A DNA stretch of 64,000 bases from Candidatus Omnitrophota bacterium (GCA_016867115.1 VGKG01000003.1:673-64672); one strand, 5' to 3'. Positions 1-64,000 are shown, numbered from the stretch's first letter. Notes: generated by a model not told the origin, from the sequence alone. Numbers and translations: made by a program.

Positions 1-261
1 CCCCAGAGCGATCGCCAGGTCAAAACTTGCGCCCTCTTTTTTGATGTCTGAGGGAGCCAGGCTGATAGTTACCCTCTCTCCCGGCCAGGAGAAGCCGGAA
101 TTCCTGATGGCGGATTTCACTCTGGCCCTGCTCTCCCGGATAGCTGAGTCCGGCAGGCCGACCAGGATTACCGCCGGCAGTCCCCCTGACACATCTACTT
201 CTATTTCAACAGGATACGCCTCTAAACCAAAAACGCCAAAACTGGATACCTTCGCTAACAT
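1..261 (-). CDS. YifB/ComM-family Mg-chelatase-like AAA+ ATPase, N-terminal fragment (gene continues past window start)
   Basis: Reverse-complement translation from ATG (+ coords 259-261) gives MLAKVSSFGVFGLEAYPVEIEVDVSGGLPAVILVGLPDSAIRESRARVKSAIRNSGFSWPGERVTISLAPSDIKKEG..., the canonical ComM/YifB N-terminus. An AGGAGG SD lies upstream. It is absent from the ORF track because it is truncated. Confidence 0.7.
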   Translation of the reverse strand, partial: MLAKVSSFGVFGLEAYPVEIEVDVSGGLPAVILVGLPDSAIRESRARVKSAIRNSGFSWPGERVTISLAPSDIKKEGASFDLAIALG

Positions 262-359
262 ATGGCCACCTCCTCTACCATAATAGATACCGGAGACCGG
301 AAAATCTAACTAAGAAAAATGCTTGCCGCAAGTCTGATTTTATGCTAATCTAAAAGGCC

Positions 360-806
360 ATGCAAGAGGCTTTTCTTCAATTCCTCAGGAATAAAGTCCT
401 GATCACCACTATTTTTGCCTGGATCATTGCTCAGGCGCTCAAAGTGGTAGTTGGGGTGATCCGCTATAAAAGGTTCGATTTCCGCTGGTTTGTAGGTACA
501 GGAGGCATGCCCTCAAGCCATGTTACCGGCGCATCGTGCCTGGCGACTGCCGTAGGCCAGGCTTATGGTTTTGACAGCGCCTACTTTGCCTTGGCTGCGT
601 CTTTTGCCCTGGTAATCATGTTCGATGCCCAGGGCGTCAGGCGCGCAGCCGGACGGCAGGCGCGCATCCTGAATAAGATCAGCGAGGACATATACTGGAA
701 GGGCAAGTTTGACGAGGAGAAACTGCGCGAGTTTATCGGGCATACTCCGGTAGAGGTGATCGTAGGGTTCATTCTGGGAGTGGTGATAGCGCTGGTTGCG
801 CGTTAA
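360..806 (+). CDS. divergent PAP2/acid phosphatase-vanadium haloperoxidase-related membrane protein (DUF212/YuiD-like)
   Basis: 148 aa membrane protein with the GGMPSSH motif typical of the DUF212 family. Confidence 0.55.
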   Translation: MQEAFLQFLRNKVLITTIFAWIIAQALKVVVGVIRYKRFDFRWFVGTGGMPSSHVTGASCLATAVGQAYGFDSAYFALAASFALVIMFDAQGVRRAAGRQARILNKISEDIYWKGKFDEEKLREFIGHTPVEVIVGFILGVVIALVAR

Positions 807-823
807 TAAAAAGAGGTGGAGAG

Positions 824-1648
824 GTGAACAAGAAATTCGTGATCCTGCTGGCAGCGATCGGTATAGTACTGGCTGTGGTGCTGGTCATCGGCTTAAAGAA
901 GGCAAATATTACCCTGGGCAGCAGGCTTCCTGCGGTAGGCGAAGCGGCAGCCCTGATCAATCAGGCTAAACAATTAGAGGAGAAGGGGGAGCTCCTTGCG
1001 GCCAAGGAGGCCTACCAGAAGCTGATCGGCGAATACCTTAATTCTGCGCAGGTTTCGGAATGGCAGAAAAAAGCAGAAGAGCTGAACATGGAATTATTAT
1101 TCTCCGCTACGGTCACGCCCAAAAGCGTCTCTTATGAGATAAAGCCGGGAGATACCCTGGCCAGGATCGCGCGGGAGTTTAAGACCACCCCGGAATTGAT
1201 CATGAAGAGCAACAACCTCTCCGGCGATCGGATCGTTCCGGGAAGGAAGATCAAGGTCTGGAACGCGCCTTTTAGCATACTGGTGGATAAATCCCAGAAT
1301 ACGCTGATCCTGAAATGCGACGATGAGATCATGAAGACTTACATCGTCTCCACGGGCAAGAATAACTCTACTCCTACCGGCACCTTTAAGATAGCCAACA
1401 AGCTGATGAATCCCCCCTGGTTCAAGAAAGGTTCCTCAAGCCCCATCCCTGCCGGCAGCCCCGAAAATATACTGGGGACGCGCTGGATGGGCTTTGACCG
1501 TCTTACTGACTACGGAATTCACGGCACTATCGACCCCCAGAGCCTGGGTAAACAGGTCACCCAGGGTTGCGTGCGCATGGCTAATCCTGAGGTGGAAGAA
1601 CTCTATATCATCGTCCCCGTCGGCACCGAAGTCACCATTGTTGACTGA
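824..1648 (+). CDS. LysM domain-containing L,D-transpeptidase (YkuD/ErfK family)
   Basis: N-terminal TM segment and a LysM-like segment (GDTLARIAREFKTTPELIMKSNNL). C-terminal YkuD catalytic motif HGT...GCVRM. Confidence 0.8.
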   Translation: MNKKFVILLAAIGIVLAVVLVIGLKKANITLGSRLPAVGEAAALINQAKQLEEKGELLAAKEAYQKLIGEYLNSAQVSEWQKKAEELNMELLFSATVTPKSVSYEIKPGDTLARIAREFKTTPELIMKSNNLSGDRIVPGRKIKVWNAPFSILVDKSQNTLILKCDDEIMKTYIVSTGKNNSTPTGTFKIANKLMNPPWFKKGSSSPIPAGSPENILGTRWMGFDRLTDYGIHGTIDPQSLGKQVTQGCVRMANPEVEELYIIVPVGTEVTIVD

Positions 1649-1826
1649 GCGTGAATACGCGTTGTTTGATTTAGGCAATTTGCCCCTCGCGTAAGCGCTT
1701 GTAAATTTCCTTGAAATTTACTGCGCACGCTCGGGGTTAATTCGCAGACGCTGAATATAATTAAACGAGGCAGTTACACTTTACGTTCACTCACTTTGTT
1801 CGTTCCGTAAAGTGTCTGCTCATTAA

Positions 1827-2774
1827 ATGGCCGGATTAGATTTCGAAAAACCGATCATCGAGCTTGAGAAGAAGATCCAGGAGCTGAAGAACTTCGTCTC
1901 GGATAAGAATATCGACCTTACCGCGGAAGTCAGGCGCCTGGAGGAAAAATTAGAGCACCTCAAAAAAGACACCTACACCAATTTAAGCGCCTGGCAGAAG
2001 ATCCAGCTTGCCCGCCACCCCCAGAGGCCCTACACCTTAGACTACATCAGCATGCTCATGACTGATTTTATCGAGTTGCACGGCGACCGCGCCTTTGCCG
2101 ATGATAAGGCTCTTATTTGCGGCCTGGCAAAACTGGATAAACAGAAAGCGGTCGTCATCGGCCACCAGAAGGGCCGCGATACCAAAGAGAACCTGAAGCG
2201 TAACTTCGGCTGCGCGCATCCTGAAGGCTACCGCAAGGCCATGCGGGTAATGGAGCTGGCGGATAGGTTTTCTCTGCCTATTGTGGCTTTTATCGATACG
2301 CCGGGCGCATACCCGGGTATCGGCGCCGAAGAGCGCGGCCAGTCGCAGGCGATTGCCGAAAACCTAAGGGACATGGCTCAGGTCTCCACCCCTATAGTCG
2401 CTATTATCATCGGCGAAGGCGGCTCCGGCGGCGCCTTAGGCATAGGTATCGCCGACAGGGTCTGTGTTCTGGAGAACGCTTATTATTCGGTCATTTCTCC
2501 CGAAGGTTGCGCTGCGATCCTCTGGAAGGACGGCTCAAAGGCTCCGGAGGCGGCAGAGGTCCTGAAGCTTACCGCGCAGGACCTTTTAAAGATGGGGATC
2601 ATCGAAGAGATCATCCCCGAGCCGATGGGCGGCGCGCACCGCGATCCCCAGAAGACCGCGGACAACGTAAAAGATGCGATCTTAAGGAACCTGCGTGAGC
2701 TGAAGCAGCTGGATAAAGAAGGCCTGCTTAAGGCAAGATACAAGAAGTTTCGCAGCATCGGCGCAATCGCATGA
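1827..2774 (+). CDS. accA: acetyl-CoA carboxylase carboxyltransferase alpha subunit
   Basis: 315 aa. N-terminus MAGLDFEKPIIELEKKIQEL and the GGSGGALG / PEGCAAILWKD motifs are diagnostic of AccA. Confidence 0.9.
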   Translation: MAGLDFEKPIIELEKKIQELKNFVSDKNIDLTAEVRRLEEKLEHLKKDTYTNLSAWQKIQLARHPQRPYTLDYISMLMTDFIELHGDRAFADDKALICGLAKLDKQKAVVIGHQKGRDTKENLKRNFGCAHPEGYRKAMRVMELADRFSLPIVAFIDTPGAYPGIGAEERGQSQAIAENLRDMAQVSTPIVAIIIGEGGSGGALGIGIADRVCVLENAYYSVISPEGCAAILWKDGSKAPEAAEVLKLTAQDLLKMGIIEEIIPEPMGGAHRDPQKTADNVKDAILRNLRELKQLDKEGLLKARYKKFRSIGAIA

Positions 2775-3286
2775 TAGAACATGAACTCCTATTCTTAGGG
2801 CTCCTCAGAGAAGGCCCCAAGCACGGCTACGACATCAAAATAAAGATCCGCGAGATCCTCTCCATATTCGCCGGCATTGACCTGAAATCAGTATATTACC
2901 CCTTAAGGATATTAGAGAAAAGAGGCCTGGTCACCAAGCGCAAAATCAAATCCGGCCGCCGGCCGGAACGCATAGTCTATTGCCTCACGCCTGAGGGAAG
3001 CGCCCGTTTTGAAGAACTATTAAGCGAAAGCTTCCTTAATTTCAAGCGGCCGCAATTCAGCCTGGACCTGAGCCTTTATTTCCTGAATTACGTAAGACCT
3101 CAGACCGCAAAGAGGAGGCTGCGCGCCAGGATGCTCCTCCTGAAGCGGCTTTTGCGCAGCCTGCATCAGGCAGTAAATGCCTCCCGTAAGGAGAAACCCC
3201 TTACCCTGACCTATATCCTGGAACATGACCTGCAGATGGTTGAAACTGAGCTTAAGTTCTTAGAGAATCTGGTGAGAAACTTTTAA
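2771..3286 (+). CDS. PadR-family transcriptional regulator
   Basis: N-terminal wHTH HGYDIKIKIREI...VYYPLRILEKRGLV matches PadR. Its start overlaps the accA stop. Confidence 0.65.
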   Translation: MIEHELLFLGLLREGPKHGYDIKIKIREILSIFAGIDLKSVYYPLRILEKRGLVTKRKIKSGRRPERIVYCLTPEGSARFEELLSESFLNFKRPQFSLDLSLYFLNYVRPQTAKRRLRARMLLLKRLLRSLHQAVNASRKEKPLTLTYILEHDLQMVETELKFLENLVRNF

Positions 3287-3505
3287 ATGCTTCCTTTTAT
3301 TGCCGCAACAGGAATTATTATCGGCGTCTTCCTCGCCCTCAAACCTGCCCGGGCAATAGAAGCGCAGAGAAGGTTTTACCTGCATATTAACTGGAAGATC
3401 GAGCCGGTCTCTATGGAAAAAGAGCTGCGTAATACCCGCCTCATGGGACTGTTTCTCACCGGCATTTCGATACTCATCTTCATCCTCGCATTTCTGAAAG
3501 CCTAA
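3287..3505 (+). CDS. small hypothetical membrane protein
   Basis: 72 aa with two hydrophobic segments. Start abuts the PadR stop. No recognisable family. Confidence 0.3.
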   Translation: MLPFIAATGIIIGVFLALKPARAIEAQRRFYLHINWKIEPVSMEKELRNTRLMGLFLTGISILIFILAFLKA

Positions 3506-3570
3506 CCCGTAGACCAGACCCGAAATTACCTTGACAGCGCATAATAAATATGGCATATTTTTAATGATAT

Positions 3571-3595
3571 TAATATTTAACTTACTTAAATATTA
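3571..3595. promoter_or_regulatory. perfect 10-bp inverted repeat (TAATATTTAA-cttac-TTAAATATTA), putative MarR operator
   Basis: Read directly. Sits between a TTGACA hexamer (3531-3536) and the SD/ATG of the MarR gene at 3595. Confidence 0.4.
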
Positions 3596-4053
3596 TGGAG
3601 GTAAATATGTTTCAGTCAAAGATCGAGGTTTTTGCCGACAGGCTTAACGCCGTACTGCCGGTGATCATCAAGGAGTTTTCCCGGCGCCAGACAAATGAAC
3701 TGTATAGGGGCCACATCAGCCTGGCGCAGTTTTTGATCCTGGAGTTCCTGCAGCGCGAGGGTGAATCCCGGATGTCCGCCCTGGCCCGCGCGATGCATGT
3801 GACTACCGCGGCGATGACCGGTTTTATCGAGAGGCTGGTTCGGGACGGCTACGCCCTCAGGCAATCAGACCCGGACGACAGACGCGTCATCAGGATAAGG
3901 CTTACCCCCAAGGGAGCCGGCCTTGTGCATAAGATCAATCACCAGCGGCGCACGATGGTCATAAAGATCTTCGGCAAGATCTCGGAAAGGGAGCGCCATG
4001 ATTATCTGAAGATCCTCACGCACATAAAAGAGATCCTGGCTGAAGAGGCTTAA
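3595..4053 (+). CDS. MarR-family transcriptional regulator
   Basis: wHTH LAQFLILEFLQREGESRMSALARAMHVTTAAMTGFIERLVRDGYALRQSDPDDRRVIRIRLTPKG. Confidence 0.85.
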   Translation: MEVNMFQSKIEVFADRLNAVLPVIIKEFSRRQTNELYRGHISLAQFLILEFLQREGESRMSALARAMHVTTAAMTGFIERLVRDGYALRQSDPDDRRVIRIRLTPKGAGLVHKINHQRRTMVIKIFGKISERERHDYLKILTHIKEILAEEA

Positions 4054-4060
4054 AAGGCGA

Positions 4061-5329
4061 ATGAAGAAGATAATTTTATTATTCAGCATCTTTATATCGT
4101 TCCTGCCGGTAGCCTTACGGGCAGAGGAGATCCTGCTTACTCCCGATGAGGCGGTTGCGCTGTGCCTGCGGGAGAACCGCGACGTGCTCTTAAGGGCCGA
4201 GGATATCAAGAAGGCCAAGGCAAAACTTGCCGAGGCAAATGCCGGCCTCTTTCCCAGCGTCACCGCCAGCTTCACCTGGCAGGATGTGCGCGGGCTTTAT
4301 GATAAGGACCTTCCGGAGAAGGAGAGCCACATCGGCGCAAAACAGTATTTTTATCAGGGCGGAAGGGTGATCAATACCATCAGGTACAGCCAGCAGGGGA
4401 TAGAGGTCGCACGGGCGCTTCTGGATAAGACAAAAATCGAGACGGCCTTAAACGTCAGAAGGTCGTTTTATACTCTTTTATTGGCTGTGGAGTTCAGCCG
4501 CCTAAACAGCGAGATCCTGAAAAACACCAAAGGGCATCTTAGGTATCTAGAAGAGCGCTATAAGTCCGGAGAAGCTTCGGAATCGGATATTTTACAGATC
4601 AAGCAGTCCCTGGCCGCGATAGAAGACGCTTATGAGACCTCTTTGAACCAGGCGGATGCAAGCGAGGCGCTCCTTAAAAGTCTGCTTTTTCTCGACGAAA
4701 AAGTAAAGATAATTCCTGCGGCCCGGTTCGAATATACGCCCGAAGAGGTCGCTTATGACGAAGGCCTGTTAAAGGCGATGAAGTCAAGGCCGGAGATCAG
4801 GCAGTTTGAAGCCCAGGAAAAGCAGTCGAAATACGCGATTGAAATAGCTAAGGCTGACGGAAGGCCCAGTATCTACGCCTCTTGGGACTATTATAGCTCA
4901 TCAACAACTGTTCTTACCTTTTCGCCGTCGCGCGCCTGGCAGGATTACAATATAATCGGAGTGACTTTTTCCTGGCCCATCTTTGACGGCTGGGCGACCA
5001 AAGCCAAGGTGGAGCAGGCGATCGTAGACTTAAAGGAGGCCCAGCTTTTAAAAGAAAAGACGGTCAAGGATATCGCCACAGAACTGAAAGAGGCGTACCT
5101 GGGCATGAAGGATGCGATATCAGGCATCCGGGCATCCGAGGCAGACATCCTGCGTTTTCAGGATAACCTCTCGGTAGTGAAAGAGAAGAATAAGGCAGGC
5201 ATTGCCAGCTACCTGGACCTGGACGATGCGCGCCTGAAATATAACGTCTCACAGTTCAATCAGCAGCAGGCGGTCTATGATTACATCGTCGCCAAGGCCA
5301 CTTTCGAAAAGGCAACCGGAGGGCTCTGA
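4061..5329 (+). CDS. TolC-family outer membrane efflux protein
   Basis: 422 aa with signal peptide and two repeated halves of OEP-type coiled-coil/beta segments. First gene of the efflux operon. Confidence 0.8.
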   Translation: MKKIILLFSIFISFLPVALRAEEILLTPDEAVALCLRENRDVLLRAEDIKKAKAKLAEANAGLFPSVTASFTWQDVRGLYDKDLPEKESHIGAKQYFYQGGRVINTIRYSQQGIEVARALLDKTKIETALNVRRSFYTLLLAVEFSRLNSEILKNTKGHLRYLEERYKSGEASESDILQIKQSLAAIEDAYETSLNQADASEALLKSLLFLDEKVKIIPAARFEYTPEEVAYDEGLLKAMKSRPEIRQFEAQEKQSKYAIEIAKADGRPSIYASWDYYSSSTTVLTFSPSRAWQDYNIIGVTFSWPIFDGWATKAKVEQAIVDLKEAQLLKEKTVKDIATELKEAYLGMKDAISGIRASEADILRFQDNLSVVKEKNKAGIASYLDLDDARLKYNVSQFNQQQAVYDYIVAKATFEKATGGL

Positions 5330-6204
5330 TGAAAAACTATAAACTTGTTTTTCTTATACTTTTAAGTCTTTTTACTTTCGGCTGTCAGCCTAAAGCGGAG
5401 AAACAGAAGGCAGAGGAGAGCATTCCGGTAAGGGTGATCAAGGTAGGCCTGCAGGAATTGGCCGAGACCATCGACTACGTGGGTAATATCAGGGCTAAAG
5501 ACGAAGCCCTGATCTATCCCAAGGTGAGCGGTAAGATCATCGAAAAGGTCAAGGAGGACGGCGCGCCCGTGAATAAGGGCGAGGTGATCCTTTATATCGA
5601 CCGCGACGAGGTGGGGCTGAAGTTCGAGCGGGCCCCGGTTGAGAGTACGCTTACCGGGACCATAGGCAGGGTCTACGTGGATATCGGAGAGAATGTGGAC
5701 CCGCAGACCGCAGTCGCCCTGGTCGTGGATATGCACGAGGTAAAGACTGACCTTGATATCCCGGAAAAGTACCTGGCCAAGGTCTCGCTTGGACAGACGG
5801 CCAGGATCAGCGTGGATGCCTATCCCGCAGAAGAGTTTATGGGGAAGGTGACCAAGATCAGCCCGGTAGTGGATATGAATACCCGCAGCTCCCCCATTGA
5901 GATCACCGTGGCTAATCCCGGGCACCGGCTGAAATCCGGCATGTTTGCCAAGGTCAGCCTCATCGTACGCGAGAAAAAAGAGGTGCCGGTGATCATGAAA
6001 GAGGCGGTGATCGGCAAAGAGCCTGACCAGTGTGTCTTTGTGATCGAAGATAACAAGGCGCTTTTAAAGAAGATAAGCCTGGGTATCCGTCAGGGGCCGT
6101 ATTTTGAGGTAAGGCAGGGGTTAAAAGAAGGGGATTTAGTGGTAGTGATGGGCCAGCAGCGGCTTACCGAGGGCAGTCCCGTCAAGATAGAGGAGAATAA
6201 ATAA
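5329..6204 (+). CDS. efflux RND periplasmic adaptor (membrane fusion protein, HlyD family)
   Basis: Lipoprotein-like signal peptide plus biotinyl/lipoyl-like and beta-barrel MFP motifs. Translationally coupled (ATGA overlaps). Confidence 0.85.
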   Translation: MKNYKLVFLILLSLFTFGCQPKAEKQKAEESIPVRVIKVGLQELAETIDYVGNIRAKDEALIYPKVSGKIIEKVKEDGAPVNKGEVILYIDRDEVGLKFERAPVESTLTGTIGRVYVDIGENVDPQTAVALVVDMHEVKTDLDIPEKYLAKVSLGQTARISVDAYPAEEFMGKVTKISPVVDMNTRSSPIEITVANPGHRLKSGMFAKVSLIVREKKEVPVIMKEAVIGKEPDQCVFVIEDNKALLKKISLGIRQGPYFEVRQGLKEGDLVVVMGQQRLTEGSPVKIEENK

Positions 6205-9200
6205 TGAAGTTTGCGGAGTTCGGCGTAAAAAGGCCGGTCACCAACCTCATGATCTTCTTCTCTATTTTTGTCCTGGCCATGTACAGTTTCACGCGCCTGG
6301 GGATTGACATGATGCCTGAGATCGAGCCGCCGGTGATCACGGTGATCTCCGCTTACCCGGGAGCCAGCCCTGAAGACGTGGAAGTCAAGGTGACCGAGCC
6401 GCTGGAAAACCAGCTGGCCACTACTCCCGGCCTTGAGAAGATGACCTCGGATTCATTAGACGGGGTGTCTTTGATCACCCTGAAGTTCATCTGGGGGACA
6501 AACCTTGACGCCGCCTCCAATGACGTGCGCGACCGCATTGACCTGGCCAAGCGTTTCCTTCCGGATATCCCCGATGAGATGGATAACCCCTTTATCTACA
6601 AGTTCAATACCTCCAATATCCCCATCCTCTTTTTCGGGATCACCGCAAAACAATCCTATACCGACCTCTTTGACCTGGTGGATAAAAGAGTGGCTGATGC
6701 CCTGCGCCAGCTGCCCGGCGTAGGCACCGTCGAGCTGATCGGAGGGTTGGAACGGCAGGTGAACATCTGGATCGACCGCCAGCGCCTGGAAGGATACGGC
6801 TTCTCGATCCTGGATATAGAGGCCTCTCTAAGAAAAGAGAATGTCCAGCAGCCTCTGGGCAGGTTAAAGAGCGGGCTTACCGATTATCTTATCCGGCTGC
6901 CGGGTGAGTTCGCTGCTCCGGATGAGATCAATCAGGTGATCCTGGGAAGGCGCAACGGGAATCTGGTCTATCTAAAAGACGTAGCCAGGGTCGAGGACAG
7001 CTTCAAAGAGGTGACCCTGAACGTGCGTATCAGCAGGCAGCCCGGATTGCTGCTCATGGTGCAAAAACAGAGCGGCACAAATACCGTGGAGGTCGCCCGG
7101 CGCATCAGGGATAAACTCGATGAACTGGAGAAGGTCCTGCCTGCGGACGTCAAGATCTACACCATCTTTGATACTTCTAAAGACATCATTGATTCCCTGA
7201 ACTCCCTGAAGTCTACAGTCTGGGTGGGGATCATTCTGGTGGTCCTCGTAGTCTGGTTCTTTCTGCGGATGGCCCTGCCCAGCCTTATCGTTGCCCTGAC
7301 CATTCCTTTTTCCCTGCTCATCGCCTTTGTTTATCTGTTCTTAAGCGGCCGCACGGTAAATGTCATCAGCCTTTCGTCGCTGGCGATCGCAGCCGGGATG
7401 GTCGTGGATAACGCGATTGTAGTCGTGGATAACATCTATAGAAAATTAGAGAGGGGTAACCGGGCCCAGGAGGCTGCAATCTTCGGCACGCAGGAGATGT
7501 TCTTTGCGATCGCCGCCTCGACCTTTACCACTATCGTAGTCTTCCTGCCCATGCTTTTCATCCCCGGGGTGATCGGAGTGATGTTTGCTGAAATGGCAGT
7601 GATCATTTCCGCCACACTCCTGGGTTCTCTTTTTACCGCCTCGACATTCAGCCCCATGCTCTGTTCGCAGTGGATGAAAAAGCCGTACGCGCAAAAAGCA
7701 GACGGCGGATGGTTTGACAAGTTCTACAATTTTTCCGAAAGGATCTTCCGCTCGTGGGAGGAGTTTTACGCCCGGAACCTCGGGTTTTGCCTGCACCATA
7801 AAAAATTAGTGATCTTCGCTTTTTCCGGGGCTTTTATTTTTTCCCTGACCCTGCTTCCCTTTGTCGGCCATGAGTTTATTCCCGAGGAAGACACCGGAGA
7901 CCTGCGCCTGACTGCGCACCTGCCTTTAGGGACCCGGATCGAAGAAGCGGACAAGGTGGCCTCCAGGATCGAGGAGATGATCCGGGAGGATGTCCCGGAG
8001 GCGCGCTTTTATTTTTCCCGCACCGGAGAGACGGCGGGAAGGAGCAGGGCTGCGGGCCAGACTTCCGGAACGCACATCATTACTGCCGGCGCAAAGTTAG
8101 TCTCGAAGACTAAGCGCACCCGCAGCGCCAACGACGTAGCGCAGGCCCTGCGGCAGAAGATCAAAGAGATCCCCGGGGTCCTGAAGATCGATATGCAGGT
8201 GGGTAACCCCCTCGGCCGCATGATCACCGGCATGGGCGGGAAGGCGGTCCGGCTTGAGGTCATCGGCCACTCTTTTGAAGAGACGGACCGCGTAGCCAAT
8301 CAGATCAAGGGCCTGATGGAGAAGATCCCCGGCGCTGTAGATGTGGCAATTTCGCGAGAGTTCAACCGCCCGGAATTAAGGATCGAAATAGACCGCGAGA
8401 AGATCGGCAGCCTTGGCCTGACCATGGATACCATCGCCAACAGCCTGCAGGCTTATATTGCCGGCTCGGTTGCCAGCAAATACCGCGAAAAGGGAGAGAC
8501 CTATGATATCAATCTGCGCCTGGAAGAAGAGAACCGTAAAAAAATAGAAGACATCGAAAACCTGCCTTTGATCGCCGAGACCACCCAGTTTGTCAGCGCC
8601 CAGGCGCCGGTGAGCGCCCTGGCGCCGCAAATCGAGACTGCCCCGCCGGTCTCCCTGACTACGCTTAAGATCATCCGGCTCTCCAATGTCGCCAAGATCT
8701 ACGAGGTCAAGGCACCGGTAAGTATCGAACGCCAGAACCGCGAGAGGGTAGTCAGGGTAGAATGCAATACCTATAAGCGTTCATCGGGGAAAGTGGTCGA
8801 GGATATCCAAAAGGCGCTCTCCAGCATTGCCGTCCCCAAGGACATCATGATTAATTTCGGCGGCGAGGCAGAGGAGCAGAAAAAGGCCTTCCGGGACCTG
8901 GGCCTATTATTGATCTTAGGCATTATCCTTGTCTATATGATCATGGCCGCTCAGTTTGAGTCGCTTTTTGACCCCTTTATTATCATGTTCTCCATACCTT
9001 TCACCTTTATCGGCGTGATCTTAAGTTTTCTGGTTACCGGGATAACGCTAAACGTGATCAGTTACTTGGGCGTGATCATGCTTATGGGCATTGTGGTCAA
9101 TAACGCCATTGTCCTCATCAGCTACATTATCATCTTGCGCCACCGCGGCCAGACTATGTATGAGGCGGTGACTAATGCCGGAAGAGACAGGCTGCGGCCG

Positions 9201-9410
9201 GTTCTAATGACCACGATCACCACGTTGGTTGGACTCCTGCCTCTGGCTTTATTCCGGGGCGAAGGCTCGGAATCCTGGCAGCCGTTGGGAGTGACCATGT
9301 TCGGCGGGCTTTTAGTCTCTACCCTGATCACCATGCTTTTTGTGCCTACGCTTTATGCGCTCTTCCACAGAAAAGCAGCCGAGGCAGAAGCAGGAGGAAA
9401 AAGGAGATGA
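6204..9410 (+). CDS. efflux RND permease (AcrB/CzcA family)
   Basis: 1068 aa with 12 TM segments and large periplasmic loops, the typical RND transporter architecture. Confidence 0.9.
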   Translation: MKFAEFGVKRPVTNLMIFFSIFVLAMYSFTRLGIDMMPEIEPPVITVISAYPGASPEDVEVKVTEPLENQLATTPGLEKMTSDSLDGVSLITLKFIWGTNLDAASNDVRDRIDLAKRFLPDIPDEMDNPFIYKFNTSNIPILFFGITAKQSYTDLFDLVDKRVADALRQLPGVGTVELIGGLERQVNIWIDRQRLEGYGFSILDIEASLRKENVQQPLGRLKSGLTDYLIRLPGEFAAPDEINQVILGRRNGNLVYLKDVARVEDSFKEVTLNVRISRQPGLLLMVQKQSGTNTVEVARRIRDKLDELEKVLPADVKIYTIFDTSKDIIDSLNSLKSTVWVGIILVVLVVWFFLRMALPSLIVALTIPFSLLIAFVYLFLSGRTVNVISLSSLAIAAGMVVDNAIVVVDNIYRKLERGNRAQEAAIFGTQEMFFAIAASTFTTIVVFLPMLFIPGVIGVMFAEMAVIISATLLGSLFTASTFSPMLCSQWMKKPYAQKADGGWFDKFYNFSERIFRSWEEFYARNLGFCLHHKKLVIFAFSGAFIFSLTLLPFVGHEFIPEEDTGDLRLTAHLPLGTRIEEADKVASRIEEMIREDVPEARFYFSRTGETAGRSRAAGQTSGTHIITAGAKLVSKTKRTRSANDVAQALRQKIKEIPGVLKIDMQVGNPLGRMITGMGGKAVRLEVIGHSFEETDRVANQIKGLMEKIPGAVDVAISREFNRPELRIEIDREKIGSLGLTMDTIANSLQAYIAGSVASKYREKGETYDINLRLEEENRKKIEDIENLPLIAETTQFVSAQAPVSALAPQIETAPPVSLTTLKIIRLSNVAKIYEVKAPVSIERQNRERVVRVECNTYKRSSGKVVEDIQKALSSIAVPKDIMINFGGEAEEQKKAFRDLGLLLILGIILVYMIMAAQFESLFDPFIIMFSIPFTFIGVILSFLVTGITLNVISYLGVIMLMGIVVNNAIVLISYIIILRHRGQTMYEAVTNAGRDRLRPVLMTTITTLVGLLPLALFRGEGSESWQPLGVTMFGGLLVSTLITMLFVPTLYALFHRKAAEAEAGGKRR

Positions 9411-9697
9411 AGATGGTCATGGTCTGTTACAATGAGGCTATTGATATTGAGGTGATGGAGCTTTTGGGAGGGAGTGGCCTAAAAAATTATACCAAGGTCT
9501 GCGCTACCTTTGGTAGCGGCAATACTTCCGGAATACACCTTGGTAATGATATCTGGCCGGGTAAGAATAACCTGCTTTTTGTCGCCTGCCAGGAAAAAGA
9601 GGCAAAGGAGCTCCTCTCTGCAGTGCGAGAATTAAGGAAACAGCTTGGCAGAGAAGGGGTTAAGGCTTTCATTTTACCATTAGAAGAGCTCACCTGA
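9407..9697 (+). CDS. small PII-like (GlnB-fold) protein coupled to the RND pump (DUF3240-like)
   Basis: 96 aa. MKMVMVCYNEAIDIEVMELL...GSGNTSGIHLG has a beta-alpha-beta pattern reminiscent of PII-like proteins found downstream of CzcA-type pumps. Overlaps the RND stop (ATGA). Confidence 0.4.
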   Translation: MKMVMVCYNEAIDIEVMELLGGSGLKNYTKVCATFGSGNTSGIHLGNDIWPGKNNLLFVACQEKEAKELLSAVRELRKQLGREGVKAFILPLEELT

Positions 9698-9735
9698 TCT
9701 TTTGTTCACGCCTCAAAAATTTTGCGAAAAATCCC

Positions 9736-9763
9736 TTGACAGCACCGCTTAAATAGGTATAAT
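9736..9763 (+). promoter_or_regulatory. sigma70-type promoter (TTGACA-16 nt-TATAAT) upstream of the PKS-like operon
   Basis: Consensus hexamers read directly (TTGACA 9736-9741, TATAAT 9758-9763), about 50 nt upstream of the first ORF at 9812. Confidence 0.5.
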
Positions 9764-9811
9764 ATATTAAAATTTAATTAGTAAAATTTTACTATACGGA
9801 GGTTCCAGCTG

Positions 9812-10078
9812 ATGCAGTGGGAGAATAATACCGCACAAAGATTTCAGACGATGATCGCCAAGATCCCGGTTTTTCACCGCCACATCACCGAACAGGCAGT
9901 AGTGCGCCGGGCCCAGGAGATCGCCGCAAAGCGTAAGGCCAGCCAGATTGAAGAAGAGGATGTCATCGCCGCCTTCTTTTCGGATGTCCCCTCGCCCTTT
10001 TACAGCATGATGGTCAGGCTATTGGAGCAAAACGGTTTTGACTACAAGAAGTACGGCTTTCCCAGGAATAACAAATAA
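9812..10078 (+). CDS. small PCP_red-domain-like protein (protochlorophyllide reductase 57 kD subunit-like motif)
   Basis: W-x3-A-x2-R-x3-IAKIPVFHRHITEQAVVRRAQEIAAKRKASQIEEEDV fits the PF08369-like pattern. SD GGAGG upstream. Confidence 0.45.
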   Translation: MQWENNTAQRFQTMIAKIPVFHRHITEQAVVRRAQEIAAKRKASQIEEEDVIAAFFSDVPSPFYSMMVRLLEQNGFDYKKYGFPRNNK

Positions 10079-10084
10079 TCTACG

Positions 10085-11089
10085 ATGAAGATCGCGGTTA
10101 TCGGAGCAGGCGCAATCGGCGCCTTGGTTGCAGGGTATCTTAAAGCAAAAGATGCGGATGTATCTTTGGTGGCGCGGCCGGATTCTTTAGCCGTAATTAA
10201 GGATCAGGGGCTTGCGGTCTCCGGGGTAAGAGGAGACTTAAAGGTCAAGATCAGCGCTGAGCAGGCCTTAAGTTACCAGCCGGAACTGGTAATTTTAGCT
10301 ACCAAGACCCAGGACCTAGAGAACGCCCTGAAGCAGAATTTAAATTTCCTTAAGGATGCCACAATCTTGACTACACAAAACGGCGTAGCTGCAGACGGCA
10401 TAGTCGCCAGATACCTTCCGGAAGAAAAAATCATTTCTAGTATTGTCATGTTCGGCGCCACGCTCCTTGAGCCGGTAAGGATCGTGCATAATTTTGAGGG
10501 GAGCTGGATCATGGGGAGCGCTTTTGGCCAAAACGACGCCGAAGTCGTCAGGATAAGCGAGGTACTTAACCGCGCCTTTCCGACAATCGTCGCCGAAGAT
10601 ATCCGGGGGATGAAATACCTGAAGATCTTTGTGAACGCCAATAACTGCATCCCGGCGATATTAGGCACCAGCATGCAGGAGGCCTTTAGCAACCCCCGGA
10701 TCAGCCGGATCAGTATCGCTATCTGGAAGGAAGGCCTGGATATCGTAGGCAGATCCGGGATCAGCCTGACCTCTTTGCCGGATTTTCCCCTGGAACGCCT
10801 GACCGCCCTGGCCGCGCTGCCACTGGATGAGGCGGCTAAGATCTTTTCCGGCATCATGAGCAATTTAAGCAAAGAGCCGCTTTATGGCTCTATCCTCCAG
10901 AGCATCAAGAGAGGCAGGACTTCAGAAATAGATTACATTAACGGCGAGTTCAGCCGGCTGGCCGAGACGCAGAATTTAGCAGCGCCTTTAAATAAAAAAT
11001 TAGTGGAGATGGTGCACAGCGTCGAGCAGAATAAGAAGTTTTTCACGCCGGATGAGCTGGTCAGCTCAACCCGCGAGCTGATAAATTAA
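10085..11089 (+). CDS. ApbA/PanE-family 2-dehydropantoate 2-reductase-like NAD(P)H oxidoreductase
   Basis: N-terminal Rossmann MKIAVIGAGAIGALVAGYL. 334 aa. Ketopantoate-reductase family architecture. Confidence 0.75.
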   Translation: MKIAVIGAGAIGALVAGYLKAKDADVSLVARPDSLAVIKDQGLAVSGVRGDLKVKISAEQALSYQPELVILATKTQDLENALKQNLNFLKDATILTTQNGVAADGIVARYLPEEKIISSIVMFGATLLEPVRIVHNFEGSWIMGSAFGQNDAEVVRISEVLNRAFPTIVAEDIRGMKYLKIFVNANNCIPAILGTSMQEAFSNPRISRISIAIWKEGLDIVGRSGISLTSLPDFPLERLTALAALPLDEAAKIFSGIMSNLSKEPLYGSILQSIKRGRTSEIDYINGEFSRLAETQNLAAPLNKKLVEMVHSVEQNKKFFTPDELVSSTRELIN

Positions 11090-11098
11090 GGAGTAAAG

Positions 11099-11698
11099 AT
11101 GATCAAATCACCTTTTCCCAAGTTAAAATTGACTGTCATGAATGTTTACGGGCCCTGTTATCACGGCTACAAGGTGGGCGATGAACTGATCCTGGATGAT
11201 TTTACCCACGGCCCTAAATATTTTTGTCTGGGCCTGGCGCATGCGCTCTTTCCCGTAGCCTATGCCTTAAGTTTCGGGGCAAAGTTCCCTTTCCGGGACA
11301 ACCAGCGTTCGTTACTGGTCACCTGTCCTGACGGAGGCAAGCTTGAGTTTAAAGCCGAGGTCCTGGATAAGGAGAGGGATGTCGAAAACGTGCCTAAGGA
11401 CCCTGAACACAGGGGCCCGAACCCCAAGAAGATGATCATTGAGGTGGTCAAGGCAAAAGGAAAATGCACCTTCGGCTATAAAGTCGGCGATAAGTGGGAG
11501 ACGCAAGGATTAAAATGCATCCCCGGATTTTGCGGAGCGGCGTTTCACACCGCGTTCCCTGCGCTCTTTGCCCTGAATTTCGGGGCGAAGTTTTTCTTTA
11601 TGCAGGATCCGGATTCTATCGATACAGTCACCTGCCCCGACGGAGGGAATATCATATTTAAGGTAACGCGGGCAAAAGAAGAGGCCAAGGAGAAATAG
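11099..11698 (+). CDS. TIGR04076-family protein, tandemly duplicated domain
   Basis: Two homologous halves, each with C-x-x-G-YKVGD ... C ... A(H/F)xxFP..AL.FGAKF.F ... CPDGG..FK. Compare FCLGLAHALFPVAYALSFGAKFPF...TCPDGG with FCGAAFHTAFPALFALNFGAKFFF...TCPDGG. Confidence 0.6.
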   Translation: MIKSPFPKLKLTVMNVYGPCYHGYKVGDELILDDFTHGPKYFCLGLAHALFPVAYALSFGAKFPFRDNQRSLLVTCPDGGKLEFKAEVLDKERDVENVPKDPEHRGPNPKKMIIEVVKAKGKCTFGYKVGDKWETQGLKCIPGFCGAAFHTAFPALFALNFGAKFFFMQDPDSIDTVTCPDGGNIIFKVTRAKEEAKEK

Positions 11699-11701
11699 TC
11701 A

Positions 11702-12964
11702 ATGCAAAAACGTAGAGTAGTGATCACTGGGATAGGCGTAATCTCGCCTAACGGTATCGGCAAGCCCGCCGTCTATCAGGCGATGATCTCCGGTGTGTCC
11801 GGGGTGAAGCGGGTGGACGGTTTTGATGTCTCCATATTTAATACCAAGATTGCTGCCGAGGCGCGCGATTTTGACCCCTTTAAGCTGGGCCTCACCCACG
11901 AAGAAGTGATGCGTATGGACCGCTACGTGCAGTTCGGCGTGGTGGCTGGCGATATGGCCATAAAGGATAGCGGCCTGGATTTTTCAAAAGAAGACCCCGA
12001 GCGCATCGGCGTCTGCCTGGCTAACGCCATCTGCGGCACCAAATACATGGAAGAGGAGTTCGCCCTGGTTACTGACGACGGCAAGAAACCGATCGACCCC
12101 TCAAAGGTGCGGCCTGATCTTTACGATGCGGCGATGTTCAATACGCCCTCAATTGAGATCAGCGCGCGTTACGGTTTTAAGGGTATCTGCGATACTCTCT
12201 CCACGGGTTGCACTGCCGGAACGGATTCTCTGGGGTTTGGCCTTGAGACGATCCAGGACGGCGAGCAAGATGTCATGATCTGCGGCGCTGCCGAAGCGCC
12301 GATCACTCCGATCACTTTTGGCGCCTTTGACGTGGTAAGTGTTCTTTCAGTGCGTAACGATACTCCGGAAGCGGCATCACGACCATTTGATAACCGGCGC
12401 GACGGTTTTGTCCTCTCCGAAGGCGCGGGGATCCTGGTCCTTGAAGAACTGGATCATGCCCTGAAACGCAATGCCCGCATTTATTGCGAGGTCCTCGGCT
12501 TTGGCACCAGCTGCAACGCCTTCCACATGACTGACCTTCCTTCTGACGGAGGGGCGATGGTAAGTTGCATCAGCCTCGGCTTGAAAGACGCAGGGGTTAA
12601 GCCGGATGAGGTCGATTATATCAGCGCCCACGGCTCATCCACCAGGATGAACGACATCTTTGAGACCAATGCCTACAAGACGATCTTCGGCGAGTATGCC
12701 TATAAGCTGCCGATCAGTTCTCTTAAGTCCATGATCGGACATCCCCTGGCCGCGGCTAACGCCGTGGAGATGACTGTCTGTGCGATGATCTTCCAGAAGG
12801 ATATCCTTCCTCCGACGATAAACCAGGAGGAGAAAGACCCTTTATGCGATCTGGATTATATCCCAAACTCAGCCCGGAAACAGAAGGTAAACACAATACT
12901 TAAGACCTCAAGCGGATTTTCGGGGATACATTCCTCACTTATATTAAGGAGATACAATGGGTAA
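11702..12964 (+). CDS. beta-ketoacyl synthase (KS-alpha / FabF-like) with intact Cys-His-His triad
   Basis: ITGIGVISP N-terminus, active-site TGCTAG, AHGSSTRMND and SMIGHPLAAA histidines. Confidence 0.85.
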   Translation: MQKRRVVITGIGVISPNGIGKPAVYQAMISGVSGVKRVDGFDVSIFNTKIAAEARDFDPFKLGLTHEEVMRMDRYVQFGVVAGDMAIKDSGLDFSKEDPERIGVCLANAICGTKYMEEEFALVTDDGKKPIDPSKVRPDLYDAAMFNTPSIEISARYGFKGICDTLSTGCTAGTDSLGFGLETIQDGEQDVMICGAAEAPITPITFGAFDVVSVLSVRNDTPEAASRPFDNRRDGFVLSEGAGILVLEELDHALKRNARIYCEVLGFGTSCNAFHMTDLPSDGGAMVSCISLGLKDAGVKPDEVDYISAHGSSTRMNDIFETNAYKTIFGEYAYKLPISSLKSMIGHPLAAANAVEMTVCAMIFQKDILPPTINQEEKDPLCDLDYIPNSARKQKVNTILKTSSGFSGIHSSLILRRYNG

Positions 12965-14192
12965 GCAGATCGCAGTCACCGGTATAGGCGTAGTCAGTCC
13001 TTCGGGCATAGGCAAGAGGCAGCTCTGGGCGAATATTAAATCCGGACGCCCTTTTATCAAGGAGATTACTCGTTTCGACGCTTCCAAATACCCCAGTCAC
13101 ATCGCAGGGCAAATAGATGAACTGGAAAAATATAGCAACATTTCAGAGCGGCTGCTCAAAAAGATCGACGCCTTCTCGCACATGGCCCTAATCGCTTCGG
13201 AGCTTGCCCTGCAAGATGCCGGCATTGATATTAAGAAAGAGGACCCGAACCTGGTCGGCATATTTTTAGGCAATGCCTTAGGCGGCTGGCTTTATGCCGA
13301 GACAGAGCTACGCGATATGTATATTGAAGGCCGCGAAGGGGTCTCGCCTTACATGGCCTCTGCCTGGTTTCCGGCTGCGCCACAGGGCCAGGTTTCTATT
13401 TACTACGGGATAAAGGGATTCAGCAAGACCGTAGTCGCAGACAGGGCAAGCTCCCTTATGGCCATCGGATATGCCAGAAAGGTCCTAAGCAAGGATAAAT
13501 TGAACATGATCTTAGCCGGCGGCATGGAAGCTCCGGTCACCCCCTACGCGCTTTTATGCTGCAACACCTATGGCTCTCTTTCTACGGATAATGCTCATCC
13601 ACAAGCCGCTTACCGGCCCTTTGATAAAAAACGTAGCGGCTTTGTCATTGGCGAGGGCGCGGGGATCGTCGTCATGGAAGGATTAGAGCGGGTGAGGGCA
13701 AGAGGGGCAAATATTCAGGCCCTGATCACCGGTTACGGCGCAACCTGCGACGGAATAGACAGGATCAATCCTGCTTCTGACGGGAAAGAATTAGCCCGGG
13801 CAATCCAGATAGCGCTTAGTGATGCGGGCATAGGCCCTGAGGGAATCGATTATATCAGCCTGGACGGTATTGCCGTTGGTCTCTGGGATAGCACCGAAGT
13901 AAAGGCGATCAAGAGTGTCTTCGGCAGCCGCGCTAAAGAGATACCGGTAAGCTGCCCGAAATCCATGTTCGGCAATCTCCTGGGCGCCTCCGGTGCCCTG
14001 GATATGATCATCACTATTTCGGCTATGGAAAACAGCCTTATTCCTCCGACTATCAATTTGGATGAGCCGGCAGAAACCGGCCTGAATTATATAGGTAAGG
14101 AAGCCAGACCCCATAAAATAAATAAAGCCCTGATCATCTCCCGCGGCAGAGGCGGGATCAATTCGGCTTTAGTGGTTGAGAAAGGAGCATAA
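12957..14192 (+). CDS. KS-like partner lacking the catalytic triad (chain-length-factor / KS-beta-like)
   Basis: KS fold (VTGIGVVSP...), but the Cys position reads ADRASS, AHGTxT is replaced by SLDGIAVG, and GH is replaced by GNLLGASG. An 8-nt overlap with the upstream KS points to translational coupling. Confidence 0.75.
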   Translation: MGKQIAVTGIGVVSPSGIGKRQLWANIKSGRPFIKEITRFDASKYPSHIAGQIDELEKYSNISERLLKKIDAFSHMALIASELALQDAGIDIKKEDPNLVGIFLGNALGGWLYAETELRDMYIEGREGVSPYMASAWFPAAPQGQVSIYYGIKGFSKTVVADRASSLMAIGYARKVLSKDKLNMILAGGMEAPVTPYALLCCNTYGSLSTDNAHPQAAYRPFDKKRSGFVIGEGAGIVVMEGLERVRARGANIQALITGYGATCDGIDRINPASDGKELARAIQIALSDAGIGPEGIDYISLDGIAVGLWDSTEVKAIKSVFGSRAKEIPVSCPKSMFGNLLGASGALDMIITISAMENSLIPPTINLDEPAETGLNYIGKEARPHKINKALIISRGRGGINSALVVEKGA

Positions 14193-14194
14193 GA

Positions 14195-15655
14195 ATGAAG
14201 ATTTTATTCGTCATGCCTAAAGTAGGCGCCTGGGCAACGCACGGAATCCACCGTTCACCGAACCAGTTGTATGCGCACTGGGCAGCTTATGCGCGCGAAA
14301 AAGGTTATACGGACGTCTCGGTCATCGACGGAAGGGCGCTTGAGATCCCCATGGACCAGTTGATCGAACAGGTCAAAGCCAAGAATCCGGATATCGTGGT
14401 CATGGGCGAGCAGATCCATGGTTACGGCGGCTACGGGGTCTTACGCCATTTCCGGGACGCGGCTATCGGGATCAAAAAAGTATTACCTAGAACAAAGATA
14501 ATCCTGGGCGGGCTATGGTATTCGGCGATGCCTGTGCCGACCCTGGAAGAGATCCCCGCGGTGGATTTTGTGGTCATGGGCGAAGAAGAGTCTTTCGGCG
14601 ACCTGATCGAGGCGATAGATAAGAATAAGCCTCTTAAAGATGTGGGTGGAGTCACCTCGCGCATCGACGGCTCAATCGTCATGGGGCCGCATAAGCCGCT
14701 GATGACTGACCTGGATAAACTGCCTTTACCGGCATACGACTTATTCCCCATGGATAAGTATGTGGGGCACACCTACTGGAAGCCCTTTGTAGATATGATC
14801 ACCTCGCGCGGCTGCCCTTCTGCCTGCACCTTCTGCTATGAATGGGACCAGTTTGACCCGCGCTCGCCGTCAGACTTCCTGAAATGGCGCGCAAAATCAC
14901 CGGAGAGGGTCATCGAAGAGCTGGAAGTGCTGCATAAGAAATACGGGGTAAAGGTCGTGGTGATCCAGGACGATAATTTTAACGTTGATCCTGCTAGGGT
15001 GAAGAGGTTCTGTGAGCTGAAGAAGCAGAAGAACATCCCGACTAAATGGGTCTCCTTAGGCAGGGCAGTGGACTGGGTGAATTGCGAGTCGATCCTGCCC
15101 CTAATGAAAGAAACGGGCTTGTTTATGGGAGTATTCGGGATAGAAGTCACCACACAGGATGAGCTGAAGAGGATTGCTAAAGGAACCACCATCGAGCAGA
15201 TCAAGAAGACTATCGAGATCCTGCGCCGTAACGATATCGCTATTGTCGCCGATATCATGATCGGGTTTGACTACGATACCGAGGCGATCATCAAGCAGCG
15301 CTTTGAGTTTGCTGATGCTGTGGACCCGGACGTCTTGTGGATCGGCTATGTGACTCCGGCACCCAACTCGCCGATGTGGCGCATTTCGCTAAAGAAAAAC
15401 TGGATCGATCCCAAGAAGGTGGACTTCAGCACCTGGGATTTCCTGCATCCGGTGATCCCCACGGATCATCTCACTACCGAGGAGCTGGGAAGGCTTGGCG
15501 CCTGGTGCATGCGCGAGTTCTTCTCAAAGCCGGGAAGGATCAACCGGATCATGGAGAGCAATTTTGACCCCCTGGCCAAGCTCTGTTTTCAGGATGTCAT
15601 GGCCGGAGTAGGCAAGTGGGAAGCAGCCGCCACCAAAGGCGAAGTACAGATCTAG
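14195..15655 (+). CDS. B12-binding-domain radical SAM enzyme
   Basis: N-terminal cobalamin-binding-like domain followed by a CPSACTFC (Cx3Cx2C) radical SAM cluster motif. 486 aa. Confidence 0.85.
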   Translation: MKILFVMPKVGAWATHGIHRSPNQLYAHWAAYAREKGYTDVSVIDGRALEIPMDQLIEQVKAKNPDIVVMGEQIHGYGGYGVLRHFRDAAIGIKKVLPRTKIILGGLWYSAMPVPTLEEIPAVDFVVMGEEESFGDLIEAIDKNKPLKDVGGVTSRIDGSIVMGPHKPLMTDLDKLPLPAYDLFPMDKYVGHTYWKPFVDMITSRGCPSACTFCYEWDQFDPRSPSDFLKWRAKSPERVIEELEVLHKKYGVKVVVIQDDNFNVDPARVKRFCELKKQKNIPTKWVSLGRAVDWVNCESILPLMKETGLFMGVFGIEVTTQDELKRIAKGTTIEQIKKTIEILRRNDIAIVADIMIGFDYDTEAIIKQRFEFADAVDPDVLWIGYVTPAPNSPMWRISLKKNWIDPKKVDFSTWDFLHPVIPTDHLTTEELGRLGAWCMREFFSKPGRINRIMESNFDPLAKLCFQDVMAGVGKWEAAATKGEVQI

Positions 15656-15663
15656 ACCGGTCA

Positions 15664-15732
15664 CGGGACAGATCCCGCCAGACCTATTACTTGCGCTGCT
15701 AAGGGACCTGTCCCGACCGCGAGGAGGTAAAG
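15664..15732 (+). promoter_or_regulatory. structured 5' leader element, copy A (upstream of ACP)
   Basis: Near-identical to 15973-16046. Contains GGGACAG...CTGTCCC inverted arms and ends in GACCGCGAGGAGGTA with SD. Read directly. Confidence 0.45.
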
Positions 15733-15957
15733 ATGAAAGAGAGGATCAGAGAAGTCTTAAGTAATCTCTTGAAAGTAAAACCCGAAGAGCTTAAGGACGA
15801 TGTTTCTTTACAGGATTCTATCGGCGTAGACTCGACCGAAATGGTTGAGACAGTGATTGCGCTGGAGAAGGCCTTCGGGAAGAAGTTAAGCACCAAGGAG
15901 ATCACCAAGTTCTCTTCGATAAGCGATATCGAAAAAGTAATTCAATCTAAAGCTTAG
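15733..15957 (+). CDS. acyl carrier protein
   Basis: 74 aa with the GVDSTEMVE phosphopantetheine-attachment serine motif. Confidence 0.85.
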   Translation: MKERIREVLSNLLKVKPEELKDDVSLQDSIGVDSTEMVETVIALEKAFGKKLSTKEITKFSSISDIEKVIQSKA

Positions 15958-15972
15958 GACCATATGAGACAT

Positions 15973-16046
15973 GTCGCGGGACAGATCCCGCCAGAGTTAA
16001 TACCTGCGGTACTAAGGGACCTGTCCCGACCGCGAGGAGGTACTCA
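15973..16046 (+). promoter_or_regulatory. structured 5' leader element, copy B (upstream of cyclase gene)
   Basis: Shares the identical 31-nt 3' segment CTAAGGGACCTGTCCCGACCGCGAGGAGGTA and 5' GGGACAGATCCCGCCAGA with copy A. A TTG start follows. Confidence 0.45.
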
Positions 16047-16880
16047 TTGAAGATAATCGACTTAAGCCTGCCAATCGACGACAAGGCCTTTGAGGTCCAC
16101 CGTGTGGATATTGAGCGGGTCTCACATTCGGCGGGAGTAGAAAAGTTCAATCGGGTAATCATGGGCAAGACCCTGAAGGGCAGGCTTCAGTATCTTTTAG
16201 GTAAGCGCATCCTGAAGAAAGAAGACCTTCCGGATGAGGAGTTCCTTTCTCTCGAAGTAATCCATTCTCCGGTGCACATCGGCACACACCTGGATTATTC
16301 TTTCCACTACGGCTCAAAGTCAGAGGGCCGCCCCGCCAAGACCGCGGAGGAGATCCCGCTTGAGTGGTGTTATGCTGACGGCGTGAAACTGGACCTGACG
16401 CATAAGAAGCCAAACGAAGTGGTCAAAGCCCCGGACCTGGAGCAGGCCTTAAAAATGATCAATTATACGCTTAAGCATAATGACATTGTGCTCCTGCATA
16501 CAGGTGCGGATAAACTCTTTGGTTCTGCGAGATACTTCTCTGAATACCCCGGAATAGACATTTCCGCGATAGATTATCTCTTAGACCGCGGGGTCAAGAT
16601 TTTCGGCGTGGACACCATGGGCATTGACCGGCCTTACAAGTTCATGCTTAAGGAGTTCCTGGAGGAGAAAAAGCCGCTTTATCCGGCGCACTTTTACGGA
16701 AGGAAGAGAGAGTTTATCCATATCGAGCGCCTAAGCAATCTGGATAAGCTGCCGGCAGCCGGCTTTAAAGTCATCTGTTTTCCGGTGAAGATAAAATATA
16801 CCGGCGCTGCCTGGTCCAGGGTAGTGGCAGTACTAAGCGAGATAAGCCCTGAACGCGAAATGAGCCAAAAGGAGGTTTGA
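16047..16880 (+). CDS. PF04199 'putative cyclase' family protein (kynurenine-formamidase-like fold)
   Basis: HSPVHIGTHLDYSFHYG metal-binding motif (HxGTHxDxPxH-like). TTG start directly after the leader SD. Confidence 0.7.
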   Translation: MKIIDLSLPIDDKAFEVHRVDIERVSHSAGVEKFNRVIMGKTLKGRLQYLLGKRILKKEDLPDEEFLSLEVIHSPVHIGTHLDYSFHYGSKSEGRPAKTAEEIPLEWCYADGVKLDLTHKKPNEVVKAPDLEQALKMINYTLKHNDIVLLHTGADKLFGSARYFSEYPGIDISAIDYLLDRGVKIFGVDTMGIDRPYKFMLKEFLEEKKPLYPAHFYGRKREFIHIERLSNLDKLPAAGFKVICFPVKIKYTGAAWSRVVAVLSEISPEREMSQKEV

Positions 16881-16881
16881 G

Positions 16882-17421
16882 ATGGGACATACCTGCAATT
16901 CTATTATCATCAACGCCCCTTACGACTTAGTCTTTGATATCTCAAATGACATCCCGCGCTGGACAGAATTATTCGGCACAGAATACAAAAAGGCAGAGGT
17001 ACTGGAGAAAAAAGACAATAAGATCACCTTCCGCCTCACTGATGAGGACGATAAGTCCTGGGTCTCCTGGCGCCTCCTTTTTAAAGACAAATACTTCGCC
17101 TATGCCCAGCGCCATGAACCGTTATTCCCTTTTAAATACATGAAGATTGTTTGGCTCTATACCCCTAAGCCCGAGGGTGTGGCTTTGGCTACTGCGCAGA
17201 AGCGCGTACCGGCCGGTCCGATAAGGCCGGGTGAAGGAGGCCAAACCACGGACCCCTGTCCTGTTGAGATGGCCTGGATCCAGCACTTTGAGATGGATGA
17301 GAAGGCTAAGTTCAATGACCAGCAGATCGAGGGTTTTATTAATGAAGGCTCCCGCCACAACCTGAAGATCTTTAAAGAGATCATCGAGCGGGAAGCAGCT
17401 ACGGCTAAAGTTAAGAGTTAA
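16882..17421 (+). CDS. SRPBCC-superfamily polyketide cyclase/aromatase-like protein
   Basis: 179 aa with a START/Bet v1-like N-terminal pattern (IIINAPYDLVFDISNDIPRW...), immediately downstream of the cyclase. Confidence 0.65.
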   Translation: MGHTCNSIIINAPYDLVFDISNDIPRWTELFGTEYKKAEVLEKKDNKITFRLTDEDDKSWVSWRLLFKDKYFAYAQRHEPLFPFKYMKIVWLYTPKPEGVALATAQKRVPAGPIRPGEGGQTTDPCPVEMAWIQHFEMDEKAKFNDQQIEGFINEGSRHNLKIFKEIIEREAATAKVKS

Positions 17422-17430
17422 GCGGATCTG

Positions 17431-18552
17431 GTGAAAAAAAGCACATTTCTCATCCTTTGTCTTGAAGGCGCGATCCTCTCCTTCAATGTCGCCGCAGCCG
17501 CTGCCTTAGTTCCTTCGATCGCCAGGGATTTTGCTCTTTCTCAGTTCGTGGTAGGCAAAATGATCTGGCTGTACATGTTTCCGTACGGCATAGCTGCTTT
17601 AATTTATGGTCCCCTGGTAAGGGCGATTGATGCAAAGAAGATAGAACTGGTTTGCATATTTTTCTTTTCTCTATCAAATCTTCTAGCCGCCCTATCCGGA
17701 AACATTTATACTTGTTTCATTGCCCGGTTTTTTATGGGACTTTTTGGCGCTTCAGTCATACCGCTTGGACTAGTATTAATTGCAAATCATATTGAGCAGC
17801 AGAGGCGCGGTAAGTATGTGGGGATTTTTTTTAGTGCAACCTTTGTGGCTTCGCTCTTAGGCTTATTTTTAAGTGGTATCATTTCCTGGCGACTGATTTA
17901 TCTTATCCCTGCAATTGCCGGCCTTTTTCTTACCGGTATCATTTATCTTTATCTGCCCAGTTTCAAAGGAGATGTTACGGGCTTTAAGATAAATTATTTT
18001 GCTGCCCTGGGTGATAAAAGAATGCTTTTTATCTTTGCCTATATATTTGTTATCAGCCTTCTTTATCACGGCATCCAGCAGTGGCTGGGAGTTTATTTCT
18101 CAGACAGGTTCGGCTTTAGCCAGTTTTTGATCAGCGCACTCATTACTCTGACCAGCTTAAGCGGTATTTTCGGAGAGGCCTTTGGCGGAGTGCTGGCAGA
18201 TAGGTTCGGCAGGATACGCACTGCGAATCTAGGCGTTCTTTTGATGGTTATCAGCGCATTGCTTTTGATCTTGAAGCTCCCTTTTGTTCTTCTGGCGCTG
18301 TTAATGATCGTCTGGGGTTTAGGCTGGACCTTTAATCATGCCGGGATATCTACGGTGTTGACAGACCTGCCTCGGGAGTTCTTGAATGAGGCAGCGAGTT
18401 TAAACAGCAGCGTGCGTTTTATTTCAGGCGGCGTGGGTGCTGCGCTCGGCGGAGTGCTGATGCAGAGGGGTTTTAGCGTCGGGTTTGTGGTTTTCGGCGT
18501 GAGCCTGGCCGCATTGTTATTTTTAAGCAAAACATTGGAAAGCGGGAGGTAG
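17431..18552 (+). CDS. MFS transporter
   Basis: 373 aa with about 12 TM segments and the MFS signature around GPLVRAIDAKK. Confidence 0.8.
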   Translation: MKKSTFLILCLEGAILSFNVAAAAALVPSIARDFALSQFVVGKMIWLYMFPYGIAALIYGPLVRAIDAKKIELVCIFFFSLSNLLAALSGNIYTCFIARFFMGLFGASVIPLGLVLIANHIEQQRRGKYVGIFFSATFVASLLGLFLSGIISWRLIYLIPAIAGLFLTGIIYLYLPSFKGDVTGFKINYFAALGDKRMLFIFAYIFVISLLYHGIQQWLGVYFSDRFGFSQFLISALITLTSLSGIFGEAFGGVLADRFGRIRTANLGVLLMVISALLLILKLPFVLLALLMIVWGLGWTFNHAGISTVLTDLPREFLNEAASLNSSVRFISGGVGAALGGVLMQRGFSVGFVVFGVSLAALLFLSKTLESGR

Positions 18553-18554
18553 TC

Positions 18555-19328
18555 ATGGAGGATTTAAAAGGTAAAGTAGCCATAGTCACCGGTGCCAGCC
18601 GCGGGATAGGTAAGGCGCTTGCCTCTACCGCCGCAAGTTTAGGGATTAATCTAGCCATTGCCGCGCGCCAGGAAGGGCCGTTAAAAGAGACCGCGGATGA
18701 GATCGCCAAAAAATATAAGGTCGAGGTCCTGGCTGTACCCTGCGACGTGACGAAGCTGGGTGATCTTGAGAACCTGGTCAATAAGACCAGGGAAAGATTC
18801 GGCAAAATAGATATCCTGATCAATAATGCCGGAGTCTCCAGCCAGTACCCCTTTGACAAGCAGCCGTTAGAGGACTTTGAGAAGCTGGCGCACACGAATT
18901 ACTTAGGCTATGTGCGGCTCATCCGCCTGGTGATCAACGAGATGGTCGAAAGAAAATCCGGGGCCATCATCAATATGGTCTCAGGCTCGACCCTTTGCGA
19001 TCCCCTGCCCAGGAACTTTATCGTCTATAGTTCCTTAAAGGTGGGGCTGCGAGCTTTTTCTAAAGGCCTCTTCTGGGAGCTGCGCGACCACGGGATCAAG
19101 GTCACCTCGATCCTGCCCGGGGTAACGGATACGGACCTGACCGGAAAATTAAGCGAGATCACTGCCGATGCCGGGCGCCTGATGACTACCGAGGCGATCG
19201 AGAATGCGGTGAGGTTTGCCCTGACTGTCCCGGCAAATGTCTGTCCGTTAGAGATTGCGGTGATCAACCAGCAGACGCCCTGGACTGCGCCTGTAATCCC
19301 CTATAAACAAGCTCACCCGGAGAAATAA
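18555..19328 (+). CDS. SDR-family oxidoreductase (ketoreductase-like)
   Basis: GKVAIVTGASRGIGKA (TGxxxGxG), NNAG, catalytic YSSLK. Confidence 0.85.
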   Translation: MEDLKGKVAIVTGASRGIGKALASTAASLGINLAIAARQEGPLKETADEIAKKYKVEVLAVPCDVTKLGDLENLVNKTRERFGKIDILINNAGVSSQYPFDKQPLEDFEKLAHTNYLGYVRLIRLVINEMVERKSGAIINMVSGSTLCDPLPRNFIVYSSLKVGLRAFSKGLFWELRDHGIKVTSILPGVTDTDLTGKLSEITADAGRLMTTEAIENAVRFALTVPANVCPLEIAVINQQTPWTAPVIPYKQAHPEK

Positions 19329-19330
19329 CG

Positions 19331-19750
19331 ATGGATAAGCGCGACCTGAAGAACTTAAAAAAGAGGTACCTGGTCTGGCTCTATAAGAACACCAAAGAGG
19401 CCTTTGACCGGTATGAGCGTAAGTTCACCCAGTTAGATATTGATAAGTTTATGCTCGCGGAGATGGAGAAGGAGGTAGAAAGCTCCTTCATGCCTGCCGA
19501 GCTTGAAGGAGTGGCTAAGTTTATCGAAGACTTCCGCAATTACATCGAAGAAAAAGAAAAATCCTGCCTTGAGCTCAAATATCAGGATAAGAAGATCAAT
19601 CCCGAGTTCCTTTTCCTGGATATGAAACTGAGGGCCGTAGAGAAGGCGATTCAGAGCGAGCTGGGGAGTAAAGCCCTGGATGAGATAAAGGAGCTTTACC
19701 AGCAGGAGATGCTTAAAAGGATCATGACTGAGCGCGAAGAAAAACGTTAA
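19331..19750 (+). CDS. hypothetical charged/coiled-coil protein
   Basis: 139 aa, K/E-rich, in the operon, no recognisable family. Confidence 0.4.
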   Translation: MDKRDLKNLKKRYLVWLYKNTKEAFDRYERKFTQLDIDKFMLAEMEKEVESSFMPAELEGVAKFIEDFRNYIEEKEKSCLELKYQDKKINPEFLFLDMKLRAVEKAIQSELGSKALDEIKELYQQEMLKRIMTEREEKR

Positions 19751-20562
19751 TGGCGACAACTAAAGCAGCCTATCAAATCTTTATTCTTCTTGCGCTTATC
19801 GCTGGCATCATCATGTATTTTAGATTCATTGAGCGCCGCACCCTCTTTTTCCCGGCCAAGGAGTTTGATTATACGCCGGCAGCCCTTAAGCTGGAATACG
19901 AAGAAGTAAGTTTTAAGACCAAAGATAATGTAGAGATCAATGCCTGGTTTGTTCCGGCCAGGGATGCTAAGTTTACCGTGCTCTTTGCTCACGGCAATGC
20001 CGGAAATATCAGCCACCGCGTGGAAAAGATCGATTTTTTCCATGAGTTAGGTTTGAATGTCCTGATCTTTGATTACCGGGGATATGGCAAGAGCAGGGGT
20101 TCGCCTTCTGAAAAGGGTTTATATAAAGATGCCCAGGCTTCCTATGAATATCTTTTATCGCGCGGCATTAAGCCGGATGAGATCATCGGCTACGGAGAGT
20201 CTATCGGAGGTGCGGTGATCATTGATCTTGGCTCAAGGAATAAACTGACAGCCCTGATCTCTGACAGCACGCCCAGCTCCGCAAAGGACATGGTCAGGAT
20301 CATTTATCCCTTTCTGCCTTACTGGGTGTTTTCTGTGCGCATGGACTCTTTGAGCAAGGTGAAAGCGATCCACTACCCTAAGCTTTTTATCCATAGCGTA
20401 AATGATGAGATCGTGCCTTTTAAATTAGGGAAGAAGCTTTTTGAATCCGCGCCCCTGCCTAAGGAATTCCTGCAGATCCACGGAGGGCACAACAGTTGCT
20501 TTTTTGAATCAGAGGATGTGTTAAAAGAAAAAGTCAGCGCTTTTCTAAAAGGGCTTAAATAA
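19750..20562 (+). CDS. alpha/beta hydrolase (S9/BAAT-like)
   Basis: N-terminal TM segment, HGNAG oxyanion region, GYGESIGG nucleophile elbow, C-terminal His. Confidence 0.75.
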   Translation: MATTKAAYQIFILLALIAGIIMYFRFIERRTLFFPAKEFDYTPAALKLEYEEVSFKTKDNVEINAWFVPARDAKFTVLFAHGNAGNISHRVEKIDFFHELGLNVLIFDYRGYGKSRGSPSEKGLYKDAQASYEYLLSRGIKPDEIIGYGESIGGAVIIDLGSRNKLTALISDSTPSSAKDMVRIIYPFLPYWVFSVRMDSLSKVKAIHYPKLFIHSVNDEIVPFKLGKKLFESAPLPKEFLQIHGGHNSCFFESEDVLKEKVSAFLKGLK

Positions 20563-21479
20563 TGAAGATAATCGACGCCCACAGCCATTGGCTGCCGGAT
20601 GAGATCATCAATAACGCCCATTTTTTTCATAAGGGCTGGGCAGATATTGAGGCGCAGGTCAAGGCAATGCAGGAGGCAGGCATTGACCGGGCAGTCCTGA
20701 CTTATCCTACCTCGGATGCGCACTTAAAATTAGGCAGTATCAGCCTGGTAGCCAGGATCTATAATGATAATGTCGCTAAGATCCTTAAGCGCTATCCGGA
20801 TAAGTTTATCGGTGCGGCTATTATCCCGGTGGATAACGTTACGGGCATGGTGGATGAATTGCGCCGCGCCACGGAAGAGCTGGGATTTAAGGCGCTCTCT
20901 TTAGCCTCAAGCTACAACGGCAAATACCCGGATGATGCGATATTTATGCCTCTCTATAAAGAGGCGCAAGCAAAGAATATCCCGGTCTTTGTGCATTCGC
21001 AGATCGTCAACCCCATCGGTTTTGAACGGGTCAATGACCCCCTACTTACTCCGGTAGTCGAATACATCTTTGACATGACCATGTGTATCGGCAAGCTCTT
21101 AATGGCAGATATTTTTCGGGATTATCCTCAGCTGAAATTCATCTTTGCCAATTTCGGCGGGGCTACTGCATTCTTGCAGCACCGTTTTGACGCTACTTAC
21201 AATATGCTCAGGGGCATAAACTTTGTCAAAGACTTAAAGGGCCAGCCCACGCAGTTCTTAAAGAATATTTATGTGGATACCGGAGGCGACAGGATTAAGG
21301 CTAATTTTACGCTTGCCCTTGAACTCCTCGGGCCGCAGCATATTTTATGGGGCAGCGACTGGCCGGCAAAGAAGGATGTTGCATCGGGCATCAAAGTGGT
21401 AGAGGAACTAGGATTAAGCGAGCAGGATAAAGAGAATATTTTAGGTGGGAATATAGAGAGGTTGTTTACCGTTCTTTAA
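20562..21479 (+). CDS. amidohydrolase-2 (ACMSD/LigW-type metal-dependent hydrolase/decarboxylase) family protein
   Basis: MKIIDAHSHWLPDE start with TIM-barrel amidohydrolase_2 pattern. Last gene of the operon. Confidence 0.75.
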   Translation: MKIIDAHSHWLPDEIINNAHFFHKGWADIEAQVKAMQEAGIDRAVLTYPTSDAHLKLGSISLVARIYNDNVAKILKRYPDKFIGAAIIPVDNVTGMVDELRRATEELGFKALSLASSYNGKYPDDAIFMPLYKEAQAKNIPVFVHSQIVNPIGFERVNDPLLTPVVEYIFDMTMCIGKLLMADIFRDYPQLKFIFANFGGATAFLQHRFDATYNMLRGINFVKDLKGQPTQFLKNIYVDTGGDRIKANFTLALELLGPQHILWGSDWPAKKDVASGIKVVEELGLSEQDKENILGGNIERLFTVL

Positions 21480-21730
21480 TGCCCCTGTCGGTTTTCTCGC
21501 TCAGGTCGATTTTGCCCACAACTGCTTTTATACAGGGCACGCCAATGATCTTTCGCATTTCGGCGGCTGAAGAACTCGTCGCATTTGCTCTAGCAAATGC
21601 TCCTCAGGCAGCTTCAGCCGTGCCTGTTTTGTCGCTTCGCTCCACAGGCATTCCCTCAATGCTCAAGCTCCATTGGCTAAAATCGACATTCGCTCGAAAA
21701 TCCGCCAGGTGCATTTATGATATTTAACAA

Positions 21731-21909
21731 GTTTTAGAGTTTTGCTGGAGCGTGCATTAGAAAATTTTTGGCCACTCTATGACTTCAGTCTGCAAGGAAT
21801 TACGGTGAACGAAAGGCGGTAAGCTCACGTTAGCATCCAGCCCGAAAGTGAGCCGTAAACCGCAGCAGACGGCAAAAATTTTCAGCACGCGGAAGCAAAA
21901 CGCTAAAAC
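21731..21909 (+). mobile_element. MITE-like 180-bp element with 15-bp terminal inverted repeats, copy 1
   Basis: Termini GTTTTAGAGTTTTGC ... GCAAAACGCTAAAAC (reverse complements, 1 mismatch). Internal hairpin GCTCAC...GTGAGC. About 90% identical to the reverse complement of 39755-39945. Confidence 0.5.
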
Positions 21910-21943
21910 GATAGTTTGATGCATAATAAAAAGGAGAGAAGAA

Positions 21944-22693
21944 ATGCAGATGCAGAAGGATGTACATTTGACGGGAAAGGACCTGACCCAGATGGTGCAG
22001 TTGAGGCCCCAGGATGTGGGAGCTTATGCGATCGTGCCCGGGCCGCGCGACCGGCTGGATGTCTTGATTAAAAGAATCGAGAGCCCGGTAAAGAACTTTT
22101 CTTTTATGGAATACACCATGTATACCGGGACTTTCCAGGGAATAAAGGTCACCGGAATGAACGGCGGAAGATTCTCTACCGACACCTCCATTACTACCGA
22201 AGTGATGTGCAATGCCGGGATCAAGAATATCATCCGTATCGGCACCTGCGGGGCCTTGGATGAAAAGATGAAGGTCGGAGACCTCGTAGTAGTGGATAAG
22301 GTCCTCCGCGGCGACGGCGTGACTCCCTATTACGTAGATAAGGATTTCGTGACGACTGCGGATAAGCAGATCACGGATACTTTATGCGAGGTTTCCAAGG
22401 CCATGGGACTCTCTGTCTTGCGGGGCACAGTCTGGACTACGGATGCGCTTTTACGCGAGACGCGCGAGATCGTCGAGGCAAAGAGAAAAGAAGGCGCCAT
22501 TGCCGTGGATATGGTCTCCTCAACCCTGCTGACCCTGGCTCAGCTTTATCAGGTCAAGGCTGGATCGATCCTGGCGGTAAGCGACAATGTCATCACCGGA
22601 GAGATGGGTTTTATGAACCCGCTCTATTACATGGCAGAGACTAACCTGATCAATATTGCCCTTGAGACAGTGAAGAAACTGGAAGGAAAATGA
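21944..22693 (+). CDS. PNP/UDP-family (PNP-I) nucleoside phosphorylase
   Basis: IRIGTCGAL...VGDLVV core resembles DeoD/Udp-type phosphorylases. 249 aa. Confidence 0.7.
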   Translation: MQMQKDVHLTGKDLTQMVQLRPQDVGAYAIVPGPRDRLDVLIKRIESPVKNFSFMEYTMYTGTFQGIKVTGMNGGRFSTDTSITTEVMCNAGIKNIIRIGTCGALDEKMKVGDLVVVDKVLRGDGVTPYYVDKDFVTTADKQITDTLCEVSKAMGLSVLRGTVWTTDALLRETREIVEAKRKEGAIAVDMVSSTLLTLAQLYQVKAGSILAVSDNVITGEMGFMNPLYYMAETNLINIALETVKKLEGK

Positions 22694-23613
22694 AATACTC
22701 GCCCCTATTCTGGCCCATTGAGTTAAAGGGTAACGCTATTTGCATCCTGGATGAGACCAAATTGCCGCAGAGTCTTACCTATATAAAGGCGATTAATTAC
22801 CGGCAGGCCTGTAAGGCGATTAAAGAGATGAAGACGCGCGCCGTAGGCCAGGTCTTATTGGTAATGTACACCTTCCTTTTGGAGAGCCGCAAGAGAAATA
22901 CTCCTTTAAGCAAGGTGGCTGAGGCGATTAACGCTACCCGGCCGACCCTCTCTTTCAAATTCCTGACTGATATGGTCCTGGGATGGGGGAAGAGCGGTGC
23001 GCCGCTTGAAGATTCTATCAAAGGATTTTTAGGTGCGCTTAAAGAGGCGCGCATCCGTCAGGCGAAAGAGGCAAGCCATCTGCTGGAAGACGGCGATGCG
23101 GTCCTGACGCACTGCAATGTGAGCGGCCTTCTGCCCCTGATCGCAGAGTTCTGCAGACGCGATAAAAAGCGCATCAGCTTCTTTGTGACCGAAACCCGGC
23201 CGTATTTGCAGGGAACGCGGCTGACTGCGTGGGAGCTTAACCGGGCAAAGATAAATAACACTATCATCGCGGATAACATGGTGGCGCAGGTCATGTTTGA
23301 GAGAAAAATCAAGAAGGTCATTGTCGGAGCGGATAATCTGGCGCAGAACGGCGATATCGCTAATAAGATCGGCACCTATCAGATCGCCCTGCTGGCCAGG
23401 GATTTTAACATCCCGTTTTTTGTATTATGCCCTCCGCCGTCCGGCGCAGAGACAGGCTATGATATAGAGATCGAGGTCAGGCCTCCGAAAGAATTACTGG
23501 AGTTTCGCGGCAGGAGCCTTGCGCCAACAGGGGCAAAGGCATATTATCCGGCATTTGATATTACGCCTCATGAATTGATCACCAGGCATATTAACCTCAA
23601 TATTGTGCGATGA
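22690..23613 (+). CDS. eIF-2B alpha/beta/delta-family sugar-phosphate isomerase (methylthioribose-1-phosphate / ribose-1,5-bisphosphate isomerase-like)
   Basis: IF-2B family architecture with a Rossmann-like C-terminal half (VIVGADNLAQNGDIANKIGTYQIALLAR). Confidence 0.7.
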   Translation: MKYSPLFWPIELKGNAICILDETKLPQSLTYIKAINYRQACKAIKEMKTRAVGQVLLVMYTFLLESRKRNTPLSKVAEAINATRPTLSFKFLTDMVLGWGKSGAPLEDSIKGFLGALKEARIRQAKEASHLLEDGDAVLTHCNVSGLLPLIAEFCRRDKKRISFFVTETRPYLQGTRLTAWELNRAKINNTIIADNMVAQVMFERKIKKVIVGADNLAQNGDIANKIGTYQIALLARDFNIPFFVLCPPPSGAETGYDIEIEVRPPKELLEFRGRSLAPTGAKAYYPAFDITPHELITRHINLNIVR

Positions 23614-24605
23614 ATGAGCAGGAATTAAGAGAGCAGATCATCGGAGTAGGCAGAAGGCTTTATGATGCGGGCCTGGCAGTGGCTAAATCCGGAAATATCA
23701 GCTGCCGCCTGGATAAAGAGATTATCCTGATCACCACTACCGGCACTTTCTTAGGCGACCTAAAGGAAGATGATATTGTCAGATTTAATTTATCCACTTC
23801 TAAGCCTGAGGGAAGCAAAAGCCCCAGTTCAGAGCTTCCTCTGCACAGCCTGGTCTATAAAAACTTTCCTGCAAAAAACGTGATCCACGCTCATCCGCCG
23901 CTGGTCAATGCCTATTTTGCGGTGAATAATAGCTTAGAAGCGCTTACCTTTGAGACCAAGTTCTACCTGGGCGATATTCCGGTAGTGGCGCAGGATACTC
24001 CGACAGTGACTGATCCGGAAGCAGTGATCGCAGCCCTCAAGACGAACAACCTTGTTGTGCTGAAAAACCACGGCATAGTGGCGATCAGCGATAAATTTGA
24101 AGACGGGTTGGCCCTGATCGAGGCCCTGGAAGAGGCAGTCAGGACCGCAGCAGTAGCCAGGCTTTTTAAAAAGGAACCAAAAGATACGCTGGACTCGGCC
24201 TTAAAAGAGACTTTGACCAGGAATGATACTGCATATCCTATGTTTTCGCGCGAGCACATCCAAGCGATCGTGGAGCGGGTAAACAAGGATGATTTTGTAG
24301 GGCAAAAGGGCAAAGAGCTGGATCTGACTCTGCGCCTTGCGATAAAGCTCGACGGCACAGACGAAGGCTTCACCTTTAACTTTGAAAAGGGCAGGATCAC
24401 CAGGCTTGATTCCGGAGTTGATGCGCCTTTTATTGTCTCAGGGCCCCGGGATGTCTGGGAGCAGGTATTCCTGGGTAAAGTTGACTCATTTGTCGCGGTT
24501 ACTCAGGGAAAGATGAAGTTAGTGGGTCAACTCGGACAACTCTCCAAATGGTATGTGCCTTTTACCCGGGTATTCGAACATTTTAAACAGGTGAAATTCA
24601 AATGA
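23610..24605 (+). CDS. class II aldolase/adducin-domain protein fused to a C-terminal SCP2-like domain
   Basis: N-terminal GNISCR...HAHPP...NHGIVA motifs of the fuculose-P aldolase/MtnB fold, then about 110 aa of SCP2-like sequence (GKELDLTLRLAIKLDGTDEGFTFNF...). Confidence 0.7.
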   Translation: MNEQELREQIIGVGRRLYDAGLAVAKSGNISCRLDKEIILITTTGTFLGDLKEDDIVRFNLSTSKPEGSKSPSSELPLHSLVYKNFPAKNVIHAHPPLVNAYFAVNNSLEALTFETKFYLGDIPVVAQDTPTVTDPEAVIAALKTNNLVVLKNHGIVAISDKFEDGLALIEALEEAVRTAAVARLFKKEPKDTLDSALKETLTRNDTAYPMFSREHIQAIVERVNKDDFVGQKGKELDLTLRLAIKLDGTDEGFTFNFEKGRITRLDSGVDAPFIVSGPRDVWEQVFLGKVDSFVAVTQGKMKLVGQLGQLSKWYVPFTRVFEHFKQVKFK

Positions 24606-26092
24606 CCGCCAGGATTCTGATTAACGGAGATCTGGTTGAGACGGGCCTAAAGCAGGCAGTGATCAATCCCTCTACGGGCGGACCGATCACTGAGGTCTGT
24701 GTTGCTCAGGCCAGAGAGATAGAGATGGCTTTAGCTTCAGCGCGGCAAGCTTTTGACAAAGGCCCCTGGCCGGGACTTAGCCTCAAAGAGCGCAAAACCT
24801 GCCTTTTAAAGATCGCTCAGGGGATCTTAGAGAAAGCCGGAGAACTCGCAGATTTAGAGACCCTGAATACCGGAAAGCCGATCAAGGAATCCACCTTTAT
24901 GGATATTCCTTCAAGCGCAGAGACTTTCAAACATTTTGCCGGACATCTGGAAGAATACCTTGAAGAAGAGACGCTCAATATCCAGTCTCAGGTCTCAACT
25001 GCCAAGAGCCGGCTCGTGCGCGAGCCAAGGGGTGTAGTAGTCCTGATCGTGCCCTGGAATTATCCTTTATTGATCGCTTCCTGGAAGATGGCTCAAGCCC
25101 TGGCTGCGGGGAATACGGTGATCCTGAAGCCTTCCAGCCTCACTCCTTTGACGGCCCTGGAATTAGGAAAGATCATACTGGATGCCGGAATACCCGCGGG
25201 AGTAGTAAATATCCTTAACGGAAGCGGAGAAGTCCTGGGTGAAAAACTCTGTACAGACTCCCGAGTGGATATGGTCTCCTTTACCGGAAGTAACGAAGTG
25301 GGAAAGAAGATCATCAGCTACTGCGCCGCTTCCGCCAAAAAACTGGTCATGGAACTGGGGGGAAAATCCGCCGGGATCGTTTTGGAGGATGCGGACCTGG
25401 AATCAGCGGTGAACGGCTCGCTCTGTTCCATATTCTTAAACCAGGGTCAGATGTGCACTGCCATGTCGCGCATCTTTGTGCAAGAGGGGATCTTCGATAA
25501 GTTTGTCGCTGATTTTACTGATAAAGCCAAGCGCCTTAAGCTCGGCGAGGGTTCGGACTTTCAGACCCAGATGGGCCCGTTGATCTCTGAGGCACAGCGT
25601 AAACGCGTTTTATCCTATGTGGAGAAGGCTAAGAAAGACGGCGCAAAACTGCTCTGCGGCGGAAAGGTCCCGGATGAGGCAGGCCTTAAAAAGGGATTCT
25701 TCTTTGAGCCCGCTGTTTTTACGGAGATCAAACCACAGGCAGTTATTTTCAGGGAGGAGATCTTCGGTCCGGTAGCGATCATCAATAAGTTTTTCGGCTT
25801 CGAGGAAGCGGTCGAGCTTGCTAACAGCACGGAGTTTGGCCTGGCTGCCTGCATCTGGACAAAGGACCCGGTTAAGGCGAAGGATCTAGCTGGCCGCCTC
25901 AACGCCGGTACGGTCTGGGTGAATACTTACGGCATGTTTTTTAACGAACTTCCCTACGGCGGCTTTAAGCAGAGCGGTTTTGGCAAGGAGCTGGGCAGGG
26001 AGGGGTTCCTGGAATACACGCGCCTGAAGAATGTTTTAGAAGATGCCTCGGGCGAGGCCAGGCCAATCGTCAATTACTGGTACGGATTTTAA
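24602..26092 (+). CDS. NAD(P)-dependent aldehyde dehydrogenase
   Basis: ELGGKS and QGQMCTA catalytic motifs. 496 aa. Confidence 0.9.
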   Translation: MTARILINGDLVETGLKQAVINPSTGGPITEVCVAQAREIEMALASARQAFDKGPWPGLSLKERKTCLLKIAQGILEKAGELADLETLNTGKPIKESTFMDIPSSAETFKHFAGHLEEYLEEETLNIQSQVSTAKSRLVREPRGVVVLIVPWNYPLLIASWKMAQALAAGNTVILKPSSLTPLTALELGKIILDAGIPAGVVNILNGSGEVLGEKLCTDSRVDMVSFTGSNEVGKKIISYCAASAKKLVMELGGKSAGIVLEDADLESAVNGSLCSIFLNQGQMCTAMSRIFVQEGIFDKFVADFTDKAKRLKLGEGSDFQTQMGPLISEAQRKRVLSYVEKAKKDGAKLLCGGKVPDEAGLKKGFFFEPAVFTEIKPQAVIFREEIFGPVAIINKFFGFEEAVELANSTEFGLAACIWTKDPVKAKDLAGRLNAGTVWVNTYGMFFNELPYGGFKQSGFGKELGREGFLEYTRLKNVLEDASGEARPIVNYWYGF

Positions 26093-26105
26093 GTGAGGAG
26101 AGAGC

Positions 26106-27602
26106 ATGGACCTGATCAAACTCTTGGCAGAAGACGCGTATAGACTAAAGGATAAGCCGGCAGTCATTTTCCGGGACCAGCCGATCACCTTCGGCCGGTT
26201 AAGGGAGACGAGTTTCCGCCTGGCAGACAGCCTAAGGACCCTGGGGATAAAAAAGGGCGACAAGGTAGGGATATATCTGCCGAATTGCCCGGAATACATC
26301 TGCAGTTATTTAGCTATCTGGTATCTGGGCGCAACTGCCGTGCCCCTGGATTATATGCTCACTACCGAAGAGCTGGTCTCCTGCCTCTCTCACTCCGAGG
26401 CAAAGTGCCTGATCGCCAGGAATAAGCCCAATATTTCCTTTTCGCAGATCAAAGAAAGGTGTGTGGTCTTAAATGAGATCATTAGCTGCCAGGAAAAAAC
26501 AGACCTGACCCTTTGGTTTGAAGACCTGGTGACAAAGGGCAGGGATAATCCCGAACGCGACTACATAGAAGATAAGGACCTGGCGATCATCTTTTACACC
26601 TCCGGCACAACCGGAAAGCCTAAAGGCGTCCTTATCAATTATCCTCACCTGGGTGCGCCGCCCATGTCCATGGACTTTTTTGCCGATCTGCGGGAGGACG
26701 ATATCGCTGTCTGCGCCCTCCCCTTTTCTCATTTAGGCGGCCTGATCTATATCCAGAACTGCATCTCCTACGGCATTACCGTAGTATTATTAGAGCGTTT
26801 CCTGCCGCTTGAGTTCTTAAGGAGCATCCAGAAATACCGGGCCACCTGTTTCTGGATCGTGCCTTCCATGTATTATGCGATACTGCAGCTTAAAGAGTTT
26901 GAGGTCTTTGACCTGTCTAGCTTGCGCTGGATGGTGACCTTCGGAGCCTCCAGTTCTCCCGACGCGCTGCGCAGGTTCCATAAGTATTGCCCCAATGCCC
27001 ACCTCCTGAACGGCTGGGGCCTTACCGAGACCAATGCACCGACGACAGTCCTGCCGATAGGTTCAGGTAAAATAGAAAGCGTAGGTAAACCCGCTCCCTG
27101 GATCGAAGTAAAGATCTTTGACGACAACGACCGCGAGCTTGCTCCTGGTAATGTGGGCGAGGTGGCGGTGAAGAGCTGGGTGGTCAGCGACGGGTATTAT
27201 AAGGACGCCGAGCTTACCGCAGAGACTATGCGTAACGGCTACTTTTTCACCGGTGACCTGGGAAAATATGATACGGAAGGGAACCTCTATATCGTGGGCA
27301 GGAAAAAGGAGATGATCAAGGTGGGCGGCCAGATCCTCTTTGAGCCGGAGGTTGAGGCAGTGCTTTTTCGCCATCCGGATATTGCCGAAGCGGCGGTCAT
27401 CGGTGTAGCGGATAAATTAAGGGGAGAGGTGCCCAAGGCATTCATAGCCTTGAAAGAAGGAAGCAAGCTCGGCGAAGATGAACTGCGCTCATTTCTGCGC
27501 CAGCATCTGGCCGGCTTCAAGATCCCGCATTATTTTGAGTTTGTCTCAGCGCTTCCCAAGAACCGCACGGGAAAAATCGACAAAGAACAGTTAAGGAAAT
27601 AG
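26106..27602 (+). CDS. AMP-dependent synthetase/ligase (acyl-CoA synthetase family)
   Basis: YTSGTTGKPKGV AMP-binding motif and the C-terminal lysine region. Confidence 0.85.
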   Translation: MDLIKLLAEDAYRLKDKPAVIFRDQPITFGRLRETSFRLADSLRTLGIKKGDKVGIYLPNCPEYICSYLAIWYLGATAVPLDYMLTTEELVSCLSHSEAKCLIARNKPNISFSQIKERCVVLNEIISCQEKTDLTLWFEDLVTKGRDNPERDYIEDKDLAIIFYTSGTTGKPKGVLINYPHLGAPPMSMDFFADLREDDIAVCALPFSHLGGLIYIQNCISYGITVVLLERFLPLEFLRSIQKYRATCFWIVPSMYYAILQLKEFEVFDLSSLRWMVTFGASSSPDALRRFHKYCPNAHLLNGWGLTETNAPTTVLPIGSGKIESVGKPAPWIEVKIFDDNDRELAPGNVGEVAVKSWVVSDGYYKDAELTAETMRNGYFFTGDLGKYDTEGNLYIVGRKKEMIKVGGQILFEPEVEAVLFRHPDIAEAAVIGVADKLRGEVPKAFIALKEGSKLGEDELRSFLRQHLAGFKIPHYFEFVSALPKNRTGKIDKEQLRK

Positions 27603-27610
27603 CTCTAACC

Positions 27611-28642
27611 ATGCAGGATATCAAAGACCTGAATAAGGAGGAACTATCCGCCCTTCTTAAAAAATGGCAAGAGCCGGTGTACCATGCCGGGCAGATCCTT
27701 TCCTGGATCTATAAAAAGGGGGCCGCGGATTTCTCCCGGATGAGCGACTTATCCCTCTCCTTAAGAGAGAAGCTGAAAGAGGGCTTTTATATTCTGGGTT
27801 TAAAGCCTGTTTCTACCCGGAAGTCAGAAGATGATACAGAAAAGCTTCTCTTCGAACTTAAGGATGGCAATCTTATTGAATCGGTGATCATCCCGGCAAA
27901 GGAGAGGACCACGGGCTGCGTCTCAACGCAGGTAGGCTGCAAGTCCGGCTGCCGATTCTGCGCAAGCGGCATGCTTGGCTTTAAAAGAAATCTTAGCGCA
28001 GGAGAGATCCTGGAAGAAGTCCTGCAGATGAATACATATATCTTGCCCGGTAAACTTACCCACATTGTATTTATGGGTATCGGCGAGCCGCTGGATAATT
28101 ACGACAACGTTTTAAAGGCGATCCGGATCATTAATTCCGATTATAGTTTTAATATCGCAAGCCGCCGGATCACCATTTCAAGCTGCGGCATCATCCCGGG
28201 GATCAGGAAGCTGGCAAAGGAGAACCTGCAGGTTGAGCTTTCCATTTCTCTGCACGCAGCCGAAGATAAGACGCGCTCTGAGCTTATGCCGGTGAACAAA
28301 AAATATCCTTTAAAAGAGCTGATGGCATGCCTGCGCGAGTACATCTCGGAGACTGACCGCCAGGTCACCTTTGAATACGTCCTGATCCGGGGGCTGAATG
28401 CGGATTTGCAAAGTGCCGTAAGTTTAAGTAAAATATTAAAGCCGCTTAAGCTTTGTAAGGTGAACCTGCTCCCGGCCAATCCGATCGAAGAGCTGGGAAT
28501 CGAGCCGCCGGGAAAATTAGAGATCCTGTTTTTCCGGGATTATCTGCTGAAGAAAGGGATAAACACGACTTTAAGGATGCCGCGCGGCCGGGATATCGAG
28601 GCTGCCTGCGGACAGTTGAGGTTAAGATATGAGAAGAAATAG
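27611..28642 (+). CDS. rlmN: 23S rRNA (adenine2503-C2)/tRNA methyltransferase RlmN, radical SAM
   Basis: GCKSGCRFC cluster motif and conserved RlmN N-terminal domain. 343 aa. Confidence 0.85.
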   Translation: MQDIKDLNKEELSALLKKWQEPVYHAGQILSWIYKKGAADFSRMSDLSLSLREKLKEGFYILGLKPVSTRKSEDDTEKLLFELKDGNLIESVIIPAKERTTGCVSTQVGCKSGCRFCASGMLGFKRNLSAGEILEEVLQMNTYILPGKLTHIVFMGIGEPLDNYDNVLKAIRIINSDYSFNIASRRITISSCGIIPGIRKLAKENLQVELSISLHAAEDKTRSELMPVNKKYPLKELMACLREYISETDRQVTFEYVLIRGLNADLQSAVSLSKILKPLKLCKVNLLPANPIEELGIEPPGKLEILFFRDYLLKKGINTTLRMPRGRDIEAACGQLRLRYEKK

Positions 28643-29273
28643 GCTTTGGGTCCTATTGTTCTATAGTTCTATAGTTCTACTGTTAAATGGATGCGTTAAG
28701 AGAGAGATCAAGAATATTGATTCCAAGGGGACTAACATCATCTGTTTCGGCGACAGCCTTACCTTTGGCTACGGAGTAGGCGGTGGCGAAGACTATCCGT
28801 CGGCATTAGCCAAGATGCTGGATATTCCGGTGATCAACGCCGGCATCGACGGAGATACCTCTACAGAGGCCCTGAAGCGCATAGGCTCCGATGTCCTGAA
28901 CCGCAAACCGCTTTTGGTGATTTTGGAGTTCGGAGGGAACGATTTCTTAAGGAAGGTGCCTAAAGAAGTCACAGTAGACAATGTCAGGCAGATGGTGAGG
29001 GAGATCCAGAAAGCCGGGGCAATGGTAGCGGTTGTCGACATCAGCGCCGGGCTATTCTTAAGGGATTACCGGATACTGCTTTCGCGCATCGCCCGCCAGG
29101 ACCAGGCCATATTTGTACCGGCGGTATTAAGCGGGATCATCACCGATCCCACCATGAAGAGCGACTTCATCCATCCAAACGGCGAAGGCTACAAGCTGAT
29201 CGCAGAGCGCATCCACCGCGCTATCTCGCCTTACCTGGAAAAGCAGGCCCGCTCAAAGAGCCCCAAAAAATAA
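28629..29273 (+). CDS. SGNH/GDSL hydrolase (arylesterase/TesA-like lipoprotein)
   Basis: IICFGDSLTFGYG block I and GGNDF block III. Confidence 0.8.
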   Translation: MRRNRLWVLLFYSSIVLLLNGCVKREIKNIDSKGTNIICFGDSLTFGYGVGGGEDYPSALAKMLDIPVINAGIDGDTSTEALKRIGSDVLNRKPLLVILEFGGNDFLRKVPKEVTVDNVRQMVREIQKAGAMVAVVDISAGLFLRDYRILLSRIARQDQAIFVPAVLSGIITDPTMKSDFIHPNGEGYKLIAERIHRAISPYLEKQARSKSPKK

Positions 29274-29291
29274 GCGGACCCAAAGGTCCGC
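29262..29291 (-). terminator. hairpin + T-tract terminator for the minus-strand tRNA-Leu (overlaps the GDSL gene end)
   Basis: GCGGACC-caaa-GGTCCGC stem. On the minus strand it is followed by TTATTTTTTGGGG. Confidence 0.4.
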
Positions 29292-29294
29292 GAT

Positions 29295-29380
29295 TGGTGC
29301 CGGAGAAGGGACTTGAACCCCCATGAGGTTGCCCTCAGTAGCTTTTGAGGCTACCGCGTCTGCCATTTCGCCACTCCGGC
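29295..29380 (-). tRNA. tRNA-Leu (anticodon CAA)
   Basis: Reverse complement GCCGGAG...CTCAAAA...long variable arm...GGTTCAAGTCC...CTCCGGCACCA. 86 nt with encoded CCA. Confidence 0.85.
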
Positions 29381-29523
29381 GATTTTTATTAGTTGACGGG
29401 TTTCATTTTATATTCTAAAATAGCAAAGGTCAAGCAGGAAATACGCTTTTCGACGCGGCAAGCCAATAAATAATTGCCATGCTCAGGGTAAGTTCTCAGA
29501 TAAATTAAACGAAGGAACTTTTT

Positions 29524-29599
29524 GGGGCCGTAGCTCAATTGGGAGAGCACTTGCATGGCATGCAAGGGGTCGAGGGTTCGAATCCCTCCGGCTCCACCA
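29524..29599 (+). tRNA. tRNA-Ala (anticodon GGC)
   Basis: GGGGCCGTAGCTCAATTGGGAGAGC...CTTGCATGGCATGCAAG...GGTTCGAATCC...CGGCTCCACCA. G3:U70 identity pair present. Confidence 0.9.
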
Positions 29600-29633
29600 A
29601 ATACAAAATCTGGCGCCACTCCCCTAAAATATA

Positions 29634-29659
29634 AGGGCGGTTCATCACCGCCCTTTTTA
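29634..29659 (+). terminator. rho-independent terminator after tRNA-Ala
   Basis: AGGGCGGT-tcat-CACCGCCCT followed by TTTTT. Confidence 0.55.
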
Positions 29660-29711
29660 AATAAGGGGCAGGATTGACGCGCCTGATAAAGAGGAGTATA
29701 ATTTAACCAAT

Positions 29712-30557
29712 ATGCTGCTGGGTTTACAGGTCTCTACCGAAGGAAAAATATACGAGGCGCCGGAGCGCGCGAAACTGCTTGGCTGCAATACCATGCAGAT
29801 CTTCGGCCGCAACCCCCAGCAGTGGCGCAAGGACTTTCTGGATCCGCAGGATATCCGGGAGTTCATCCGGCAAAAGGCTGACTGCGGCATAAAGCCGGTA
29901 TTTATTCATATCCCGTATCTGATTAATCTGGCTTCCCCTAATCCGCGGCTTTATGAAGCTTCCATTGAAGCCTACATCGAAGATATGGTGGAAGCAGAAG
30001 CCCTGGAGGCAGATTACATCGTCACCCACATGGGCAGCCATAAGGAGACGACGGAGGAGGCCGGGATAGAGAGGCTGATCGACGCCTTAAACCGCATCGC
30101 GGATAAGACAACAAGCACCCACGTCGGGATTTTGCTTGAGAATACCGCTGGCAGCGGCTCCTGGCTCGGTTATAAGTTCATCCACCAGAAGAAGATCCTC
30201 GAGGGATTGAAACAGAAGAAGCGTTTCGGGCTCTGTTTTGACACGGCACACGCATATCTGGCAGGATATGACCTGGCGACTAAAGAAGGACTGGAGAAGA
30301 CTCTGGCGGAAATAGATGACCTGGTTGGAATGAATCTGATCAAAGCCATCCACCTGAATGACGCCAAGGGCAAGCTCGGTTCAAATGTGGACCGGCACGA
30401 CCACATCGGTAAGGGGAATATCGGCTTAGAGGGGATGAGGCGCATCATCAATCATCCCAAGCTGCGCGACCTTCCTTTTATCCTGGAGACGCCGAAAAAA
30501 AGCGATACTGACGACCGGATGAACCTTGAGATAGTCAGGAGATTAAGAGTCAATTAG
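29712..30557 (+). CDS. nfo: deoxyribonuclease IV / AP endonuclease family 2
   Basis: 281 aa TIM-barrel AP endonuclease 2 pattern (HxxYLINLAS, HMGSH, DTAH, HLND). Confidence 0.85.
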   Translation: MLLGLQVSTEGKIYEAPERAKLLGCNTMQIFGRNPQQWRKDFLDPQDIREFIRQKADCGIKPVFIHIPYLINLASPNPRLYEASIEAYIEDMVEAEALEADYIVTHMGSHKETTEEAGIERLIDALNRIADKTTSTHVGILLENTAGSGSWLGYKFIHQKKILEGLKQKKRFGLCFDTAHAYLAGYDLATKEGLEKTLAEIDDLVGMNLIKAIHLNDAKGKLGSNVDRHDHIGKGNIGLEGMRRIINHPKLRDLPFILETPKKSDTDDRMNLEIVRRLRVN

Positions 30558-30562
30558 GAGAG

Positions 30563-30973
30563 TTGCCCCATATGGCCTACAGAATATTATTAGTCGATGA
30601 CGATAAGGAGATAGTCCAGACCCTGCAAAAGTCGCTGGTGCGCGAAGGCTATGAGGTAATACCGGCTTTTGACGGCGAGGAGGCCCTGGCCAAGCTGAAA
30701 GATTCGGATCCGGATATCGTGCTGCTTGACCTGATGCTGCCGAAAGTGAGCGGCCATGAGGTCTTAAGCGCCATCCGTAAAGTTCATAAAGACAAGTGGC
30801 GGCCGGTGATCGTCATCAGCGCAAAAGACGAGCTGGAATCGGTGATGCAGACTTACCGCCTGGACGCGGACCACTATCTGACCAAGCCCTGCGAATTAGA
30901 GCATATTTTGCGCGGGATAAGGACGATGATCTCGCTTATGCCGATGCGTAAAGATGAGGAAACGCAAGAATGA
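30563..30973 (+). CDS. single-domain response regulator (CheY-like receiver)
   Basis: ILLVDDD...DIVLLDLMLP...VIVISAK receiver motifs. Confidence 0.75.
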   Translation: MPHMAYRILLVDDDKEIVQTLQKSLVREGYEVIPAFDGEEALAKLKDSDPDIVLLDLMLPKVSGHEVLSAIRKVHKDKWRPVIVISAKDELESVMQTYRLDADHYLTKPCELEHILRGIRTMISLMPMRKDEETQE

Positions 30974-33372
30974 TCTATGCCTTTAAAGAAATAGAGGAAA
31001 AATGGCAGAAGTCCTGGCAGGCCTCAAGGCTTTTTAACGTAAAAGCCGATCCCAAACGGAAGAAGTATTATCTCCTTGAGATGTTCCCTTATCCGTCGGG
31101 AAAGATCCATATGGGCCATGTGCGTAATTACACGATCGGCGATGTAGCGGCGCGCTTTAAGATGATGCAGGGCTTTGAAATCCTGCACCCCATGGGCTTT
31201 GACGCCTTCGGCCAGCCGGCAGAGAACGCCGCCATTAAGAACAAGACCAAACCTGACATCTGGACCTACAAGTGCATTGACTGGATGCGCGAGGAATTAA
31301 GGAAGATGGGCTTCTCCTACGACTGGGAAAGGGAGGTCTCCACCTGCGACAGCTCTTATTATAGATGGAACCAGTGGATCTTTTTAAAGATGTTTGAGCG
31401 CGGGCTTGCCTATAAAAAGGAATCGAGCGTTAACTGGTGCCCGTCTTGCGAGACCACGCTGGCTAATGAGGAGGTAGTCGATGGCGGCTGCTGGCGCTGC
31501 TCAACCAAGGTGAAGCTGCGCGACCTTGAGCAGTGGTATCTGAAGATTACCGATTATAAAGAGAGGCTCCTGGAAGACCTGGAGGGACTAGGGCATTGGC
31601 CGGAGCGCGTGCTGGCCATGCAGGCGAACTGGATCGGCAAAAGCTCTGGGGTTGAGATCTATTTCCGGCGCAAAGACAATAATGCGATTATCCCGGTCTT
31701 TACTACGAGAGCGGATACGATATTCGGCGCGACTTACATCGTGCTTGCTCCGGAGCTTCCTTTAGTAAAAGAGCTCATCAAGGGTAAGCCTCAGGAAAAA
31801 CAGATCCTTGACTTTATCGACAAGGTGACCAAGGAGAGTAAAGTCATCCGCACTGCCTCAGACGTAAAAAAAGAGGGGTATTTTACCGGCGCTTATGCCG
31901 TAAATCCGGTAAACAACGAAGAGGTGCCTATTTGGGTCGCGGATTATGTCTTGATGGAATACGGGACCGGTGCGATCATGGCTGTGCCTACTCATGACCA
32001 AAGGGATTTCCTTTTTGCCGGAGAGCATGGCCTGCCGATGAGGATTGTTATAAGGTCACCAGGTCACCAGGTCACAACGTCACCGGAGAACCTTAGTGAG
32101 GCATATGAAGGACCCGGCATACAGGTCAATTCCGCGCAGTTTGACGGATTAAATAATCAGGAAGCCAAGGTAAAGATCGCCGAATGGATGGAGGCGACCA
32201 AAATCGGCAAGATCAAGACGCACTGGCGCTTGCGCGACTGGCTAATTTCGCGCCAGCGTTTCTGGGGTACGCCCATCCCGATGATTTATTGTAAGGCCTG
32301 CGGCGTGGTTCCTGTGCCGGAAGCGGATCTACCCGTAGAGTTGCCCAAGGATGCGCCTTTTACCGGCGCAGGCGGCAGCCCTCTGGGTAAAGTAAAGGAG
32401 TTTGTAGAAGTAAAATGCCCCAGGTGCGGCAGCCGTGCCAGGCGCGAGACAGATACTATGGCCACCTTCTTTGACTCGTCATGGTATTTCTTAAGGTTCT
32501 GCTCGCCTAAGTCCGATAAGCTTCCCTTTGATAAGGAGGAGGCAGGCTACTGGATGCCGGTGGACCAGTACATCGGCGGTATTGAGCATGCGATCCTGCA
32601 CCTTTTATATTCGCGCTTCTTTACCAAGTTTTTTCAGGACTTGGGGATGGTGGCATTCAAAGAGCCGTTTAAGCGCCTGCTCACGCAGGGCATGGTCCTT
32701 AAAGACGGGGAAGTGATGTCTAAATCCAGGGGCAATATCGTCGACCCTGATTCGATCATCAAGAAATACGGCGCAGATACCCTGCGTCTATTCATTCTCT
32801 TTGCCGCGCCCCCGGAAACGGAGCTGGAGTGGGATGACCGCGGCATAGAGGGCGCATTTAAGTTCTTAAACCGCGTCTGGCGGATACAGGAGAACCTCAT
32901 GCCTGCGGCCAGCCCGGAGGTTGTGCGCGTTCTGCATAAGACGATTAAAAAAGTGACTGAAGATTTCCAGGACTTTAAGTTCAATACTGCTATCGCCAGC
33001 CTCATGGAACTGACCAACGCGATCTATCAATCGGGAGCGGATAAAGAGGTATTTGCGAAACTCATCATCCTGCTTAGCCCGATCGCACCGCATTTTTGCG
33101 AAGAGCTCTGGCAGATCCTGGGAAATAAGGAGAGTATTTTCATGACCAGGTGGCTCGAGCATGAAGAGCGCTTCCTGATCGAAGAGACGGTCGCCGTGGT
33201 CATCCAGGTGAACGGCAAGGTGCGCTCAAAGATCGAGGTGCCTGCTGACATCAGCGAAGATAAGCTTAAAGAGCTGGTGCTGGCCGACGAAAAGACCAGG
33301 GCCTGGCTTAAAGATTCCCCGCCGAAGAGCTTCATCATCGTCCCCAAAAAACTCGTCAACATCGTCATCTAA
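30970..33372 (+). CDS. leuS: leucine--tRNA ligase
   Basis: HMGHVRNY (HIGH) and VMSKSRGN (KMSKS) motifs. 800 aa. Confidence 0.95.
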   Translation: MIYAFKEIEEKWQKSWQASRLFNVKADPKRKKYYLLEMFPYPSGKIHMGHVRNYTIGDVAARFKMMQGFEILHPMGFDAFGQPAENAAIKNKTKPDIWTYKCIDWMREELRKMGFSYDWEREVSTCDSSYYRWNQWIFLKMFERGLAYKKESSVNWCPSCETTLANEEVVDGGCWRCSTKVKLRDLEQWYLKITDYKERLLEDLEGLGHWPERVLAMQANWIGKSSGVEIYFRRKDNNAIIPVFTTRADTIFGATYIVLAPELPLVKELIKGKPQEKQILDFIDKVTKESKVIRTASDVKKEGYFTGAYAVNPVNNEEVPIWVADYVLMEYGTGAIMAVPTHDQRDFLFAGEHGLPMRIVIRSPGHQVTTSPENLSEAYEGPGIQVNSAQFDGLNNQEAKVKIAEWMEATKIGKIKTHWRLRDWLISRQRFWGTPIPMIYCKACGVVPVPEADLPVELPKDAPFTGAGGSPLGKVKEFVEVKCPRCGSRARRETDTMATFFDSSWYFLRFCSPKSDKLPFDKEEAGYWMPVDQYIGGIEHAILHLLYSRFFTKFFQDLGMVAFKEPFKRLLTQGMVLKDGEVMSKSRGNIVDPDSIIKKYGADTLRLFILFAAPPETELEWDDRGIEGAFKFLNRVWRIQENLMPAASPEVVRVLHKTIKKVTEDFQDFKFNTAIASLMELTNAIYQSGADKEVFAKLIILLSPIAPHFCEELWQILGNKESIFMTRWLEHEERFLIEETVAVVIQVNGKVRSKIEVPADISEDKLKELVLADEKTRAWLKDSPPKSFIIVPKKLVNIVI

Positions 33373-33389
33373 AAAATCCGGTTAGATTC

Positions 33390-33430
33390 TGCCTCCTTCT
33401 GTATCAGTTGTATTAGAAGGAGGCATTTTT
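33390..33430 (+). terminator. leuS terminator hairpin whose 3' arm contains the comEA Shine-Dalgarno
   Basis: TGCCTCCTTCT-(14 nt loop)-AGAAGGAGGCA followed by TTTTT, then ATG at 33431. Confidence 0.5.
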
Positions 33431-33760
33431 ATGTTCAGCCTGACCCGGCAGGAGAGGCAGGTGATCCTGTTTCTGATGGCCACGGCCTTATTCGGCACAG
33501 GGATAGATTTTCTGGTGAAGCGTTACTCGCCGGAGAGAAGGATCCCCTCTTTTGGCCAGAACATCGGAAGGATCAACCTGAACACTGCCGGCCCCGAACT
33601 GCTTGAAGAGCTACCCGGCATAGGCCAGAAGCTCGCCTCAAGGATCATCGAATATCGCGATCAGTCGGGCGGGTTCGATTCCGTAGAAGAGTTAAAGCAG
33701 GTCAAGGGGATCACTGTTTATCGTTTTGAGAAGATCAAGGATTCGCTTTGCATAAAATGA
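33431..33760 (+). CDS. comEA: ComEA-family helix-hairpin-helix DNA-binding protein
   Basis: INLNTAGPELLEELPGIGQKLASRIIEYR HhH motif. N-terminal TM segment. Confidence 0.75.
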   Translation: MFSLTRQERQVILFLMATALFGTGIDFLVKRYSPERRIPSFGQNIGRINLNTAGPELLEELPGIGQKLASRIIEYRDQSGGFDSVEELKQVKGITVYRFEKIKDSLCIK

Positions 33761-35094
33761 CGCGGCCGTTGGTAGTTTTAACTATCGCTTTTTGCAGCGG
33801 CATAATCTTTAGCCGTTTATGCCAAGTTCCTTTTTGGGCCATTTTTTTGCCCAATGCCTTTATCCTTGCCCTGATTTTAATCAGCCGCAAGACAATGAGA
33901 GCCCTCTTAATCATCCTCGCCTTTGGCCTGGGGGCAATCTTCCGGGTGAATGCCTATAATCTGGCTGAATCCCATGTATTAAGGTCAAAGCTCAAGTCGC
34001 ATCTTGTAGTAAAGGGCATAGTTGAAGATATTCCGCAGATAAGGGGTAACCGTACGATCTTTCCCCTGAAAGTAGAAGCAATCGAGGCAGGAAATACCGC
34101 CCGCCGATCCTGCGGGACGCTGCGCATTTTCCTGAATGGCAGGCCGGATTTTTCCTACGGTGATGAGCTTATCCTGAAAGGAAGGTTAGAAAAGGCCGCG
34201 GTCATGCGCGTGCGCTCTCTGAGCGATGTTACGAGAGTCAGCAGAAATAAAGGATTCTTTCTGAAGAGGGTTGCGCTTTGGGCCAGGAGAGAGAGCGGCA
34301 TTAGAATGCAACGGTATACTTCGAGCCTCACTTCGGCGGTCCTTTCGGCGATGGTGCTCGGCGAAAAAAGAAACATCCCCTGGTTCGTGAACAACCTGAT
34401 GGTCAGGACCGGGACGGTACATATTCTGGTGGTGAGCGGTTTTAATGTGGGGATCGTAAGCTTTACCGTGCTCCTGATTTTGAAGTTGCTCAGGGTCCGC
34501 AGGGATACGCGCTTTATTATTACGATCAGCTGCCTCATCTTTTATTGCCTGCTTACCGGAGCCTCCACCCCGGTGGTACGGGCCACGATAATGGCCGTAT
34601 TTTTTCTTTCTGGATACCTGATCAGGAGAGAGCCGGATATCTATAATTCCTTAAGTATGGCGGCGTTATTTATCCTTGTATTTAATCCGGGCCAGTTGTT
34701 TGATATCGGTTTTCAGCTTTCTTTTGTCAGTGTCCTGGCCATAGTCTGCCTCTACCCAGCCCTTTCTAAACTTATCGCTAAGTATTTTTTTAAAAAGGGC
34801 TGGGTGAAGTTCCTTATAGACAGCCTCCTGATTTCTCTCTCTGCGTGGCTGGGCACCTGCGCCTTTATTGCCTATTACTTCAGGATTTTTTCCCCGGTTA
34901 CGGTGCTGGCTAACCTCTTTGTCGTGCCGCTGGCTACTCTGATCACTTTGTGCGGTTTCAGCCTGGTCCTTATAAGCCTGATATGCCCTGCCCTAGGTTT
35001 TGCCTTCGGCTCCTCAGCCGAAGCCCTGGTTTTCATTCTGTTACGCATTAACGCCTCTCTGGCGGATCTGCCCGGCGCCTGCCTGAAGTTTTAG
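33748..35094 (+). CDS. comEC: ComEC/Rec2-family membrane protein (no C-terminal metallo-beta-lactamase domain)
   Basis: DUF4131-like N-terminus plus a polytopic competence domain (HILVVSGFNVGIV). 448 aa. Confidence 0.7.
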   Translation: MHKMTRPLVVLTIAFCSGIIFSRLCQVPFWAIFLPNAFILALILISRKTMRALLIILAFGLGAIFRVNAYNLAESHVLRSKLKSHLVVKGIVEDIPQIRGNRTIFPLKVEAIEAGNTARRSCGTLRIFLNGRPDFSYGDELILKGRLEKAAVMRVRSLSDVTRVSRNKGFFLKRVALWARRESGIRMQRYTSSLTSAVLSAMVLGEKRNIPWFVNNLMVRTGTVHILVVSGFNVGIVSFTVLLILKLLRVRRDTRFIITISCLIFYCLLTGASTPVVRATIMAVFFLSGYLIRREPDIYNSLSMAALFILVFNPGQLFDIGFQLSFVSVLAIVCLYPALSKLIAKYFFKKGWVKFLIDSLLISLSAWLGTCAFIAYYFRIFSPVTVLANLFVVPLATLITLCGFSLVLISLICPALGFAFGSSAEALVFILLRINASLADLPGACLKF

Positions 35095-35145
35095 GGCTAA
35101 GGGCAGGATTGACAAACCCGTATATCTGTGTTAAATTAACCTATT

Positions 35146-36144
35146 ATGTTTAAGCGTTTAATCCTGATCAGCGTAATCCTTTTTGGCCTGGCCGCAGGGC
35201 CGCTTCATGCCTACTGGATCTGGACGCCCAAGACCGGAAAGTGGGTAAACCCTAAGACCCTGCCCAAGCCCACGCCTAAAGAGCAGTTTGAATACGCGAT
35301 GAGCTTCTATAATATCAAGAAGTTTAAAGAGGCGCGGATCGAGTTTAAGAAGCTCCTGAAGGCCTACCCTAAATCCTTTGAGGCCTCCGAAAGCCAGTAT
35401 TACCTGGGCCGGGTTGAGGAAGAGCAGGGCAATATCTATGAAGCCTACCTTGCCTACCAGATGCTCATCGATAAGTACCCTTTTTCCGAGCGGATCCAGG
35501 AAGTCAATGAGCGCGAATACAAGATCGCCGAGCGCTTTATGGCCGGCGAAAAACGCAAGGCCATGGGCGTTGCCCTTCCGGTAGAAAACCCGGCGATAGA
35601 GATCTTTACCAGGGTGGTGGAGAACTCCACCTACGGGCCGCTGGCGCCGAAAGCGCAGTATAAACTGGGGCTCCTCTTAAAGAGCCTGATGCGTTATTAC
35701 GAGGCAGAAGAGGCCTTCAATAAGCTGCTTGCCAATTATCCGGACAGCGAATGGGCGGAGGCGGCGAAGTTCCAGCTGGCGGAGAGCCGCGCGGCGGAGA
35801 GCCGCGGGCCCGAGTATGACCAGGGCGCGACCACGGAGGCGAAGCAGAAATTTGAGGACTTCATCAAGAGCCACCCGGACGCAGCACTCTCCCGCGAGGC
35901 ACAGAAGAATATCCAGCAGCTGCGGGTGAAAGAGGCGGCCAGCAATTATAATATCGGCCGTTTTTACGAGAAGCAGAAGGCTTATGAGGCGGCAAAGATC
36001 TATTACGATGAAGTGCTCAACAGCCTTCCGGACAGCGATTGGGCAAAGAAGGCCTCGGATAGGCTTGAGATAATCGAGAAGTTAACGGAGAAGAAAAATG
36101 TTGTGCCTAAGGGGAAGAAGAAAAAGCTTTTCTTTGGTTCTTAG
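35146..36144 (+). CDS. TPR-repeat protein, BamD/YfiO-like
   Basis: Signal peptide and multiple TPR-like repeats (YYLGRV..., AKFQLAESRA...). No lipobox Cys. Confidence 0.5.
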   Translation: MFKRLILISVILFGLAAGPLHAYWIWTPKTGKWVNPKTLPKPTPKEQFEYAMSFYNIKKFKEARIEFKKLLKAYPKSFEASESQYYLGRVEEEQGNIYEAYLAYQMLIDKYPFSERIQEVNEREYKIAERFMAGEKRKAMGVALPVENPAIEIFTRVVENSTYGPLAPKAQYKLGLLLKSLMRYYEAEEAFNKLLANYPDSEWAEAAKFQLAESRAAESRGPEYDQGATTEAKQKFEDFIKSHPDAALSREAQKNIQQLRVKEAASNYNIGRFYEKQKAYEAAKIYYDEVLNSLPDSDWAKKASDRLEIIEKLTEKKNVVPKGKKKKLFFGS

Positions 36145-36667
36145 CCTGCTTTTGGCGGGCTCTTTGTTCCAGGCCGGCGGCTGCGGCTATACTACGCGTT
36201 CGGCGATCAGCAAGGAATACAGCACTATTTACATCACGCCTTTTGTGAACAAGGTGGATATCACCCAGGAATCCTATTCCCAGAATAAATACCGGATCTA
36301 CCGGCCGACGATAGAGTCGGACATTACCAAGGTGGTGATTGACAGGTTCCTCGTTGACGGCAACCTCAAGCCACTGAGAGAGGATTCCGCGGACCTCATC
36401 CTTAAGGGGGAACTGACGGAATACCGCCGCGACCCATTAAGATACGACGATAACGATAATGTCACCGAATACCGCATAAATCTTGTGGTCAATATTTCCC
36501 TCTACGACCGCAAAAACGATAAACTGCTTTGGGAGGAGAACGGTTTCACCGGAGACTACAGTTATTTCACCACCGGCAACTTAGCCGTCCCCGAAGAAGT
36601 CGCGGTAAATAATGCCCTGGACGACCTGGCGCGCAGGATCGTCGAGCGCGCAGTCGAACAGTGGTAG
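36098..36667 (+). CDS. lptE: LPS-assembly lipoprotein LptE-like
   Basis: Lipoprotein signal ...LFQAGGCGYTTRS (compare the LptE GCGYxLRG motif). About 190 aa. Conserved leuS-lptE-holA neighbourhood. Confidence 0.55.
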   Translation: MLCLRGRRKSFSLVLSLLLAGSLFQAGGCGYTTRSAISKEYSTIYITPFVNKVDITQESYSQNKYRIYRPTIESDITKVVIDRFLVDGNLKPLREDSADLILKGELTEYRRDPLRYDDNDNVTEYRINLVVNISLYDRKNDKLLWEENGFTGDYSYFTTGNLAVPEEVAVNNALDDLARRIVERAVEQW

Positions 36668-36671
36668 GCAT

Positions 36672-37358
36672 ATGGTCTATCTGTTTGTCGGAAGCGACCC
36701 ACCCGCCAAAGACGCCCAGCTGAAAAAGATCAGGCTGCAGGCCCTGGATCAGCACACCGAGCAGTTCAATCTGGATGTATTGTACGCAAGGGACACCTCT
36801 CTTAAAGAGCTGCAGGAGAAGCTGTTTTATCTTCCGGTAAAAAGCCTGAAGCGCGTAGTGGTGGTAAGGGGCGCAGAGGACCTGAAGGAAGAATCGAGGG
36901 AATACCTTGCGCAATACGTAAAAACTCCCCCTAAACAGACTATTTTGGTGCTGGATATCGATACCCGTCAGCAGAAAGGCGCGTTCGGGAAAAACGACAG
37001 ACTGGAGTCTTTTATCCGCCGGATATCCGGATACGCCAAGACTATCCGTTTCCAGGAAGACCCAAGGCCCGATACTTTCAGCCTCGGCAGGCAGATAAAC
37101 CTGAGGCGGCCTGACGCGGCCTTAAAGATCCTGCGTGAGCTGACGAGATTCAATGACGAAAGAAAGCTGGCGCCTCTGATCCTGGGGGTCCTGAGGGCTA
37201 ACTTCGAGAGGGAGGTCGCAGAACCGCTTGAGTTAAGAAGGAGGCTCAAGCTCCTTTTGGCCTGCGACCTGGAAATAAAAACGGGCAAACTTAAAGCCTC
37301 GTTTGCCCTGGAAAAACTGATCGTCGCTTTATGCGGCCTTAGAAAGGCGCTTCATTAA
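36672..37358 (+). CDS. holA: DNA polymerase III delta subunit
   Basis: MVYLFVGSD N-terminus typical of HolA. Position after lptE matches E. coli synteny. Start chosen at an internal ATG of the longer ORF. Confidence 0.65.
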   Translation: MVYLFVGSDPPAKDAQLKKIRLQALDQHTEQFNLDVLYARDTSLKELQEKLFYLPVKSLKRVVVVRGAEDLKEESREYLAQYVKTPPKQTILVLDIDTRQQKGAFGKNDRLESFIRRISGYAKTIRFQEDPRPDTFSLGRQINLRRPDAALKILRELTRFNDERKLAPLILGVLRANFEREVAEPLELRRRLKLLLACDLEIKTGKLKASFALEKLIVALCGLRKALH

Positions 37359-37592
37359 GCGCGATTTTCTGCGGTTTGCGGTGGCGGGATGGATGATATT
37401 CTTCTTGGCTGCCTTGTCCAGCTGGGAGAATACCTTAGCCAGCATGGCCTTGGCTTCGGCGGCATTCTTCGCCGAGACAAGCGAGAGGAACTTCTTGATC
37501 GTTTTTTTCAGCTGTTGTTTAATTTTGAGGTTACGCAGGTGTTTTTTTCTGTCCGCGCGGTTTTTCTTCAATGAGGTTTTTCTTCTCGGCAT
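37329..37592 (-). CDS. rpsT: 30S ribosomal protein S20
   Basis: MPRRKTSLKKNRADRKKHLRNLKIKQQLKKTIKKF... Confidence 0.9.
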   Translation of the reverse strand: MPRRKTSLKKNRADRKKHLRNLKIKQQLKKTIKKFLSLVSAKNAAEAKAMLAKVFSQLDKAAKKNIIHPATANRRKSRLMKRLSKAA

Positions 37593-37669
37593 TTTTGTTC
37601 CTTTCGTGAGGCCGGATCCGGCCTTTAATAGTGAATAACAGTAGCTAAAGATAGCATAATTAGCCGGCT

Positions 37670-39214
37670 ATGTCAACAAACAAATCCGTCGCCCGCTGGG
37701 CAAGCACCATCGCCTTCGCCACCTTTTGTTCCCGGCTGCTGGGTTTTGTGCGCGATATCGTCATCGCCCGGCTTTTCGGCATCCGGGAGATCGCCCAGGC
37801 CTTTGTCGTCGCCTTCAGGATCCCGAACCTCTTCCGGGATTTTGTCGGAGAAGGCGCCGCCAACGCCAGCCTGGTGCCTGTCTTTAGCGAATATAGCCTA
37901 AAACAGGACAAAGAGGAGTTCTGGCGCCTGGCTAATGTGGTGTTGAACCTGCTGCTGGTCGTCCTTTCCGCAATCGTATTATTGGGCATAATTTTTTCTC
38001 CCCTGATCATCCGCCTGATCGCCCCCGGGTTCATCGCTTCTCCGGAGAAGTTCCTGGCCACGGTTAAGTTAAACCGGATTATTTTCCCTTATCTTTTATT
38101 GATCTGCCTGGCTGCCTATTCCACGGGGATCCTGAATTCCCTGAAGCATTTCAGTATCCCGGCGTTTGCGCCCTGTCTTTTGAATATTTCCATTATTATC
38201 TGCGCCCTCGCCTTTGGCGAGGGGATCGTAGGCCTGGCCTCGGGAGTCCTGATCGGCGGGATCCTGCAGCTTGCGATACAGATCCCCGTACTTTACAAAA
38301 AAGGGTTCCGGCTAAACCCTGCCGCAGGTTTCCGTCATCCCGAAGTAAAGACTATCGGTAGGCTGATGCTGCCGCGCATCGCCAGCTCCAGCATTTACCA
38401 GCTGAATAATTTTGTGGATTCCATCTTCGGGTCTCTGGTCTGGTTTGTGGGAGAGGGGGGTGTGGCGGTCCTTTATTTCGCCTACCGACTGATCCAATTT
38501 CCCCTCGGGATCTTCAGTAACGCCCTTTCCCAGGCGCTCCTGCCTACATTTTCCACCCAATCCCTGGAGCCGGACAGAGAGGGCCTGAAGAGCACGCTGG
38601 CCTGGGCCCTGCGCGCAGTCTCCTTCGTCATCGTGCCCGCGCAGGCCGCCTTTATCTTTCTGGCGAAACCGGTGGTCCTGGTGCTTTTCGGCGGCGGCAG
38701 ATTCGATTCAACCGCCGTAGATCTTACTGCCTCATGCCTCATCTTTTACAGTATCGGTCTGTCTGCCTATGGGGCAAATAAAATCTTACAGTCCTGTTTC
38801 TTTGGCCTGAAGGACACCCTCACGCCGGCAAAGATCTCAGGTTTGGCCCTCGGGATGAACATCGCGTTGAACTGCCTGCTTATGTTTCCCCTCAAGATCG
38901 CAGGCATAGCCCTGGCCACCTCTATTTCCGGGGTAGTATCATTCTTGGTACTTTTTAATATCCTCCGGCGCAAGATCGGTGATTTCCGGGTGGCAGAGGT
39001 CGTATTTTCTTTCGTACGCATAGCCCTGGCCAGCCTTTGCATGGGTCTGGTGGCTTATCTTTGTTTTTACAAGGGCCATTCCTTAAAGTTGAATAATTAC
39101 CTGAATCTGGGGCTTACGGTGTTTCTCAGCCTGTTTTCATATGCGGTTTTCTGCCTGCTTTTGGGGGTCAGAGAGATGCGCGAGCTCTGGCAGTGGGTAA
39201 GCCATAAAAAGTAA
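37670..39214 (+). CDS. murJ: lipid II flippase MurJ (MviN family)
   Basis: 514 aa polytopic protein with the N-terminal MviN pattern (FCSRLLGFVRDIVIARLFG..., RIPNLFRDF). Confidence 0.85.
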   Translation: MSTNKSVARWASTIAFATFCSRLLGFVRDIVIARLFGIREIAQAFVVAFRIPNLFRDFVGEGAANASLVPVFSEYSLKQDKEEFWRLANVVLNLLLVVLSAIVLLGIIFSPLIIRLIAPGFIASPEKFLATVKLNRIIFPYLLLICLAAYSTGILNSLKHFSIPAFAPCLLNISIIICALAFGEGIVGLASGVLIGGILQLAIQIPVLYKKGFRLNPAAGFRHPEVKTIGRLMLPRIASSSIYQLNNFVDSIFGSLVWFVGEGGVAVLYFAYRLIQFPLGIFSNALSQALLPTFSTQSLEPDREGLKSTLAWALRAVSFVIVPAQAAFIFLAKPVVLVLFGGGRFDSTAVDLTASCLIFYSIGLSAYGANKILQSCFFGLKDTLTPAKISGLALGMNIALNCLLMFPLKIAGIALATSISGVVSFLVLFNILRRKIGDFRVAEVVFSFVRIALASLCMGLVAYLCFYKGHSLKLNNYLNLGLTVFLSLFSYAVFCLLLGVREMRELWQWVSHKK

Positions 39215-39224
39215 GGAGGTCAAT

Positions 39225-39755
39225 ATGACGCAGACAAGATCGCGTGGGATCGCTATTTTTGCCTGGGCTTTTATCGCGGTGAACGCATTCGGGCTATTGA
39301 ATATCCGCGGCTACTATATTACTTATTCTTTCCTGCCCCGCAGCGCCTTGATCGCGGTCCTGCTTTATGCCATCGCCTTTTTTGCCTGCGGTATTATTGC
39401 CGCGGTGAATGTGCTGCGGTTAAAGGAGTGGGCCAGGAGATTAATGCTGGTTATGGCTCTCCTGGGCATCGTGGATAATATCATCTTTGTGCCCCTGACC
39501 CACAGGTCCATACAGAATGTTTCGGCCGATCAGAAACTGATCGAGACCCTGAATGAGCAGTATGATAAGCTGCCGCAGGATTACCGCCGGAAGCTGGCGA
39601 TGTCTAAGGAGGCCTATGTGGACTCCATGCTCAAGACGGCTGTATTCGTTGCCCACCTGATCACCGGGATCATTGAGGTGGGCTTTACGATCATCTTCGG
39701 CTTTTTGATGTTCTGGTACTTCTTACGCCGCAAGGTCAGAGAAGAGTTTCATTAG
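39225..39755 (+). CDS. hypothetical membrane protein
   Basis: 176 aa with 4 predicted TM segments. No family recognised. Confidence 0.4.
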   Translation: MTQTRSRGIAIFAWAFIAVNAFGLLNIRGYYITYSFLPRSALIAVLLYAIAFFACGIIAAVNVLRLKEWARRLMLVMALLGIVDNIIFVPLTHRSIQNVSADQKLIETLNEQYDKLPQDYRRKLAMSKEAYVDSMLKTAVFVAHLITGIIEVGFTIIFGFLMFWYFLRRKVREEFH

Positions 39756-39945
39756 TTTTGCTTCCGGGCTTTGTTCGCGTGCGAAAATTTTTGCCGTCTG
39801 CGGCGGTTTACGGCTCACTTTCAGGCTGGATGCTAACGTTAGCTTCCCGCCTCCCGTTCGCCGTAATTCCTTGCAGACTGAAGCTATAGAGGGGCCAAAA
39901 ATTTTCTAATGCACGCTCACAAACCCTCCAGCAAAACTCTTTGAG
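39755..39945 (-). mobile_element. MITE-like element, copy 2 (inverted relative to copy 1)
   Basis: Its reverse complement aligns to 21731-21909 at about 90% identity with two indels of about 10 nt. Fills the intergenic gap between the stop at 39755 and the uvrC start at 39954. Confidence 0.5.
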
Positions 39946-39953
39946 AATCACTA

Positions 39954-41186
39954 ATGAGCAGTCTTAAAGAAAAGATCAGAAAATTTCCGGATGCGCCGGG
40001 AGTCTATCTCATGAAGGATAGCTCGGGCAGGATCATCTATGTGGGGAAGGCCAAGTCCCTGAAGAAGCGCCTGATGAGTTATTTCCGGGGCGGCCTCTCT
40101 GATAAGACGCGCATCCAGATGGCTTCGGTTGAGACGATAGAATACCGGCTCACTCCTACCGAAGGCCTGGCGCTTTTAATTGAAAACAGCCTGATCAAGC
40201 AGCACCAGCCTAAATACAATGTGTCGCTACGCGACAGCAAGGGCTATCCTCTGGTGAAGATCACTAATGAGGAATTTCCGGCCATCTGCATCACCCGTAA
40301 AAGAGAACCTGACAGAGCGCGCTATTTCGGCCCTTACACTAGCGCTAGTCTTCTGCGCGAGGCGCTGAAAGTCATCCGCCGCAACTTCCCCTACCGCTCC
40401 TGCCATAAGATGCCCGAAGAGGCCTGCCTGTATTACCGCATCGGACTTTCGCCTGCGCCCTGCGCGGGTAAGATCAGTAAGAGAGATTACGCCGCGACTA
40501 TCGAAAAGATCGCTATGATCCTGGAAGGAAAGACTGACGAGCTGGTCGCCCGGCTATCCAGAGAGATGCTTACCTTGGCCAGGCAAAAGGATTACGAGGC
40601 CGCAGCCAAGAGGCGCGACCAGATCAATGCCTTAAGTTCTTTGAGCGGTTCCCGTCCGGGTTTAAGCCGTAGCGACGAACTTCATGACCTGAAGGCGCGC
40701 CTGGGATTAGATAAACTGCCTGAGCGTATAGAAGCCTTTGATATCTCAAATATCTTCGGTAAAGAGGCGACCGGCTCGATGGTCAGTTTCTATAAAGGCG
40801 TTCCAGATAAGGATAACTACCGCCGCTTCCGGATCAAGACTGTCTCCGGGATCGATGATTATTCCATGCTGGCAGAGGTGGTCAGGCGCAGGTACGCACG
40901 CCTCAAAGAAGAGGGCCTTAAGTTTCCCGACCTCATCCTCATCGACGGCGGCCGCGGACACCTCTTTACCGCCAAAAAAGCCCTGGAGGAGGTGGGGGCA
41001 AAAGTTCCGTTTGCCAGCATTGCCAAGGAGAGAGAGCACATCTATACCCCGGAAAGGAAGGCGCCGATAAAGCTGGGAGAAGGCACTCCGGCCCTGAACC
41101 TGATCCGCCGCATCCGCGATGAGGCGCATCGCTTCGCAGTTTCGTATCACCATCTGCTTCGCCGTAAGAAAGTAATAGGGGAATAG
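39954..41186 (+). CDS. uvrC: UvrC-family excinuclease subunit (GIY-YIG + UVR + RNase H-like endonuclease domain; no C-terminal HhH)
   Basis: GVYLMKDSSGRIIYVGKAKSLKKRL GIY-YIG motif and a UVR motif (YEAAAKRRDQINAL). 410 aa versus about 600 for canonical UvrC. Confidence 0.75.
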   Translation: MSSLKEKIRKFPDAPGVYLMKDSSGRIIYVGKAKSLKKRLMSYFRGGLSDKTRIQMASVETIEYRLTPTEGLALLIENSLIKQHQPKYNVSLRDSKGYPLVKITNEEFPAICITRKREPDRARYFGPYTSASLLREALKVIRRNFPYRSCHKMPEEACLYYRIGLSPAPCAGKISKRDYAATIEKIAMILEGKTDELVARLSREMLTLARQKDYEAAAKRRDQINALSSLSGSRPGLSRSDELHDLKARLGLDKLPERIEAFDISNIFGKEATGSMVSFYKGVPDKDNYRRFRIKTVSGIDDYSMLAEVVRRRYARLKEEGLKFPDLILIDGGRGHLFTAKKALEEVGAKVPFASIAKEREHIYTPERKAPIKLGEGTPALNLIRRIRDEAHRFAVSYHHLLRRKKVIGE

Positions 41187-41187
41187 T

Positions 41188-41460
41188 ATGATTTCGCCGT
41201 TTGCCAGGAGAGTCTATAAAGCGGTTTGCGCGATCCCGATCGGCGAAACACGCAGCTACAAATGGGTGGCGAAAAAGGCAGGCAGGCCAAAGGCCGGCCG
41301 CGCAGTCGGGACTATCCTGAAAAACAATCCCTTTCCCTTGTTCATTCCCTGCCACCGCGTCATCCGCTCGGGCGGCGCGCCCGGCTCTTTTATCTGGGGC
41401 AGGAAGGCCAAAGAAAAGCTCTTGAATCTAGAGAGACAAATCCGGGAATCAGTGCTATAA
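41188..41460 (+). CDS. methylated-DNA--protein-cysteine methyltransferase DNA-binding/active-site domain (Ogt C-terminal-like)
   Basis: IPCHRV active-site motif. 90 aa. Confidence 0.75.
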   Translation: MISPFARRVYKAVCAIPIGETRSYKWVAKKAGRPKAGRAVGTILKNNPFPLFIPCHRVIRSGGAPGSFIWGRKAKEKLLNLERQIRESVL

Positions 41461-41493
41461 TAGTTTTTATTAATCAGCCTATCGGAGGCCAAG

Positions 41494-42564
41494 ATGGATA
41501 TAAAAATATTGATCAAACAGCTGGTGGAGAAGAACGGTTCGGATCTCTTTTACCGGGCCGGAGGCACCCCGCGCCTGAGGATCGACGGCAAGATCGTCAC
41601 CATAGAGGATAGGGTCCTCAGCGTCGATGACGTGATGCGGGCGACCGAGCAGCTGACTACCCCTAAGCAGCGCGACGCCTTCAAGAACAACCTGGACGTG
41701 GACTTTGCGGTCTATCTGGATGAGTTTGAGCGCAGGTTCAGGGTGAGTATCTTCATGCAGCGCAACTGGCCCTCCATCGTAGTGCGTAATGTCAACAGCA
41801 AGATACAGACCTTTGAGGAGCTGCGCCTGCCGGCGGAAATATTAAAAAAGCTCTCTATGGAGACGCGCGGCTTAGTGCTCCTTACCGGAAGCATGGGCAG
41901 CGGCAAATCCACCACCATCGCCAGCATGATCGAGTACATCAACTCCAGCTGTAAAAAGCACATCCTTACGGTCGAGGAACCCATCGAATACACCTTTAAG
42001 GATAAGAACTGCCTGATTAACCAGAGGGAGCTGGGGATAGACGTGGCATCTTATCCGGTGGCGTTGCGCGCCTTTACCCTGCAAAGCCCGGACGTGATCT
42101 TTATCGGAAACATCCGGGATTATGACACCATGTCCAGTGCCATCACCGCCGCCGAAACCGGGGTTCTGGTCTTAAGCACTCTGCATACGGTGAATGCCGC
42201 GCAGAGCGTCGAACGCGTGGTCAATTTTTTCTCGCCGCACCAGCATCAGGAGATCAGGAATCAGCTCTCAGGGTTGCTTAAAGGCATCATCTCCCTGCGT
42301 CTGGTGCCGCTAAAGGACGGTTCCGGACGCGTGCCTGCCTATGAAGTCATGCTGCTCACCCCCACTATCAGCCGCCTCATCCGGGAGGGAAAGTTCTGGG
42401 AGATACCCAAGTACATCGAAGAGGGAGAGGTCTTTGGGCTGCAGTCATTCAGCCAGTCGCTGGCCCGGTTAGTCAGGGAGGGCAAGGTCACCGAGGAAGT
42501 GGCTGGGGATTTTTCGGATAACCGCGATGAGTTCATCCTGCAGTTAAGGGGCATCAAGAAGTAG
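41494..42564 (+). CDS. pilT: type IV pilus retraction ATPase PilT
   Basis: Walker A GSMGSGKSTT and the PilT/PilU family layout. 356 aa. Confidence 0.85.
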   Translation: MDIKILIKQLVEKNGSDLFYRAGGTPRLRIDGKIVTIEDRVLSVDDVMRATEQLTTPKQRDAFKNNLDVDFAVYLDEFERRFRVSIFMQRNWPSIVVRNVNSKIQTFEELRLPAEILKKLSMETRGLVLLTGSMGSGKSTTIASMIEYINSSCKKHILTVEEPIEYTFKDKNCLINQRELGIDVASYPVALRAFTLQSPDVIFIGNIRDYDTMSSAITAAETGVLVLSTLHTVNAAQSVERVVNFFSPHQHQEIRNQLSGLLKGIISLRLVPLKDGSGRVPAYEVMLLTPTISRLIREGKFWEIPKYIEEGEVFGLQSFSQSLARLVREGKVTEEVAGDFSDNRDEFILQLRGIKK

Positions 42565-42573
42565 GAGTCACAA

Positions 42574-43702
42574 ATGCTAGAAGAAATAAAAGAAAAACTT
42601 TCCATTCTGGATCACCGGCTCCGGCAACTAAGAGGTTATCTTTGACATAGATCATAAAAAAGAACAGATCGAGGAATTGAACAGATTAATGTCCGGCCCC
42701 GGCTTTTGGGAGGATACCCAGAACAGCACCCGGGTAGTAAAACAGCTGAAAGAATTAAAGTCCTCAGTTGAGCCGTGGGAACTCGCCTTTAAAAAATACC
42801 AGGAATTTCTTGAGTTCGCCGAACTCCTTAAACCCGAAGATACCCAGCTGGCCGCAAATCTCATGCGGGACCTTGAAAATGTCTCCGCAGAGCTTGAGAA
42901 ATTAGAGTTCAATACGCTCTTTAGCGGGGAGTTCGACCGTAATAGCGCAATCCTGAGCATCAACGCCGGCGCCGGAGGCACTGAATCCTGCGACTGGGTA
43001 TCGATGTTATTGCGTATGTACAGCCGTTTTTCCGAGCGCCACGGATACAGCACAAGCACCATAGATATCCTGGCGGGAGAAGAGGCCGGCATAAAAAACG
43101 TGACTATTCTGGTCGAAGGCGGATACGCCTACGGGTATCTCAAGGCAGAGCGCGGGGTGCACCGCCTCGTGCGCATCTCGCCGTTTGACGCCAATAAGCG
43201 CCGCCACACTTCTTTCGCTTCGGTGGACGTGATCCCCGAGATAGAGGATGATGTGGAGGTGAAGATCGAAGATAAGGATCTGGCGATCGAGACCTTCCGC
43301 GCTTCGGGCCCGGGAGGCCAGCACATGCAGAAGACCGATTCCGCGGTCAGGATTACACACCTGCCTTCCGGCATCACTGTGCAGTCGCAGAATGAGCGCT
43401 CGCAGCATCAGAATAAACAGACGGCGCTGAAGATCCTGAAGGCCAGGATCTATGAGCTGGAGAGGGAGAAGAAGGAAGAGCAGCTTTTGAAGACCTATGA
43501 TGCGCAGAAGAAGAGGATCGAGTTCGGCTCCCAGATCCGCTCTTACGTGATGCACCCCTATAATCTGGTCAAGGACCACCGCACCGACTGCCAGACCGGC
43601 GACGTCAATAAGGTGATGGACGGCGGGATTGATGAGTTTATCGAGGAGTATCTGAAAAAGCAAAAGTTAAAAGGAAAAAGCGAGAATCATAAGGATGCTT
43701 AA
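42574..43702 (+). CDS. prfB: peptide chain release factor 2, with programmed +1 ribosomal frameshift at CTT TGA C (42640-42646)
   Basis: Frame 0 encodes [23 protein letters not shown] then TGA. The +1 frame continues [22 protein letters not shown]... through the SPF/GGQ motifs ([19 protein letters not shown]). An internal SD-like GAGG lies upstream of the shift site. Confidence 0.85.
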
Positions 43703-46610
43703 ATTCATCAAGCAATCTATTCTAAACAGTAAGCAAAACCAGATCCGGCACAGATACCCGAATGTCAATATCGCCCTGCATCCGGATATGCCGCAACCCT
43801 CGATCGGCAAGATCGTCGAGGTGGCGCGGACAGTGGCCCAGGTGAATGCCTTCGAAGAGAAGCTTGGTTCCTTAAGCGACGAGCAGCTACGCCGCAAGAC
43901 CGATGATTTCAAGGCGCACCTGAGAGAAGGATCCAAAGCTTATGAAGCGGATTTAAAGGAGCTGTCCGCCTCCCTCCAGGAAGTGGCTATCCCCGAGGAA
44001 AAAGCAAAGATCAAGAAGAAGATACGCGATACCCGCAATAAAGTCTTCGAAGAAATACTGCCCGAAGCCTTTGCCGTAGTCAGAGAGGCATCCCGGCGCA
44101 CCATAGGTCTGCGTCATTTTGATACCCAGATCGCCGGAGGCATGATCCTGCATGAAGGAAGGATCGCCGAGATGGCCACCGGCGAGGGCAAGACCCTGGT
44201 TGCTACGCTTCCTGCGTATCTGAATGCGCTCCTTGGCCTTGGCGTGCATATCGTCACGGTCAACGATTACCTGGCGCGCAGGGACCGCGAATGGATGGGG
44301 CCGGTCTATGAGTTCCTGGGGTTATCCGTGGGCGCCATTCAGCATGAGATGTCTGACGAGCAAAGAAAAGCCGCTTACTCCTGCGATATCACTTACGGAA
44401 CGAATAACGAGTTCGGATTTGATTACCTGCGCGACAATATGAAGTACAGCCTGGATGACCTGGTGCAGCGGCCCTTCTTTTACGCTATTGTCGACGAGGT
44501 CGACTCCATCCTTATTGACGAGGCGCGCACCCCCCTGATCATCTCGGGGCCGGCAGAGGAATCGACCGGCAAATATTACACCGCAAAAACTATTGCCGAC
44601 CAGCTTAAGGGAAAGCGCGTCACCGAAAGCGAAGAGATAGACGCAAAATATAAAGGCATAGACCTCTCCAAAGGCTTTGATTACGTCGCCGACGAAAAGG
44701 CCCAGACCATCGCCCTCACCGAAGAGGGAGAGATGAAGGCGGCTCGCCTCTGGGGGGTAGAGGACCTGCACAGTATCGAGACCAATGAGCTCAGGGGCCA
44801 CACTATCGCCGCACTTCGCGCAAAAGAGTTTTACGAACGCGATGTGGAGTATGTGGTTAAAGACGGCCAGGTAGTGATCGTGGATGAGTTTACCGGACGG
44901 CTTATGCCGGGAAGGCGCTGGTCAGACGGACTGCATCAGGCAGTAGAGGCAAAGGAGGGGATAAAGATTGAGCGCGAGAACCAGACGCTGGCGACCATCA
45001 CCTTCCAGAATTATTTCCGCATGTATGAGAAGCTCTCCGGCATGACCGGTACCGCCTTTACCGAAGCCGCCGAGTTTGAGAATATTTACCAGTTAAACGT
45101 CGAGGTCGTCCCGACTAACCGGCCACTCATCCGCACGAACTTCCCGGACCGCGTCTATAAGACTGAGAAGGAGAAGTTTAATGCGGTGGCGGATGAGATC
45201 GCCGAACACTACAATGCCGGAAGGCCGGTCCTGGTGGGCACCATCTCCATCGATAAATCCGAGCGCCTCTCGGAGACGTTGAAGGTGCGCGGCATCGCCC
45301 ATCAGGTATTGAATGCCAAGTATCATGAGCTGGAGGCCCAGATTGTGGCTCAGGCCGGCAGGTACAAGGCAGTGACCATTGCCACGAATATGGCCGGCCG
45401 CGGAACAGACATCCTGCTTGGCGGAAATCCGGAATATATGGCAAAGAGCCTCATCCAGCAGAAGTTTAAACCGGATGACCCAAACCTGAAAGAAGAGTAC
45501 CTCAGGGTTTTAGGGAGATTCAGGAAAGAGGCCCAGGAAGAACACGATAAAGTAGTCAAGCTCGGCGGCCTGCACGTCCTGGGTACTGAACGCCATGAGG
45601 CGCGCCGCATCGATAATCAGCTGCGCGGAAGGAGCGGCCGCCAGGGAGATCCGGGCTCCTCAAGGTTCTATGTTTCATTGGGAGATGATTTAATGCGGCT
45701 CTTCGGTTCTGACCGGATCGCCGGACTGATGGAAAAATTAGGGCTTGAAGAAGGCCAGGTGATCGAGCATCCCTGGGTCTCCGGTTCCATCGAGATCGCG
45801 CAGAAACGTGTGGAACAGCAGAACTTCGAGATCAGGAAGCGCCTTCTTGAATACGATAATGTGATGAACAAGCAAAGGGAGATCATCTACGGCCAGCGCC
45901 GCAAGGTGCTGGAAGGAGCCTCATTAAAGGAGAATATCCTGGATATCGCCGAGCGGGTCCTGGATGATCTTTATACCTCCCATATTTCAGAAAGCGTACT
46001 GGATGCAAATGCGCTTGCCCAGACCCTGAAGTTGAAGTACGGCCTTGAGATTGACCCCCAGGTTATAGCCGGCAGGCGCGATGACGAGATCAAGAGCTAC
46101 CTGTTTCAGCGGCTGGAAGATTTTTATCAGGAAAAAGAGAAGAATCTTGGGCCGGAGGTGATGCGCCAGATGGAACGCATCATCTTCCTGCAGATCGTGG
46201 ACAGCAAATGGAAAGAGCATCTCCTGGCCATGGATCATCTGCGGGAGGGGATAGGTTTCCGTTCTGTCGGCCAGCGCGACCCCCTGATCGAATACAAGCG
46301 CGAGGCCTTTGAAATGTTTGGCGCCATGGTCGCAAGCATCGAAGACGACGCCCTTGAGGCGATCTTCAGGCTTGCACCGGTGCGGCCGGAGAGGATCCGG
46401 GGAGTCTTTAGCAGCCTGCCGCAGGAGCTCATCCATCAGACAGAGTTGGCGCAGTTTGAAGAGGCAAAAGAGCTTGCGGTGCAGGAAGAAGAAGCTGTTC
46501 CGGTCGAAGAAAAATCAAAACCCGTCCACTCCGCCCACCCCAAAGTCGGCCGCAATGACCCCTGCCCCTGCGGTTCCGGTAAAAAGTATAAGAAATGCTG
46601 CGGACGTTAA
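43695..46610 (+). CDS. secA: preprotein translocase ATPase SecA
   Basis: 971 aa with DEAD-like motor motifs and the C-terminal Zn finger [14 protein letters not shown]. Confidence 0.95.
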
Positions 46611-48136
46611 GTTCAGTTCTTCAGTTCTTCAGTTCTTCAGTTCTTCAGTTAAAAGGCAAAAGCCTTATCCTGTGTTTTCTTTCCGCAATACTATTAGCCC
46701 TCTCTTTTCCGCGCGCGAGTTTCTGGATCTCCGCCTGGTTCGGTTTTGTGCCCTTATTTTTTGCGCTGGAAAATAAATCCGGAGGCAGGGCATTTTTACT
46801 CGGATTTATTACCGGGATTATTTTCTGGCTAGGCACGGTCTACTGGCTTATCCACGTCACCCTTCCCGGAACCGTTCTTCTGGTTTTGTATTTAGCTTTG
46901 TATTTTGGAATTTTTGCCTTTGTTTTTCCCTACCTGCTACCTACTAACTACTGTCTACTATCGATCCCTGCGACTTGGGTTTTACTCGAGTATATTCGAG
47001 CCCACTTATTCACCGGTTTTCCCTGGGCGCTCTTGGGACATTCGCAATATCTGAATCTTCCGGTCATTCAGATATCCGATATTTTCGGCGCCTGGGGGGT
47101 ATCGTTTCTGCTGATGATGGCGAATGTCTCTCTTTACAGAATCAGGGTTTATGGGTTAAGGGCCAGGGGCACGGCCATATCCTTATTCTGTATACTGGCA
47201 GTCATAACCTACGGATATTATCAGATGTATCATCTGGCCGCCGTTCCTTCCCGCCTCCGGCTTAAGGTCTGCGTCATTCAGGCAAACATCCCGCAGGAGA
47301 AAAAGTGGGATAAAAATGCCGTAGGTTTCATCCTGGATAGATACTCTGAGTTAAGCCGGGAGGCGAGCCTTAAAAAGCCCGACCTGATCATCTGGCCCGA
47401 GGCAGCCAGTCCCGGAGTGCTGGGCGAGGATGACTGGGTCTTTGAGGAGTTTTTTGCTTTGAATAAAAGAATAAGGATCCCGATGCTTATCGGCGCGGTG
47501 GTACGCGAAAAAGACATCTATTATAATAGCGCGCTCCTTATCGAAGAGGGAAGGATCACCGGCCGTTATGACAAACTGCATCTTGTGCCTTTCGGAGAAT
47601 ATGTCCCGCTAAAAAAGTTCCTTCCCTTCTTGGAGGCGGTCGTGCCCATAGGCGATATTGCCCGGGGAGAAGAGTACACGATATTCAAGGCCGTTGATCC
47701 CCGGTCCCGCACACCGGTCAGCTTTGCGGTGCTTAACTGTTTTGAGGACCTCTTTCCGGAATTATCCAGGCAGTTCGTCAAAAAGGGGGCGCAATTCCTG
47801 GTGAACATCACCAATGACGCCTGGTATAAGAAGACAAGCGCTTCTTACCAGCACCTGCAGGCCTCGGTATTCAGGGCGGTAGAGAACCGCATCTATCTTG
47901 CCCGCTCTGCCAACACCGGCATCTCGGGATTCATTTCGCCTTCCGGCATTATCGTTTCCCGGGTGCGCGATAATGCGGGGAGGGATATTTTTGTGGAAGG
48001 TTGTTCTACTCTGGCGGTGCCGGCCAAAGAAGACAGCCAAAGCATCTATTGCCGGCTGGGAGATTTTTTTATCCCGGCCTGCCTTCTTTCTATTTTCTAT
48101 GGTATAATACGCGCTCGAAGAAAAAATGAAAAATAA
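46595..48136 (+). CDS. lnt: apolipoprotein N-acyltransferase
   Basis: Polytopic N-terminus plus CN-hydrolase domain ([11 protein letters not shown], catalytic Cys). The only in-frame start is the ATG at 46595, which overlaps the secA stop. Confidence 0.8.
46611..46650. repeat. 8-nt tandem repeat (CAGTTCTT) x about 5
   Basis: Read directly: gttCAGTTCTTCAGTTCTTCAGTTCTTCAGTTCTTCAGTT. Confidence 0.7.
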
Positions 48137-48614
48137 ATTATTGATTCCGTTCGTGCTTTTTTTATTGTCCGTCACAGGCGCTTTCTACTATGTAGACAAG
48201 GCTGCGTTCTTGAGTCCGATTTTCTACCAGCGCGATTTTCTGATCCGTAATGACAATCGCGGAGAAGGCCATTTTGCGGCTGACAGGAGCGGAAGCCGAC
48301 TGCATAACGGCATCGACCTGCTTGCGCCTTTAGGCACGCCGGTCCTGGCGAGCCGTTTAGGCATAGTAGCCCAGGCAAGGCAGACTAACGGCATGGGTAA
48401 GTTTGTGATCCTGAAACACTTTGGAGGCGTCACTACTACCTACGGCCACCTTTCCCAGATTTATGTCCGGGAGGGTGAGATCGTGCGGCAGGGCGATTGT
48501 ATAGGCGCCGTAGGCAAGACCGGCAACGCCAATTACCGCGATATCCTGCCGCATCTGCATTTCGAAGTGAGAAAATATGGGACCCCCCAGGATCCTTTGG
48601 AATATCTGGAATAA
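48126..48614 (+). CDS. M23-family metallopeptidase
   Basis: HNGIDL (HxGxD) and HLHFEV (HxH) motifs. N-terminal TM segment. Confidence 0.8.
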   Translation: MKNKLLIPFVLFLLSVTGAFYYVDKAAFLSPIFYQRDFLIRNDNRGEGHFAADRSGSRLHNGIDLLAPLGTPVLASRLGIVAQARQTNGMGKFVILKHFGGVTTTYGHLSQIYVREGEIVRQGDCIGAVGKTGNANYRDILPHLHFEVRKYGTPQDPLEYLE

Positions 48615-48616
48615 GA

Positions 48617-49759
48617 ATGTTTAATATCATCCTGCTTGGCATTACCAGTCTGTTGACGGACATCTCATCCGAGATGGTCTATCCGCTCCTGCCGATTTAT
48701 CTGGTGAACCAGCTGGGCGCAAGCCCCGCGATCCTCGGGTTTATCGAGGGGATCGCCGAAAGTTCGGCCAGCCTCCTGAAAGTCTTCTCGGGCTATTTTT
48801 CCGATAGGTTAAAACTGCGCAAGCCCTTTACGATCCTGGGCTATGCCGCTTCGGCTGCGGGAAAACTCTTTCTTTATATATCAGGCGGCTGGGGGCTGGT
48901 CTTTTTCGGCCGGCTCATCGACCGTATCGGCAAGGGAGTGCGCACCGCGCCCCGCGACGCCCTGATCGCCGACTCAGCGCAGGCAGAAAAGAGGGGGCAG
49001 GCCTACGGCCTCCACCGGACCATGGATACTCTCGGAGCTGTTTCGGGAGTACTGCTGGCCTATCTTATCATCACCCGCTATAAAGGCGATTTTAAGAATG
49101 TATTCTTTATTTCGCTTATCCCGGCGGCGCTGGGGATCATCGTTTTATTTTTAGTAAGGGAGAAGAAGAGAGAGCAGAAAGTTCGGGCGGCGAAGGTAGA
49201 GTTCAGGTGGCATGCGCTCGACAGGCGCCTGAAAATGTTCCTTATCTTCACTTTCATCTTTACCCTGGGGAACTCTTCAAACCAGTTTCTGCTCCTGCGC
49301 GCAAAAAGCCTGGGAAATCCCCTCGGAATAGTCATCCTGCTTTATCTCTTTTACAATATTACCTACTGCCTGATGGCGTATCCGGCGGCCCGGCTTTCAG
49401 ACAGGATCGGCAGGAAGAAGCTTCTGGTTGCCGGCTACTTTATCTACGGCCTGGTGTATCTGGGATTTGCCCTGAATAATTCCGCCGCCAATCTCTGGCT
49501 GCTCTTCGGCCTTTACGGATTTTATATCGGTTTTACCGAGGGAGTAGAAAAGGCGCTGGTAGTGGATATTGCGCCTCAGGGCCTGCGCGCTACTGCCATA
49601 GGCCTGCATGCTGCCCTGGTGGGGATCGGATTGTTTCCGGCTTCTCTTTTGGCGGGACTGCTCTGGAAATACGCCGGAGCGAGCGCTCCGTTTTATTTCG
49701 CCGGATTCATGGGGATAACCGCAAGTATCGGCTTATGGTTTATCCTGAAGGACCTTTAG
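48617..49759 (+). CDS. MFS transporter
   Basis: MFNIILLGITSLLTDISSEMVYPLLPIYL start (internal ATG of the longer ORF). 12 TM segments. GRLIDRIGKG MFS motif. Confidence 0.7.
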   Translation: MFNIILLGITSLLTDISSEMVYPLLPIYLVNQLGASPAILGFIEGIAESSASLLKVFSGYFSDRLKLRKPFTILGYAASAAGKLFLYISGGWGLVFFGRLIDRIGKGVRTAPRDALIADSAQAEKRGQAYGLHRTMDTLGAVSGVLLAYLIITRYKGDFKNVFFISLIPAALGIIVLFLVREKKREQKVRAAKVEFRWHALDRRLKMFLIFTFIFTLGNSSNQFLLLRAKSLGNPLGIVILLYLFYNITYCLMAYPAARLSDRIGRKKLLVAGYFIYGLVYLGFALNNSAANLWLLFGLYGFYIGFTEGVEKALVVDIAPQGLRATAIGLHAALVGIGLFPASLLAGLLWKYAGASAPFYFAGFMGITASIGLWFILKDL

Positions 49760-50657
49760 CCTCGTCGGAATCGGGCGTGCGCGCTCCGCCCAGCGGTTCG
49801 ATGTGCACCACTACGTCCGTCACCCCGGGAACACTCTTCTTTATCGCATCCTCGATCGCATAACTTATCCTGTGGGCGTTATCGACGTGCATGTCAGGAT
49901 GCACCTGCACATGCAGGTCGAGGCATATATCGTCGGGACGGCCGCGGGTGCGGATCTTATGGCAGGTCTTGACCCCCTTTATCCCCAGGACAATATCCTC
50001 GATTTTTTTCACATCCACGATCACGATGGCGTCGCAAAGGACAGCCGAGCCTTCTTTCACGATATTTGCCCCTGCATAGGCGATAAAGAGGGAAATAAAG
50101 ATAGTGACTACGGGGTCGATGACCGGATACCCCATCTTTACGACTGCCAGGGACAATATTACCGAGAGCGAAGTAAAGATATCGGCCCGGGTGTGCATGG
50201 AGTCGGAAATCAGGATGTCGCTCTGTAGCTGCCTTCCTTTTTTTAGTTCGTAGCGCATTACCCATAAGTTTACCGCCAGGGTCGAGAGCATGACTATGAA
50301 ACTGGCCGGGCCGATATCCGGACTCACCGGCCGGATGAAGCGCATGATCCCTTCCCTGATCAGGTTGAAGGCGACGAAGAAGAGGAATGCCGCGATGACC
50401 ATGGAAAAGAGAGTCTCGTATTTTTTGTGGCCGTAAGGATGCTCTTTGTCGCGGGGCCGGCAGGCGAGGCTGATGCCGATCAGGCCGATGATATTGGAGG
50501 TGCCGTCAGAGAAGGAGTGGAAGCCGTCTGCGGTCATGCTCGCTGAACGGCTGACCAGGCCGTAAATGACCTTGGCTGCGGCCACTGACCAGTTAAGGAT
50601 AAGGATTGCGATGAGGATGCGCCTGATGCGCCGGCAATGCTGTTCAATAGGCTCCAT
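49740..50657 (-). CDS. cation diffusion facilitator (CDF) family transporter
   Basis: 305 aa with six TM segments, HSxxD motifs and a C-terminal cytoplasmic domain. Confidence 0.85.
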   Translation of the reverse strand: MEPIEQHCRRIRRILIAILILNWSVAAAKVIYGLVSRSASMTADGFHSFSDGTSNIIGLIGISLACRPRDKEHPYGHKKYETLFSMVIAAFLFFVAFNLIREGIMRFIRPVSPDIGPASFIVMLSTLAVNLWVMRYELKKGRQLQSDILISDSMHTRADIFTSLSVILSLAVVKMGYPVIDPVVTIFISLFIAYAGANIVKEGSAVLCDAIVIVDVKKIEDIVLGIKGVKTCHKIRTRGRPDDICLDLHVQVHPDMHVDNAHRISYAIEDAIKKSVPGVTDVVVHIEPLGGARTPDSDEAKGPSG

Positions 50658-50700
50658 AAGAAATATTATAACTCAATTCAGGGGCCAGTTAAAGAGAAGT

Positions 50701-50728
50701 TTACAAGAAAATGCCCCGATGCTATAAT
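50701..50728 (+). promoter_or_regulatory. sigma70-like promoter (TTACAA-16 nt-TATAAT) for the deacetylase gene
   Basis: Read directly. Lies in the divergent region shared with the CDF gene. Confidence 0.45.
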
Positions 50729-50735
50729 AAACCCC

Positions 50736-52127
50736 ATGTCTAAGAAGGCTTTTTTCATCCTGGCGCTCCTTGTTTCGTTTGCGCCTTACGGTTATCCTGC
50801 CGGCCCGCTTGAACCCTTTAGAAAGCAGGACCGCATCCTCATCCTTGCCCCGCACCCCGACGACGAAGCGCTGGGTGCCTGCGGGGTGATCCAGCAGGCG
50901 CTCTCCTGCGGCGCAAAGGTCAAGGTGCTCTACCTGACTAACGGCGACCACAACCAGTTCGCCTTTATCGTCTACGCAAAAAGGCTGCCCATAAGGAAGG
51001 CTGAGTTCATACATCTGGGCGAAGTGCGCCGCCGCGAATCCATAAAGGCCATGCAGCTCCTGGGTCTTTCCGAAAAGGACCTCATTTTTCTGGGTTACCC
51101 GGATTTCGGTACCTTTACCATTTTTAGCAGATACTGGGAGACTAAGAAGCCCTTCCGCAGCCTCCTGACGCGCATCTCCCGGGTGCCCTATAAAGAGGAT
51201 CTTTCCTTCGGCGCGCCTTACACCGGAGAGAGCATCCTCGCCGATATAAAGAGGGTCCTCCTTGATTATAAACCGAATAAGGTCTTTGTCACGCATCCTG
51301 CGGATGTGAATGTGGATCATAAGTCATTCTACCTTTTTCTGCAGGTGGCCCTTGCTGACCTGAGGGGCAGGATCTCTTACCCTAAAATATATCCGTATCT
51401 CATCCACCGCGTCGGCTGGCCTCTGCCGCGGCACTACCATCCGCAGCTGGCCCTTGAACCGCCGAAAGAGTTTATTGGTTCCGCCGCCCGCTGGTTCAGC
51501 CTTGCGCTTACGCCTGAGCAGCTGGAAAAAAAGCACCAGGCCATACTATGTTACAAAAGCCAGACCGAATCCAGTGCTTTTTATCTTCTGGCCTTTGCCA
51601 GGAAAAATGAGCTCTTCGGGGATTATCCGGAGATCATTTTGGAAAGGCAGGATCCGGCGAAGGGCAAGGTTACTTTTTCGGATTTTTCGGAGATGTATGT
51701 AGATGCGCCTGCCGAGGTCTCGGCAGAGCCGCAAGAATCAGGGGCAAGGGAAAAAGGAGAGAAGGGTAATGTCGCCTATGCGCTTTCAGGCAGCACCCTC
51801 TATGTCCGGATCGATAAACCGCAAGGCCTGAAAAACAGGCTCAACTTCGTGGTTTATCTGTTCGGTTATAGCAGGGATAAGCCTTTTGCCCGGATGCCAA
51901 AGCTGAGGCTTTTGGCCAAGCATGACCGGGTGAGAGCCTTTGATAAAGGTAAAGAAATATCTCCCGCAGGGATATGCATAAAATCGGTGCCGGAATCAGA
52001 TGTCCTGATGCTTGCGATTCCGCTGGCAGTCATGGGGAATCCAGAGTTTATTCTTTCTTCCATCCGGTCTTACGGAGCAACGTTATCTGTAGATGCCACT
52101 TCATTCAGGAAGATCAGGATCAGGTAA
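50736..52127 (+). CDS. PIG-L/LmbE-family deacetylase with about 250-aa C-terminal extension
   Basis: Signal peptide then LILAPHPDDEALGACG...VLYLTNGD (PIG-L motif). Start chosen at the internal ATG (MSKKAFFILALL). Confidence 0.7.
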   Translation: MSKKAFFILALLVSFAPYGYPAGPLEPFRKQDRILILAPHPDDEALGACGVIQQALSCGAKVKVLYLTNGDHNQFAFIVYAKRLPIRKAEFIHLGEVRRRESIKAMQLLGLSEKDLIFLGYPDFGTFTIFSRYWETKKPFRSLLTRISRVPYKEDLSFGAPYTGESILADIKRVLLDYKPNKVFVTHPADVNVDHKSFYLFLQVALADLRGRISYPKIYPYLIHRVGWPLPRHYHPQLALEPPKEFIGSAARWFSLALTPEQLEKKHQAILCYKSQTESSAFYLLAFARKNELFGDYPEIILERQDPAKGKVTFSDFSEMYVDAPAEVSAEPQESGAREKGEKGNVAYALSGSTLYVRIDKPQGLKNRLNFVVYLFGYSRDKPFARMPKLRLLAKHDRVRAFDKGKEISPAGICIKSVPESDVLMLAIPLAVMGNPEFILSSIRSYGATLSVDATSFRKIRIR

Positions 52128-52284
52128 GACATCTTATAAAGAAAAACAAGCAAAGGAGATGTCTGATTACGCAGATTTTAAACCAGATCACACAGATTAA
52201 AGCTTCTAATCTGTGTAATCTAAAATAATCAATGTAATCAGGTATAATCACGATTTTACCTAAGGATTATACCAGGAGGCAGAT

Positions 52285-52773
52285 ATGCCAGAGTTTAAAT
52301 CCGTGAAGGTCAACAAACCCGACGACGTGAATCTGATACTCGGCCAGAGCCATTTTATCAAGACCGCGGAGGACATCTATGAGGCCCTGGTGAACAATGT
52401 GCCGGGGATAAAGTTCGGCCTGGCATTTGCCGAATCTTCCGGCGCCTGTAAGATAAGGGCAGAGGGTAATGATCCGGAATTAAAAGAGCTTGCGGCAAAG
52501 AACGCCCTTGAAATCGGCGCAGGCCACAGCTTTCTTATATTCCTGCGCCAGGCCTATCCCATCAATGTCCTGAATGCCGTCAAGAATATCCCTGAGGTCT
52601 GTACCATTTATTGCGCCACGGCAAATCCCGTAGAGGTGCTCCTGGCTGAGAATACTTCCGGGGCCAGGGGGATCCTCGGCGTGATCGACGGCCAGGCGCC
52701 CAAGGGCATAGAGGGGCCCGAAGATATCGCCTGGAGAAAAGACCTCTTGCGCAGGATCGGCTATAAACTTTAG
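52285..52773 (+). CDS. conserved hypothetical protein (possibly PF04008 'adenosine-specific kinase'-like)
   Basis: 162 aa soluble protein. Family assignment is from memory only. Confidence 0.35.
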   Translation: MPEFKSVKVNKPDDVNLILGQSHFIKTAEDIYEALVNNVPGIKFGLAFAESSGACKIRAEGNDPELKELAAKNALEIGAGHSFLIFLRQAYPINVLNAVKNIPEVCTIYCATANPVEVLLAENTSGARGILGVIDGQAPKGIEGPEDIAWRKDLLRRIGYKL

Positions 52774-52780
52774 CTAAATA

Positions 52781-53701
52781 ATGGAACTTAAAAAGATTTC
52801 AAAGCATTTCGGCCGTTTCATGGGGTGGCTGGGGTTGTCTTCTAGCGCCCTGGCGGTAAAGTTTATCCCCAGCAGTCTTCTCTACGCCTTTGCCCGTAAG
52901 ATGAGCTGGCTGGGTTTTCGTATTGCTGCCAAACAAAGAAAGATCGCCCTGGAGAGTCTTTCTATTGCTTTTGGCAAAGAGAAGACGCCGGAGGAGCTGG
53001 AAAGGATCGCCAAAGACTGTTTTACCTTTATGGCCAAGTCTGCCTTAGAACTCCTCTTTTTGATGGATAGGCCTGAGCTGCTTAAGAAACGGGTGGATTT
53101 CGACGGCAAAGATAACCTCGATAATGCCCTGGCTAAGGGAAACGGCGCGATCCTGGTCAGCGCCCATTTCGGGAACTTCCCCCTGCTTATGGCGCGGCTC
53201 GCCCTCTGCGGGTACAAGATCGCCGGCATCATGCGCCCGATGCATGATGAGCGGGTTGAGAAGACATTCCTGGCCAAACGCAATAAGTTAGGCGTAAGGA
53301 CGATCTACAGCCAGCCGCGCATCGCCTGCGTAAACGAGACGATCGAGGCGCTGCGCGACAACTCGGTAGTCTTTATTCCCATAGACCAGAACTTCGGTTC
53401 AGGCGGGGTCTATGTGGAGTTTTTCGGCCAGAAGGCGGCAACAGCGACTGGCCCGGTGGTCCTGGCGCAGAGGACAAGGGCCAGCCTCATCCCCTGTTTT
53501 ATCGTCAGGCAGCCTGACGATACGCATAAGATAATTTTTGAGCCGGCGATAGAATTAATAGGATCCGGCGATCCCCAGGAAACTGTGGTCGCCAACATCC
53601 AGATGCTGACCGGTATCATCGAAAGGTATATCCGTGAATATCCGGCGGAGTGGGGATGGATCCACCGCCGCTGGAAGAGTAAGCCCGGCAGCCAGGCTTA
53701 G
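52781..53701 (+). CDS. lipid A biosynthesis acyltransferase (LpxL/HtrB family)
   Basis: N-terminal membrane anchor plus Lip_A_acyltrans fold (VSAHFGNFPL with HxxxxD-like region). Confidence 0.75.
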   Translation: MELKKISKHFGRFMGWLGLSSSALAVKFIPSSLLYAFARKMSWLGFRIAAKQRKIALESLSIAFGKEKTPEELERIAKDCFTFMAKSALELLFLMDRPELLKKRVDFDGKDNLDNALAKGNGAILVSAHFGNFPLLMARLALCGYKIAGIMRPMHDERVEKTFLAKRNKLGVRTIYSQPRIACVNETIEALRDNSVVFIPIDQNFGSGGVYVEFFGQKAATATGPVVLAQRTRASLIPCFIVRQPDDTHKIIFEPAIELIGSGDPQETVVANIQMLTGIIERYIREYPAEWGWIHRRWKSKPGSQA

Positions 53702-53776
53702 CCTTTACTTGGGCCTTATTTCTGGTATAATAATTCCAATTTCGCAGGGCACTTTAAATAATAAAGGAGCATGTAT

Positions 53777-54343
53777 ATGGAAGCGATCCTGAAGAGGGAG
53801 ATAGTCACTAACAAAACGATCTGCCGGATATTTGCGGCATTCACCTTCGTCATCCTGACTGCCTTGGGCGCGTATGTGCGCATACCCTTGCCTTTTACGC
53901 CTGTGCCGATCACGCTGCAGACCTTTTTTGTGCTGCTGGGTGCGGCATTATTAGGCAGAGGCCTGGGGGTGATTACGCAGGCAGCGTATCTTACCTTTGG
54001 TATTGCCGGCCTCTCCATATTCACCGGCGCAGGTTACGGCTTCGCCTATTTATTAGGCCCCACCGGCGGTTATCTGCTGGGTTTTGTCCTGGCTGCTTAT
54101 TTCGGAGGAAAATGCCTCGATTCGGAGCGGGGCGGTTTGTTATACGTTTTCGCTGTCTTATTTGCCGCTGACCTGATCCTGTTGGCCTGCGGAGTGCTCT
54201 GGCTTAAGGCAGCCTTCGGTCTTTCTTTGGCAAAAGCCATCCTTCTGGGATTGCTGCCTTTTATACCGGGAGATATTTTAAAGGCGCTGGCAGCGGCGCA
54301 TATTTACCTGAGACTCAAGCCGCGCTTAGAAAAAGTCCTATAA
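53777..54343 (+). CDS. bioY: biotin transporter BioY
   Basis: YVRIPLPFTPVPITLQTFFVLLGAALLG is a BioY hallmark. The second ATG was chosen for SD spacing. Confidence 0.8.
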   Translation: MEAILKREIVTNKTICRIFAAFTFVILTALGAYVRIPLPFTPVPITLQTFFVLLGAALLGRGLGVITQAAYLTFGIAGLSIFTGAGYGFAYLLGPTGGYLLGFVLAAYFGGKCLDSERGGLLYVFAVLFAADLILLACGVLWLKAAFGLSLAKAILLGLLPFIPGDILKALAAAHIYLRLKPRLEKVL

Positions 54344-54358
54344 AGAGGAAGGTCAAAG

Positions 54359-54805
54359 ATGAAAGTAAAAGAGATCATGAAGAAGCCCGTCACTAGCCTC
54401 AAGCCCGATGAGAATGCCCTGGAGGCGCTCAAGTACCTGTTCCAGCGCCGCATCAGCGGCCTGCCGGTCATCGACGAGAAAGGCAGGCTCCTGGGCATGT
54501 TCACCGAAAAGGAGATCATCTCCTACATCCTGCCCTCTTATCTGGAGCAGGTGGGAAGGTTTGTCTATGAGGTCGATCCCAAGGCCGTCATGCAAAAGGC
54601 GCAGCATCTCTCGGGACTAAAGGTCAAAGATATCATGCGCCAGCACGTAGCCACGGTAGAGGAAGATACCTCGCTTTGCGAAGCCGCGCACCTGATGCTT
54701 ACGCAAAAGGCAAGGCGCATCCTGGTTTTAGATAAGAACAAAAGCGTCCTGGGCATAATCGCCAGGGAAGACGTGCTTAAGGCGCTTCTGGGGGATTGCA
54801 AGTAG
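54359..54805 (+). CDS. CBS-pair domain protein
   Basis: Two CBS motifs (GLPVIDEKGRLLGMFT..., ILVLDKNKSVLGIIARED). Confidence 0.8.
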   Translation: MKVKEIMKKPVTSLKPDENALEALKYLFQRRISGLPVIDEKGRLLGMFTEKEIISYILPSYLEQVGRFVYEVDPKAVMQKAQHLSGLKVKDIMRQHVATVEEDTSLCEAAHLMLTQKARRILVLDKNKSVLGIIAREDVLKALLGDCK

Positions 54806-54808
54806 CCT

Positions 54809-56200
54809 ATGAATAAGATCGTCTCAAAGTTATCCCTGCTTATCCTGACCGCCGTTTCTTTAGGCTTTCTGGGCCGGCTGGGAGGCTTAAGTTTTCATCA
54901 GGCTCTCTCGGTCTCCATCTTTTCCGCCTCCATTATCGGCACACTTTTTTTCTGGGATTTCCGGCTCAGTTTTGCCTTTATCGGCACCGCGATACTTTTA
55001 GCTACTAAAACCACTGACCTGGAGCATGTCATCAAGTTCTCTTCGCTGGAAGTGATCCTCTTTCTCGTCGGGATGATGGTGATCATCGGGCTGCTCAGGC
55101 AGGAGGGTTTCTTTGCCTGGATCGTCAGCCTCATCCTGCGTATCCGCAACTTAAGCGCCAGGAAGTTTGTCTTCTCCGTAGCGATAGCCTCAGCGCTCCT
55201 TGCCTGCGCGGTGGATGAGGTGACCTCCATAATCTTCATTGTGGCAGCGGTACTTGAGATCTGCGACTATTTCGAGGTAGATGCCGTCCCCTTCATCATC
55301 ATTTCGGTCCTGGCTACCAACATCGGCTCAGCCGGGACAGTGCTCGGTAACCCTATCGGAATACTGATCGCCACCAAGTCGGGGCTTACCTTCGAAGATT
55401 TTATCGTCAAGGCCTTTCCTTTAGCTATGCTTGCGCTTTTAAGCATGATATTCCTTGTGCTTTACTGGTACCGTAAGGAATTAAAGAAGCTTGACGAACA
55501 GATCGCCAGGTTAGGGTCTGACGAGATACTTTATCATCTGATCGCAGTGCCTCCGGACAGGAAGACTAAGGCTGCGCTTTCGCTATTCGGAGCGACCCTT
55601 TTTCTGTTAGCCTTTTCTCACCGGCTCGATCTTCTCTGGGGCCTTGAGAACAACACGGTCCTTCTGGTCATTCCTCTGGTCAGCGCAGCGTTGATCATGA
55701 TCTGGAAACACAGCCAGGCAAGGCATTTTATTGAGAAGGATGTGGAATGGTGGACGCTTTTATTCTTCCTGATGCTCTTTGTCCAGGCCGGGACCCTGAA
55801 ATACACCGGAGCAACTGAAGTCCTGGCCAGAAACATCGCCGGTTTTACCGGAAATAACGAGGGCCTTCTGGTGTCGGTCGTCCTCTGGGTGAGCGCTATC
55901 GGTTCAAGCATTCTTGATAACGTGGTGATGGTAGCGGCATTTGTGCCGATCGTCCAGGGCTTTGGCTCCCTGCAGGTGAACCTGCAGCCTTTGTGGTGGG
56001 CGCTCCTTTTTGGCGGCTGCTTCGGAGGCAATATCACCCTGGTCGGCTCGACTGCCAATATCGTGGCCATCGGGCTCCTGGAAAAAGAGAGGAACTTCCG
56101 GATGACCTTTTTCCGTTGGTTTTGGGTCGGGCTTACCGTAGGGATCGTTTCGACGGTAATCGTCTGGGTCGCGCTGGTCACTCTGCCGGTCTACCGTTAG
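54809..56200 (+). CDS. ArsB/NhaD-superfamily anion permease
   Basis: 463 aa with internal two-fold repeat of TM bundles. Adjacent to the CBS protein. Confidence 0.6.
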   Translation: MNKIVSKLSLLILTAVSLGFLGRLGGLSFHQALSVSIFSASIIGTLFFWDFRLSFAFIGTAILLATKTTDLEHVIKFSSLEVILFLVGMMVIIGLLRQEGFFAWIVSLILRIRNLSARKFVFSVAIASALLACAVDEVTSIIFIVAAVLEICDYFEVDAVPFIIISVLATNIGSAGTVLGNPIGILIATKSGLTFEDFIVKAFPLAMLALLSMIFLVLYWYRKELKKLDEQIARLGSDEILYHLIAVPPDRKTKAALSLFGATLFLLAFSHRLDLLWGLENNTVLLVIPLVSAALIMIWKHSQARHFIEKDVEWWTLLFFLMLFVQAGTLKYTGATEVLARNIAGFTGNNEGLLVSVVLWVSAIGSSILDNVVMVAAFVPIVQGFGSLQVNLQPLWWALLFGGCFGGNITLVGSTANIVAIGLLEKERNFRMTFFRWFWVGLTVGIVSTVIVWVALVTLPVYR

Positions 56201-56264
56201 GGTATTCACTGGAGCAGTCGGTTCAGTTTGTTATAAATCGGTATTTGTTCGCGGGAGGTGTGTT

Positions 56265-56687
56265 ATGAAGGCAAAAGTATTTTTAGTAACCCTGGCATTC
56301 TTGTTTTCAGGCACAGGTTTAAGTTTTAGCGAAGAGGCGGAACTATCTCAGCCCGCTGAGCCGCAGATGCAGTGGCAATATGTAGAGATCGTATCGGTTG
56401 ACCCCGCAGGCAAATCCTTTGTAGGAAAGTATATCGATTTTGAGACCGAACAGGAGAAGGAGATCACCATTTTCTGCGACGATAAGACCGGCTACGAGAA
56501 CATGTCTTCCCTCTCAGAGCTGAAACCCCTTGATGCCGTAGGTGTAGATTTTGTGGTCACTGCCGAAGGCAGGAACCTGGCCATGAATATCAGCCTTGAG
56601 AAGCCTGACCTTGAGGTCCTGCCGCCTGAGCTGGGTGAAGTGCTTCCGGAATTTCCTCCGGAAACAGAGGTACCCCCTCAGGAGTAA
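56265..56687 (+). CDS. hypothetical secreted protein
   Basis: Signal peptide. Acidic, Pro/Glu-rich C-terminus. Confidence 0.4.
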   Translation: MKAKVFLVTLAFLFSGTGLSFSEEAELSQPAEPQMQWQYVEIVSVDPAGKSFVGKYIDFETEQEKEITIFCDDKTGYENMSSLSELKPLDAVGVDFVVTAEGRNLAMNISLEKPDLEVLPPELGEVLPEFPPETEVPPQE

Positions 56688-56718
56688 GCGCCCCGGTTTT
56701 ATTAGCATAAGGAGACCT

Positions 56719-56753
56719 GCCCCGTCAGGCAATCCCTGACGGGGCTTGCTTTT
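56719..56753 (+). terminator. rho-independent terminator
   Basis: GCCCCGTCAGG-caatc-CCTGACGGGGC then TTGCTTTT. Confidence 0.6.
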
Positions 56754-56757
56754 CGCG

Positions 56758-57405
56758 ATGAAAGACATTAGATTAGTCATTTTCGATCTGGACGGGACGC
56801 TGGTAAACGCCTATCCTGCGATTATTGAGAGTTTTAATTTCACCATGCAGAAGCTGAATTACCCCGGGCGTGACCGCTTGACTATCCGGCGCGCTGTCGG
56901 CTGGGGAGATCAGGCGCTCCTTGAGCCCTTTCTTAAGCCCGAAGACCTATCCCGGGCCCTTGCCCTGTACCGCCGGCACCATAAGAAAGCCCTGCTCAGG
57001 GGCGCTCGCCTCCTGCCCGGGGCAAGAAGAGTCCCGGATTCCCTTAAAAATAAAGGTTATCTTATGGCCGTAGCCAGCAACCGGCCTACGCGTTTTTCCC
57101 GCATCCTCATGCGCCACCTGAAACTCGAAAAGTATTTCGCCTCTTTTTTATGCGCGGATAAATTAAAAAAAGGAAAGCCCCATCCTGAGATCCTGCAGAG
57201 GATCATGCGCCGGCTCTCCTGTAAGCCTCAAGAGACCCTTTATGTAGGCGATATGGCAATCGACGCCCGGGCCGGAAGCCGCGCGGGGGTCAGGACTGTT
57301 ATCGTCACTACCGGCTCAAGCCATCTGGGGGAAATAAGGAAAGAGAGGCCCTTTAAGGTCATTGATCGTATCAGCCGGCTGCTTAAGCTGCTTTCACAGG
57401 CGTAA
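56758..57405 (+). CDS. HAD-family hydrolase (phosphoglycolate phosphatase-like)
   Basis: MKDIRLVIFDLDGTL motif I. GDM..D motif IV. Confidence 0.8.
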   Translation: MKDIRLVIFDLDGTLVNAYPAIIESFNFTMQKLNYPGRDRLTIRRAVGWGDQALLEPFLKPEDLSRALALYRRHHKKALLRGARLLPGARRVPDSLKNKGYLMAVASNRPTRFSRILMRHLKLEKYFASFLCADKLKKGKPHPEILQRIMRRLSCKPQETLYVGDMAIDARAGSRAGVRTVIVTTGSSHLGEIRKERPFKVIDRISRLLKLLSQA

Positions 57406-57517
57406 GCGCCGGGTTTTGGCTTGACAGGCGCATATTTTGGTAATATATTAAATTGAACCGCCGCTGCCAGAACAGGCGGTTTTTGCAGGCCCGAAAGGGC
57501 TTATTACAGGAGGATTT

Positions 57518-58105
57518 ATGAAGAAGGTACTCTTTTTATCTTTGATCCTGTCATTATGCTTTACGGGTATTTATGCCATGGCTCAAGTTCCCGGCAAGAT
57601 CGGGCCGGGAGCCCAGCCAAAACTGATCCTGCTTATTTCCGAACAGAATATCGAAGGCCCGCAGCGGGCCTGGTGGGCGAGCGAAGTGGACCTTTCTACT
57701 ACTGAAGCTAAAGTGGCCCAGAAGCTTATCGATTCGGGCTTTACGGTGCTTGAGCCTTCGGACCTGACCAAGTCTATCCGCCAGGATAAGGCCTTTCGCC
57801 TGCTTAACCTGTCTGAGGAAAAGTCCGTAAAGCTGGGGAATCTCTCTCAGGCGGATTACGTGGTCTTAGGCAAGGCCGTGGCCTCTGCCGGAGGCAATGT
57901 CCCGCAGTCAAATATGCGTTCCTGTTTTGCCAATATCACTGCCAAGCTTATCCGCGTCAAAGACGGCAAAGTCGTTGCTTATCTCGATGCATCCGGCAGC
58001 TCAGCGCACCTGGATGTCATCACCGGCGGCCGCGAAGCCCTGAATAACGCCGCAGAGGACCTTGCCGCAAAGATCATTGCCGCTGTCTCCAAAGGAGGAA
58101 ATTAG
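57518..58105 (+). CDS. CsgG-like lipoprotein, short paralogue
   Basis: Signal peptide. GFTVLEPSDL...LGNLSQADYVVLGKAV parallels the CsgG core RFxVLER...LGxxxGADYLIxG. Confidence 0.45.
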   Translation: MKKVLFLSLILSLCFTGIYAMAQVPGKIGPGAQPKLILLISEQNIEGPQRAWWASEVDLSTTEAKVAQKLIDSGFTVLEPSDLTKSIRQDKAFRLLNLSEEKSVKLGNLSQADYVVLGKAVASAGGNVPQSNMRSCFANITAKLIRVKDGKVVAYLDASGSSAHLDVITGGREALNNAAEDLAAKIIAAVSKGGN

Positions 58106-58106
58106 G

Positions 58107-58841
58107 ATGAAAAGGCTGATCCTGACTTTAGTTTATGCGTTATCGATAGCCGGCGCCGGCCTCTGCGCACCGCAGCCGACAGCCCGGGTGGATAATAGCG
58201 CCGGGACAGAGGCCCTTCCGCCTTATTCCGGGCCAAAGGCGCGCGTGGCTATTGCGGATTTTGACGTGAAGGCTGCCCAGGCTACGGGCGAGATCGGTTC
58301 GGGCCTGCGCGAGATGCTGGTTACGGCTCTGGTGAACAGCAACCGTTTTTCCGTGCTGGAACGCCAGGCATTGAGCGCGGTGATGCAGGAGCAGGAGTTG
58401 GCCAGCTCCGGCGCTGCGCAGCAGGGAGCGGGCGGCCCGCAGAGAGGAAAAATCAAGACTGCGGACCTGATTATCTCAGCGGCAGTCACCGAGTTTGAGC
58501 CGCAGGCTTCAGGCGGAAGAGCAGGTATTGGCGGAGGCGCAGGGGTGGGCAGCGGTATTTTAGGAGGGCTTCTGGGCGCAAGCCTCAATAAGTCGCACAT
58601 GGCCCTGGACATCCGCATCATCGACTCTTCCACTTCCGAAGTCCTGGCTTCGACGCGCGTGCAGGGCGAGGCTTCGGATGTGGGGGGTGCGATCATGGCC
58701 GGCTTCTTCGGCGGTTGGGCGCTGGGCGGAGGGCTGTCTGCCTATGCCAACACCCCGATGGAGAAGGCGATCCGCGTCTGCATCATCGAGGCGGTACGTT
58801 ATATTTCACAGGGCATACCGGCGACGTACTATAAATACTAA
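58107..58841 (+). CDS. CsgG-family lipoprotein (curli-secretion-channel-like)
   Basis: Lipoprotein signal (AGAGLC). PYSGPKARVAIADFDVKA...LVTALVNSNRFSVLERQAL...EQELASSG matches CsgG family motifs. Confidence 0.7.
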   Translation: MKRLILTLVYALSIAGAGLCAPQPTARVDNSAGTEALPPYSGPKARVAIADFDVKAAQATGEIGSGLREMLVTALVNSNRFSVLERQALSAVMQEQELASSGAAQQGAGGPQRGKIKTADLIISAAVTEFEPQASGGRAGIGGGAGVGSGILGGLLGASLNKSHMALDIRIIDSSTSEVLASTRVQGEASDVGGAIMAGFFGGWALGGGLSAYANTPMEKAIRVCIIEAVRYISQGIPATYYKY

Positions 58842-58862
58842 GATAGCAATAGGAGGCGATCC

Positions 58863-58943
58863 GTGGGAAAACGTAAACGTAGAGGCAAGCTTAACTGGCG
58901 TTCGAAGAGAGCAAATAAAGGCAAGAAGCCCTGCTTAGGATAG
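58863..58943 (+). CDS. 26-aa highly basic micro-ORF (ribosomal protein bTHX-like?)
   Basis: AGGAGG SD 6 nt upstream of GTG. VGKRKRRGKLNWRSKRANKGKKPCLG resembles Thx GK..RRTRRGKIWR. Confidence 0.35.
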   Translation: MGKRKRRGKLNWRSKRANKGKKPCLG

Positions 58944-58989
58944 GCCCGATTTTGTTCCGGTAACCGGATCAAGCGCAAAGGAGGTCAAG

Positions 58990-59244
58990 ATGCAGGAGAA
59001 AGAGGTCGGAAAAATTACCCACTATTATAATCACCTTAGCGTTGGGATAATCGAGCTTTCTGATGCACTCACCGTCGGTGAGACTATCCATGTCAAAGGC
59101 CACTCCGATGATTTCACCCAGACCGTGGACTCGATTCAGATCGAGCACGCCGATGTGCCAAGCGCTAAAGCCGGAGACGTCATCGGCATAAAGGTAGCCG
59201 GGAAGGTGCATCCGCACGACAAGGTCTATAAGGTCATCCCCTAA
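58990..59244 (+). CDS. small beta-barrel protein (EF-Tu domain-2-like), hypothetical
   Basis: 84 aa. GKITHYYNHLSVGIIEL...GDVIGIKVAG pattern. Confidence 0.35.
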   Translation: MQEKEVGKITHYYNHLSVGIIELSDALTVGETIHVKGHSDDFTQTVDSIQIEHADVPSAKAGDVIGIKVAGKVHPHDKVYKVIP

Positions 59245-59253
59245 TCTTCCTTT

Positions 59254-59994
59254 ATGGTTTTAGTCTGGATCATTTCAAGTACGCTGCTGGTCTGCATCAT
59301 TTCGCTGATCGGCATCTTTACCCTGGCGGTGAAAGAGGAGCTTTTAAAGAAACTCCTCTCCGGCCTGATCGGCCTTTCGGGAGGCGCCCTTATCGGAGGC
59401 GCGTTCCTGCATCTGTTGCCGGAGGCGCTGGAAGAAAGCCCCGCCGAACCCGTTTTTTATTCCCTGGTCTTCGGGATCCTGCTCTTTTTCTTTATGGAGC
59501 GCTACTTCTACTGGCGCCACTGCCATGATTCGGTCTGCGACATCCACGCCTATTCGTACCTGAACCTTTTTGGGGACGCCTTCCATAACTTCGTAGACGG
59601 CGTAGCCATTGCCGTGAGTTTCGTGGCTTCTGTGGAGGTGGGGATCGTCACGACTCTGGCGATCATCCTGCATGAGATACCCCAGGAACTGGGTGATTTC
59701 GGGGTCCTGGTCTACGGCGGGTTTTCCAAGAAGAAGGCCCTGACATATAATTTTATCTCGGCGCTCTTTGCGATCGTAGGAGCGACGGCGGGGTTTTTCC
59801 TGACTGACCTGGCCAAAGGCTCAAGCGTATTCATCCTGCCGCTTACTGCCGGCGGGTTCATTTATATCGGGGCCTCTGACCTGATCCCCGAGATACACAA
59901 ACAGGCAAATCAGACGCGCTCTTCGCGTGCCCTGATCGCCTTTTTACTGGGGATCCTATTCATGGCCTTGGCCAAGTACTTAATGCCGCACTGA
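59254..59994 (+). CDS. ZIP-family metal (zinc) transporter
   Basis: HEIPQELGDFGVL signature with His-rich TM helices. Confidence 0.85.
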   Translation: MVLVWIISSTLLVCIISLIGIFTLAVKEELLKKLLSGLIGLSGGALIGGAFLHLLPEALEESPAEPVFYSLVFGILLFFFMERYFYWRHCHDSVCDIHAYSYLNLFGDAFHNFVDGVAIAVSFVASVEVGIVTTLAIILHEIPQELGDFGVLVYGGFSKKKALTYNFISALFAIVGATAGFFLTDLAKGSSVFILPLTAGGFIYIGASDLIPEIHKQANQTRSSRALIAFLLGILFMALAKYLMPH

Positions 59995-60012
59995 TTAAGA
60001 GGTCCTTCCTGA

Positions 60013-60264
60013 TTGATTCCTGATATTCCGATGAAAAAAATCACGCTCATCCAGATGAGACAAAACCAAAAGGCAAGGATCCTGGAGATTTCAGGCGGCA
60101 ATATCCTCCAGCACCGGCTGCTCAGCCTCGGTATATACCCGGGCAGAGAGATCAGGAAGCTCAGCCACATTGCCTTAAGGGGGCCGGTGACAGTCCGGGT
60201 AGGCAGGTCTGTCTTTGCTCTCGGCCACAGCATGGCGGCAAAAGTCCTGTTGGAGATAGAATGA
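60013..60264 (+). CDS. feoA: FeoA-family protein
   Basis: 83 aa SH3-like FeoA pattern (ARILEISGG...LLSLGIYPGREIR). Confidence 0.75.
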   Translation: MIPDIPMKKITLIQMRQNQKARILEISGGNILQHRLLSLGIYPGREIRKLSHIALRGPVTVRVGRSVFALGHSMAAKVLLEIE

Positions 60265-61991
60265 CCAAGAAGATCTTTCTGATCGGCAATCCCAATGTCG
60301 GCAAAAGCGTCGTCTTTTCGCGCCTGACCGGTGTTCAGGTGATCTCTTCGAATTATCCTGGGACTACCGTTGAGATCAGCAAGGGGCTGCTGAAGATCGG
60401 CGAGGAGAAGTTCGACGTGGTGGACCTCCCCGGCACTTATTCGCTTACTCCCACCTCGAAGGCCGAAGAAGTGGCAGTCTCTCTCTTGAAAGAGTGCCCC
60501 CCGGAAGAGATGGTTGTGATCAACATCGTCGACGCCACAAACCTTGAGAGGAATCTCTTTCTTACTCTGCAATTGATTGAAGAGGGAATGCCTGTGATCG
60601 TCTGCCTGAATATGTGCGACGATACGGCGCACCGGGGCATCCACATCGATACCGGAAAATTAGAGAAGCTTCTCGGAGTGGCGGTGGTGCCCACCTGTGC
60701 TGTGACCGGGATGGGCATAAAAGCCCTGATCGAGAAGGCCCCCGGCATAAATCCCGCGCCCAGGAATAAGCTCAGTCACGAAGAGCGCTGGAGTGAGATC
60801 GGCCGGATCGTCGAAGAAACGCAGCGCCTTGAGCACCGGCACCACACGTTGAGGGAGGCCCTGGAGGATGCTTCAGTGCGGCCTTTAAGCGGCCTGCTGA
60901 TAGCCGCGGGGGTGATATATGTCTCGTTTAAGATCGTGCGCTTCCTCGGAGAGTGGCTTATTGCAAACATATTCGACCCCTTATTTTTAGATTCCTACCA
61001 GCCGTTTCTTGATAGGCTGAGCCTTGCTCTCGGTCAGAAGGGTTTCCTGCACCACCTGCTTATCGGGGAGCTGATCCAGGGCAAGATCGATTTTAAGCAA
61101 TCCCTGGGGCTGCTGACTACCGCGCCTTACATCGAGTTCGCCATGGTCCTCCCGTATGTCTTTTCCTTTTATCTGGTCTTAAGCCTGCTCGAAGATGTCG
61201 GCTATCTTCCCCGGCTGGCGATCCTTCTGGATAATCTTCTGCATAGGCTCGGCTTGCACGGTTTTGCCATCATCCCGGTACTTCTTGGTTTCGGCTGCAA
61301 TGTTCCGGGCATCCTGGCCACCCGCGTCTTAGAATCGAAGCGCGAGCGTTTTATCGCCTCTACCCTGATCTCTATCGGTGTGCCCTGTGTGCCCCTGCAG
61401 GCGATGATCTTCGGGCTGCTGGGTGCTTTCGGCGGATTCTACGTCGGCGGGGTATACCTTGTGCTCTTTTCCGTCCTGATCATCCTCGGCCTGGTCCTGA
61501 ACCGCACCCTGGCCGGTTACAGCCCGGAGTTCCTCCTGGAGATACCGCCTTACCGGATCGTCCCCTTTATGACGCTGGCCAGAAAATTATTCATGCGCAT
61601 CAGGGGTTTTCTCATCGAGGCGGTACCGATTGTGCTTATCGGCGTCGCCTTTATCAATATCCTGACGTATCTGAGGGTCTTTGGCCTGATCACCGGCATT
61701 TTCGCTCCGGTAGTCGAGGGGCTTTTTGGCCTGCCCAGAGACGCGGTAGTTGCGCTCTCAATAGGGTTCCTGAGAAAAGATATCGCCGTCGGTATGCTCA
61801 TGCCCCTGGGGCTTAGCGCAAAACAATTGTTTATCGCCGCCACACTTTTAGCCATATCTTTTCCCTGTATCGCCACCTTCGTAGTCCTCTTTAAGGAACT
61901 GGGTTTTAAGAGCCTGGTCAAGGCAACGCTGATCATGGTCGCGGTCAGCCTGATCGTAGGTACAGTCCTGAATTTCGGGATCCTGCATTAA
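60261..61991 (+). CDS. feoB: ferrous iron transporter FeoB
   Basis: N-terminal G-domain GNPNVGKS...DLPG. Polytopic C-terminus with gate motifs. Confidence 0.9.
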   Translation: MTKKIFLIGNPNVGKSVVFSRLTGVQVISSNYPGTTVEISKGLLKIGEEKFDVVDLPGTYSLTPTSKAEEVAVSLLKECPPEEMVVINIVDATNLERNLFLTLQLIEEGMPVIVCLNMCDDTAHRGIHIDTGKLEKLLGVAVVPTCAVTGMGIKALIEKAPGINPAPRNKLSHEERWSEIGRIVEETQRLEHRHHTLREALEDASVRPLSGLLIAAGVIYVSFKIVRFLGEWLIANIFDPLFLDSYQPFLDRLSLALGQKGFLHHLLIGELIQGKIDFKQSLGLLTTAPYIEFAMVLPYVFSFYLVLSLLEDVGYLPRLAILLDNLLHRLGLHGFAIIPVLLGFGCNVPGILATRVLESKRERFIASTLISIGVPCVPLQAMIFGLLGAFGGFYVGGVYLVLFSVLIILGLVLNRTLAGYSPEFLLEIPPYRIVPFMTLARKLFMRIRGFLIEAVPIVLIGVAFINILTYLRVFGLITGIFAPVVEGLFGLPRDAVVALSIGFLRKDIAVGMLMPLGLSAKQLFIAATLLAISFPCIATFVVLFKELGFKSLVKATLIMVAVSLIVGTVLNFGILH

Positions 61992-61992
61992 G

Positions 61993-62997
61993 ATGAAAGC
62001 CATCACCTTGATTTCAGGGGGGCTGGACAGCACCCTGGCCACAAAGCTGATGCAGAACCTGGGTGTTGAGCTGGTTGGGCTTAATACTATCAGCCCTTTT
62101 TGTCTGTGCAATCACCGCTCATCCACCGGCCGGTCCTGCGGCGCAGCATCCGTGGCTAAGGATTTAGGCCTTGAATTGATCAATGTCAATGTCTCAGAGG
62201 AGTTCCTTGAGATCGTAAAAAAACCAAAGCACGGATACGGCTCGAATATGAACCCCTGCATAGACTGCCGCATCCTTTTATTTAAAAAAGCAAAAGAGAA
62301 GATGCCGGAGGTCGGCGCCTCCTTTGTGATCACCGGAGAGGTCCTTGGCCAGCGGCCCATGTCGCAGAAGCTTAAGACCATGCAGCTCATCGAAAAAGAG
62401 GCTGGGTTAGAGGGGTTGGTATTGCGCCCTCTCTCGGCAAAGGCCCTTGAGCCTACTATTCCGGAGAAAGAAGGCTGGGTGGATAGAGAGAGGCTGCTTG
62501 CCATAAACGGAAGAGGCAGAAGAGAGCAGTTCAGCCTGGCAAAGGAATTCGGGATCAACGACTATCCCTGTCCGAGCGGAGGCTGCCTGTTGACGGATCC
62601 GGAATTCAGCAGGCGCCTGAAAGACCTGATGCAATACCGGGATTTGAACCTGGAGGATATCCGTCTGCTTAAGGTGGGCAGGCATTTCCGCCTCGGCAGA
62701 GAAACGAAACTGGTGGTCGGCAGGAACGAAAAGGAGAATCAGCTGATGTTGAATTTAGCCAGGGATGATGACTATCTTTTCATGCCTAGCGATGACCTGG
62801 CCGGGCCTACCTGTCTAGGCAGGGGCGTTTTTAATGATGCCTTGCTCAGGCTCTCTTGCGGGATAGCCAGCCGCTATTGCGACCTGGACGGAAGAAGCGA
62901 GGCAGAAATAGTCTATCGAAGAGCAGCAGGAAAAGAAGAAAGCTCAGTTTTCTGCAGGCCCCTGGATGAGGCTGCTTTATCGGGCTTGAGGATATGA
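61993..62997 (+). CDS. PP-loop ATP pyrophosphatase, ThiI/MnmA-like (tRNA thiolation family)
   Basis: SGGLDS PP-loop, NPCIDCRILLFKKAKE, ITGEVLGQRPMSQ, RPL motifs resembling the ThiI C-terminal domain. No THUMP domain. Confidence 0.55.
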   Translation: MKAITLISGGLDSTLATKLMQNLGVELVGLNTISPFCLCNHRSSTGRSCGAASVAKDLGLELINVNVSEEFLEIVKKPKHGYGSNMNPCIDCRILLFKKAKEKMPEVGASFVITGEVLGQRPMSQKLKTMQLIEKEAGLEGLVLRPLSAKALEPTIPEKEGWVDRERLLAINGRGRREQFSLAKEFGINDYPCPSGGCLLTDPEFSRRLKDLMQYRDLNLEDIRLLKVGRHFRLGRETKLVVGRNEKENQLMLNLARDDDYLFMPSDDLAGPTCLGRGVFNDALLRLSCGIASRYCDLDGRSEAEIVYRRAAGKEESSVFCRPLDEAALSGLRI

Positions 62998-62998
62998 T

Positions 62999-64000
62999 AT
63001 GAAAGAAGCCTATCTCTATGAAAAAATAGAGAAGAGTTCAGTGCACTGTTACCTTTGCAGCCACCATTGCCGTATTGCCGAGGGTAAGTTCGGTTTCTGC
63101 GGGGTGAGGCAGAATATGGGGGGTGAGCTTTTCACGCACGTCTACGGAAAGGCGATCGCCAGCCACGTCGACCCGATTGAAAAGAAGCCTCTGTATCATT
63201 TCCTTCCCGGTTCGACCAGCCTTTCGATTGCCGCTATCGGCTGCAATTTCCGCTGCGGTTTCTGCCAGAACTGGGAGATCTCCCAGAAGTCTATCCGCGA
63301 CGGCGATTTTCCCGGCGAGGATTTTGCGCCTCCGGAGGTAGTACGGGCTGCCCTGGAAAATAAATGCAAAAGCATCTCCTACACCTATACCGAACCGACC
63401 GTCTTTTTTGAATACGCCTTTGATACGGCAAAACTCGCCAGGGAGAAGGGGTTCTATAATAATTTCGTCACCAACGGCTATATGACCAAAGAGTGTATCG
63501 AGATGGCCAGGCCGTATCTGGATGCCGCCAATGTGGACCTGAAGTTTTTCCGCGACGATGCTTACCGCAGGGTCTGCAGCGGCAGCCTTCAGCCGGTGCT
63601 GGATTCGATCAGGCTGATGCATAAGCTCGGTATCTGGGTCGAAGTGACGACCCTGGTGGTGCCGGGAGAAAATGATTCCGAGAAAGAGCTTTCGGATATC
63701 GCAGAGTTCATTGCCGGAGTGGATAAGGATATGCCTTGGCATATTTCGCGTTTCCATCCGGATTATCAGCTTATTGACAAGAGCCCCACGCCGGATGCGA
63801 CCTTAAAAAAAGCGCAGGAACTGGGCTTAAAAAGCGGGCTTAAGTTTGTTTATGCGGGGAATGTCTACGGCTGGGGCAACGACACCTGTTGTCCTTCCTG
63901 TAAAAAAGCGCTGGTAAGAAGAGAGGTTTTTAGTATACTGGAGAATCATGTCAAAAAAGGAAGATGCGCTTATTGCAGCGCCCCCATACCCGGAGTGTTT
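62999..64000 (+). CDS. AmmeMemoRadiSam-system radical SAM enzyme (PflA-like), 3'-truncated by window end
   Basis: MKEAYLYEKIEKSSVHCYLCSHHCRIAEGKFGFCGVRQN...CNFRCGFCQNWEIS. Open frame to position 64000. Confidence 0.75.
   Translation, partial: MKEAYLYEKIEKSSVHCYLCSHHCRIAEGKFGFCGVRQNMGGELFTHVYGKAIASHVDPIEKKPLYHFLPGSTSLSIAAIGCNFRCGFCQNWEISQKSIRDGDFPGEDFAPPEVVRAALENKCKSISYTYTEPTVFFEYAFDTAKLAREKGFYNNFVTNGYMTKECIEMARPYLDAANVDLKFFRDDAYRRVCSGSLQPVLDSIRLMHKLGIWVEVTTLVVPGENDSEKELSDIAEFIAGVDKDMPWHISRFHPDYQLIDKSPTPDATLKKAQELGLKSGLKFVYAGNVYGWGNDTCCPSCKKALVRREVFSILENHVKKGRCAYCSAPIPGVF

Follow-up and report, generated by a model that had tools for sequence, protein, structure and literature searches.

Two inverted intergenic hairpins in a Candidatus Omnitrophota genome as candidate paralogs encoding a previously undescribed structured small RNA

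The Inverted Pair and Its Genomic Setting

The window (the whole 64-kb stretch of DNA that was analyzed) contains an 18-kb block carrying leuS, holA, rpsT, murJ, tRNA-Leu, and tRNA-Ala, gene names that agree with those assigned in a first-pass annotation of this DNA. The block is bracketed by two inverted segments of ~180 bases, which that annotation had interpreted as copies of a MITE-like element. The segments are real: a repeat search of the window recovered arms at 21748–21883 and 39783–39918 (136 nt, 93% complementary, ungapped) as the single outstanding inverted pair, and across the full extents originally assigned to the two segments identity is 83–88% with indels allowed; the longest perfectly identical run is 26 nt. 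We refer to the shared element as Y. Copy A forms a complete rod at 21731–21909 on the plus strand (covariance-model [CM] core 21743–21897), and copy B at 39755–39937 on the minus strand (CM core 39770–39923). The duplicated unit is the rod alone; the flanks of the two copies are unrelated. Copy B fills the entire 198-nt gap between a 176-aa ORF and uvrC, as first described for both copies, whereas the gap at copy A also holds a second element, X; X and the two Y copies are the only local inverted repeats of the window to stand out.

Several features that had suggested a transposable element apply to copy A but not to copy B. The reported 15-nt terminal inverted repeats correspond in copy A to the outer stem of the rod (25-nt arms, 84% identity), whereas copy B differs beyond 9 nt, sharing with the copy A termini only GAGTTTTGC/GCAAAAC, with different flanks beyond. 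Copy B also carries a matched extra segment in each arm (GGGTTTGTGA / GAACAAAGCCC), by which its stem is lengthened. Similarly, the internal hairpin GCTCAC…GTGAGC is intact in copy A but reads GCTAAC in copy B, and this pairing is not supported across the family, in which GUGAG forms part of a tandem G.A module. No direct repeat indicative of a target-site duplication flanks either copy (AACAA/GATAG for copy A and CTCAA/TAATG for copy B, each on its own strand), and there are no further copies in the window. The first-pass annotation had proposed abandoning the MITE reading if there were two copies only and no target-site duplications, and this is what the window contains.

The suggestion that the inverted copies could mediate inversion of the block finds no support at its borders: Amidohydro_2→PNP and murJ→uvrC are arranged in the same way where relatives are missing one copy or both, and all independent contigs from this population have the reference junctions. 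The block is in its ancestral orientation, with no evidence of inversion, and we regard the inverted placement of the copies 18 kb apart as incidental and not as a working inversion switch.

Fold and Conserved Core of Y

Folded as RNA, both copies adopt one long imperfect end-to-end hairpin (copy A, -69.2 kcal/mol, z -6.5; copy B, -82.3 kcal/mol, z -6.8), and a very stable hairpin is obtained from either strand (-64 to -82 kcal/mol). In the RNA-like strand (plus for copy A, minus for copy B) the 5′ and 3′ ends of the rod are paired. Proceeding inward, the rod comprises a long, variable closing stem (P1); a covarying stem of 6–8 bp (P2); a 5′ bulge of 4–5 nt (AUUAG); an A/U-rich helix (P3; GAAAUUUUUUG/CAAAAAAUUUC); a 5′-side bulge of 4–25 nt (J3/4), opposite which the 3′ strand has only 1–2 unpaired nt; a core (P4-P5-P6) of three short helices and A-rich loops (5′-GUCUGC-AA-GG-AA-UUACG / CGUAA-A-CC-GCA-GCAGAC-3′); two tandem G.A pairs; and a variable apical hairpin. 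Copy A is complete in its outer stem P1, P2, A/U-rich P3, bulge J3/4, P4-P5-P6 core, and apical hairpin, and in it the 5′ half of the core (21788–21805, plus strand; GUCUGC-AA-GG-AA-UUACGG, representing P4, loop, P5, loop, and P6) and the 3′ half (21853–21870, plus strand; CCGUAA-A-CC-GCA-GCAGAC) consist of columns that are invariant or covarying. The core halves of copy B are at 39878–39861 and 39813–39796 on the minus strand.

The invariant internal-loop core of the family is C-AAGG-NN-UUACG / CGUAAACCG-Y-AG, and the outer stem is its most variable part. This pattern of variable ends and a fixed interior is the reverse of that of transposons. There is no conserved reading frame in Y: most members contain stops and frame shifts, and the spacing of the conserved blocks varies modulo 3.

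Distribution, Covariation, and Strand Asymmetry

An exact-pattern scan of GTDB species genomes identified Y in seven MAGs (five labelled Omnitrophota/Omnitrophica and two labelled uncultured Planctomycetales) and one metagenome contig; CM searches then revealed that one of these MAGs, L014, has a second copy, and they identified further copies in assemblies L030, L031, and L033. Y homologs are present in no fewer than 12 Omnitrophota assemblies besides this one. The 64-kb window has two copies, and 289 kb of related DNA has 18, all of the latter at loci chosen for Y or at two hot spots, and there are no weaker matches; the many dispersed copies per genome that characterize MITEs were not found in the DNA examined. 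Each genome has one or two copies wherever this could be judged, in varied gene neighborhoods and on either strand relative to the neighbors. A search of Rfam 15 yielded no family matching Y, the best hit being Ocean-V (13 bits, against a threshold of 75).

By sequence identity, several genomes have two Y copies that come from two old paralog lineages, one uniting L021 with both L014 copies (76–77% identity) and the other uniting L017 with L022, L012, and L013 (67–69%); L017 and L021, which belong to the same genome, are only 57% alike. Copies within the present genome and within DeMMO2_11 are 88–98% alike, and the near-identity of the two window copies would reflect recent duplication or gene conversion in an old two-copy family.

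Across 15 distinct Y sequences (13 were included in an earlier count), 94.9% of cells are paired, compared with 81% for shuffled sequences and 32–44% for slid partners, compensatory changes occur in 25 of the 38 modelled pairs, and none of 500 shuffles reaches any of these measures, although the statistics are inflated because the sequences are related, and the counts come from alignments fitted to the model. P4 was invariant in the first set of sequences but covaries once the set is widened (GUCUGC/GCAGAC, GUGCAC/GUGCAC, GUGUGC/GCACAC, and GUCGGC/GCCGAC). Template switching at the DNA level can also produce matched changes in both arms of a quasi-palindrome, and some of this “covariation” may therefore have arisen without selection on RNA.

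Constraint on the sequence is specific to one strand. In 14 of 16 Y sequences the more stable fold is that of the sense strand (one tie, one worse), with a mean advantage of 9.8 kcal/mol over the antisense (Wilcoxon p 0.0008), and G.U pairs outnumber A.C pairs (15 vs 5). CM scores across the family are 60–148 bits in sense and at most 28 bits in antisense; copy A scores 125.5 bits (model R1) and 143.2 bits (R2) on the plus strand against 13.5 bits on the minus strand, and copy B scores 133.9 bits (R1) and 147.2 bits (R2) on the minus strand against 19.8 bits on the plus strand. The intergenic DNA flanking Y cannot be aligned between relatives, whereas Y itself can.

Element X, Z Hairpins, and Transcription Signals

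Element X (subtype X1) adjoins copy A at 21471–21737 and has nhmmer matches in L012, L014, L021, L026/27, and L032. The best-folding strand of X is the minus strand, a sense that folds better in seven of eight members, so that X lies head-to-head with Y; this arrangement is also frequent outside the window. RNAalifold analysis of five X sequences identified compensatory changes at 20 of 63 pairs. An 82-aa ORF (21479–21727) annotated as a hypothetical protein was rejected as a gene, as its reading frame is not conserved and the region is that of element X.

Occupancy of the two gaps is polymorphic among relatives. The murJ/uvrC gap contains Y in the window, an X fragment in L023, and X together with a third type of element, the Z hairpin, in L024–L027, and is empty in L028/29; the Amidohydro_2/PNP gap contains X→Y in the window, the inverted module in L033, and inverted X plus Z in L032, and is empty in L031. 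None of the relatives compared offered a clean empty site whose flanks could be aligned. Nesting also occurs: in L030, Z-type termini enclose a Y, and in L012, X2 is located within an X1 stem. The terminal motif TTTTAG(C/A)G…CGCTAAAA is common to the Y of copy A, the Y of L030, and the Z hairpins, and part of the family has TTTTAGCG/CGCTAAAA termini in common.

A sigma-70-like site (TCGAAA-16-TATGAT; 21694–21721, plus strand) is located in the end of X, and as a putative promoter it has a predicted start 1–3 nt ahead of the copy A rod. Similar layouts precede the Z hairpin of L026 (TAGAAA-16-TATAGA) and the Y of L030 (TTGAGA-16-AATAAT). Scores are 9/12 for copy A and 10/12 for L030, and the distance is right only for these two; no sigma-70-like promoter was found at copy B. 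Intrinsic terminators are seen in some Y members only.

A Candidate Structured RNA and Its Alternatives

We regard it as an even proposition that both segments encode, as paralogs, a structured small RNA of ~170–200 nt that is Omnitrophota-specific and has not been described before. The first-pass annotation had offered a choice between a non-autonomous element family and a duplicated sRNA; the sRNA fits best, given the covariation, the invariant core with variable termini, the strand asymmetry, the low copy number, and the old paralogs, and the features of a MITE fail or are weak, insertion polymorphism excepted. Y would be transcribed as an independent small RNA, in copy A from the sigma-70-like promoter in the end of X, with the RNA ends protected by the long closing stem P1. 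The invariant internal-loop core could be the site at which a conserved protein or some other partner binds, in which case Y would act in trans within a ribonucleoprotein; as a working hypothesis, we treat Y as a protein-binding RNA. Omnitrophota are uncultivated, mostly ultra-small bacteria that are possibly predatory or host-dependent. A full-text search of a paper library that included Omnitrophota papers found no description of such a non-coding RNA. Y resembles the orphan structured RNA motifs of metagenomes (listed in Rfam as “Gene; sRNA”) in being defined by intergenic conservation and covariation in uncultivated bacteria, but it differs from them in matching no Rfam 15 family.

The chief competing reading, which we consider appreciably less probable, is that Y, X, and Z are non-autonomous mobile hairpins of low copy number in the broad MITE/REPIN/ERIC sense, mobilized in trans by an enzyme whose gene lies elsewhere, with the fold read as single-stranded DNA or simply tolerated and the two Y copies in the window being recent insertions. 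Occupancy and orientation that vary at two orthologous loci, nested or mosaic elements typical of mobile palindromic elements, the terminal motif shared with Z hairpins, the 88–98% likeness of copies within two genomes, and assemblies that break within the element are all consistent with mobility. Y also resembles ERIC/IRU and REPIN-type repeats, which are likewise imperfect palindromes of 100–200 bp, confined to intergenic DNA in either orientation, with matched arm changes, internal insertions, nested forms, and presence or absence among relatives. However, those repeats number tens to hundreds per genome and have conserved ends or REP heads, with TA duplications in ERIC and a cognate RAYT transposase for REPINs, whereas Y has one or two copies, with none outside the two hot spots in ~200 kb of DNA from the clade. 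Conservation of Y is lowest at its termini, the terminal motif is missing from copy B, and neither window copy has a target-site duplication. No transposase, integrase, or reverse transcriptase was detected by Pfam among the 58 ORFs of the window or beside the other Y copies, and a scan of viral contigs was negative, the context being neither viral nor plasmid-like. Invariant loops, strand asymmetry, and deep cross-genome paralogs would be unexpected for selfish hairpins. Integron attC sites are similar in being imperfect palindromes (~60–140 nt) located after small ORFs of unknown function, with a functional folded strand that is often antisense to its neighbor, but their conservation is in the ends rather than the interior, and Y is not associated with an integrase or cassette array. 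An attC identity was rejected: RYYYAAC…GTTRRRY is not found at the ends of Y (copy A has GTTTTAG…CTAAAAC, and copy B lacks even that), and there is no integrase in the window. The fallback of the first-pass annotation, a segmental duplication of which the two copies would be functionless remains, is very improbable; the window does contain two copies only, without target-site duplications, but the rod alone is duplicated between unrelated flanks, and the fallback is contradicted by the conservation of the element, with compensatory changes, in many other genomes.

Two further alternatives were considered. A role for Y as a cis-acting structure at the level of operon transcripts or DNA, effective wherever it is located (as a processing site, an mRNA stabilizer, or a transcriptional insulator or attenuator between co-directional genes), rather than as a separate RNA gene, is unlikely. 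This would account for the location of every copy in a short intergenic gap, usually between co-directional genes and in copy B filling the whole gap, and for a hairpin that is stable from either strand; moreover, a methionine-salvage operon (PNP, MtnA-like IF-2B, and MtnB-like aldolase) lies immediately downstream of copy A, and L013 and L007 are also near methionine-cycle genes. On the other hand, the orientation of Y to its flanking genes is mixed (same strand in ~6, opposite in ~11) despite its strand-specific constraints, the invariant 30-nt internal-loop core exceeds what a stabilizing hairpin needs, and relatives with the same operons manage without Y. The mixed strands and non-conserved neighbors argue against a leader or riboswitch, and this candidate was rejected because the neighbors vary and Y is antisense to them in ~11 of 17 cases; for a methionine-gene riboswitch, L013, L033, and L007 are in the wrong orientation.

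Alternatively, as a special case of the small RNA interpretation, Y might be a lineage-specific analogue of 6S RNA (ssrS; RF00013), a rod that binds RNA polymerase holoenzyme; we consider this improbable. Like 6S RNA and lineage-specific 6S-like RNAs, Y is a rod of 170–200 nt with paired ends and an interruption midway, a 5′-strand bulge of 4–25 nt beside an easily melted A/U helix; it is present once or twice per genome, as two old paralogs, in variable gene context (6S-1 and 6S-2 are paralogs in Firmicutes), and an Rfam 6S match is absent from the window and the other loci covered. Nevertheless, RF00013 gives no match on either copy at E values up to 10, in sequence or structure, and a canonical 6S gene could lie elsewhere, as the DNA covered represents short pieces of each genome. 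With only 1–2 unpaired bases on the 3′ strand, the interruption in Y is a one-sided bulge and not the two-sided, open-promoter-like bubble of 6S RNA, and the most conserved part of Y, the three-helix internal-loop core, is absent from 6S RNA.

Implications

Returning to Y as a small RNA, its ~180-nt length, invariant 30-nt core, strong covariation, and two long-lived paralogs represent a signature of binding to a conserved partner, and model R2 with the coordinates given above provides a concrete basis for metatranscriptome and pull-down work. We infer a functional link between Y and X as a head-to-head module. More speculatively, and with the odds against it, Y and X could be two undescribed phylum-wide structured RNAs in a head-to-head module, present once per genome alongside a solo second Y, that moves and inverts as a unit; they would then be either RNA parts of a new ribonucleoprotein or a new RNA-centered mobile cassette in Omnitrophota. 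For annotation, the 82-aa hypothetical protein should be read as a structured element, not a gene, and the finding also explains the short-read assembly breaks at both sites in this population.

Y as an inverted pair of structured elements

A CM search detects exactly two copies of the ~180-nt element Y in the window: copy A (21731-21909, plus strand) and copy B (39755-39945, minus strand). The inverted pair described in the first-pass annotation is real: a repeat search of the whole window recovered arms at 21748-21883 and 39783-39918 (136 nt, ungapped, 93% complementary), and the next-best inverted pairs are 30-37 nt long with 72-73% complementarity. Over the full extent first assigned to the copies, with indels counted, identity is 83-88%, and the longest perfect identity is 26 nt. 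Folding as RNA, which that annotation had proposed as a check, gave one long imperfect end-to-end hairpin for both copy A (plus strand; -69.2 kcal/mol, z -6.5) and copy B (minus strand; -82.3 kcal/mol, z -6.8), with the complementary strands folding more weakly by 4-5 kcal/mol. Copy B has an additional segment in each arm, GGGUUUGUGA and GAACAAAGCCC; these pair with each other, so that the stem is lengthened and not broken. The 15-nt sequences taken for terminal inverted repeats are the outer stem of copy A, of which copy B has just the inner 9 nt in common, and the internal GCTCAC/GTGAGC hairpin is intact in copy A but not in copy B, and is not a pairing supported by the family.

We give roughly even chances to the two segments being paralogous genes for a new, Omnitrophota-specific structured small RNA. 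Y is probably a protein-binding RNA, acting via an invariant internal-loop core, and on the best reading it has some link with another structured element, X.

Conserved architecture and covariation

Two covariance models (CMs) of Y were constructed: R1 from ten members, with a hand-written structure on a MAFFT alignment, and R2 from fifteen. The modelled rod comprises helices P1-P6, numbered from the outside in. The closing stem P1 (10-25 bp) is different in every genome and encloses a small internal loop that is often GA/GA. P2 (6-8 bp) includes GCGUGC/GCACGC, GCCCAC/GUGGGC, GCAGAC/GUCUGC, and GCCGAC/GUCGGC among many pair types, and is followed by a 5' bulge of 4-5 nt (AUUAG), the A/U-rich helix P3 (GAAAUUUUUUG/CAAAAAAUUUC), and a further 5' bulge of 4-25 nt. 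The inner part proceeds from P4 (GUCUGC/GCAGAC) through an AA/GCA loop, P5 (GG/CC), and an AA/A loop to P6 (UUACGG/CCGUAA), then two tandem G.A pairs (C-GA-GC-GA / GA-GC-GA-G) and a variable apical hairpin.

Across 15 distinct Y sequences, standard pairs occupy 94.9% of cells, compared with 81% when partners are shuffled and 32-44% when they are slid by 1-3 columns. Both sides have changed at 25 of the 38 pairs, and none of 500 shuffles matched any measure, a control that overstates significance because the sequences are related and had been aligned to fit the model; DNA-level template switching in quasi-palindromes can also yield matched changes in the two arms. P4 seems invariant in the pattern-selected set but covaries in the wider one (GUGCAC/GUGCAC, GUGUGC/GCACAC, GUCGGC/GCCGAC), and thus the truly fixed letters are C-AAGG-NN-UUACG and CGUAAACCG-Y-AG.

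Several known motifs were considered and rejected: a K-turn (there is no 3-nt bulge followed by G.A/A.G), the sarcin-ricin and UAA/GAN motifs (the loop sequences do not fit), a sigma-54 promoter mimic with the pattern UGGCA-N-UGCA (its spacing falls short by one nt, and on inspection of the sequences insertions disrupt the motif in the window, L007, and L014), and an integron attC site (there are no core sites).

Distribution of Y

Y has no match in Rfam 15, whether the gathering thresholds or E<=10 are applied; with the same settings, searches of the window, of X, of each copy, and of seven related loci returned just tRNAs and noise (Ocean-V at 13 bits, and Transposase-2 at 19 bits on X). An exact 20-mer scan of JGI metagenomes yielded one diverged homolog (L007), and a two-anchor pattern scan of GTDB species genomes placed Y in seven MAGs, five titled Omnitrophota/Omnitrophica and two 'uncultured Planctomycetales'; five further pattern matches (L008, L016, L018-L020) are due to chance, four of them within coding DNA, and were rejected by CM. 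True members score 60-148 bits with R1/R2 on one strand, whereas scores for the opposite strand do not exceed 28 bits. The CMs added the second L014 copy, L030, two copies in L031, and L033; there were no further Y in 289 kb of sequence searched with R1/R2, and a scan of viral contigs gave zero matches. Nothing relevant was found in the literature on Omnitrophota non-coding RNA.

Strand bias, coding potential and promoters

Of 16 members, 14 fold better on the strand that carries GUCUGCAAGGAAUU than on the complementary one, one is tied, and one is worse; the mean advantage is 9.8 kcal/mol (Wilcoxon p 0.0008). The modelled pairs include 15 G.U vs 5 A.C, and a further 18 G.A cells that on the opposite strand would become pyrimidine mismatches. 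A small-protein reading was rejected: the attractive SARNYG...RKPQQTAK frame of L012 and L022 has stops or shifts in most members. The strand bias and the broken frame together imply that constraint acts on one polarity of a single-stranded nucleic acid, which would most simply be RNA.

A sigma-70-like site (TCGAAA-16-TATGAT, 21694-21721) is predicted in the end of X and would place the start of Y transcription 1-3 nt ahead of the rod. In L026 the same promoter-like layout precedes Z, a third hairpin family, and L030 has TTGAGA-16-AATAAT ahead of Y. No promoter-like site comparable to these was found for X on the minus strand or for copy B, nor was a promoter consensus found that is common to the upstream regions of all Y members. 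Elsewhere in the window, a perfect sigma-70 consensus (TTGACA-17-TATAAT, 9736-9763) lies in a 675-nt gap after an AcrB-like gene, beside unannotated small ORFs, indicating that the organism uses canonical promoters.

Elements X and Z

The motif CTAAAATCGA..CGCTCGAAAA, within the 60 nt that precede copy A, is also found ahead of Y in L012 and L021. It belongs to X, a self-complementary branched rod immediately adjoining copy A, conserved over all ~270 nt of 21471-21737 and also present in L012, L014, L021, L026/27, and L032, with a variant, X2, in L012, L024/25, L033, and L030. An '82-aa ORF' (21479-21727) to the left of copy A lies wholly within X; as the motif shared by X members falls in different frames across genomes, this ORF appears spurious and is probably not a gene. 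A type I toxin mRNA reading of X was likewise rejected, no conserved small ORF being visible in the sequences. The consensus of the X1 subtype, from five sequences, has 63 pairs, with compensatory changes at 20. In seven of eight members X folds better on the opposite strand to Y (minus in the window), and on that strand its closing stem shares the tandem-G.A module found in Y's apical stem (UUUUCGAGCGAAUG...CUGAGCGAGAAAA).

A head-to-head arrangement of X(-) and Y(+), with 15-50 nt between them, is found in the window, L012, L021, and, inverted, L033; in L024-L027 X is paired with the shorter hairpin Z, and in L031 the pair is Y(-)/Y(+). Z (L026 11830-11915; L024 ~11790-11985; L032 5258-5365, minus strand) is bounded by UUUUAGCGGGUGGC...GACAGGACCCGCUAAAA and contains a tandem-G.A module, GAGCGAG. 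It looks like a reduced X2 and replaces Y beside X in some relatives.

Paralogy, occupancy and the question of mobility

Several assemblies carry Y twice: the window, DeMMO2_11 (L012, L013), H51-bin162_1 (L017, L021), JAZDLG01 (L014; direct copies on either side of a 222-aa ORF), L031 (a head-to-head pair with 50 nt between), and possibly CAZPNW01 (L009, L010). Pairwise identities show two old lineages: one unites L021 with L014a/b (76-77%), the other L017 with L022, L012, and L013 (67-69%), and L017 and L021, from a single genome, are 57% alike. The near-identical pairs of DeMMO2_11 (98%) and of the window (88% across the modelled region, 93% within the ungapped core) indicate recent duplication or gene conversion. 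That the two window copies are simply the remnant of a duplication is very improbable, and the long-lived paralog lineages common to several genomes fit genes and not transposon bursts.

The MurJ and PNP proteins of the window are 100% identical to NCBI proteins assigned to a Candidatus Omnitrophica MAG. Synteny was tested through the MurJ and PNP homologs of the window; at both Y loci gene order is kept in relatives while the contents of the gaps vary. The murJ/uvrC gap (with or without a 176-aa ORF) holds Y(-) in the window, an X-arm fragment without Y in L023 (where the gap is 106 nt; MurJ 84% identical), and X plus Z in L024-L027; in L028/29 the genes overlap and there is no element. The Amidohydro_2/PNP gap holds X->Y in the window, an inverted X-Y module in L033, inverted X plus Z without Y in L032, and in L030 an X fragment, a 200-aa ORF, Y, and then an HTH-Fic pair; in L031 it is empty (86 nt), with the Y pair 1.5 kb upstream. 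This variation between relatives, the nesting seen in L012 (an X1 stem enclosing an X2 core), and the placement of the L030 Y within Z-type termini (UUUUAGCG...CCCGCUAAAA, resembled by the ends of copy A) would suit a low-copy mobile hairpin element. Varied occupancy and nesting are genuine mobile-element-like traits that keep this alternative alive, although we consider it unlikely: the window copies have no target-site duplications, the element varies most at its termini, there are just one or two copies per genome and none beyond two hot spots in about 200 kb of clade sequence, no transposase is in view, and the strand-specific, loop-invariant conservation points to function. A clean empty site for comparison of target-site duplications was not obtained, the flanking intergenic DNA of relatives being unalignable.

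A cis-acting operon structure seems decidedly improbable. Copy A lies upstream of, and on the same strand as, a PNP / IF-2B (MtnA-like) / class II aldolase (MtnB-like) operon; copy B fills the whole 198-nt gap between the 176-aa ORF (no Pfam match) and uvrC on the strand opposite both neighbours, and no neighbouring gene is conserved beside Y. As for the small-RNA reading, its special case of a 6S-like RNA has an outside chance.

Three separate lineages have Y close to methionine-cycle genes, in inconsistent orientations: the PNP/MtnA/MtnB operon at copy A, MtnA and MetRS in L013 (5183-5326), and homocysteine S-methyltransferase in L007 (80-258). This proximity may be coincidence or a remnant of synteny; a methionine-salvage riboswitch was rejected on the inconsistent orientation.

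Orientation of the 18-kb block

Window genes are ordinary metabolic and housekeeping ones, and Pfam searches found no transposase, integrase, reverse transcriptase, or Cas-like gene. Of the 58 ORFs that reach 100 aa, 56 lie on the plus strand; the exceptions are a cation-efflux gene (49740-50657) and an ORF at 63038-63757, and the S20 gene (87 aa, 37329-37592), tRNA-Leu, and copy B are also on the minus strand. Between the copies lie leuS, comEA/EC, bamD-like, lptE, holA, rpsT, murJ, tRNA-Leu, and tRNA-Ala, in agreement with the housekeeping content first ascribed to the block.

The proposal that the copies mediate inversion of this block found no support. Both borders are arranged as in relatives that lack one or both Y copies, so the window has the ancestral orientation, and contigs of the same population from independent assemblies all have the reference junctions (X-Y-PNP in L001-L003; 176-aa ORF-Y(-) in L004-L006), with no inverted orientation. 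A perfect identity of 26 nt is a marginal length for RecA-type recombination. An inversion would also leave some 18 kb of co-directional genes facing against most of the window. As a rare event inversion may occur, but nothing supports it. The short-read (Logan) contigs L001, L003, L004, and L005 begin or end inside Y, at model positions 30 and 81-82, as expected for a two-copy repeat on a de Bruijn graph.

Other features of the window and its relatives

In L030, the HTH_17 and Fic pair (toxin-antitoxin-like, 5292-5977) is inserted between Y and the PNP gene, a site that in other relatives holds structured elements alone or nothing. In L024 and L025 (~1-6715), comEC is reduced to a 216-aa remnant, preceded by a gene for a large serine recombinase and by small unknown ORFs spanning about 5 kb, and looks to have been interrupted by a prophage or integrative element. 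The window uvrC (39954-41186) encodes just 410 aa, and a separate ORF of ~90 aa comes after it (41188-41460; DNA_binding_1 in relatives); uvrC is short (391-414 aa) in all relatives examined and is thus a clade feature, not a frameshift. An 87-nt direct repeat (84% identical; 15654-15740 and 15967-16053) occupies both intercistronic gaps flanking a PP-binding (ACP) gene, and is absent from the orthologous operons of L031 and L033, where the gaps are just 1-42 nt. Each copy contains a ~60-nt hairpin (CGGGACAG...CUGUCCCG; z about -3) and ends in an AGGAGG ribosome-binding site immediately ahead of the next start codon.

Follow-up and report, generated by a model that had tools for sequence, protein, structure and literature searches.

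In the DHAP shunt, composed of MtnP or MtnN/MtnK, MtnA and Ald2, and in the 5-deoxyribose pathway of B. thuringiensis, composed of DrdK, DrdI and DrdA, an aldose-1-phosphate derived from a 5'-deoxynucleoside is passed through an MtnA-family isomerase and a class II metal aldolase, yielding DHAP and an aldehyde (PMC6079011). The fluoroacetate pathway of Streptomyces cattleya and Nocardia brasiliensis comprises 5'-FDA synthase, the FlB phosphorylase, 5-FDRP isomerase, an aldolase and fluoroacetaldehyde dehydrogenase; it acts on a 5'-substituted 5'-deoxyadenosine made from SAM, and the C2 acid is what the pathway serves to produce (PMC3999930). In the adenosylhopane route, defined by HpnH and HpnG, the ribose carbons of SAM are retained in the product (PMC13459092). 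Catalogues of Omnitrophota MAGs list KS-CLF pairs and 'ladderane'-type clusters and describe no nucleoside-trimming module (PMC10132072; PMC9902471).

The window analysed here, a stretch of 64,000 nucleotides from a Candidatus Omnitrophota bacterium, carries five genes whose products probably degrade a SAM-derived nucleoside to a sugar phosphate and a small activated acid. We tentatively favour a reading in which this module is a dedicated variant of the DHAP shunt, clearing the 5'-deoxyadenosine released by a neighbouring BchE-like B12 radical SAM enzyme within a KS/CLF-ACP (type II PKS or fatty-acid-like) biosynthetic cluster. If so, a radical SAM step of high flux would be relieved of its inhibitory by-product, whose carbon would re-enter the same lipid or polyketide pathway.

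Layout of the locus

Five tightly packed ORFs, all on the + strand, occupy positions 21944-27602 of the window. They encode precisely the five enzyme classes that the initial annotation had assigned to these coordinates, with every Pfam domain match far over its cut-off, and the B12 radical SAM gene upstream and rlmN downstream also lie where it had placed them. Synteny joins the module, the eight genes separating it from the radical SAM gene, and the genes upstream of the latter into one conserved cluster:

Upstream half of the conserved cluster and radical SAM gene
9812-10078, +, 88-aa ORF
10085-11089, +, PanE/ApbA-like reductase
11099-11698, +, TIGR04076-family protein
11702-12964, +, ketosynthase KS1 with Cys-His-His
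12957-14192, +, KS2, CLF-like partner with Arg/Asp/Asn replacing Cys/His/His
14195-15655, +, B12-binding radical SAM enzyme, BchE/HpnJ-like, 486 aa (BchE 203 bits, HpnJ 149 bits, both under cut-offs)
Downstream half of the conserved cluster
15733-15957, +, ACP
16047-16880, +, PF04199 cyclase
16882-17421, +, SRPBCC polyketide cyclase/dehydrase
17431-18552, +, MFS transporter
18555-19328, +, SDR ketoreductase
19331-19750, +, unknown protein, 139 aa
19750-20562, +, alpha/beta hydrolase
20562-21479, +, Amidohydro_2
21479-21943, +, variable spacer with a doubtful 82-aa ORF and two long imperfect hairpins
Module
21944-22693, +, nucleoside phosphorylase, NP-I (hexameric PNP/UP-type), 249 aa (PF01048 PNP_UDP_1, 118 bits)
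22690-23613, +, MtnA-like aldose-1-phosphate/ketose-1-phosphate isomerase, 307 aa (PF01008 IF-2B, 187 bits)
23610-24605, +, class II metal-dependent aldolase fused to SCP2 (PF00596 Aldolase_II, 118 bits, and PF02036 SCP2)
24602-26092, +, NAD(P)+ aldehyde dehydrogenase, non-acylating, 496 aa (PF00171 Aldedh, 555 bits)
26106-27602, +, AMP-forming acyl-CoA (or acyl-carrier) ligase, 498 aa (PF00501 and PF13193 AMP-binding)
Behind the module
27611-28642, +, rlmN (RlmN TIGR00048, 376 bits, over cut-off 290)
28629-29273, +, GDSL hydrolase, packed behind rlmN

The phosphorylase gene has a strong Shine-Dalgarno sequence (AAAGGAG) ahead of its start, and a 4-bp overlap is found at every junction from the phosphorylase to the aldehyde dehydrogenase, which is separated from the ligase by 13 nt. 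The ligase lies 8 nt from rlmN and the GDSL hydrolase overlaps rlmN, both genes being probably co-transcribed with the ligase in the window. The spacer that precedes the module folds with an MFE of -79 kcal/mol (z = -5.2), matched no family in an Rfam search, and may contain the promoter or leader of the module; it is missing from one related locus (L004), where the Amidohydro_2 and phosphorylase genes abut.

The cluster shares with non-actinobacterial type II PKS and antiSMASH 'ladderane' clusters a KS with Cys-His-His, a CLF-like partner without the triad, an ACP, an SDR ketoreductase, SRPBCC and PF04199 cyclases and a B12 radical SAM gene. It departs from ladderane clusters in its radical SAM protein, whose score on the ladderane-cluster model TIGR04072 is 69 bits, far short of the cut-off of 360. 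The unity of the module with this radical SAM/KS cluster had been overlooked in the initial annotation.

Predicted chemistry and active sites of the module

In the favoured reading, each radical SAM turnover would free one 5'-deoxyadenosine, which the phosphorylase would convert with phosphate to adenine and 5-deoxyribose-1-phosphate. The isomerase would yield 5-deoxyribulose-1-phosphate, whose cleavage by the aldolase would release DHAP together with acetaldehyde, or with 2-methylthioacetaldehyde should the module take MTA as well. The dehydrogenase and ligase, presumably acting in succession, would carry this short aldehyde to an acid and the acid to a thioester. What the analysis shows are domain assignments, active-site residues, close gene packing and a conserved radical SAM link; the choice of substrate, the flux direction, which aldehyde is formed, and the use of the dehydrogenase product by the ligase are inferred. 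This enzyme logic, already recognized in the initial annotation, fits DHAP-shunt chemistry, the catalytic residues being kept; enzyme set, gene order and translational coupling all count in its favour, as does the biochemical precedent that exists for every enzyme step in the DHAP shunt/Drd and fluoroacetate routes. Phosphorylase, isomerase, class II aldolase and aldehyde dehydrogenase appear in identical order in the fluoroacetate pathway (PMC3999930), from which the locus nonetheless differs in that no SAM halogenase or DUF62 gene was found in the cluster, where the upstream SAM consumer is the B12 radical SAM protein, and in that a ligase and PKS-like machinery come after these steps.

The phosphorylase is DeoD/Udp-like, as had been annotated, and in this it differs from its counterpart in the shunt; MtnP identity was rejected (TIGR01694, 27 bits against a cut-off of 275). 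Its phosphate loop (G33-P-R35-D-R37), Arg98 and the purine-type S213-D214-N215 motif with the catalytic Asp are all in place. The nearest PDB entries are B. cereus adenosine/purine NP, S. pyogenes UP and S. solfataricus hexameric MTAP, the alignments placing the protein equally near this last, MTA-accepting enzyme and PNP or UP, and the HpnG model is matched weakly (53 bits). In place of the usual E-M-E ribose motif the protein reads D189-M190-V191, and family conservation and PDB alignments reveal that the ribose-binding Glu is absent family-wide, which counts against the DHAP-shunt reading. On the other hand, Met17 aligns with the 5'-OH-contacting His of UP/PNP, a site occupied across the family by Met or another non-polar residue, and this fits a 5'-deoxy substrate.

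The same substitution argues against ordinary nucleoside catabolism, in which ribose-1-phosphate would be isomerized to ribulose-1-phosphate and cleaved to DHAP and glycolaldehyde, the latter yielding glycolate (and glycolyl-CoA); bacteria would here use an abbreviated form of the archaeal non-carboxylating pentose bisphosphate route. Although a PNP/UP-like phosphorylase would suit such a pathway, as would a weak match of the aldolase to the haloarchaeal ribulose-1-phosphate aldolase model (65 bits, cut-off 300), we regard it as very improbable: ribose-1-P kinase and RuBP phosphatase are absent from the window, the radical SAM linkage, SCP2 domain and lipid contexts are left unaccounted for, and the isomerase is not of the ribose-1,5-bisphosphate type. 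The initial annotation had left that last assignment to be settled between the two clades, and the protein scores as MtnA-type, with 114 bits against the ribose-1,5-bisphosphate isomerase model (cut-off 314) and, in PDB comparisons, 140-160 bits for MtnA structures versus 72-79 bits for ribose-1,5-bisphosphate isomerases. Catalytic Cys142 (within T-H-C-N) and Asp215 (within G-A-D-N) are kept. The isomerase is, however, shorter than MtnA, with a 7-residue deletion right after the Cys loop, and falls under the MtnA equivalog cut-offs (subfamily model 227 bits, cut-off 271; TIGR00512 210 bits, cut-off 279) while passing that of eIF-2B_rel (192 bits, cut-off 186).

The aldolase consists of a catalytic domain (~residues 1-185) and a C-terminal SCP2 lipid-binding domain (~residues 206-331). 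As in the shunt, catalytic residues are conserved here and in the isomerase: the Zn-binding His triad on which the initial annotation had made the aldolase assignment depend is present (His93, His95 and His154), together with Glu75, and phosphate-binding motifs are retained beside these metal ligands. Active-site residues, which include Asn29 and Ser73-Ser74-Glu75, are invariant in 26 sequences at identities down to 25%. In an AlphaFold model the C-terminal domain has an alpha/beta, SCP2-like structure. Fold matches are to FucA, YgbL and DrdA, B. thuringiensis DrdA (5-deoxyribulose-1-P aldolase) being among the nearest solved relatives. MtnB models are matched weakly and in part (68 bits, covering residues 2-98; 53 bits, cut-off 137), which could instead indicate a methionine-salvage-like dehydratase acting on methylthioribulose-1-phosphate, with no aldolase activity. 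This is most unlikely: the aldolase models give the better score (112 bits), ~170 related loci were all without an enolase-phosphatase, dioxygenase or RuBisCO-like partner, and the aldehyde dehydrogenase that always comes after the aldolase suits an aldehyde product.

The SCP2 domain had been overlooked in the initial annotation. PF02036 is matched by 13 of 16 diverse C-terminal domains of the aldolase family, their profile matches solved SCP2 structures, and the fused aldolases form a deep family of at least 17 groups at sub-40% identity. The dehydrogenase contains its catalytic Glu251 (ELGGK) and Cys285 (GQMC), and its best named models (betaine-, aminobutyr- and phenylacetaldehyde dehydrogenases) each score under their cut-offs. 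The ligase has complete core motifs (SGTTGKPKG, GWGLTE, TGD, GKIDK), scores 410 bits against the PRK06187 long-chain ligase subfamily, and has FadD5, feruloyl-, oxalyl- and 4-coumarate-CoA ligases and FadD13 as nearest solved structures; it thus groups with medium/long-chain and aromatic acid ligases and not with acetyl-CoA synthetases, a Gly occupying what we take to be the site of the pocket-closing Trp in acetate-specific synthetases. The SCP2 fusion and the presence of dehydrogenase and ligase as fixed members set the module apart from the DHAP shunt and Drd systems. Neither the fusion nor the ligase type is accounted for by plain 5'-deoxyadenosine or MTA salvage, and both count against the DHAP-shunt reading, the SCP2 domain having no obvious use for a C2 aldehyde.

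Conservation of the radical SAM link

Comparison of neighbourhoods across the ~170 loci shows that, from lineage to lineage, no gene accompanies the module more constantly than the B12 radical SAM gene. The two are adjacent in 34 of 39 close loci and in 11 of the 15 distant fusion loci with an isomerase gene, and the link to this B12 radical SAM subfamily persists through at least four gene orders (types A-D). Type-D loci and their variants have the radical SAM gene immediately next to that of the phosphorylase, and the pair stays adjacent in L131, L093 and L116 though other genes are shuffled. The BchE-like enzyme is the likely source of the nucleoside substrate. The rlmN gene has fared differently as a neighbour of the module: among close loci it adjoins the module in 30 of 39, among distant ones in a single case out of 19, itself a locus with a non-fusion aldolase, and near-confinement to the close clade marks the adjacency as incidental. 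Of the two radical SAM consumers between which the initial annotation had placed a salvage cluster, only the upstream one therefore stands as a partner.

Two cluster contexts can be discerned. The first, found in the window, is the type II PKS-like KS/CLF-ACP-ketoreductase-cyclase set, instead of the solitary or sugar transporter-associated setting of the DHAP shunt and Drd systems. The second lacks PKS genes and contains an MMPL protein with a sterol-sensing domain, two LolA-like proteins and DUF1302, the MMPL and LolA-like genes being lipid export genes, and again the radical SAM gene is kept beside the module. These contexts bear on the free-standing, whole-cell salvage of 5'-deoxyadenosine or MTA proposed in the initial annotation, in which the position of the module would reflect inherited synteny only. 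Such salvage would employ the same enzyme logic, Omnitrophota do keep large gene-order blocks (the boundary genes ACCA-PadR recur at distant loci), and stand-alone isomerase-aldolase-ALDH trios, such as L112, occur in other lineages and in unrelated neighbourhoods. Even so, it appears improbable: the module remains in the cluster after four or more internal rearrangements, with aldolase identities of 33-42%, the non-PKS context preserves the radical SAM gene, rlmN is a neighbour in the close clade only, and the SCP2 domain and ligase type go unexplained. The SCP2-fused aldolase and the place of the module in a larger radical SAM/lipid cluster thus point to more than housekeeping salvage, and the self-contained cluster originally proposed gives way to a conserved member of a radical SAM/KS cluster.

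The dedicated DHAP-shunt variant draws support from the lasting link to one B12 radical SAM subfamily and accommodates the stand-alone trios, which fit a general by-product-handling role. Yet we know of no by-product salvage genes inside the cluster of a single radical SAM enzyme, and the substrates of the in-cluster nucleosidases HpnG, MqnB and FlB are pathway intermediates. A possible, if doubtful, alternative is that the module supplies a building block by trimming an adenosyl adduct, in the manner of HpnH/HpnG or the fluoroacetate pathway. A hydrophobic acceptor, for example an acyl or polyketide chain, would receive the 5'-deoxyadenosyl moiety of SAM through the action of the radical SAM enzyme or a partner, and the phosphorylase would take off adenine, as HpnG does on adenosylhopane. 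Isomerase and SCP2-fused aldolase would then cleave the sugar to acceptor-CH2-CHO and DHAP, the dehydrogenase would form acceptor-CH2-COOH, and the ligase would activate this acid for KS/CLF or lipid assembly, amounting to a radical 'carboxymethylation' with C4'-C5' of SAM.

Consistent with this alternative are the retention of the SCP2 fusion throughout the aldolase family, the fatty or aromatic acid-type ligase, of which type-D loci hold two or three paralogues, the invariably lipid or polyketide contexts, and a radical SAM-phosphorylase adjacency that outlasts gene shuffling. To our knowledge, however, no B12-type radical SAM enzyme adenosylates a substrate, and the class B (B12-binding) BchE/HpnJ-like protein of the window matches neither the HpnH nor the MqnE model, nor does its type-D homologue, which has the same profile pattern. 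Furthermore, some trios have no radical SAM gene within 10 kb, adduct and acceptor cannot be named, and the AlphaFold model places SCP2 relative to the active site with low confidence (linker pLDDT < 50, pTM 0.57). MqnE/MqnB and SalL/SalT offer precedents for adduct trimming. Further precedents are HpnH/HpnG (PMC13459092) and the fluoroacetate route (PMC3999930). HpnH/HpnG and MqnE/MqnB likewise pair a radical SAM and a PNP_UDP_1-family enzyme in the cluster of a lipid or quinone pathway (PMC13459092), whereas here the radical SAM enzyme is of another type, the sugar is predicted to be cut by isomerase and aldolase and not retained, and squalene-hopene cyclase and Mqn genes are absent. Lastly, a BCAT-like fold-type IV PLP enzyme adjoins isomerase-aldolase in two contexts. 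Its presence in place of the phosphorylase in some clades weighs against the DHAP-shunt reading, and it could aminate a valued aldehyde, as adduct trimming would provide.

Enzymes of the five-gene module

The five open reading frames of the initial annotation are borne out at its coordinates, on the plus strand, and their products match the PNP_UDP_1, IF-2B, Aldolase_II, Aldedh and AMP-binding domains claimed for them, all well over the Pfam cut-offs.

21944–27602, plus strand: genes for the phosphorylase, MtnA-like isomerase, aldolase-SCP2, aldehyde dehydrogenase (ALDH) and AMP-forming ligase
22508–22516, within the phosphorylase gene: residues 189–191 (D-M-V)
27611–28642: rlmN
28629–29273: GDSL hydrolase gene

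A strong ribosome-binding site precedes the start of the phosphorylase gene, and every junction among the first four genes is a 4-bp overlap; gaps of 13 and 8 nt precede the ligase gene and rlmN, respectively, and the GDSL hydrolase gene overlaps rlmN. The window derives from an uncultured Candidatus Omnitrophota bacterium. An NCBI/JGI protein of 'Candidatus Omnitrophica bacterium' has the same sequence as its isomerase (100% identity), and JGI contig Ga0194111_10000834 has the same gene order as the window.

The aldolase presents the features of a class II enzyme, with a His triad, a catalytic Glu and a DHAP-phosphate site, and its residues Asn29, Ser73-Ser74, Glu75, His93, His95 and His154 are invariant in 26 sequences reaching down to 25% identity. 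Its fold matches those of FucA and DrdA, the 5-deoxyribulose-1-phosphate aldolase of B. thuringiensis (rmsd 2.1–2.5 Å for the best-fitting chains), and its nearest solved relatives (YgbL, FucA enzymes and DrdA) are about equidistant from it. MtnB models match only part of the protein, at 53–68 bits and under their cut-offs, and no MtnC, MtnD, MtnW or MtnX homologues were seen near the module in the window cluster or in related loci. On scores and missing partner genes, assignments of the aldolase as an MtnB dehydratase, a 4-epimerase or an OtnC-type decarboxylase were rejected, and a route through an MtnB-type dehydratase is, those partial matches notwithstanding, extremely improbable.

Residues ~206–331 of the aldolase, overlooked in the initial annotation, form an SCP2 lipid-binding domain. 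The PF02036 match of the window protein itself is marginal (E = 3e-4), and the family was found in 13 of 16 diverse aldolase C-terminal domains, with a best E-value of 7e-9. Furthermore, a profile of the C-terminal domain finds solved SCP2 proteins and the C-termini of alkylsulfatases, and the AlphaFold model shows an SCP2-like alpha/beta C-terminal domain joined by a low-confidence linker. Matches in the whole-model fold search are dominated by the aldolase domain; the SCP2 assignment was settled by profile and Pfam searches of the C-terminus alone. The fusion family is deep: an exhaustive search of 1.8 billion cluster representatives yielded ~25 full-length representatives at 25–57% identity to the query, which fall into 17 groups at <40% mutual identity and keep both domains in all cases. 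In the literature, no description of an aldolase-SCP2 fusion was found.

In the isomerase, the catalytic Cys and Asp of MtnA/DrdI-type enzymes are matched by Cys142 (T-H-C-N) and Asp215 (G-A-D-N) on alignment with B. subtilis MtnA, and seven residues are deleted just past the Cys loop. The protein passes the cut-off of the eIF-2B_rel subfamily (192 vs. 186), falls short of those of two MtnA models (227 bits vs. 271 and 210 bits vs. 279) and scores 114 bits with the ribose-1,5-bisphosphate (R15P) isomerase model TIGR00511, against a cut-off of 314. Among solved structures, full-length MtnA-type chains score 133–161 bits and R15P isomerases 72–79 bits. Neither AMP phosphorylase, nor ribose-1-phosphate kinase, nor RuBisCO occurs in the window cluster or related loci, and an R15P isomerase identity was rejected on these scores and absent partner genes. 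The initial annotation had offered to give way to an isomerase of the R15P clade with AMP-pathway partners, or to an aldolase devoid of the Zn-binding His triad; since the isomerase is MtnA-like and the aldolase keeps its catalytic residues, among them His93, His95 and His154, neither was observed.

The phosphorylase, a hexameric PNP/UP-type enzyme without the uridine-phosphorylase insertion, has the phosphate loop, Arg98, Arg residues that bind phosphate and a Ser-Asp-Asn motif of purine type. Its family profile scores highest with three solved enzymes: at 120 bits with the adenosine/purine phosphorylase of B. cereus, at 109 bits with the uridine phosphorylase of S. pyogenes and at 108 bits with a hexameric S. 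solfataricus enzyme that accepts MTA (MTAP). The window enzyme lies about equally near PNP, UP and hexameric MTAP. A TIGR01694 score of 27 bits, against a cut-off of 275, agrees with the earlier view that it is not a canonical MtnP, and no MtnK/DrdK kinase, the alternative maker of pentose-1-phosphate, was found. Ordinary ribose-1-phosphate catabolism, which the kinship with PNP and UP would accommodate, is highly unlikely for an enzyme followed by an MtnA-like isomerase.

To our knowledge, the E-M-E ribose-binding motif is near-universal in the NP-I phosphorylase/nucleosidase family. The window phosphorylase has D-M-V in its place and, across the homologues sampled, Asp and Met are invariant and Val is found in at least 90%; none of the explanations so far accounts for this loss of Glu. 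In UP and PNP, an N-terminal His contacts the 5'-OH. Alignments set that His against Met17, a position held family-wide by Met or another non-polar residue, and the candidacy of His8 for this role was hence rejected. Downstream in the module, the dehydrogenase has its catalytic Glu251 and Cys285 and the ligase a full set of adenylation motifs; among solved structures, the ligase and the neighboring radical SAM protein find generic relatives only.

Host cluster and gene neighborhoods

Upstream of the module lies a cluster with two ketosynthase-like genes and a B12 radical SAM gene.

11099–11698: TIGR04076-family protein
11702–12964: KS1
12957–14192: KS2
14195–15655, plus strand: BchE/HpnJ-like B12 radical SAM protein
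19331–19750: 139-aa protein with no family match

The Cys-His-His triad is complete in KS1. KS2 has Arg, Asp and Asn at the triad positions and is better matched by the actinorhodin CLF than by the actinorhodin KS; it is a CLF-like partner with Arg at the Cys position, where the usual residue is Gln. Together with an ACP, an SDR ketoreductase, an SRPBCC cyclase/dehydrase and a PF04199 cyclase, all encoded in the cluster, this pair constitutes the signature of a type II PKS-like system; no malonyl-CoA:ACP transacylase was found in the cluster. KS-CLF pairs and antiSMASH 'ladderane'-class clusters have already been catalogued in the Omnitrophota (PMC10132072; PMC9902471). The radical SAM protein matches the NCBIfam models of BchE (203 bits), HpnJ (149 bits) and B12-dependent methylases, and it shows no match to the HpnH and MqnE models at E ≤ 1e-5. 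The TIGR04076-family and 139-aa proteins are conserved cluster members across clades.

The species-representative genome collection contains 143 relatives, and the best 80 of these 143 all belong to the Omnitrophota. Window proteins were mapped onto 87 loci from the window's own (close) clade and onto 84 from distant fusion relatives, the metagenome scan for the latter being based on a six-sequence subgroup of 23 distant fusion proteins.

Gene order in the main types of locus
Type A (window): PanE-like reductase, TIGR04076 protein, KS1, KS2, B12 radical SAM, ACP, PF04199 cyclase, SRPBCC cyclase, MFS, SDR, 139-aa unknown, Amidohydro_2, phosphorylase, isomerase, aldolase, ALDH, ligase, rlmN, GDSL
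Type B: ...SDR, B12 radical SAM, Amidohydro_2, (BCAT-like PLP enzyme), isomerase, aldolase, ALDH; neither phosphorylase nor ligase within 10 kb
Type C: ACCA, PadR, ligase, phosphorylase, isomerase, small IF-2B-like ORF, aldolase, ALDH, B12 radical SAM, PanE-KS-ACP-cyclase block; without rlmN
Type D: MMPL transporter with sterol-sensing domain, B12 radical SAM, phosphorylase, isomerase, small IF-2B-like ORF, aldolase, ALDH, two LolA-like proteins, DUF1302, 2–3 ligases; without KS genes
Stand-alone: isomerase-aldolase(-ALDH) alone in unrelated surroundings; few loci

Module neighbors in loci flanked on either side by 6 kb or more
Gene: close clade (n = 39); distant relatives (n = 19, 15 also with the isomerase)
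B12 radical SAM: 34/39; 11 (11/15 fusion loci also with the isomerase)
Phosphorylase: 36/39; 11
ALDH: 39/39; 12
Ligase: 32/39; 9
rlmN: 30/39; 1

The link to a BchE-like B12 radical SAM gene, which abuts the phosphorylase gene directly in type D loci, has been kept through repeated rearrangement and in two different host pathways. The initial annotation had set a salvage cluster beside two radical SAM consumers; its connection to the B12 radical SAM enzyme is persistent, whereas adjacency to rlmN is specific to the window's clade. The lone distant locus with rlmN encodes an aldolase that is not a fusion, indicating that this adjacency is a clade-specific accident, and a functional tie to rlmN was rejected. 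Housekeeping salvage unconnected to the cluster would fit the few stand-alone loci and is, next to so persistent a link, an unlikely role for the module.

The second host context of the radical SAM gene and module core, seen in the type D locus L116 (4110–15681), with its MMPL transporter bearing a sterol-sensing domain, two LolA-like proteins and DUF1302, resembles lipid-export sets such as those of the hopanoid transporter HpnN or of aryl-polyene export. In clades without the phosphorylase, a BCAT-like fold-type IV PLP enzyme (Aminotran_4) fills the slot just upstream of the isomerase in two unrelated contexts (L091, 8201–9013; L100, 7838–8641); its scores with BCAT models, 175–203 bits, fall short of the cut-offs. 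Loci of types C, D and E have a small ORF of 145–165 aa with a partial IF-2B domain between isomerase and aldolase (L116, 9516–10004; L089, 9483–9926; L090, 9306–9785), and it may encode an accessory isomerase subunit. The window's clade is devoid of this ORF, and its isomerase is also shorter (307 aa vs. 320–338 aa).

Possible roles of the module

The enzyme logic put forward in the initial annotation is well supported, with precedents for the proposed chemistry in the DHAP shunt/Drd pathway (PMC6079011) and in the fluoroacetate pathway (PMC3999930). The latter is the closer match, since its phosphorylase, isomerase, aldolase and aldehyde dehydrogenase take a SAM-derived 5'-substituted deoxyadenosine to a C2 acid. 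The upstream SAM nucleophile-adenosyl transferase of fluoroacetate-type pathways is, however, missing from the window cluster, where no fluorinase, chlorinase or DUF62 domain was found in any ORF (1827–29273). With the HpnH/HpnG and MqnE/MqnB systems, the module shares the in-cluster pairing of a PNP_UDP_1-family enzyme with a radical SAM enzyme in conserved adjacency, but the window radical SAM protein is not of the adenosylating HpnH or MqnE type. No radical-SAM-linked DHAP shunt or nucleoside module of this kind was found described in the literature. The module is better described as a radical-SAM-coupled, SCP2-bearing variant of the DHAP shunt, integral to a conserved Omnitrophota type II PKS/lipid cluster. 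A disposal-type pathway is here hard-wired to one B12 radical SAM subfamily. A lipid-binding domain, an acyl ligase and an aldehyde dehydrogenase are further acquisitions, and the pathway is found in over 140 species-level genomes of an almost entirely uncultured phylum.

The most economical reading, which we favor tentatively, is that the module clears 5'-deoxyadenosine from the neighboring radical SAM enzyme. The enzyme would release 5'-deoxyadenosine stoichiometrically and the module would remove it, with DHAP and the activated acid going back to the pathway. Such clearance accounts for the constancy of the radical SAM linkage without recourse to new chemistry, but it leaves unexplained the SCP2 domain, the ligase's non-acetate type and the phosphorylase's altered sugar pocket. 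The main rival, possible if doubtful, takes the substrate to be an adenosylated hydrophobic intermediate that is trimmed to a chain-CH2-COOH building block, following the logic of HpnH/HpnG (PMC13459092). Adenosylation of a hydrophobic chain by the B12-type radical SAM enzyme would be followed by cutting of the adduct to chain-CH2-CHO and DHAP, the work of the phosphorylase, the isomerase and the SCP2-fused aldolase. The carboxylate newly formed by oxidation would, once activated with CoA, prime the KS/CLF pair or a lipid-assembly step. With this scheme, the SCP2 domain and the ligases find an explanation, as do the PLP enzyme and the lipid-export context. On the other hand, it sits badly with the stand-alone isomerase-aldolase-ALDH trios and requires adenosylation by a B12-type radical SAM enzyme, for which we know of no precedent. 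In its fuller form, similarly doubtful, SAM would serve as a two-carbon donor, and lipids or polyketides would undergo radical carboxymethylation under anaerobic conditions, widely in the Omnitrophota and in other uncultured lineages. The probability that the module reflects a new use of the ribose carbons of SAM is substantial.

If clearance holds true, a biosynthetic cluster with by-product recycling built in may here be seen for the first time, which would be useful for engineering high-flux radical SAM pathways; if adduct trimming does, it may reveal new SAM-derived C2 building-block chemistry in anaerobic lipid or polyketide synthesis. Under both outcomes, the module provides clonable enzymes for learning the product of the conserved Omnitrophota KS/CLF-radical SAM cluster.

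Regions flanking the module and cluster

3595–9697: MarR regulator, outer-membrane factor, HlyD-type adaptor, AcrB-type RND pump and P-II-like protein, between PadR and the PanE-like gene
21479–21944: spacer between the Amidohydro_2 and phosphorylase genes
21492–21518 and 21674–21700: arms of a long imperfect hairpin
21731–21910: second long imperfect hairpin, ~180 nt
29298–29380, minus strand: tRNA gene
29524–29596, plus strand: tRNA gene

In the spacer lies an 82-aa ORF, doubtful and without a family match, and the RNA fold of the spacer reaches −79 kcal/mol (z = −5.2). Rfam searches returned nothing relevant, either over the whole window at gathering thresholds or over 21400–22000 at E ≤ 10, and a known riboswitch or leader before the phosphorylase gene was rejected for lack of a match. 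The element has no second copy elsewhere in the window, and the spacer is missing from the related locus L004, where the Amidohydro_2 gene directly adjoins the phosphorylase gene. It is possibly a structured leader or an insertion of MITE type. At the upstream end of the cluster, the efflux block looks like an insertion or a clade-specific product exporter, since in the type C loci L088–L090 PadR is followed directly by the ligase-phosphorylase module. At the other end, the transcription unit closes after the GDSL hydrolase gene, its downstream end marked by the two tRNA genes and terminator-like hairpins.
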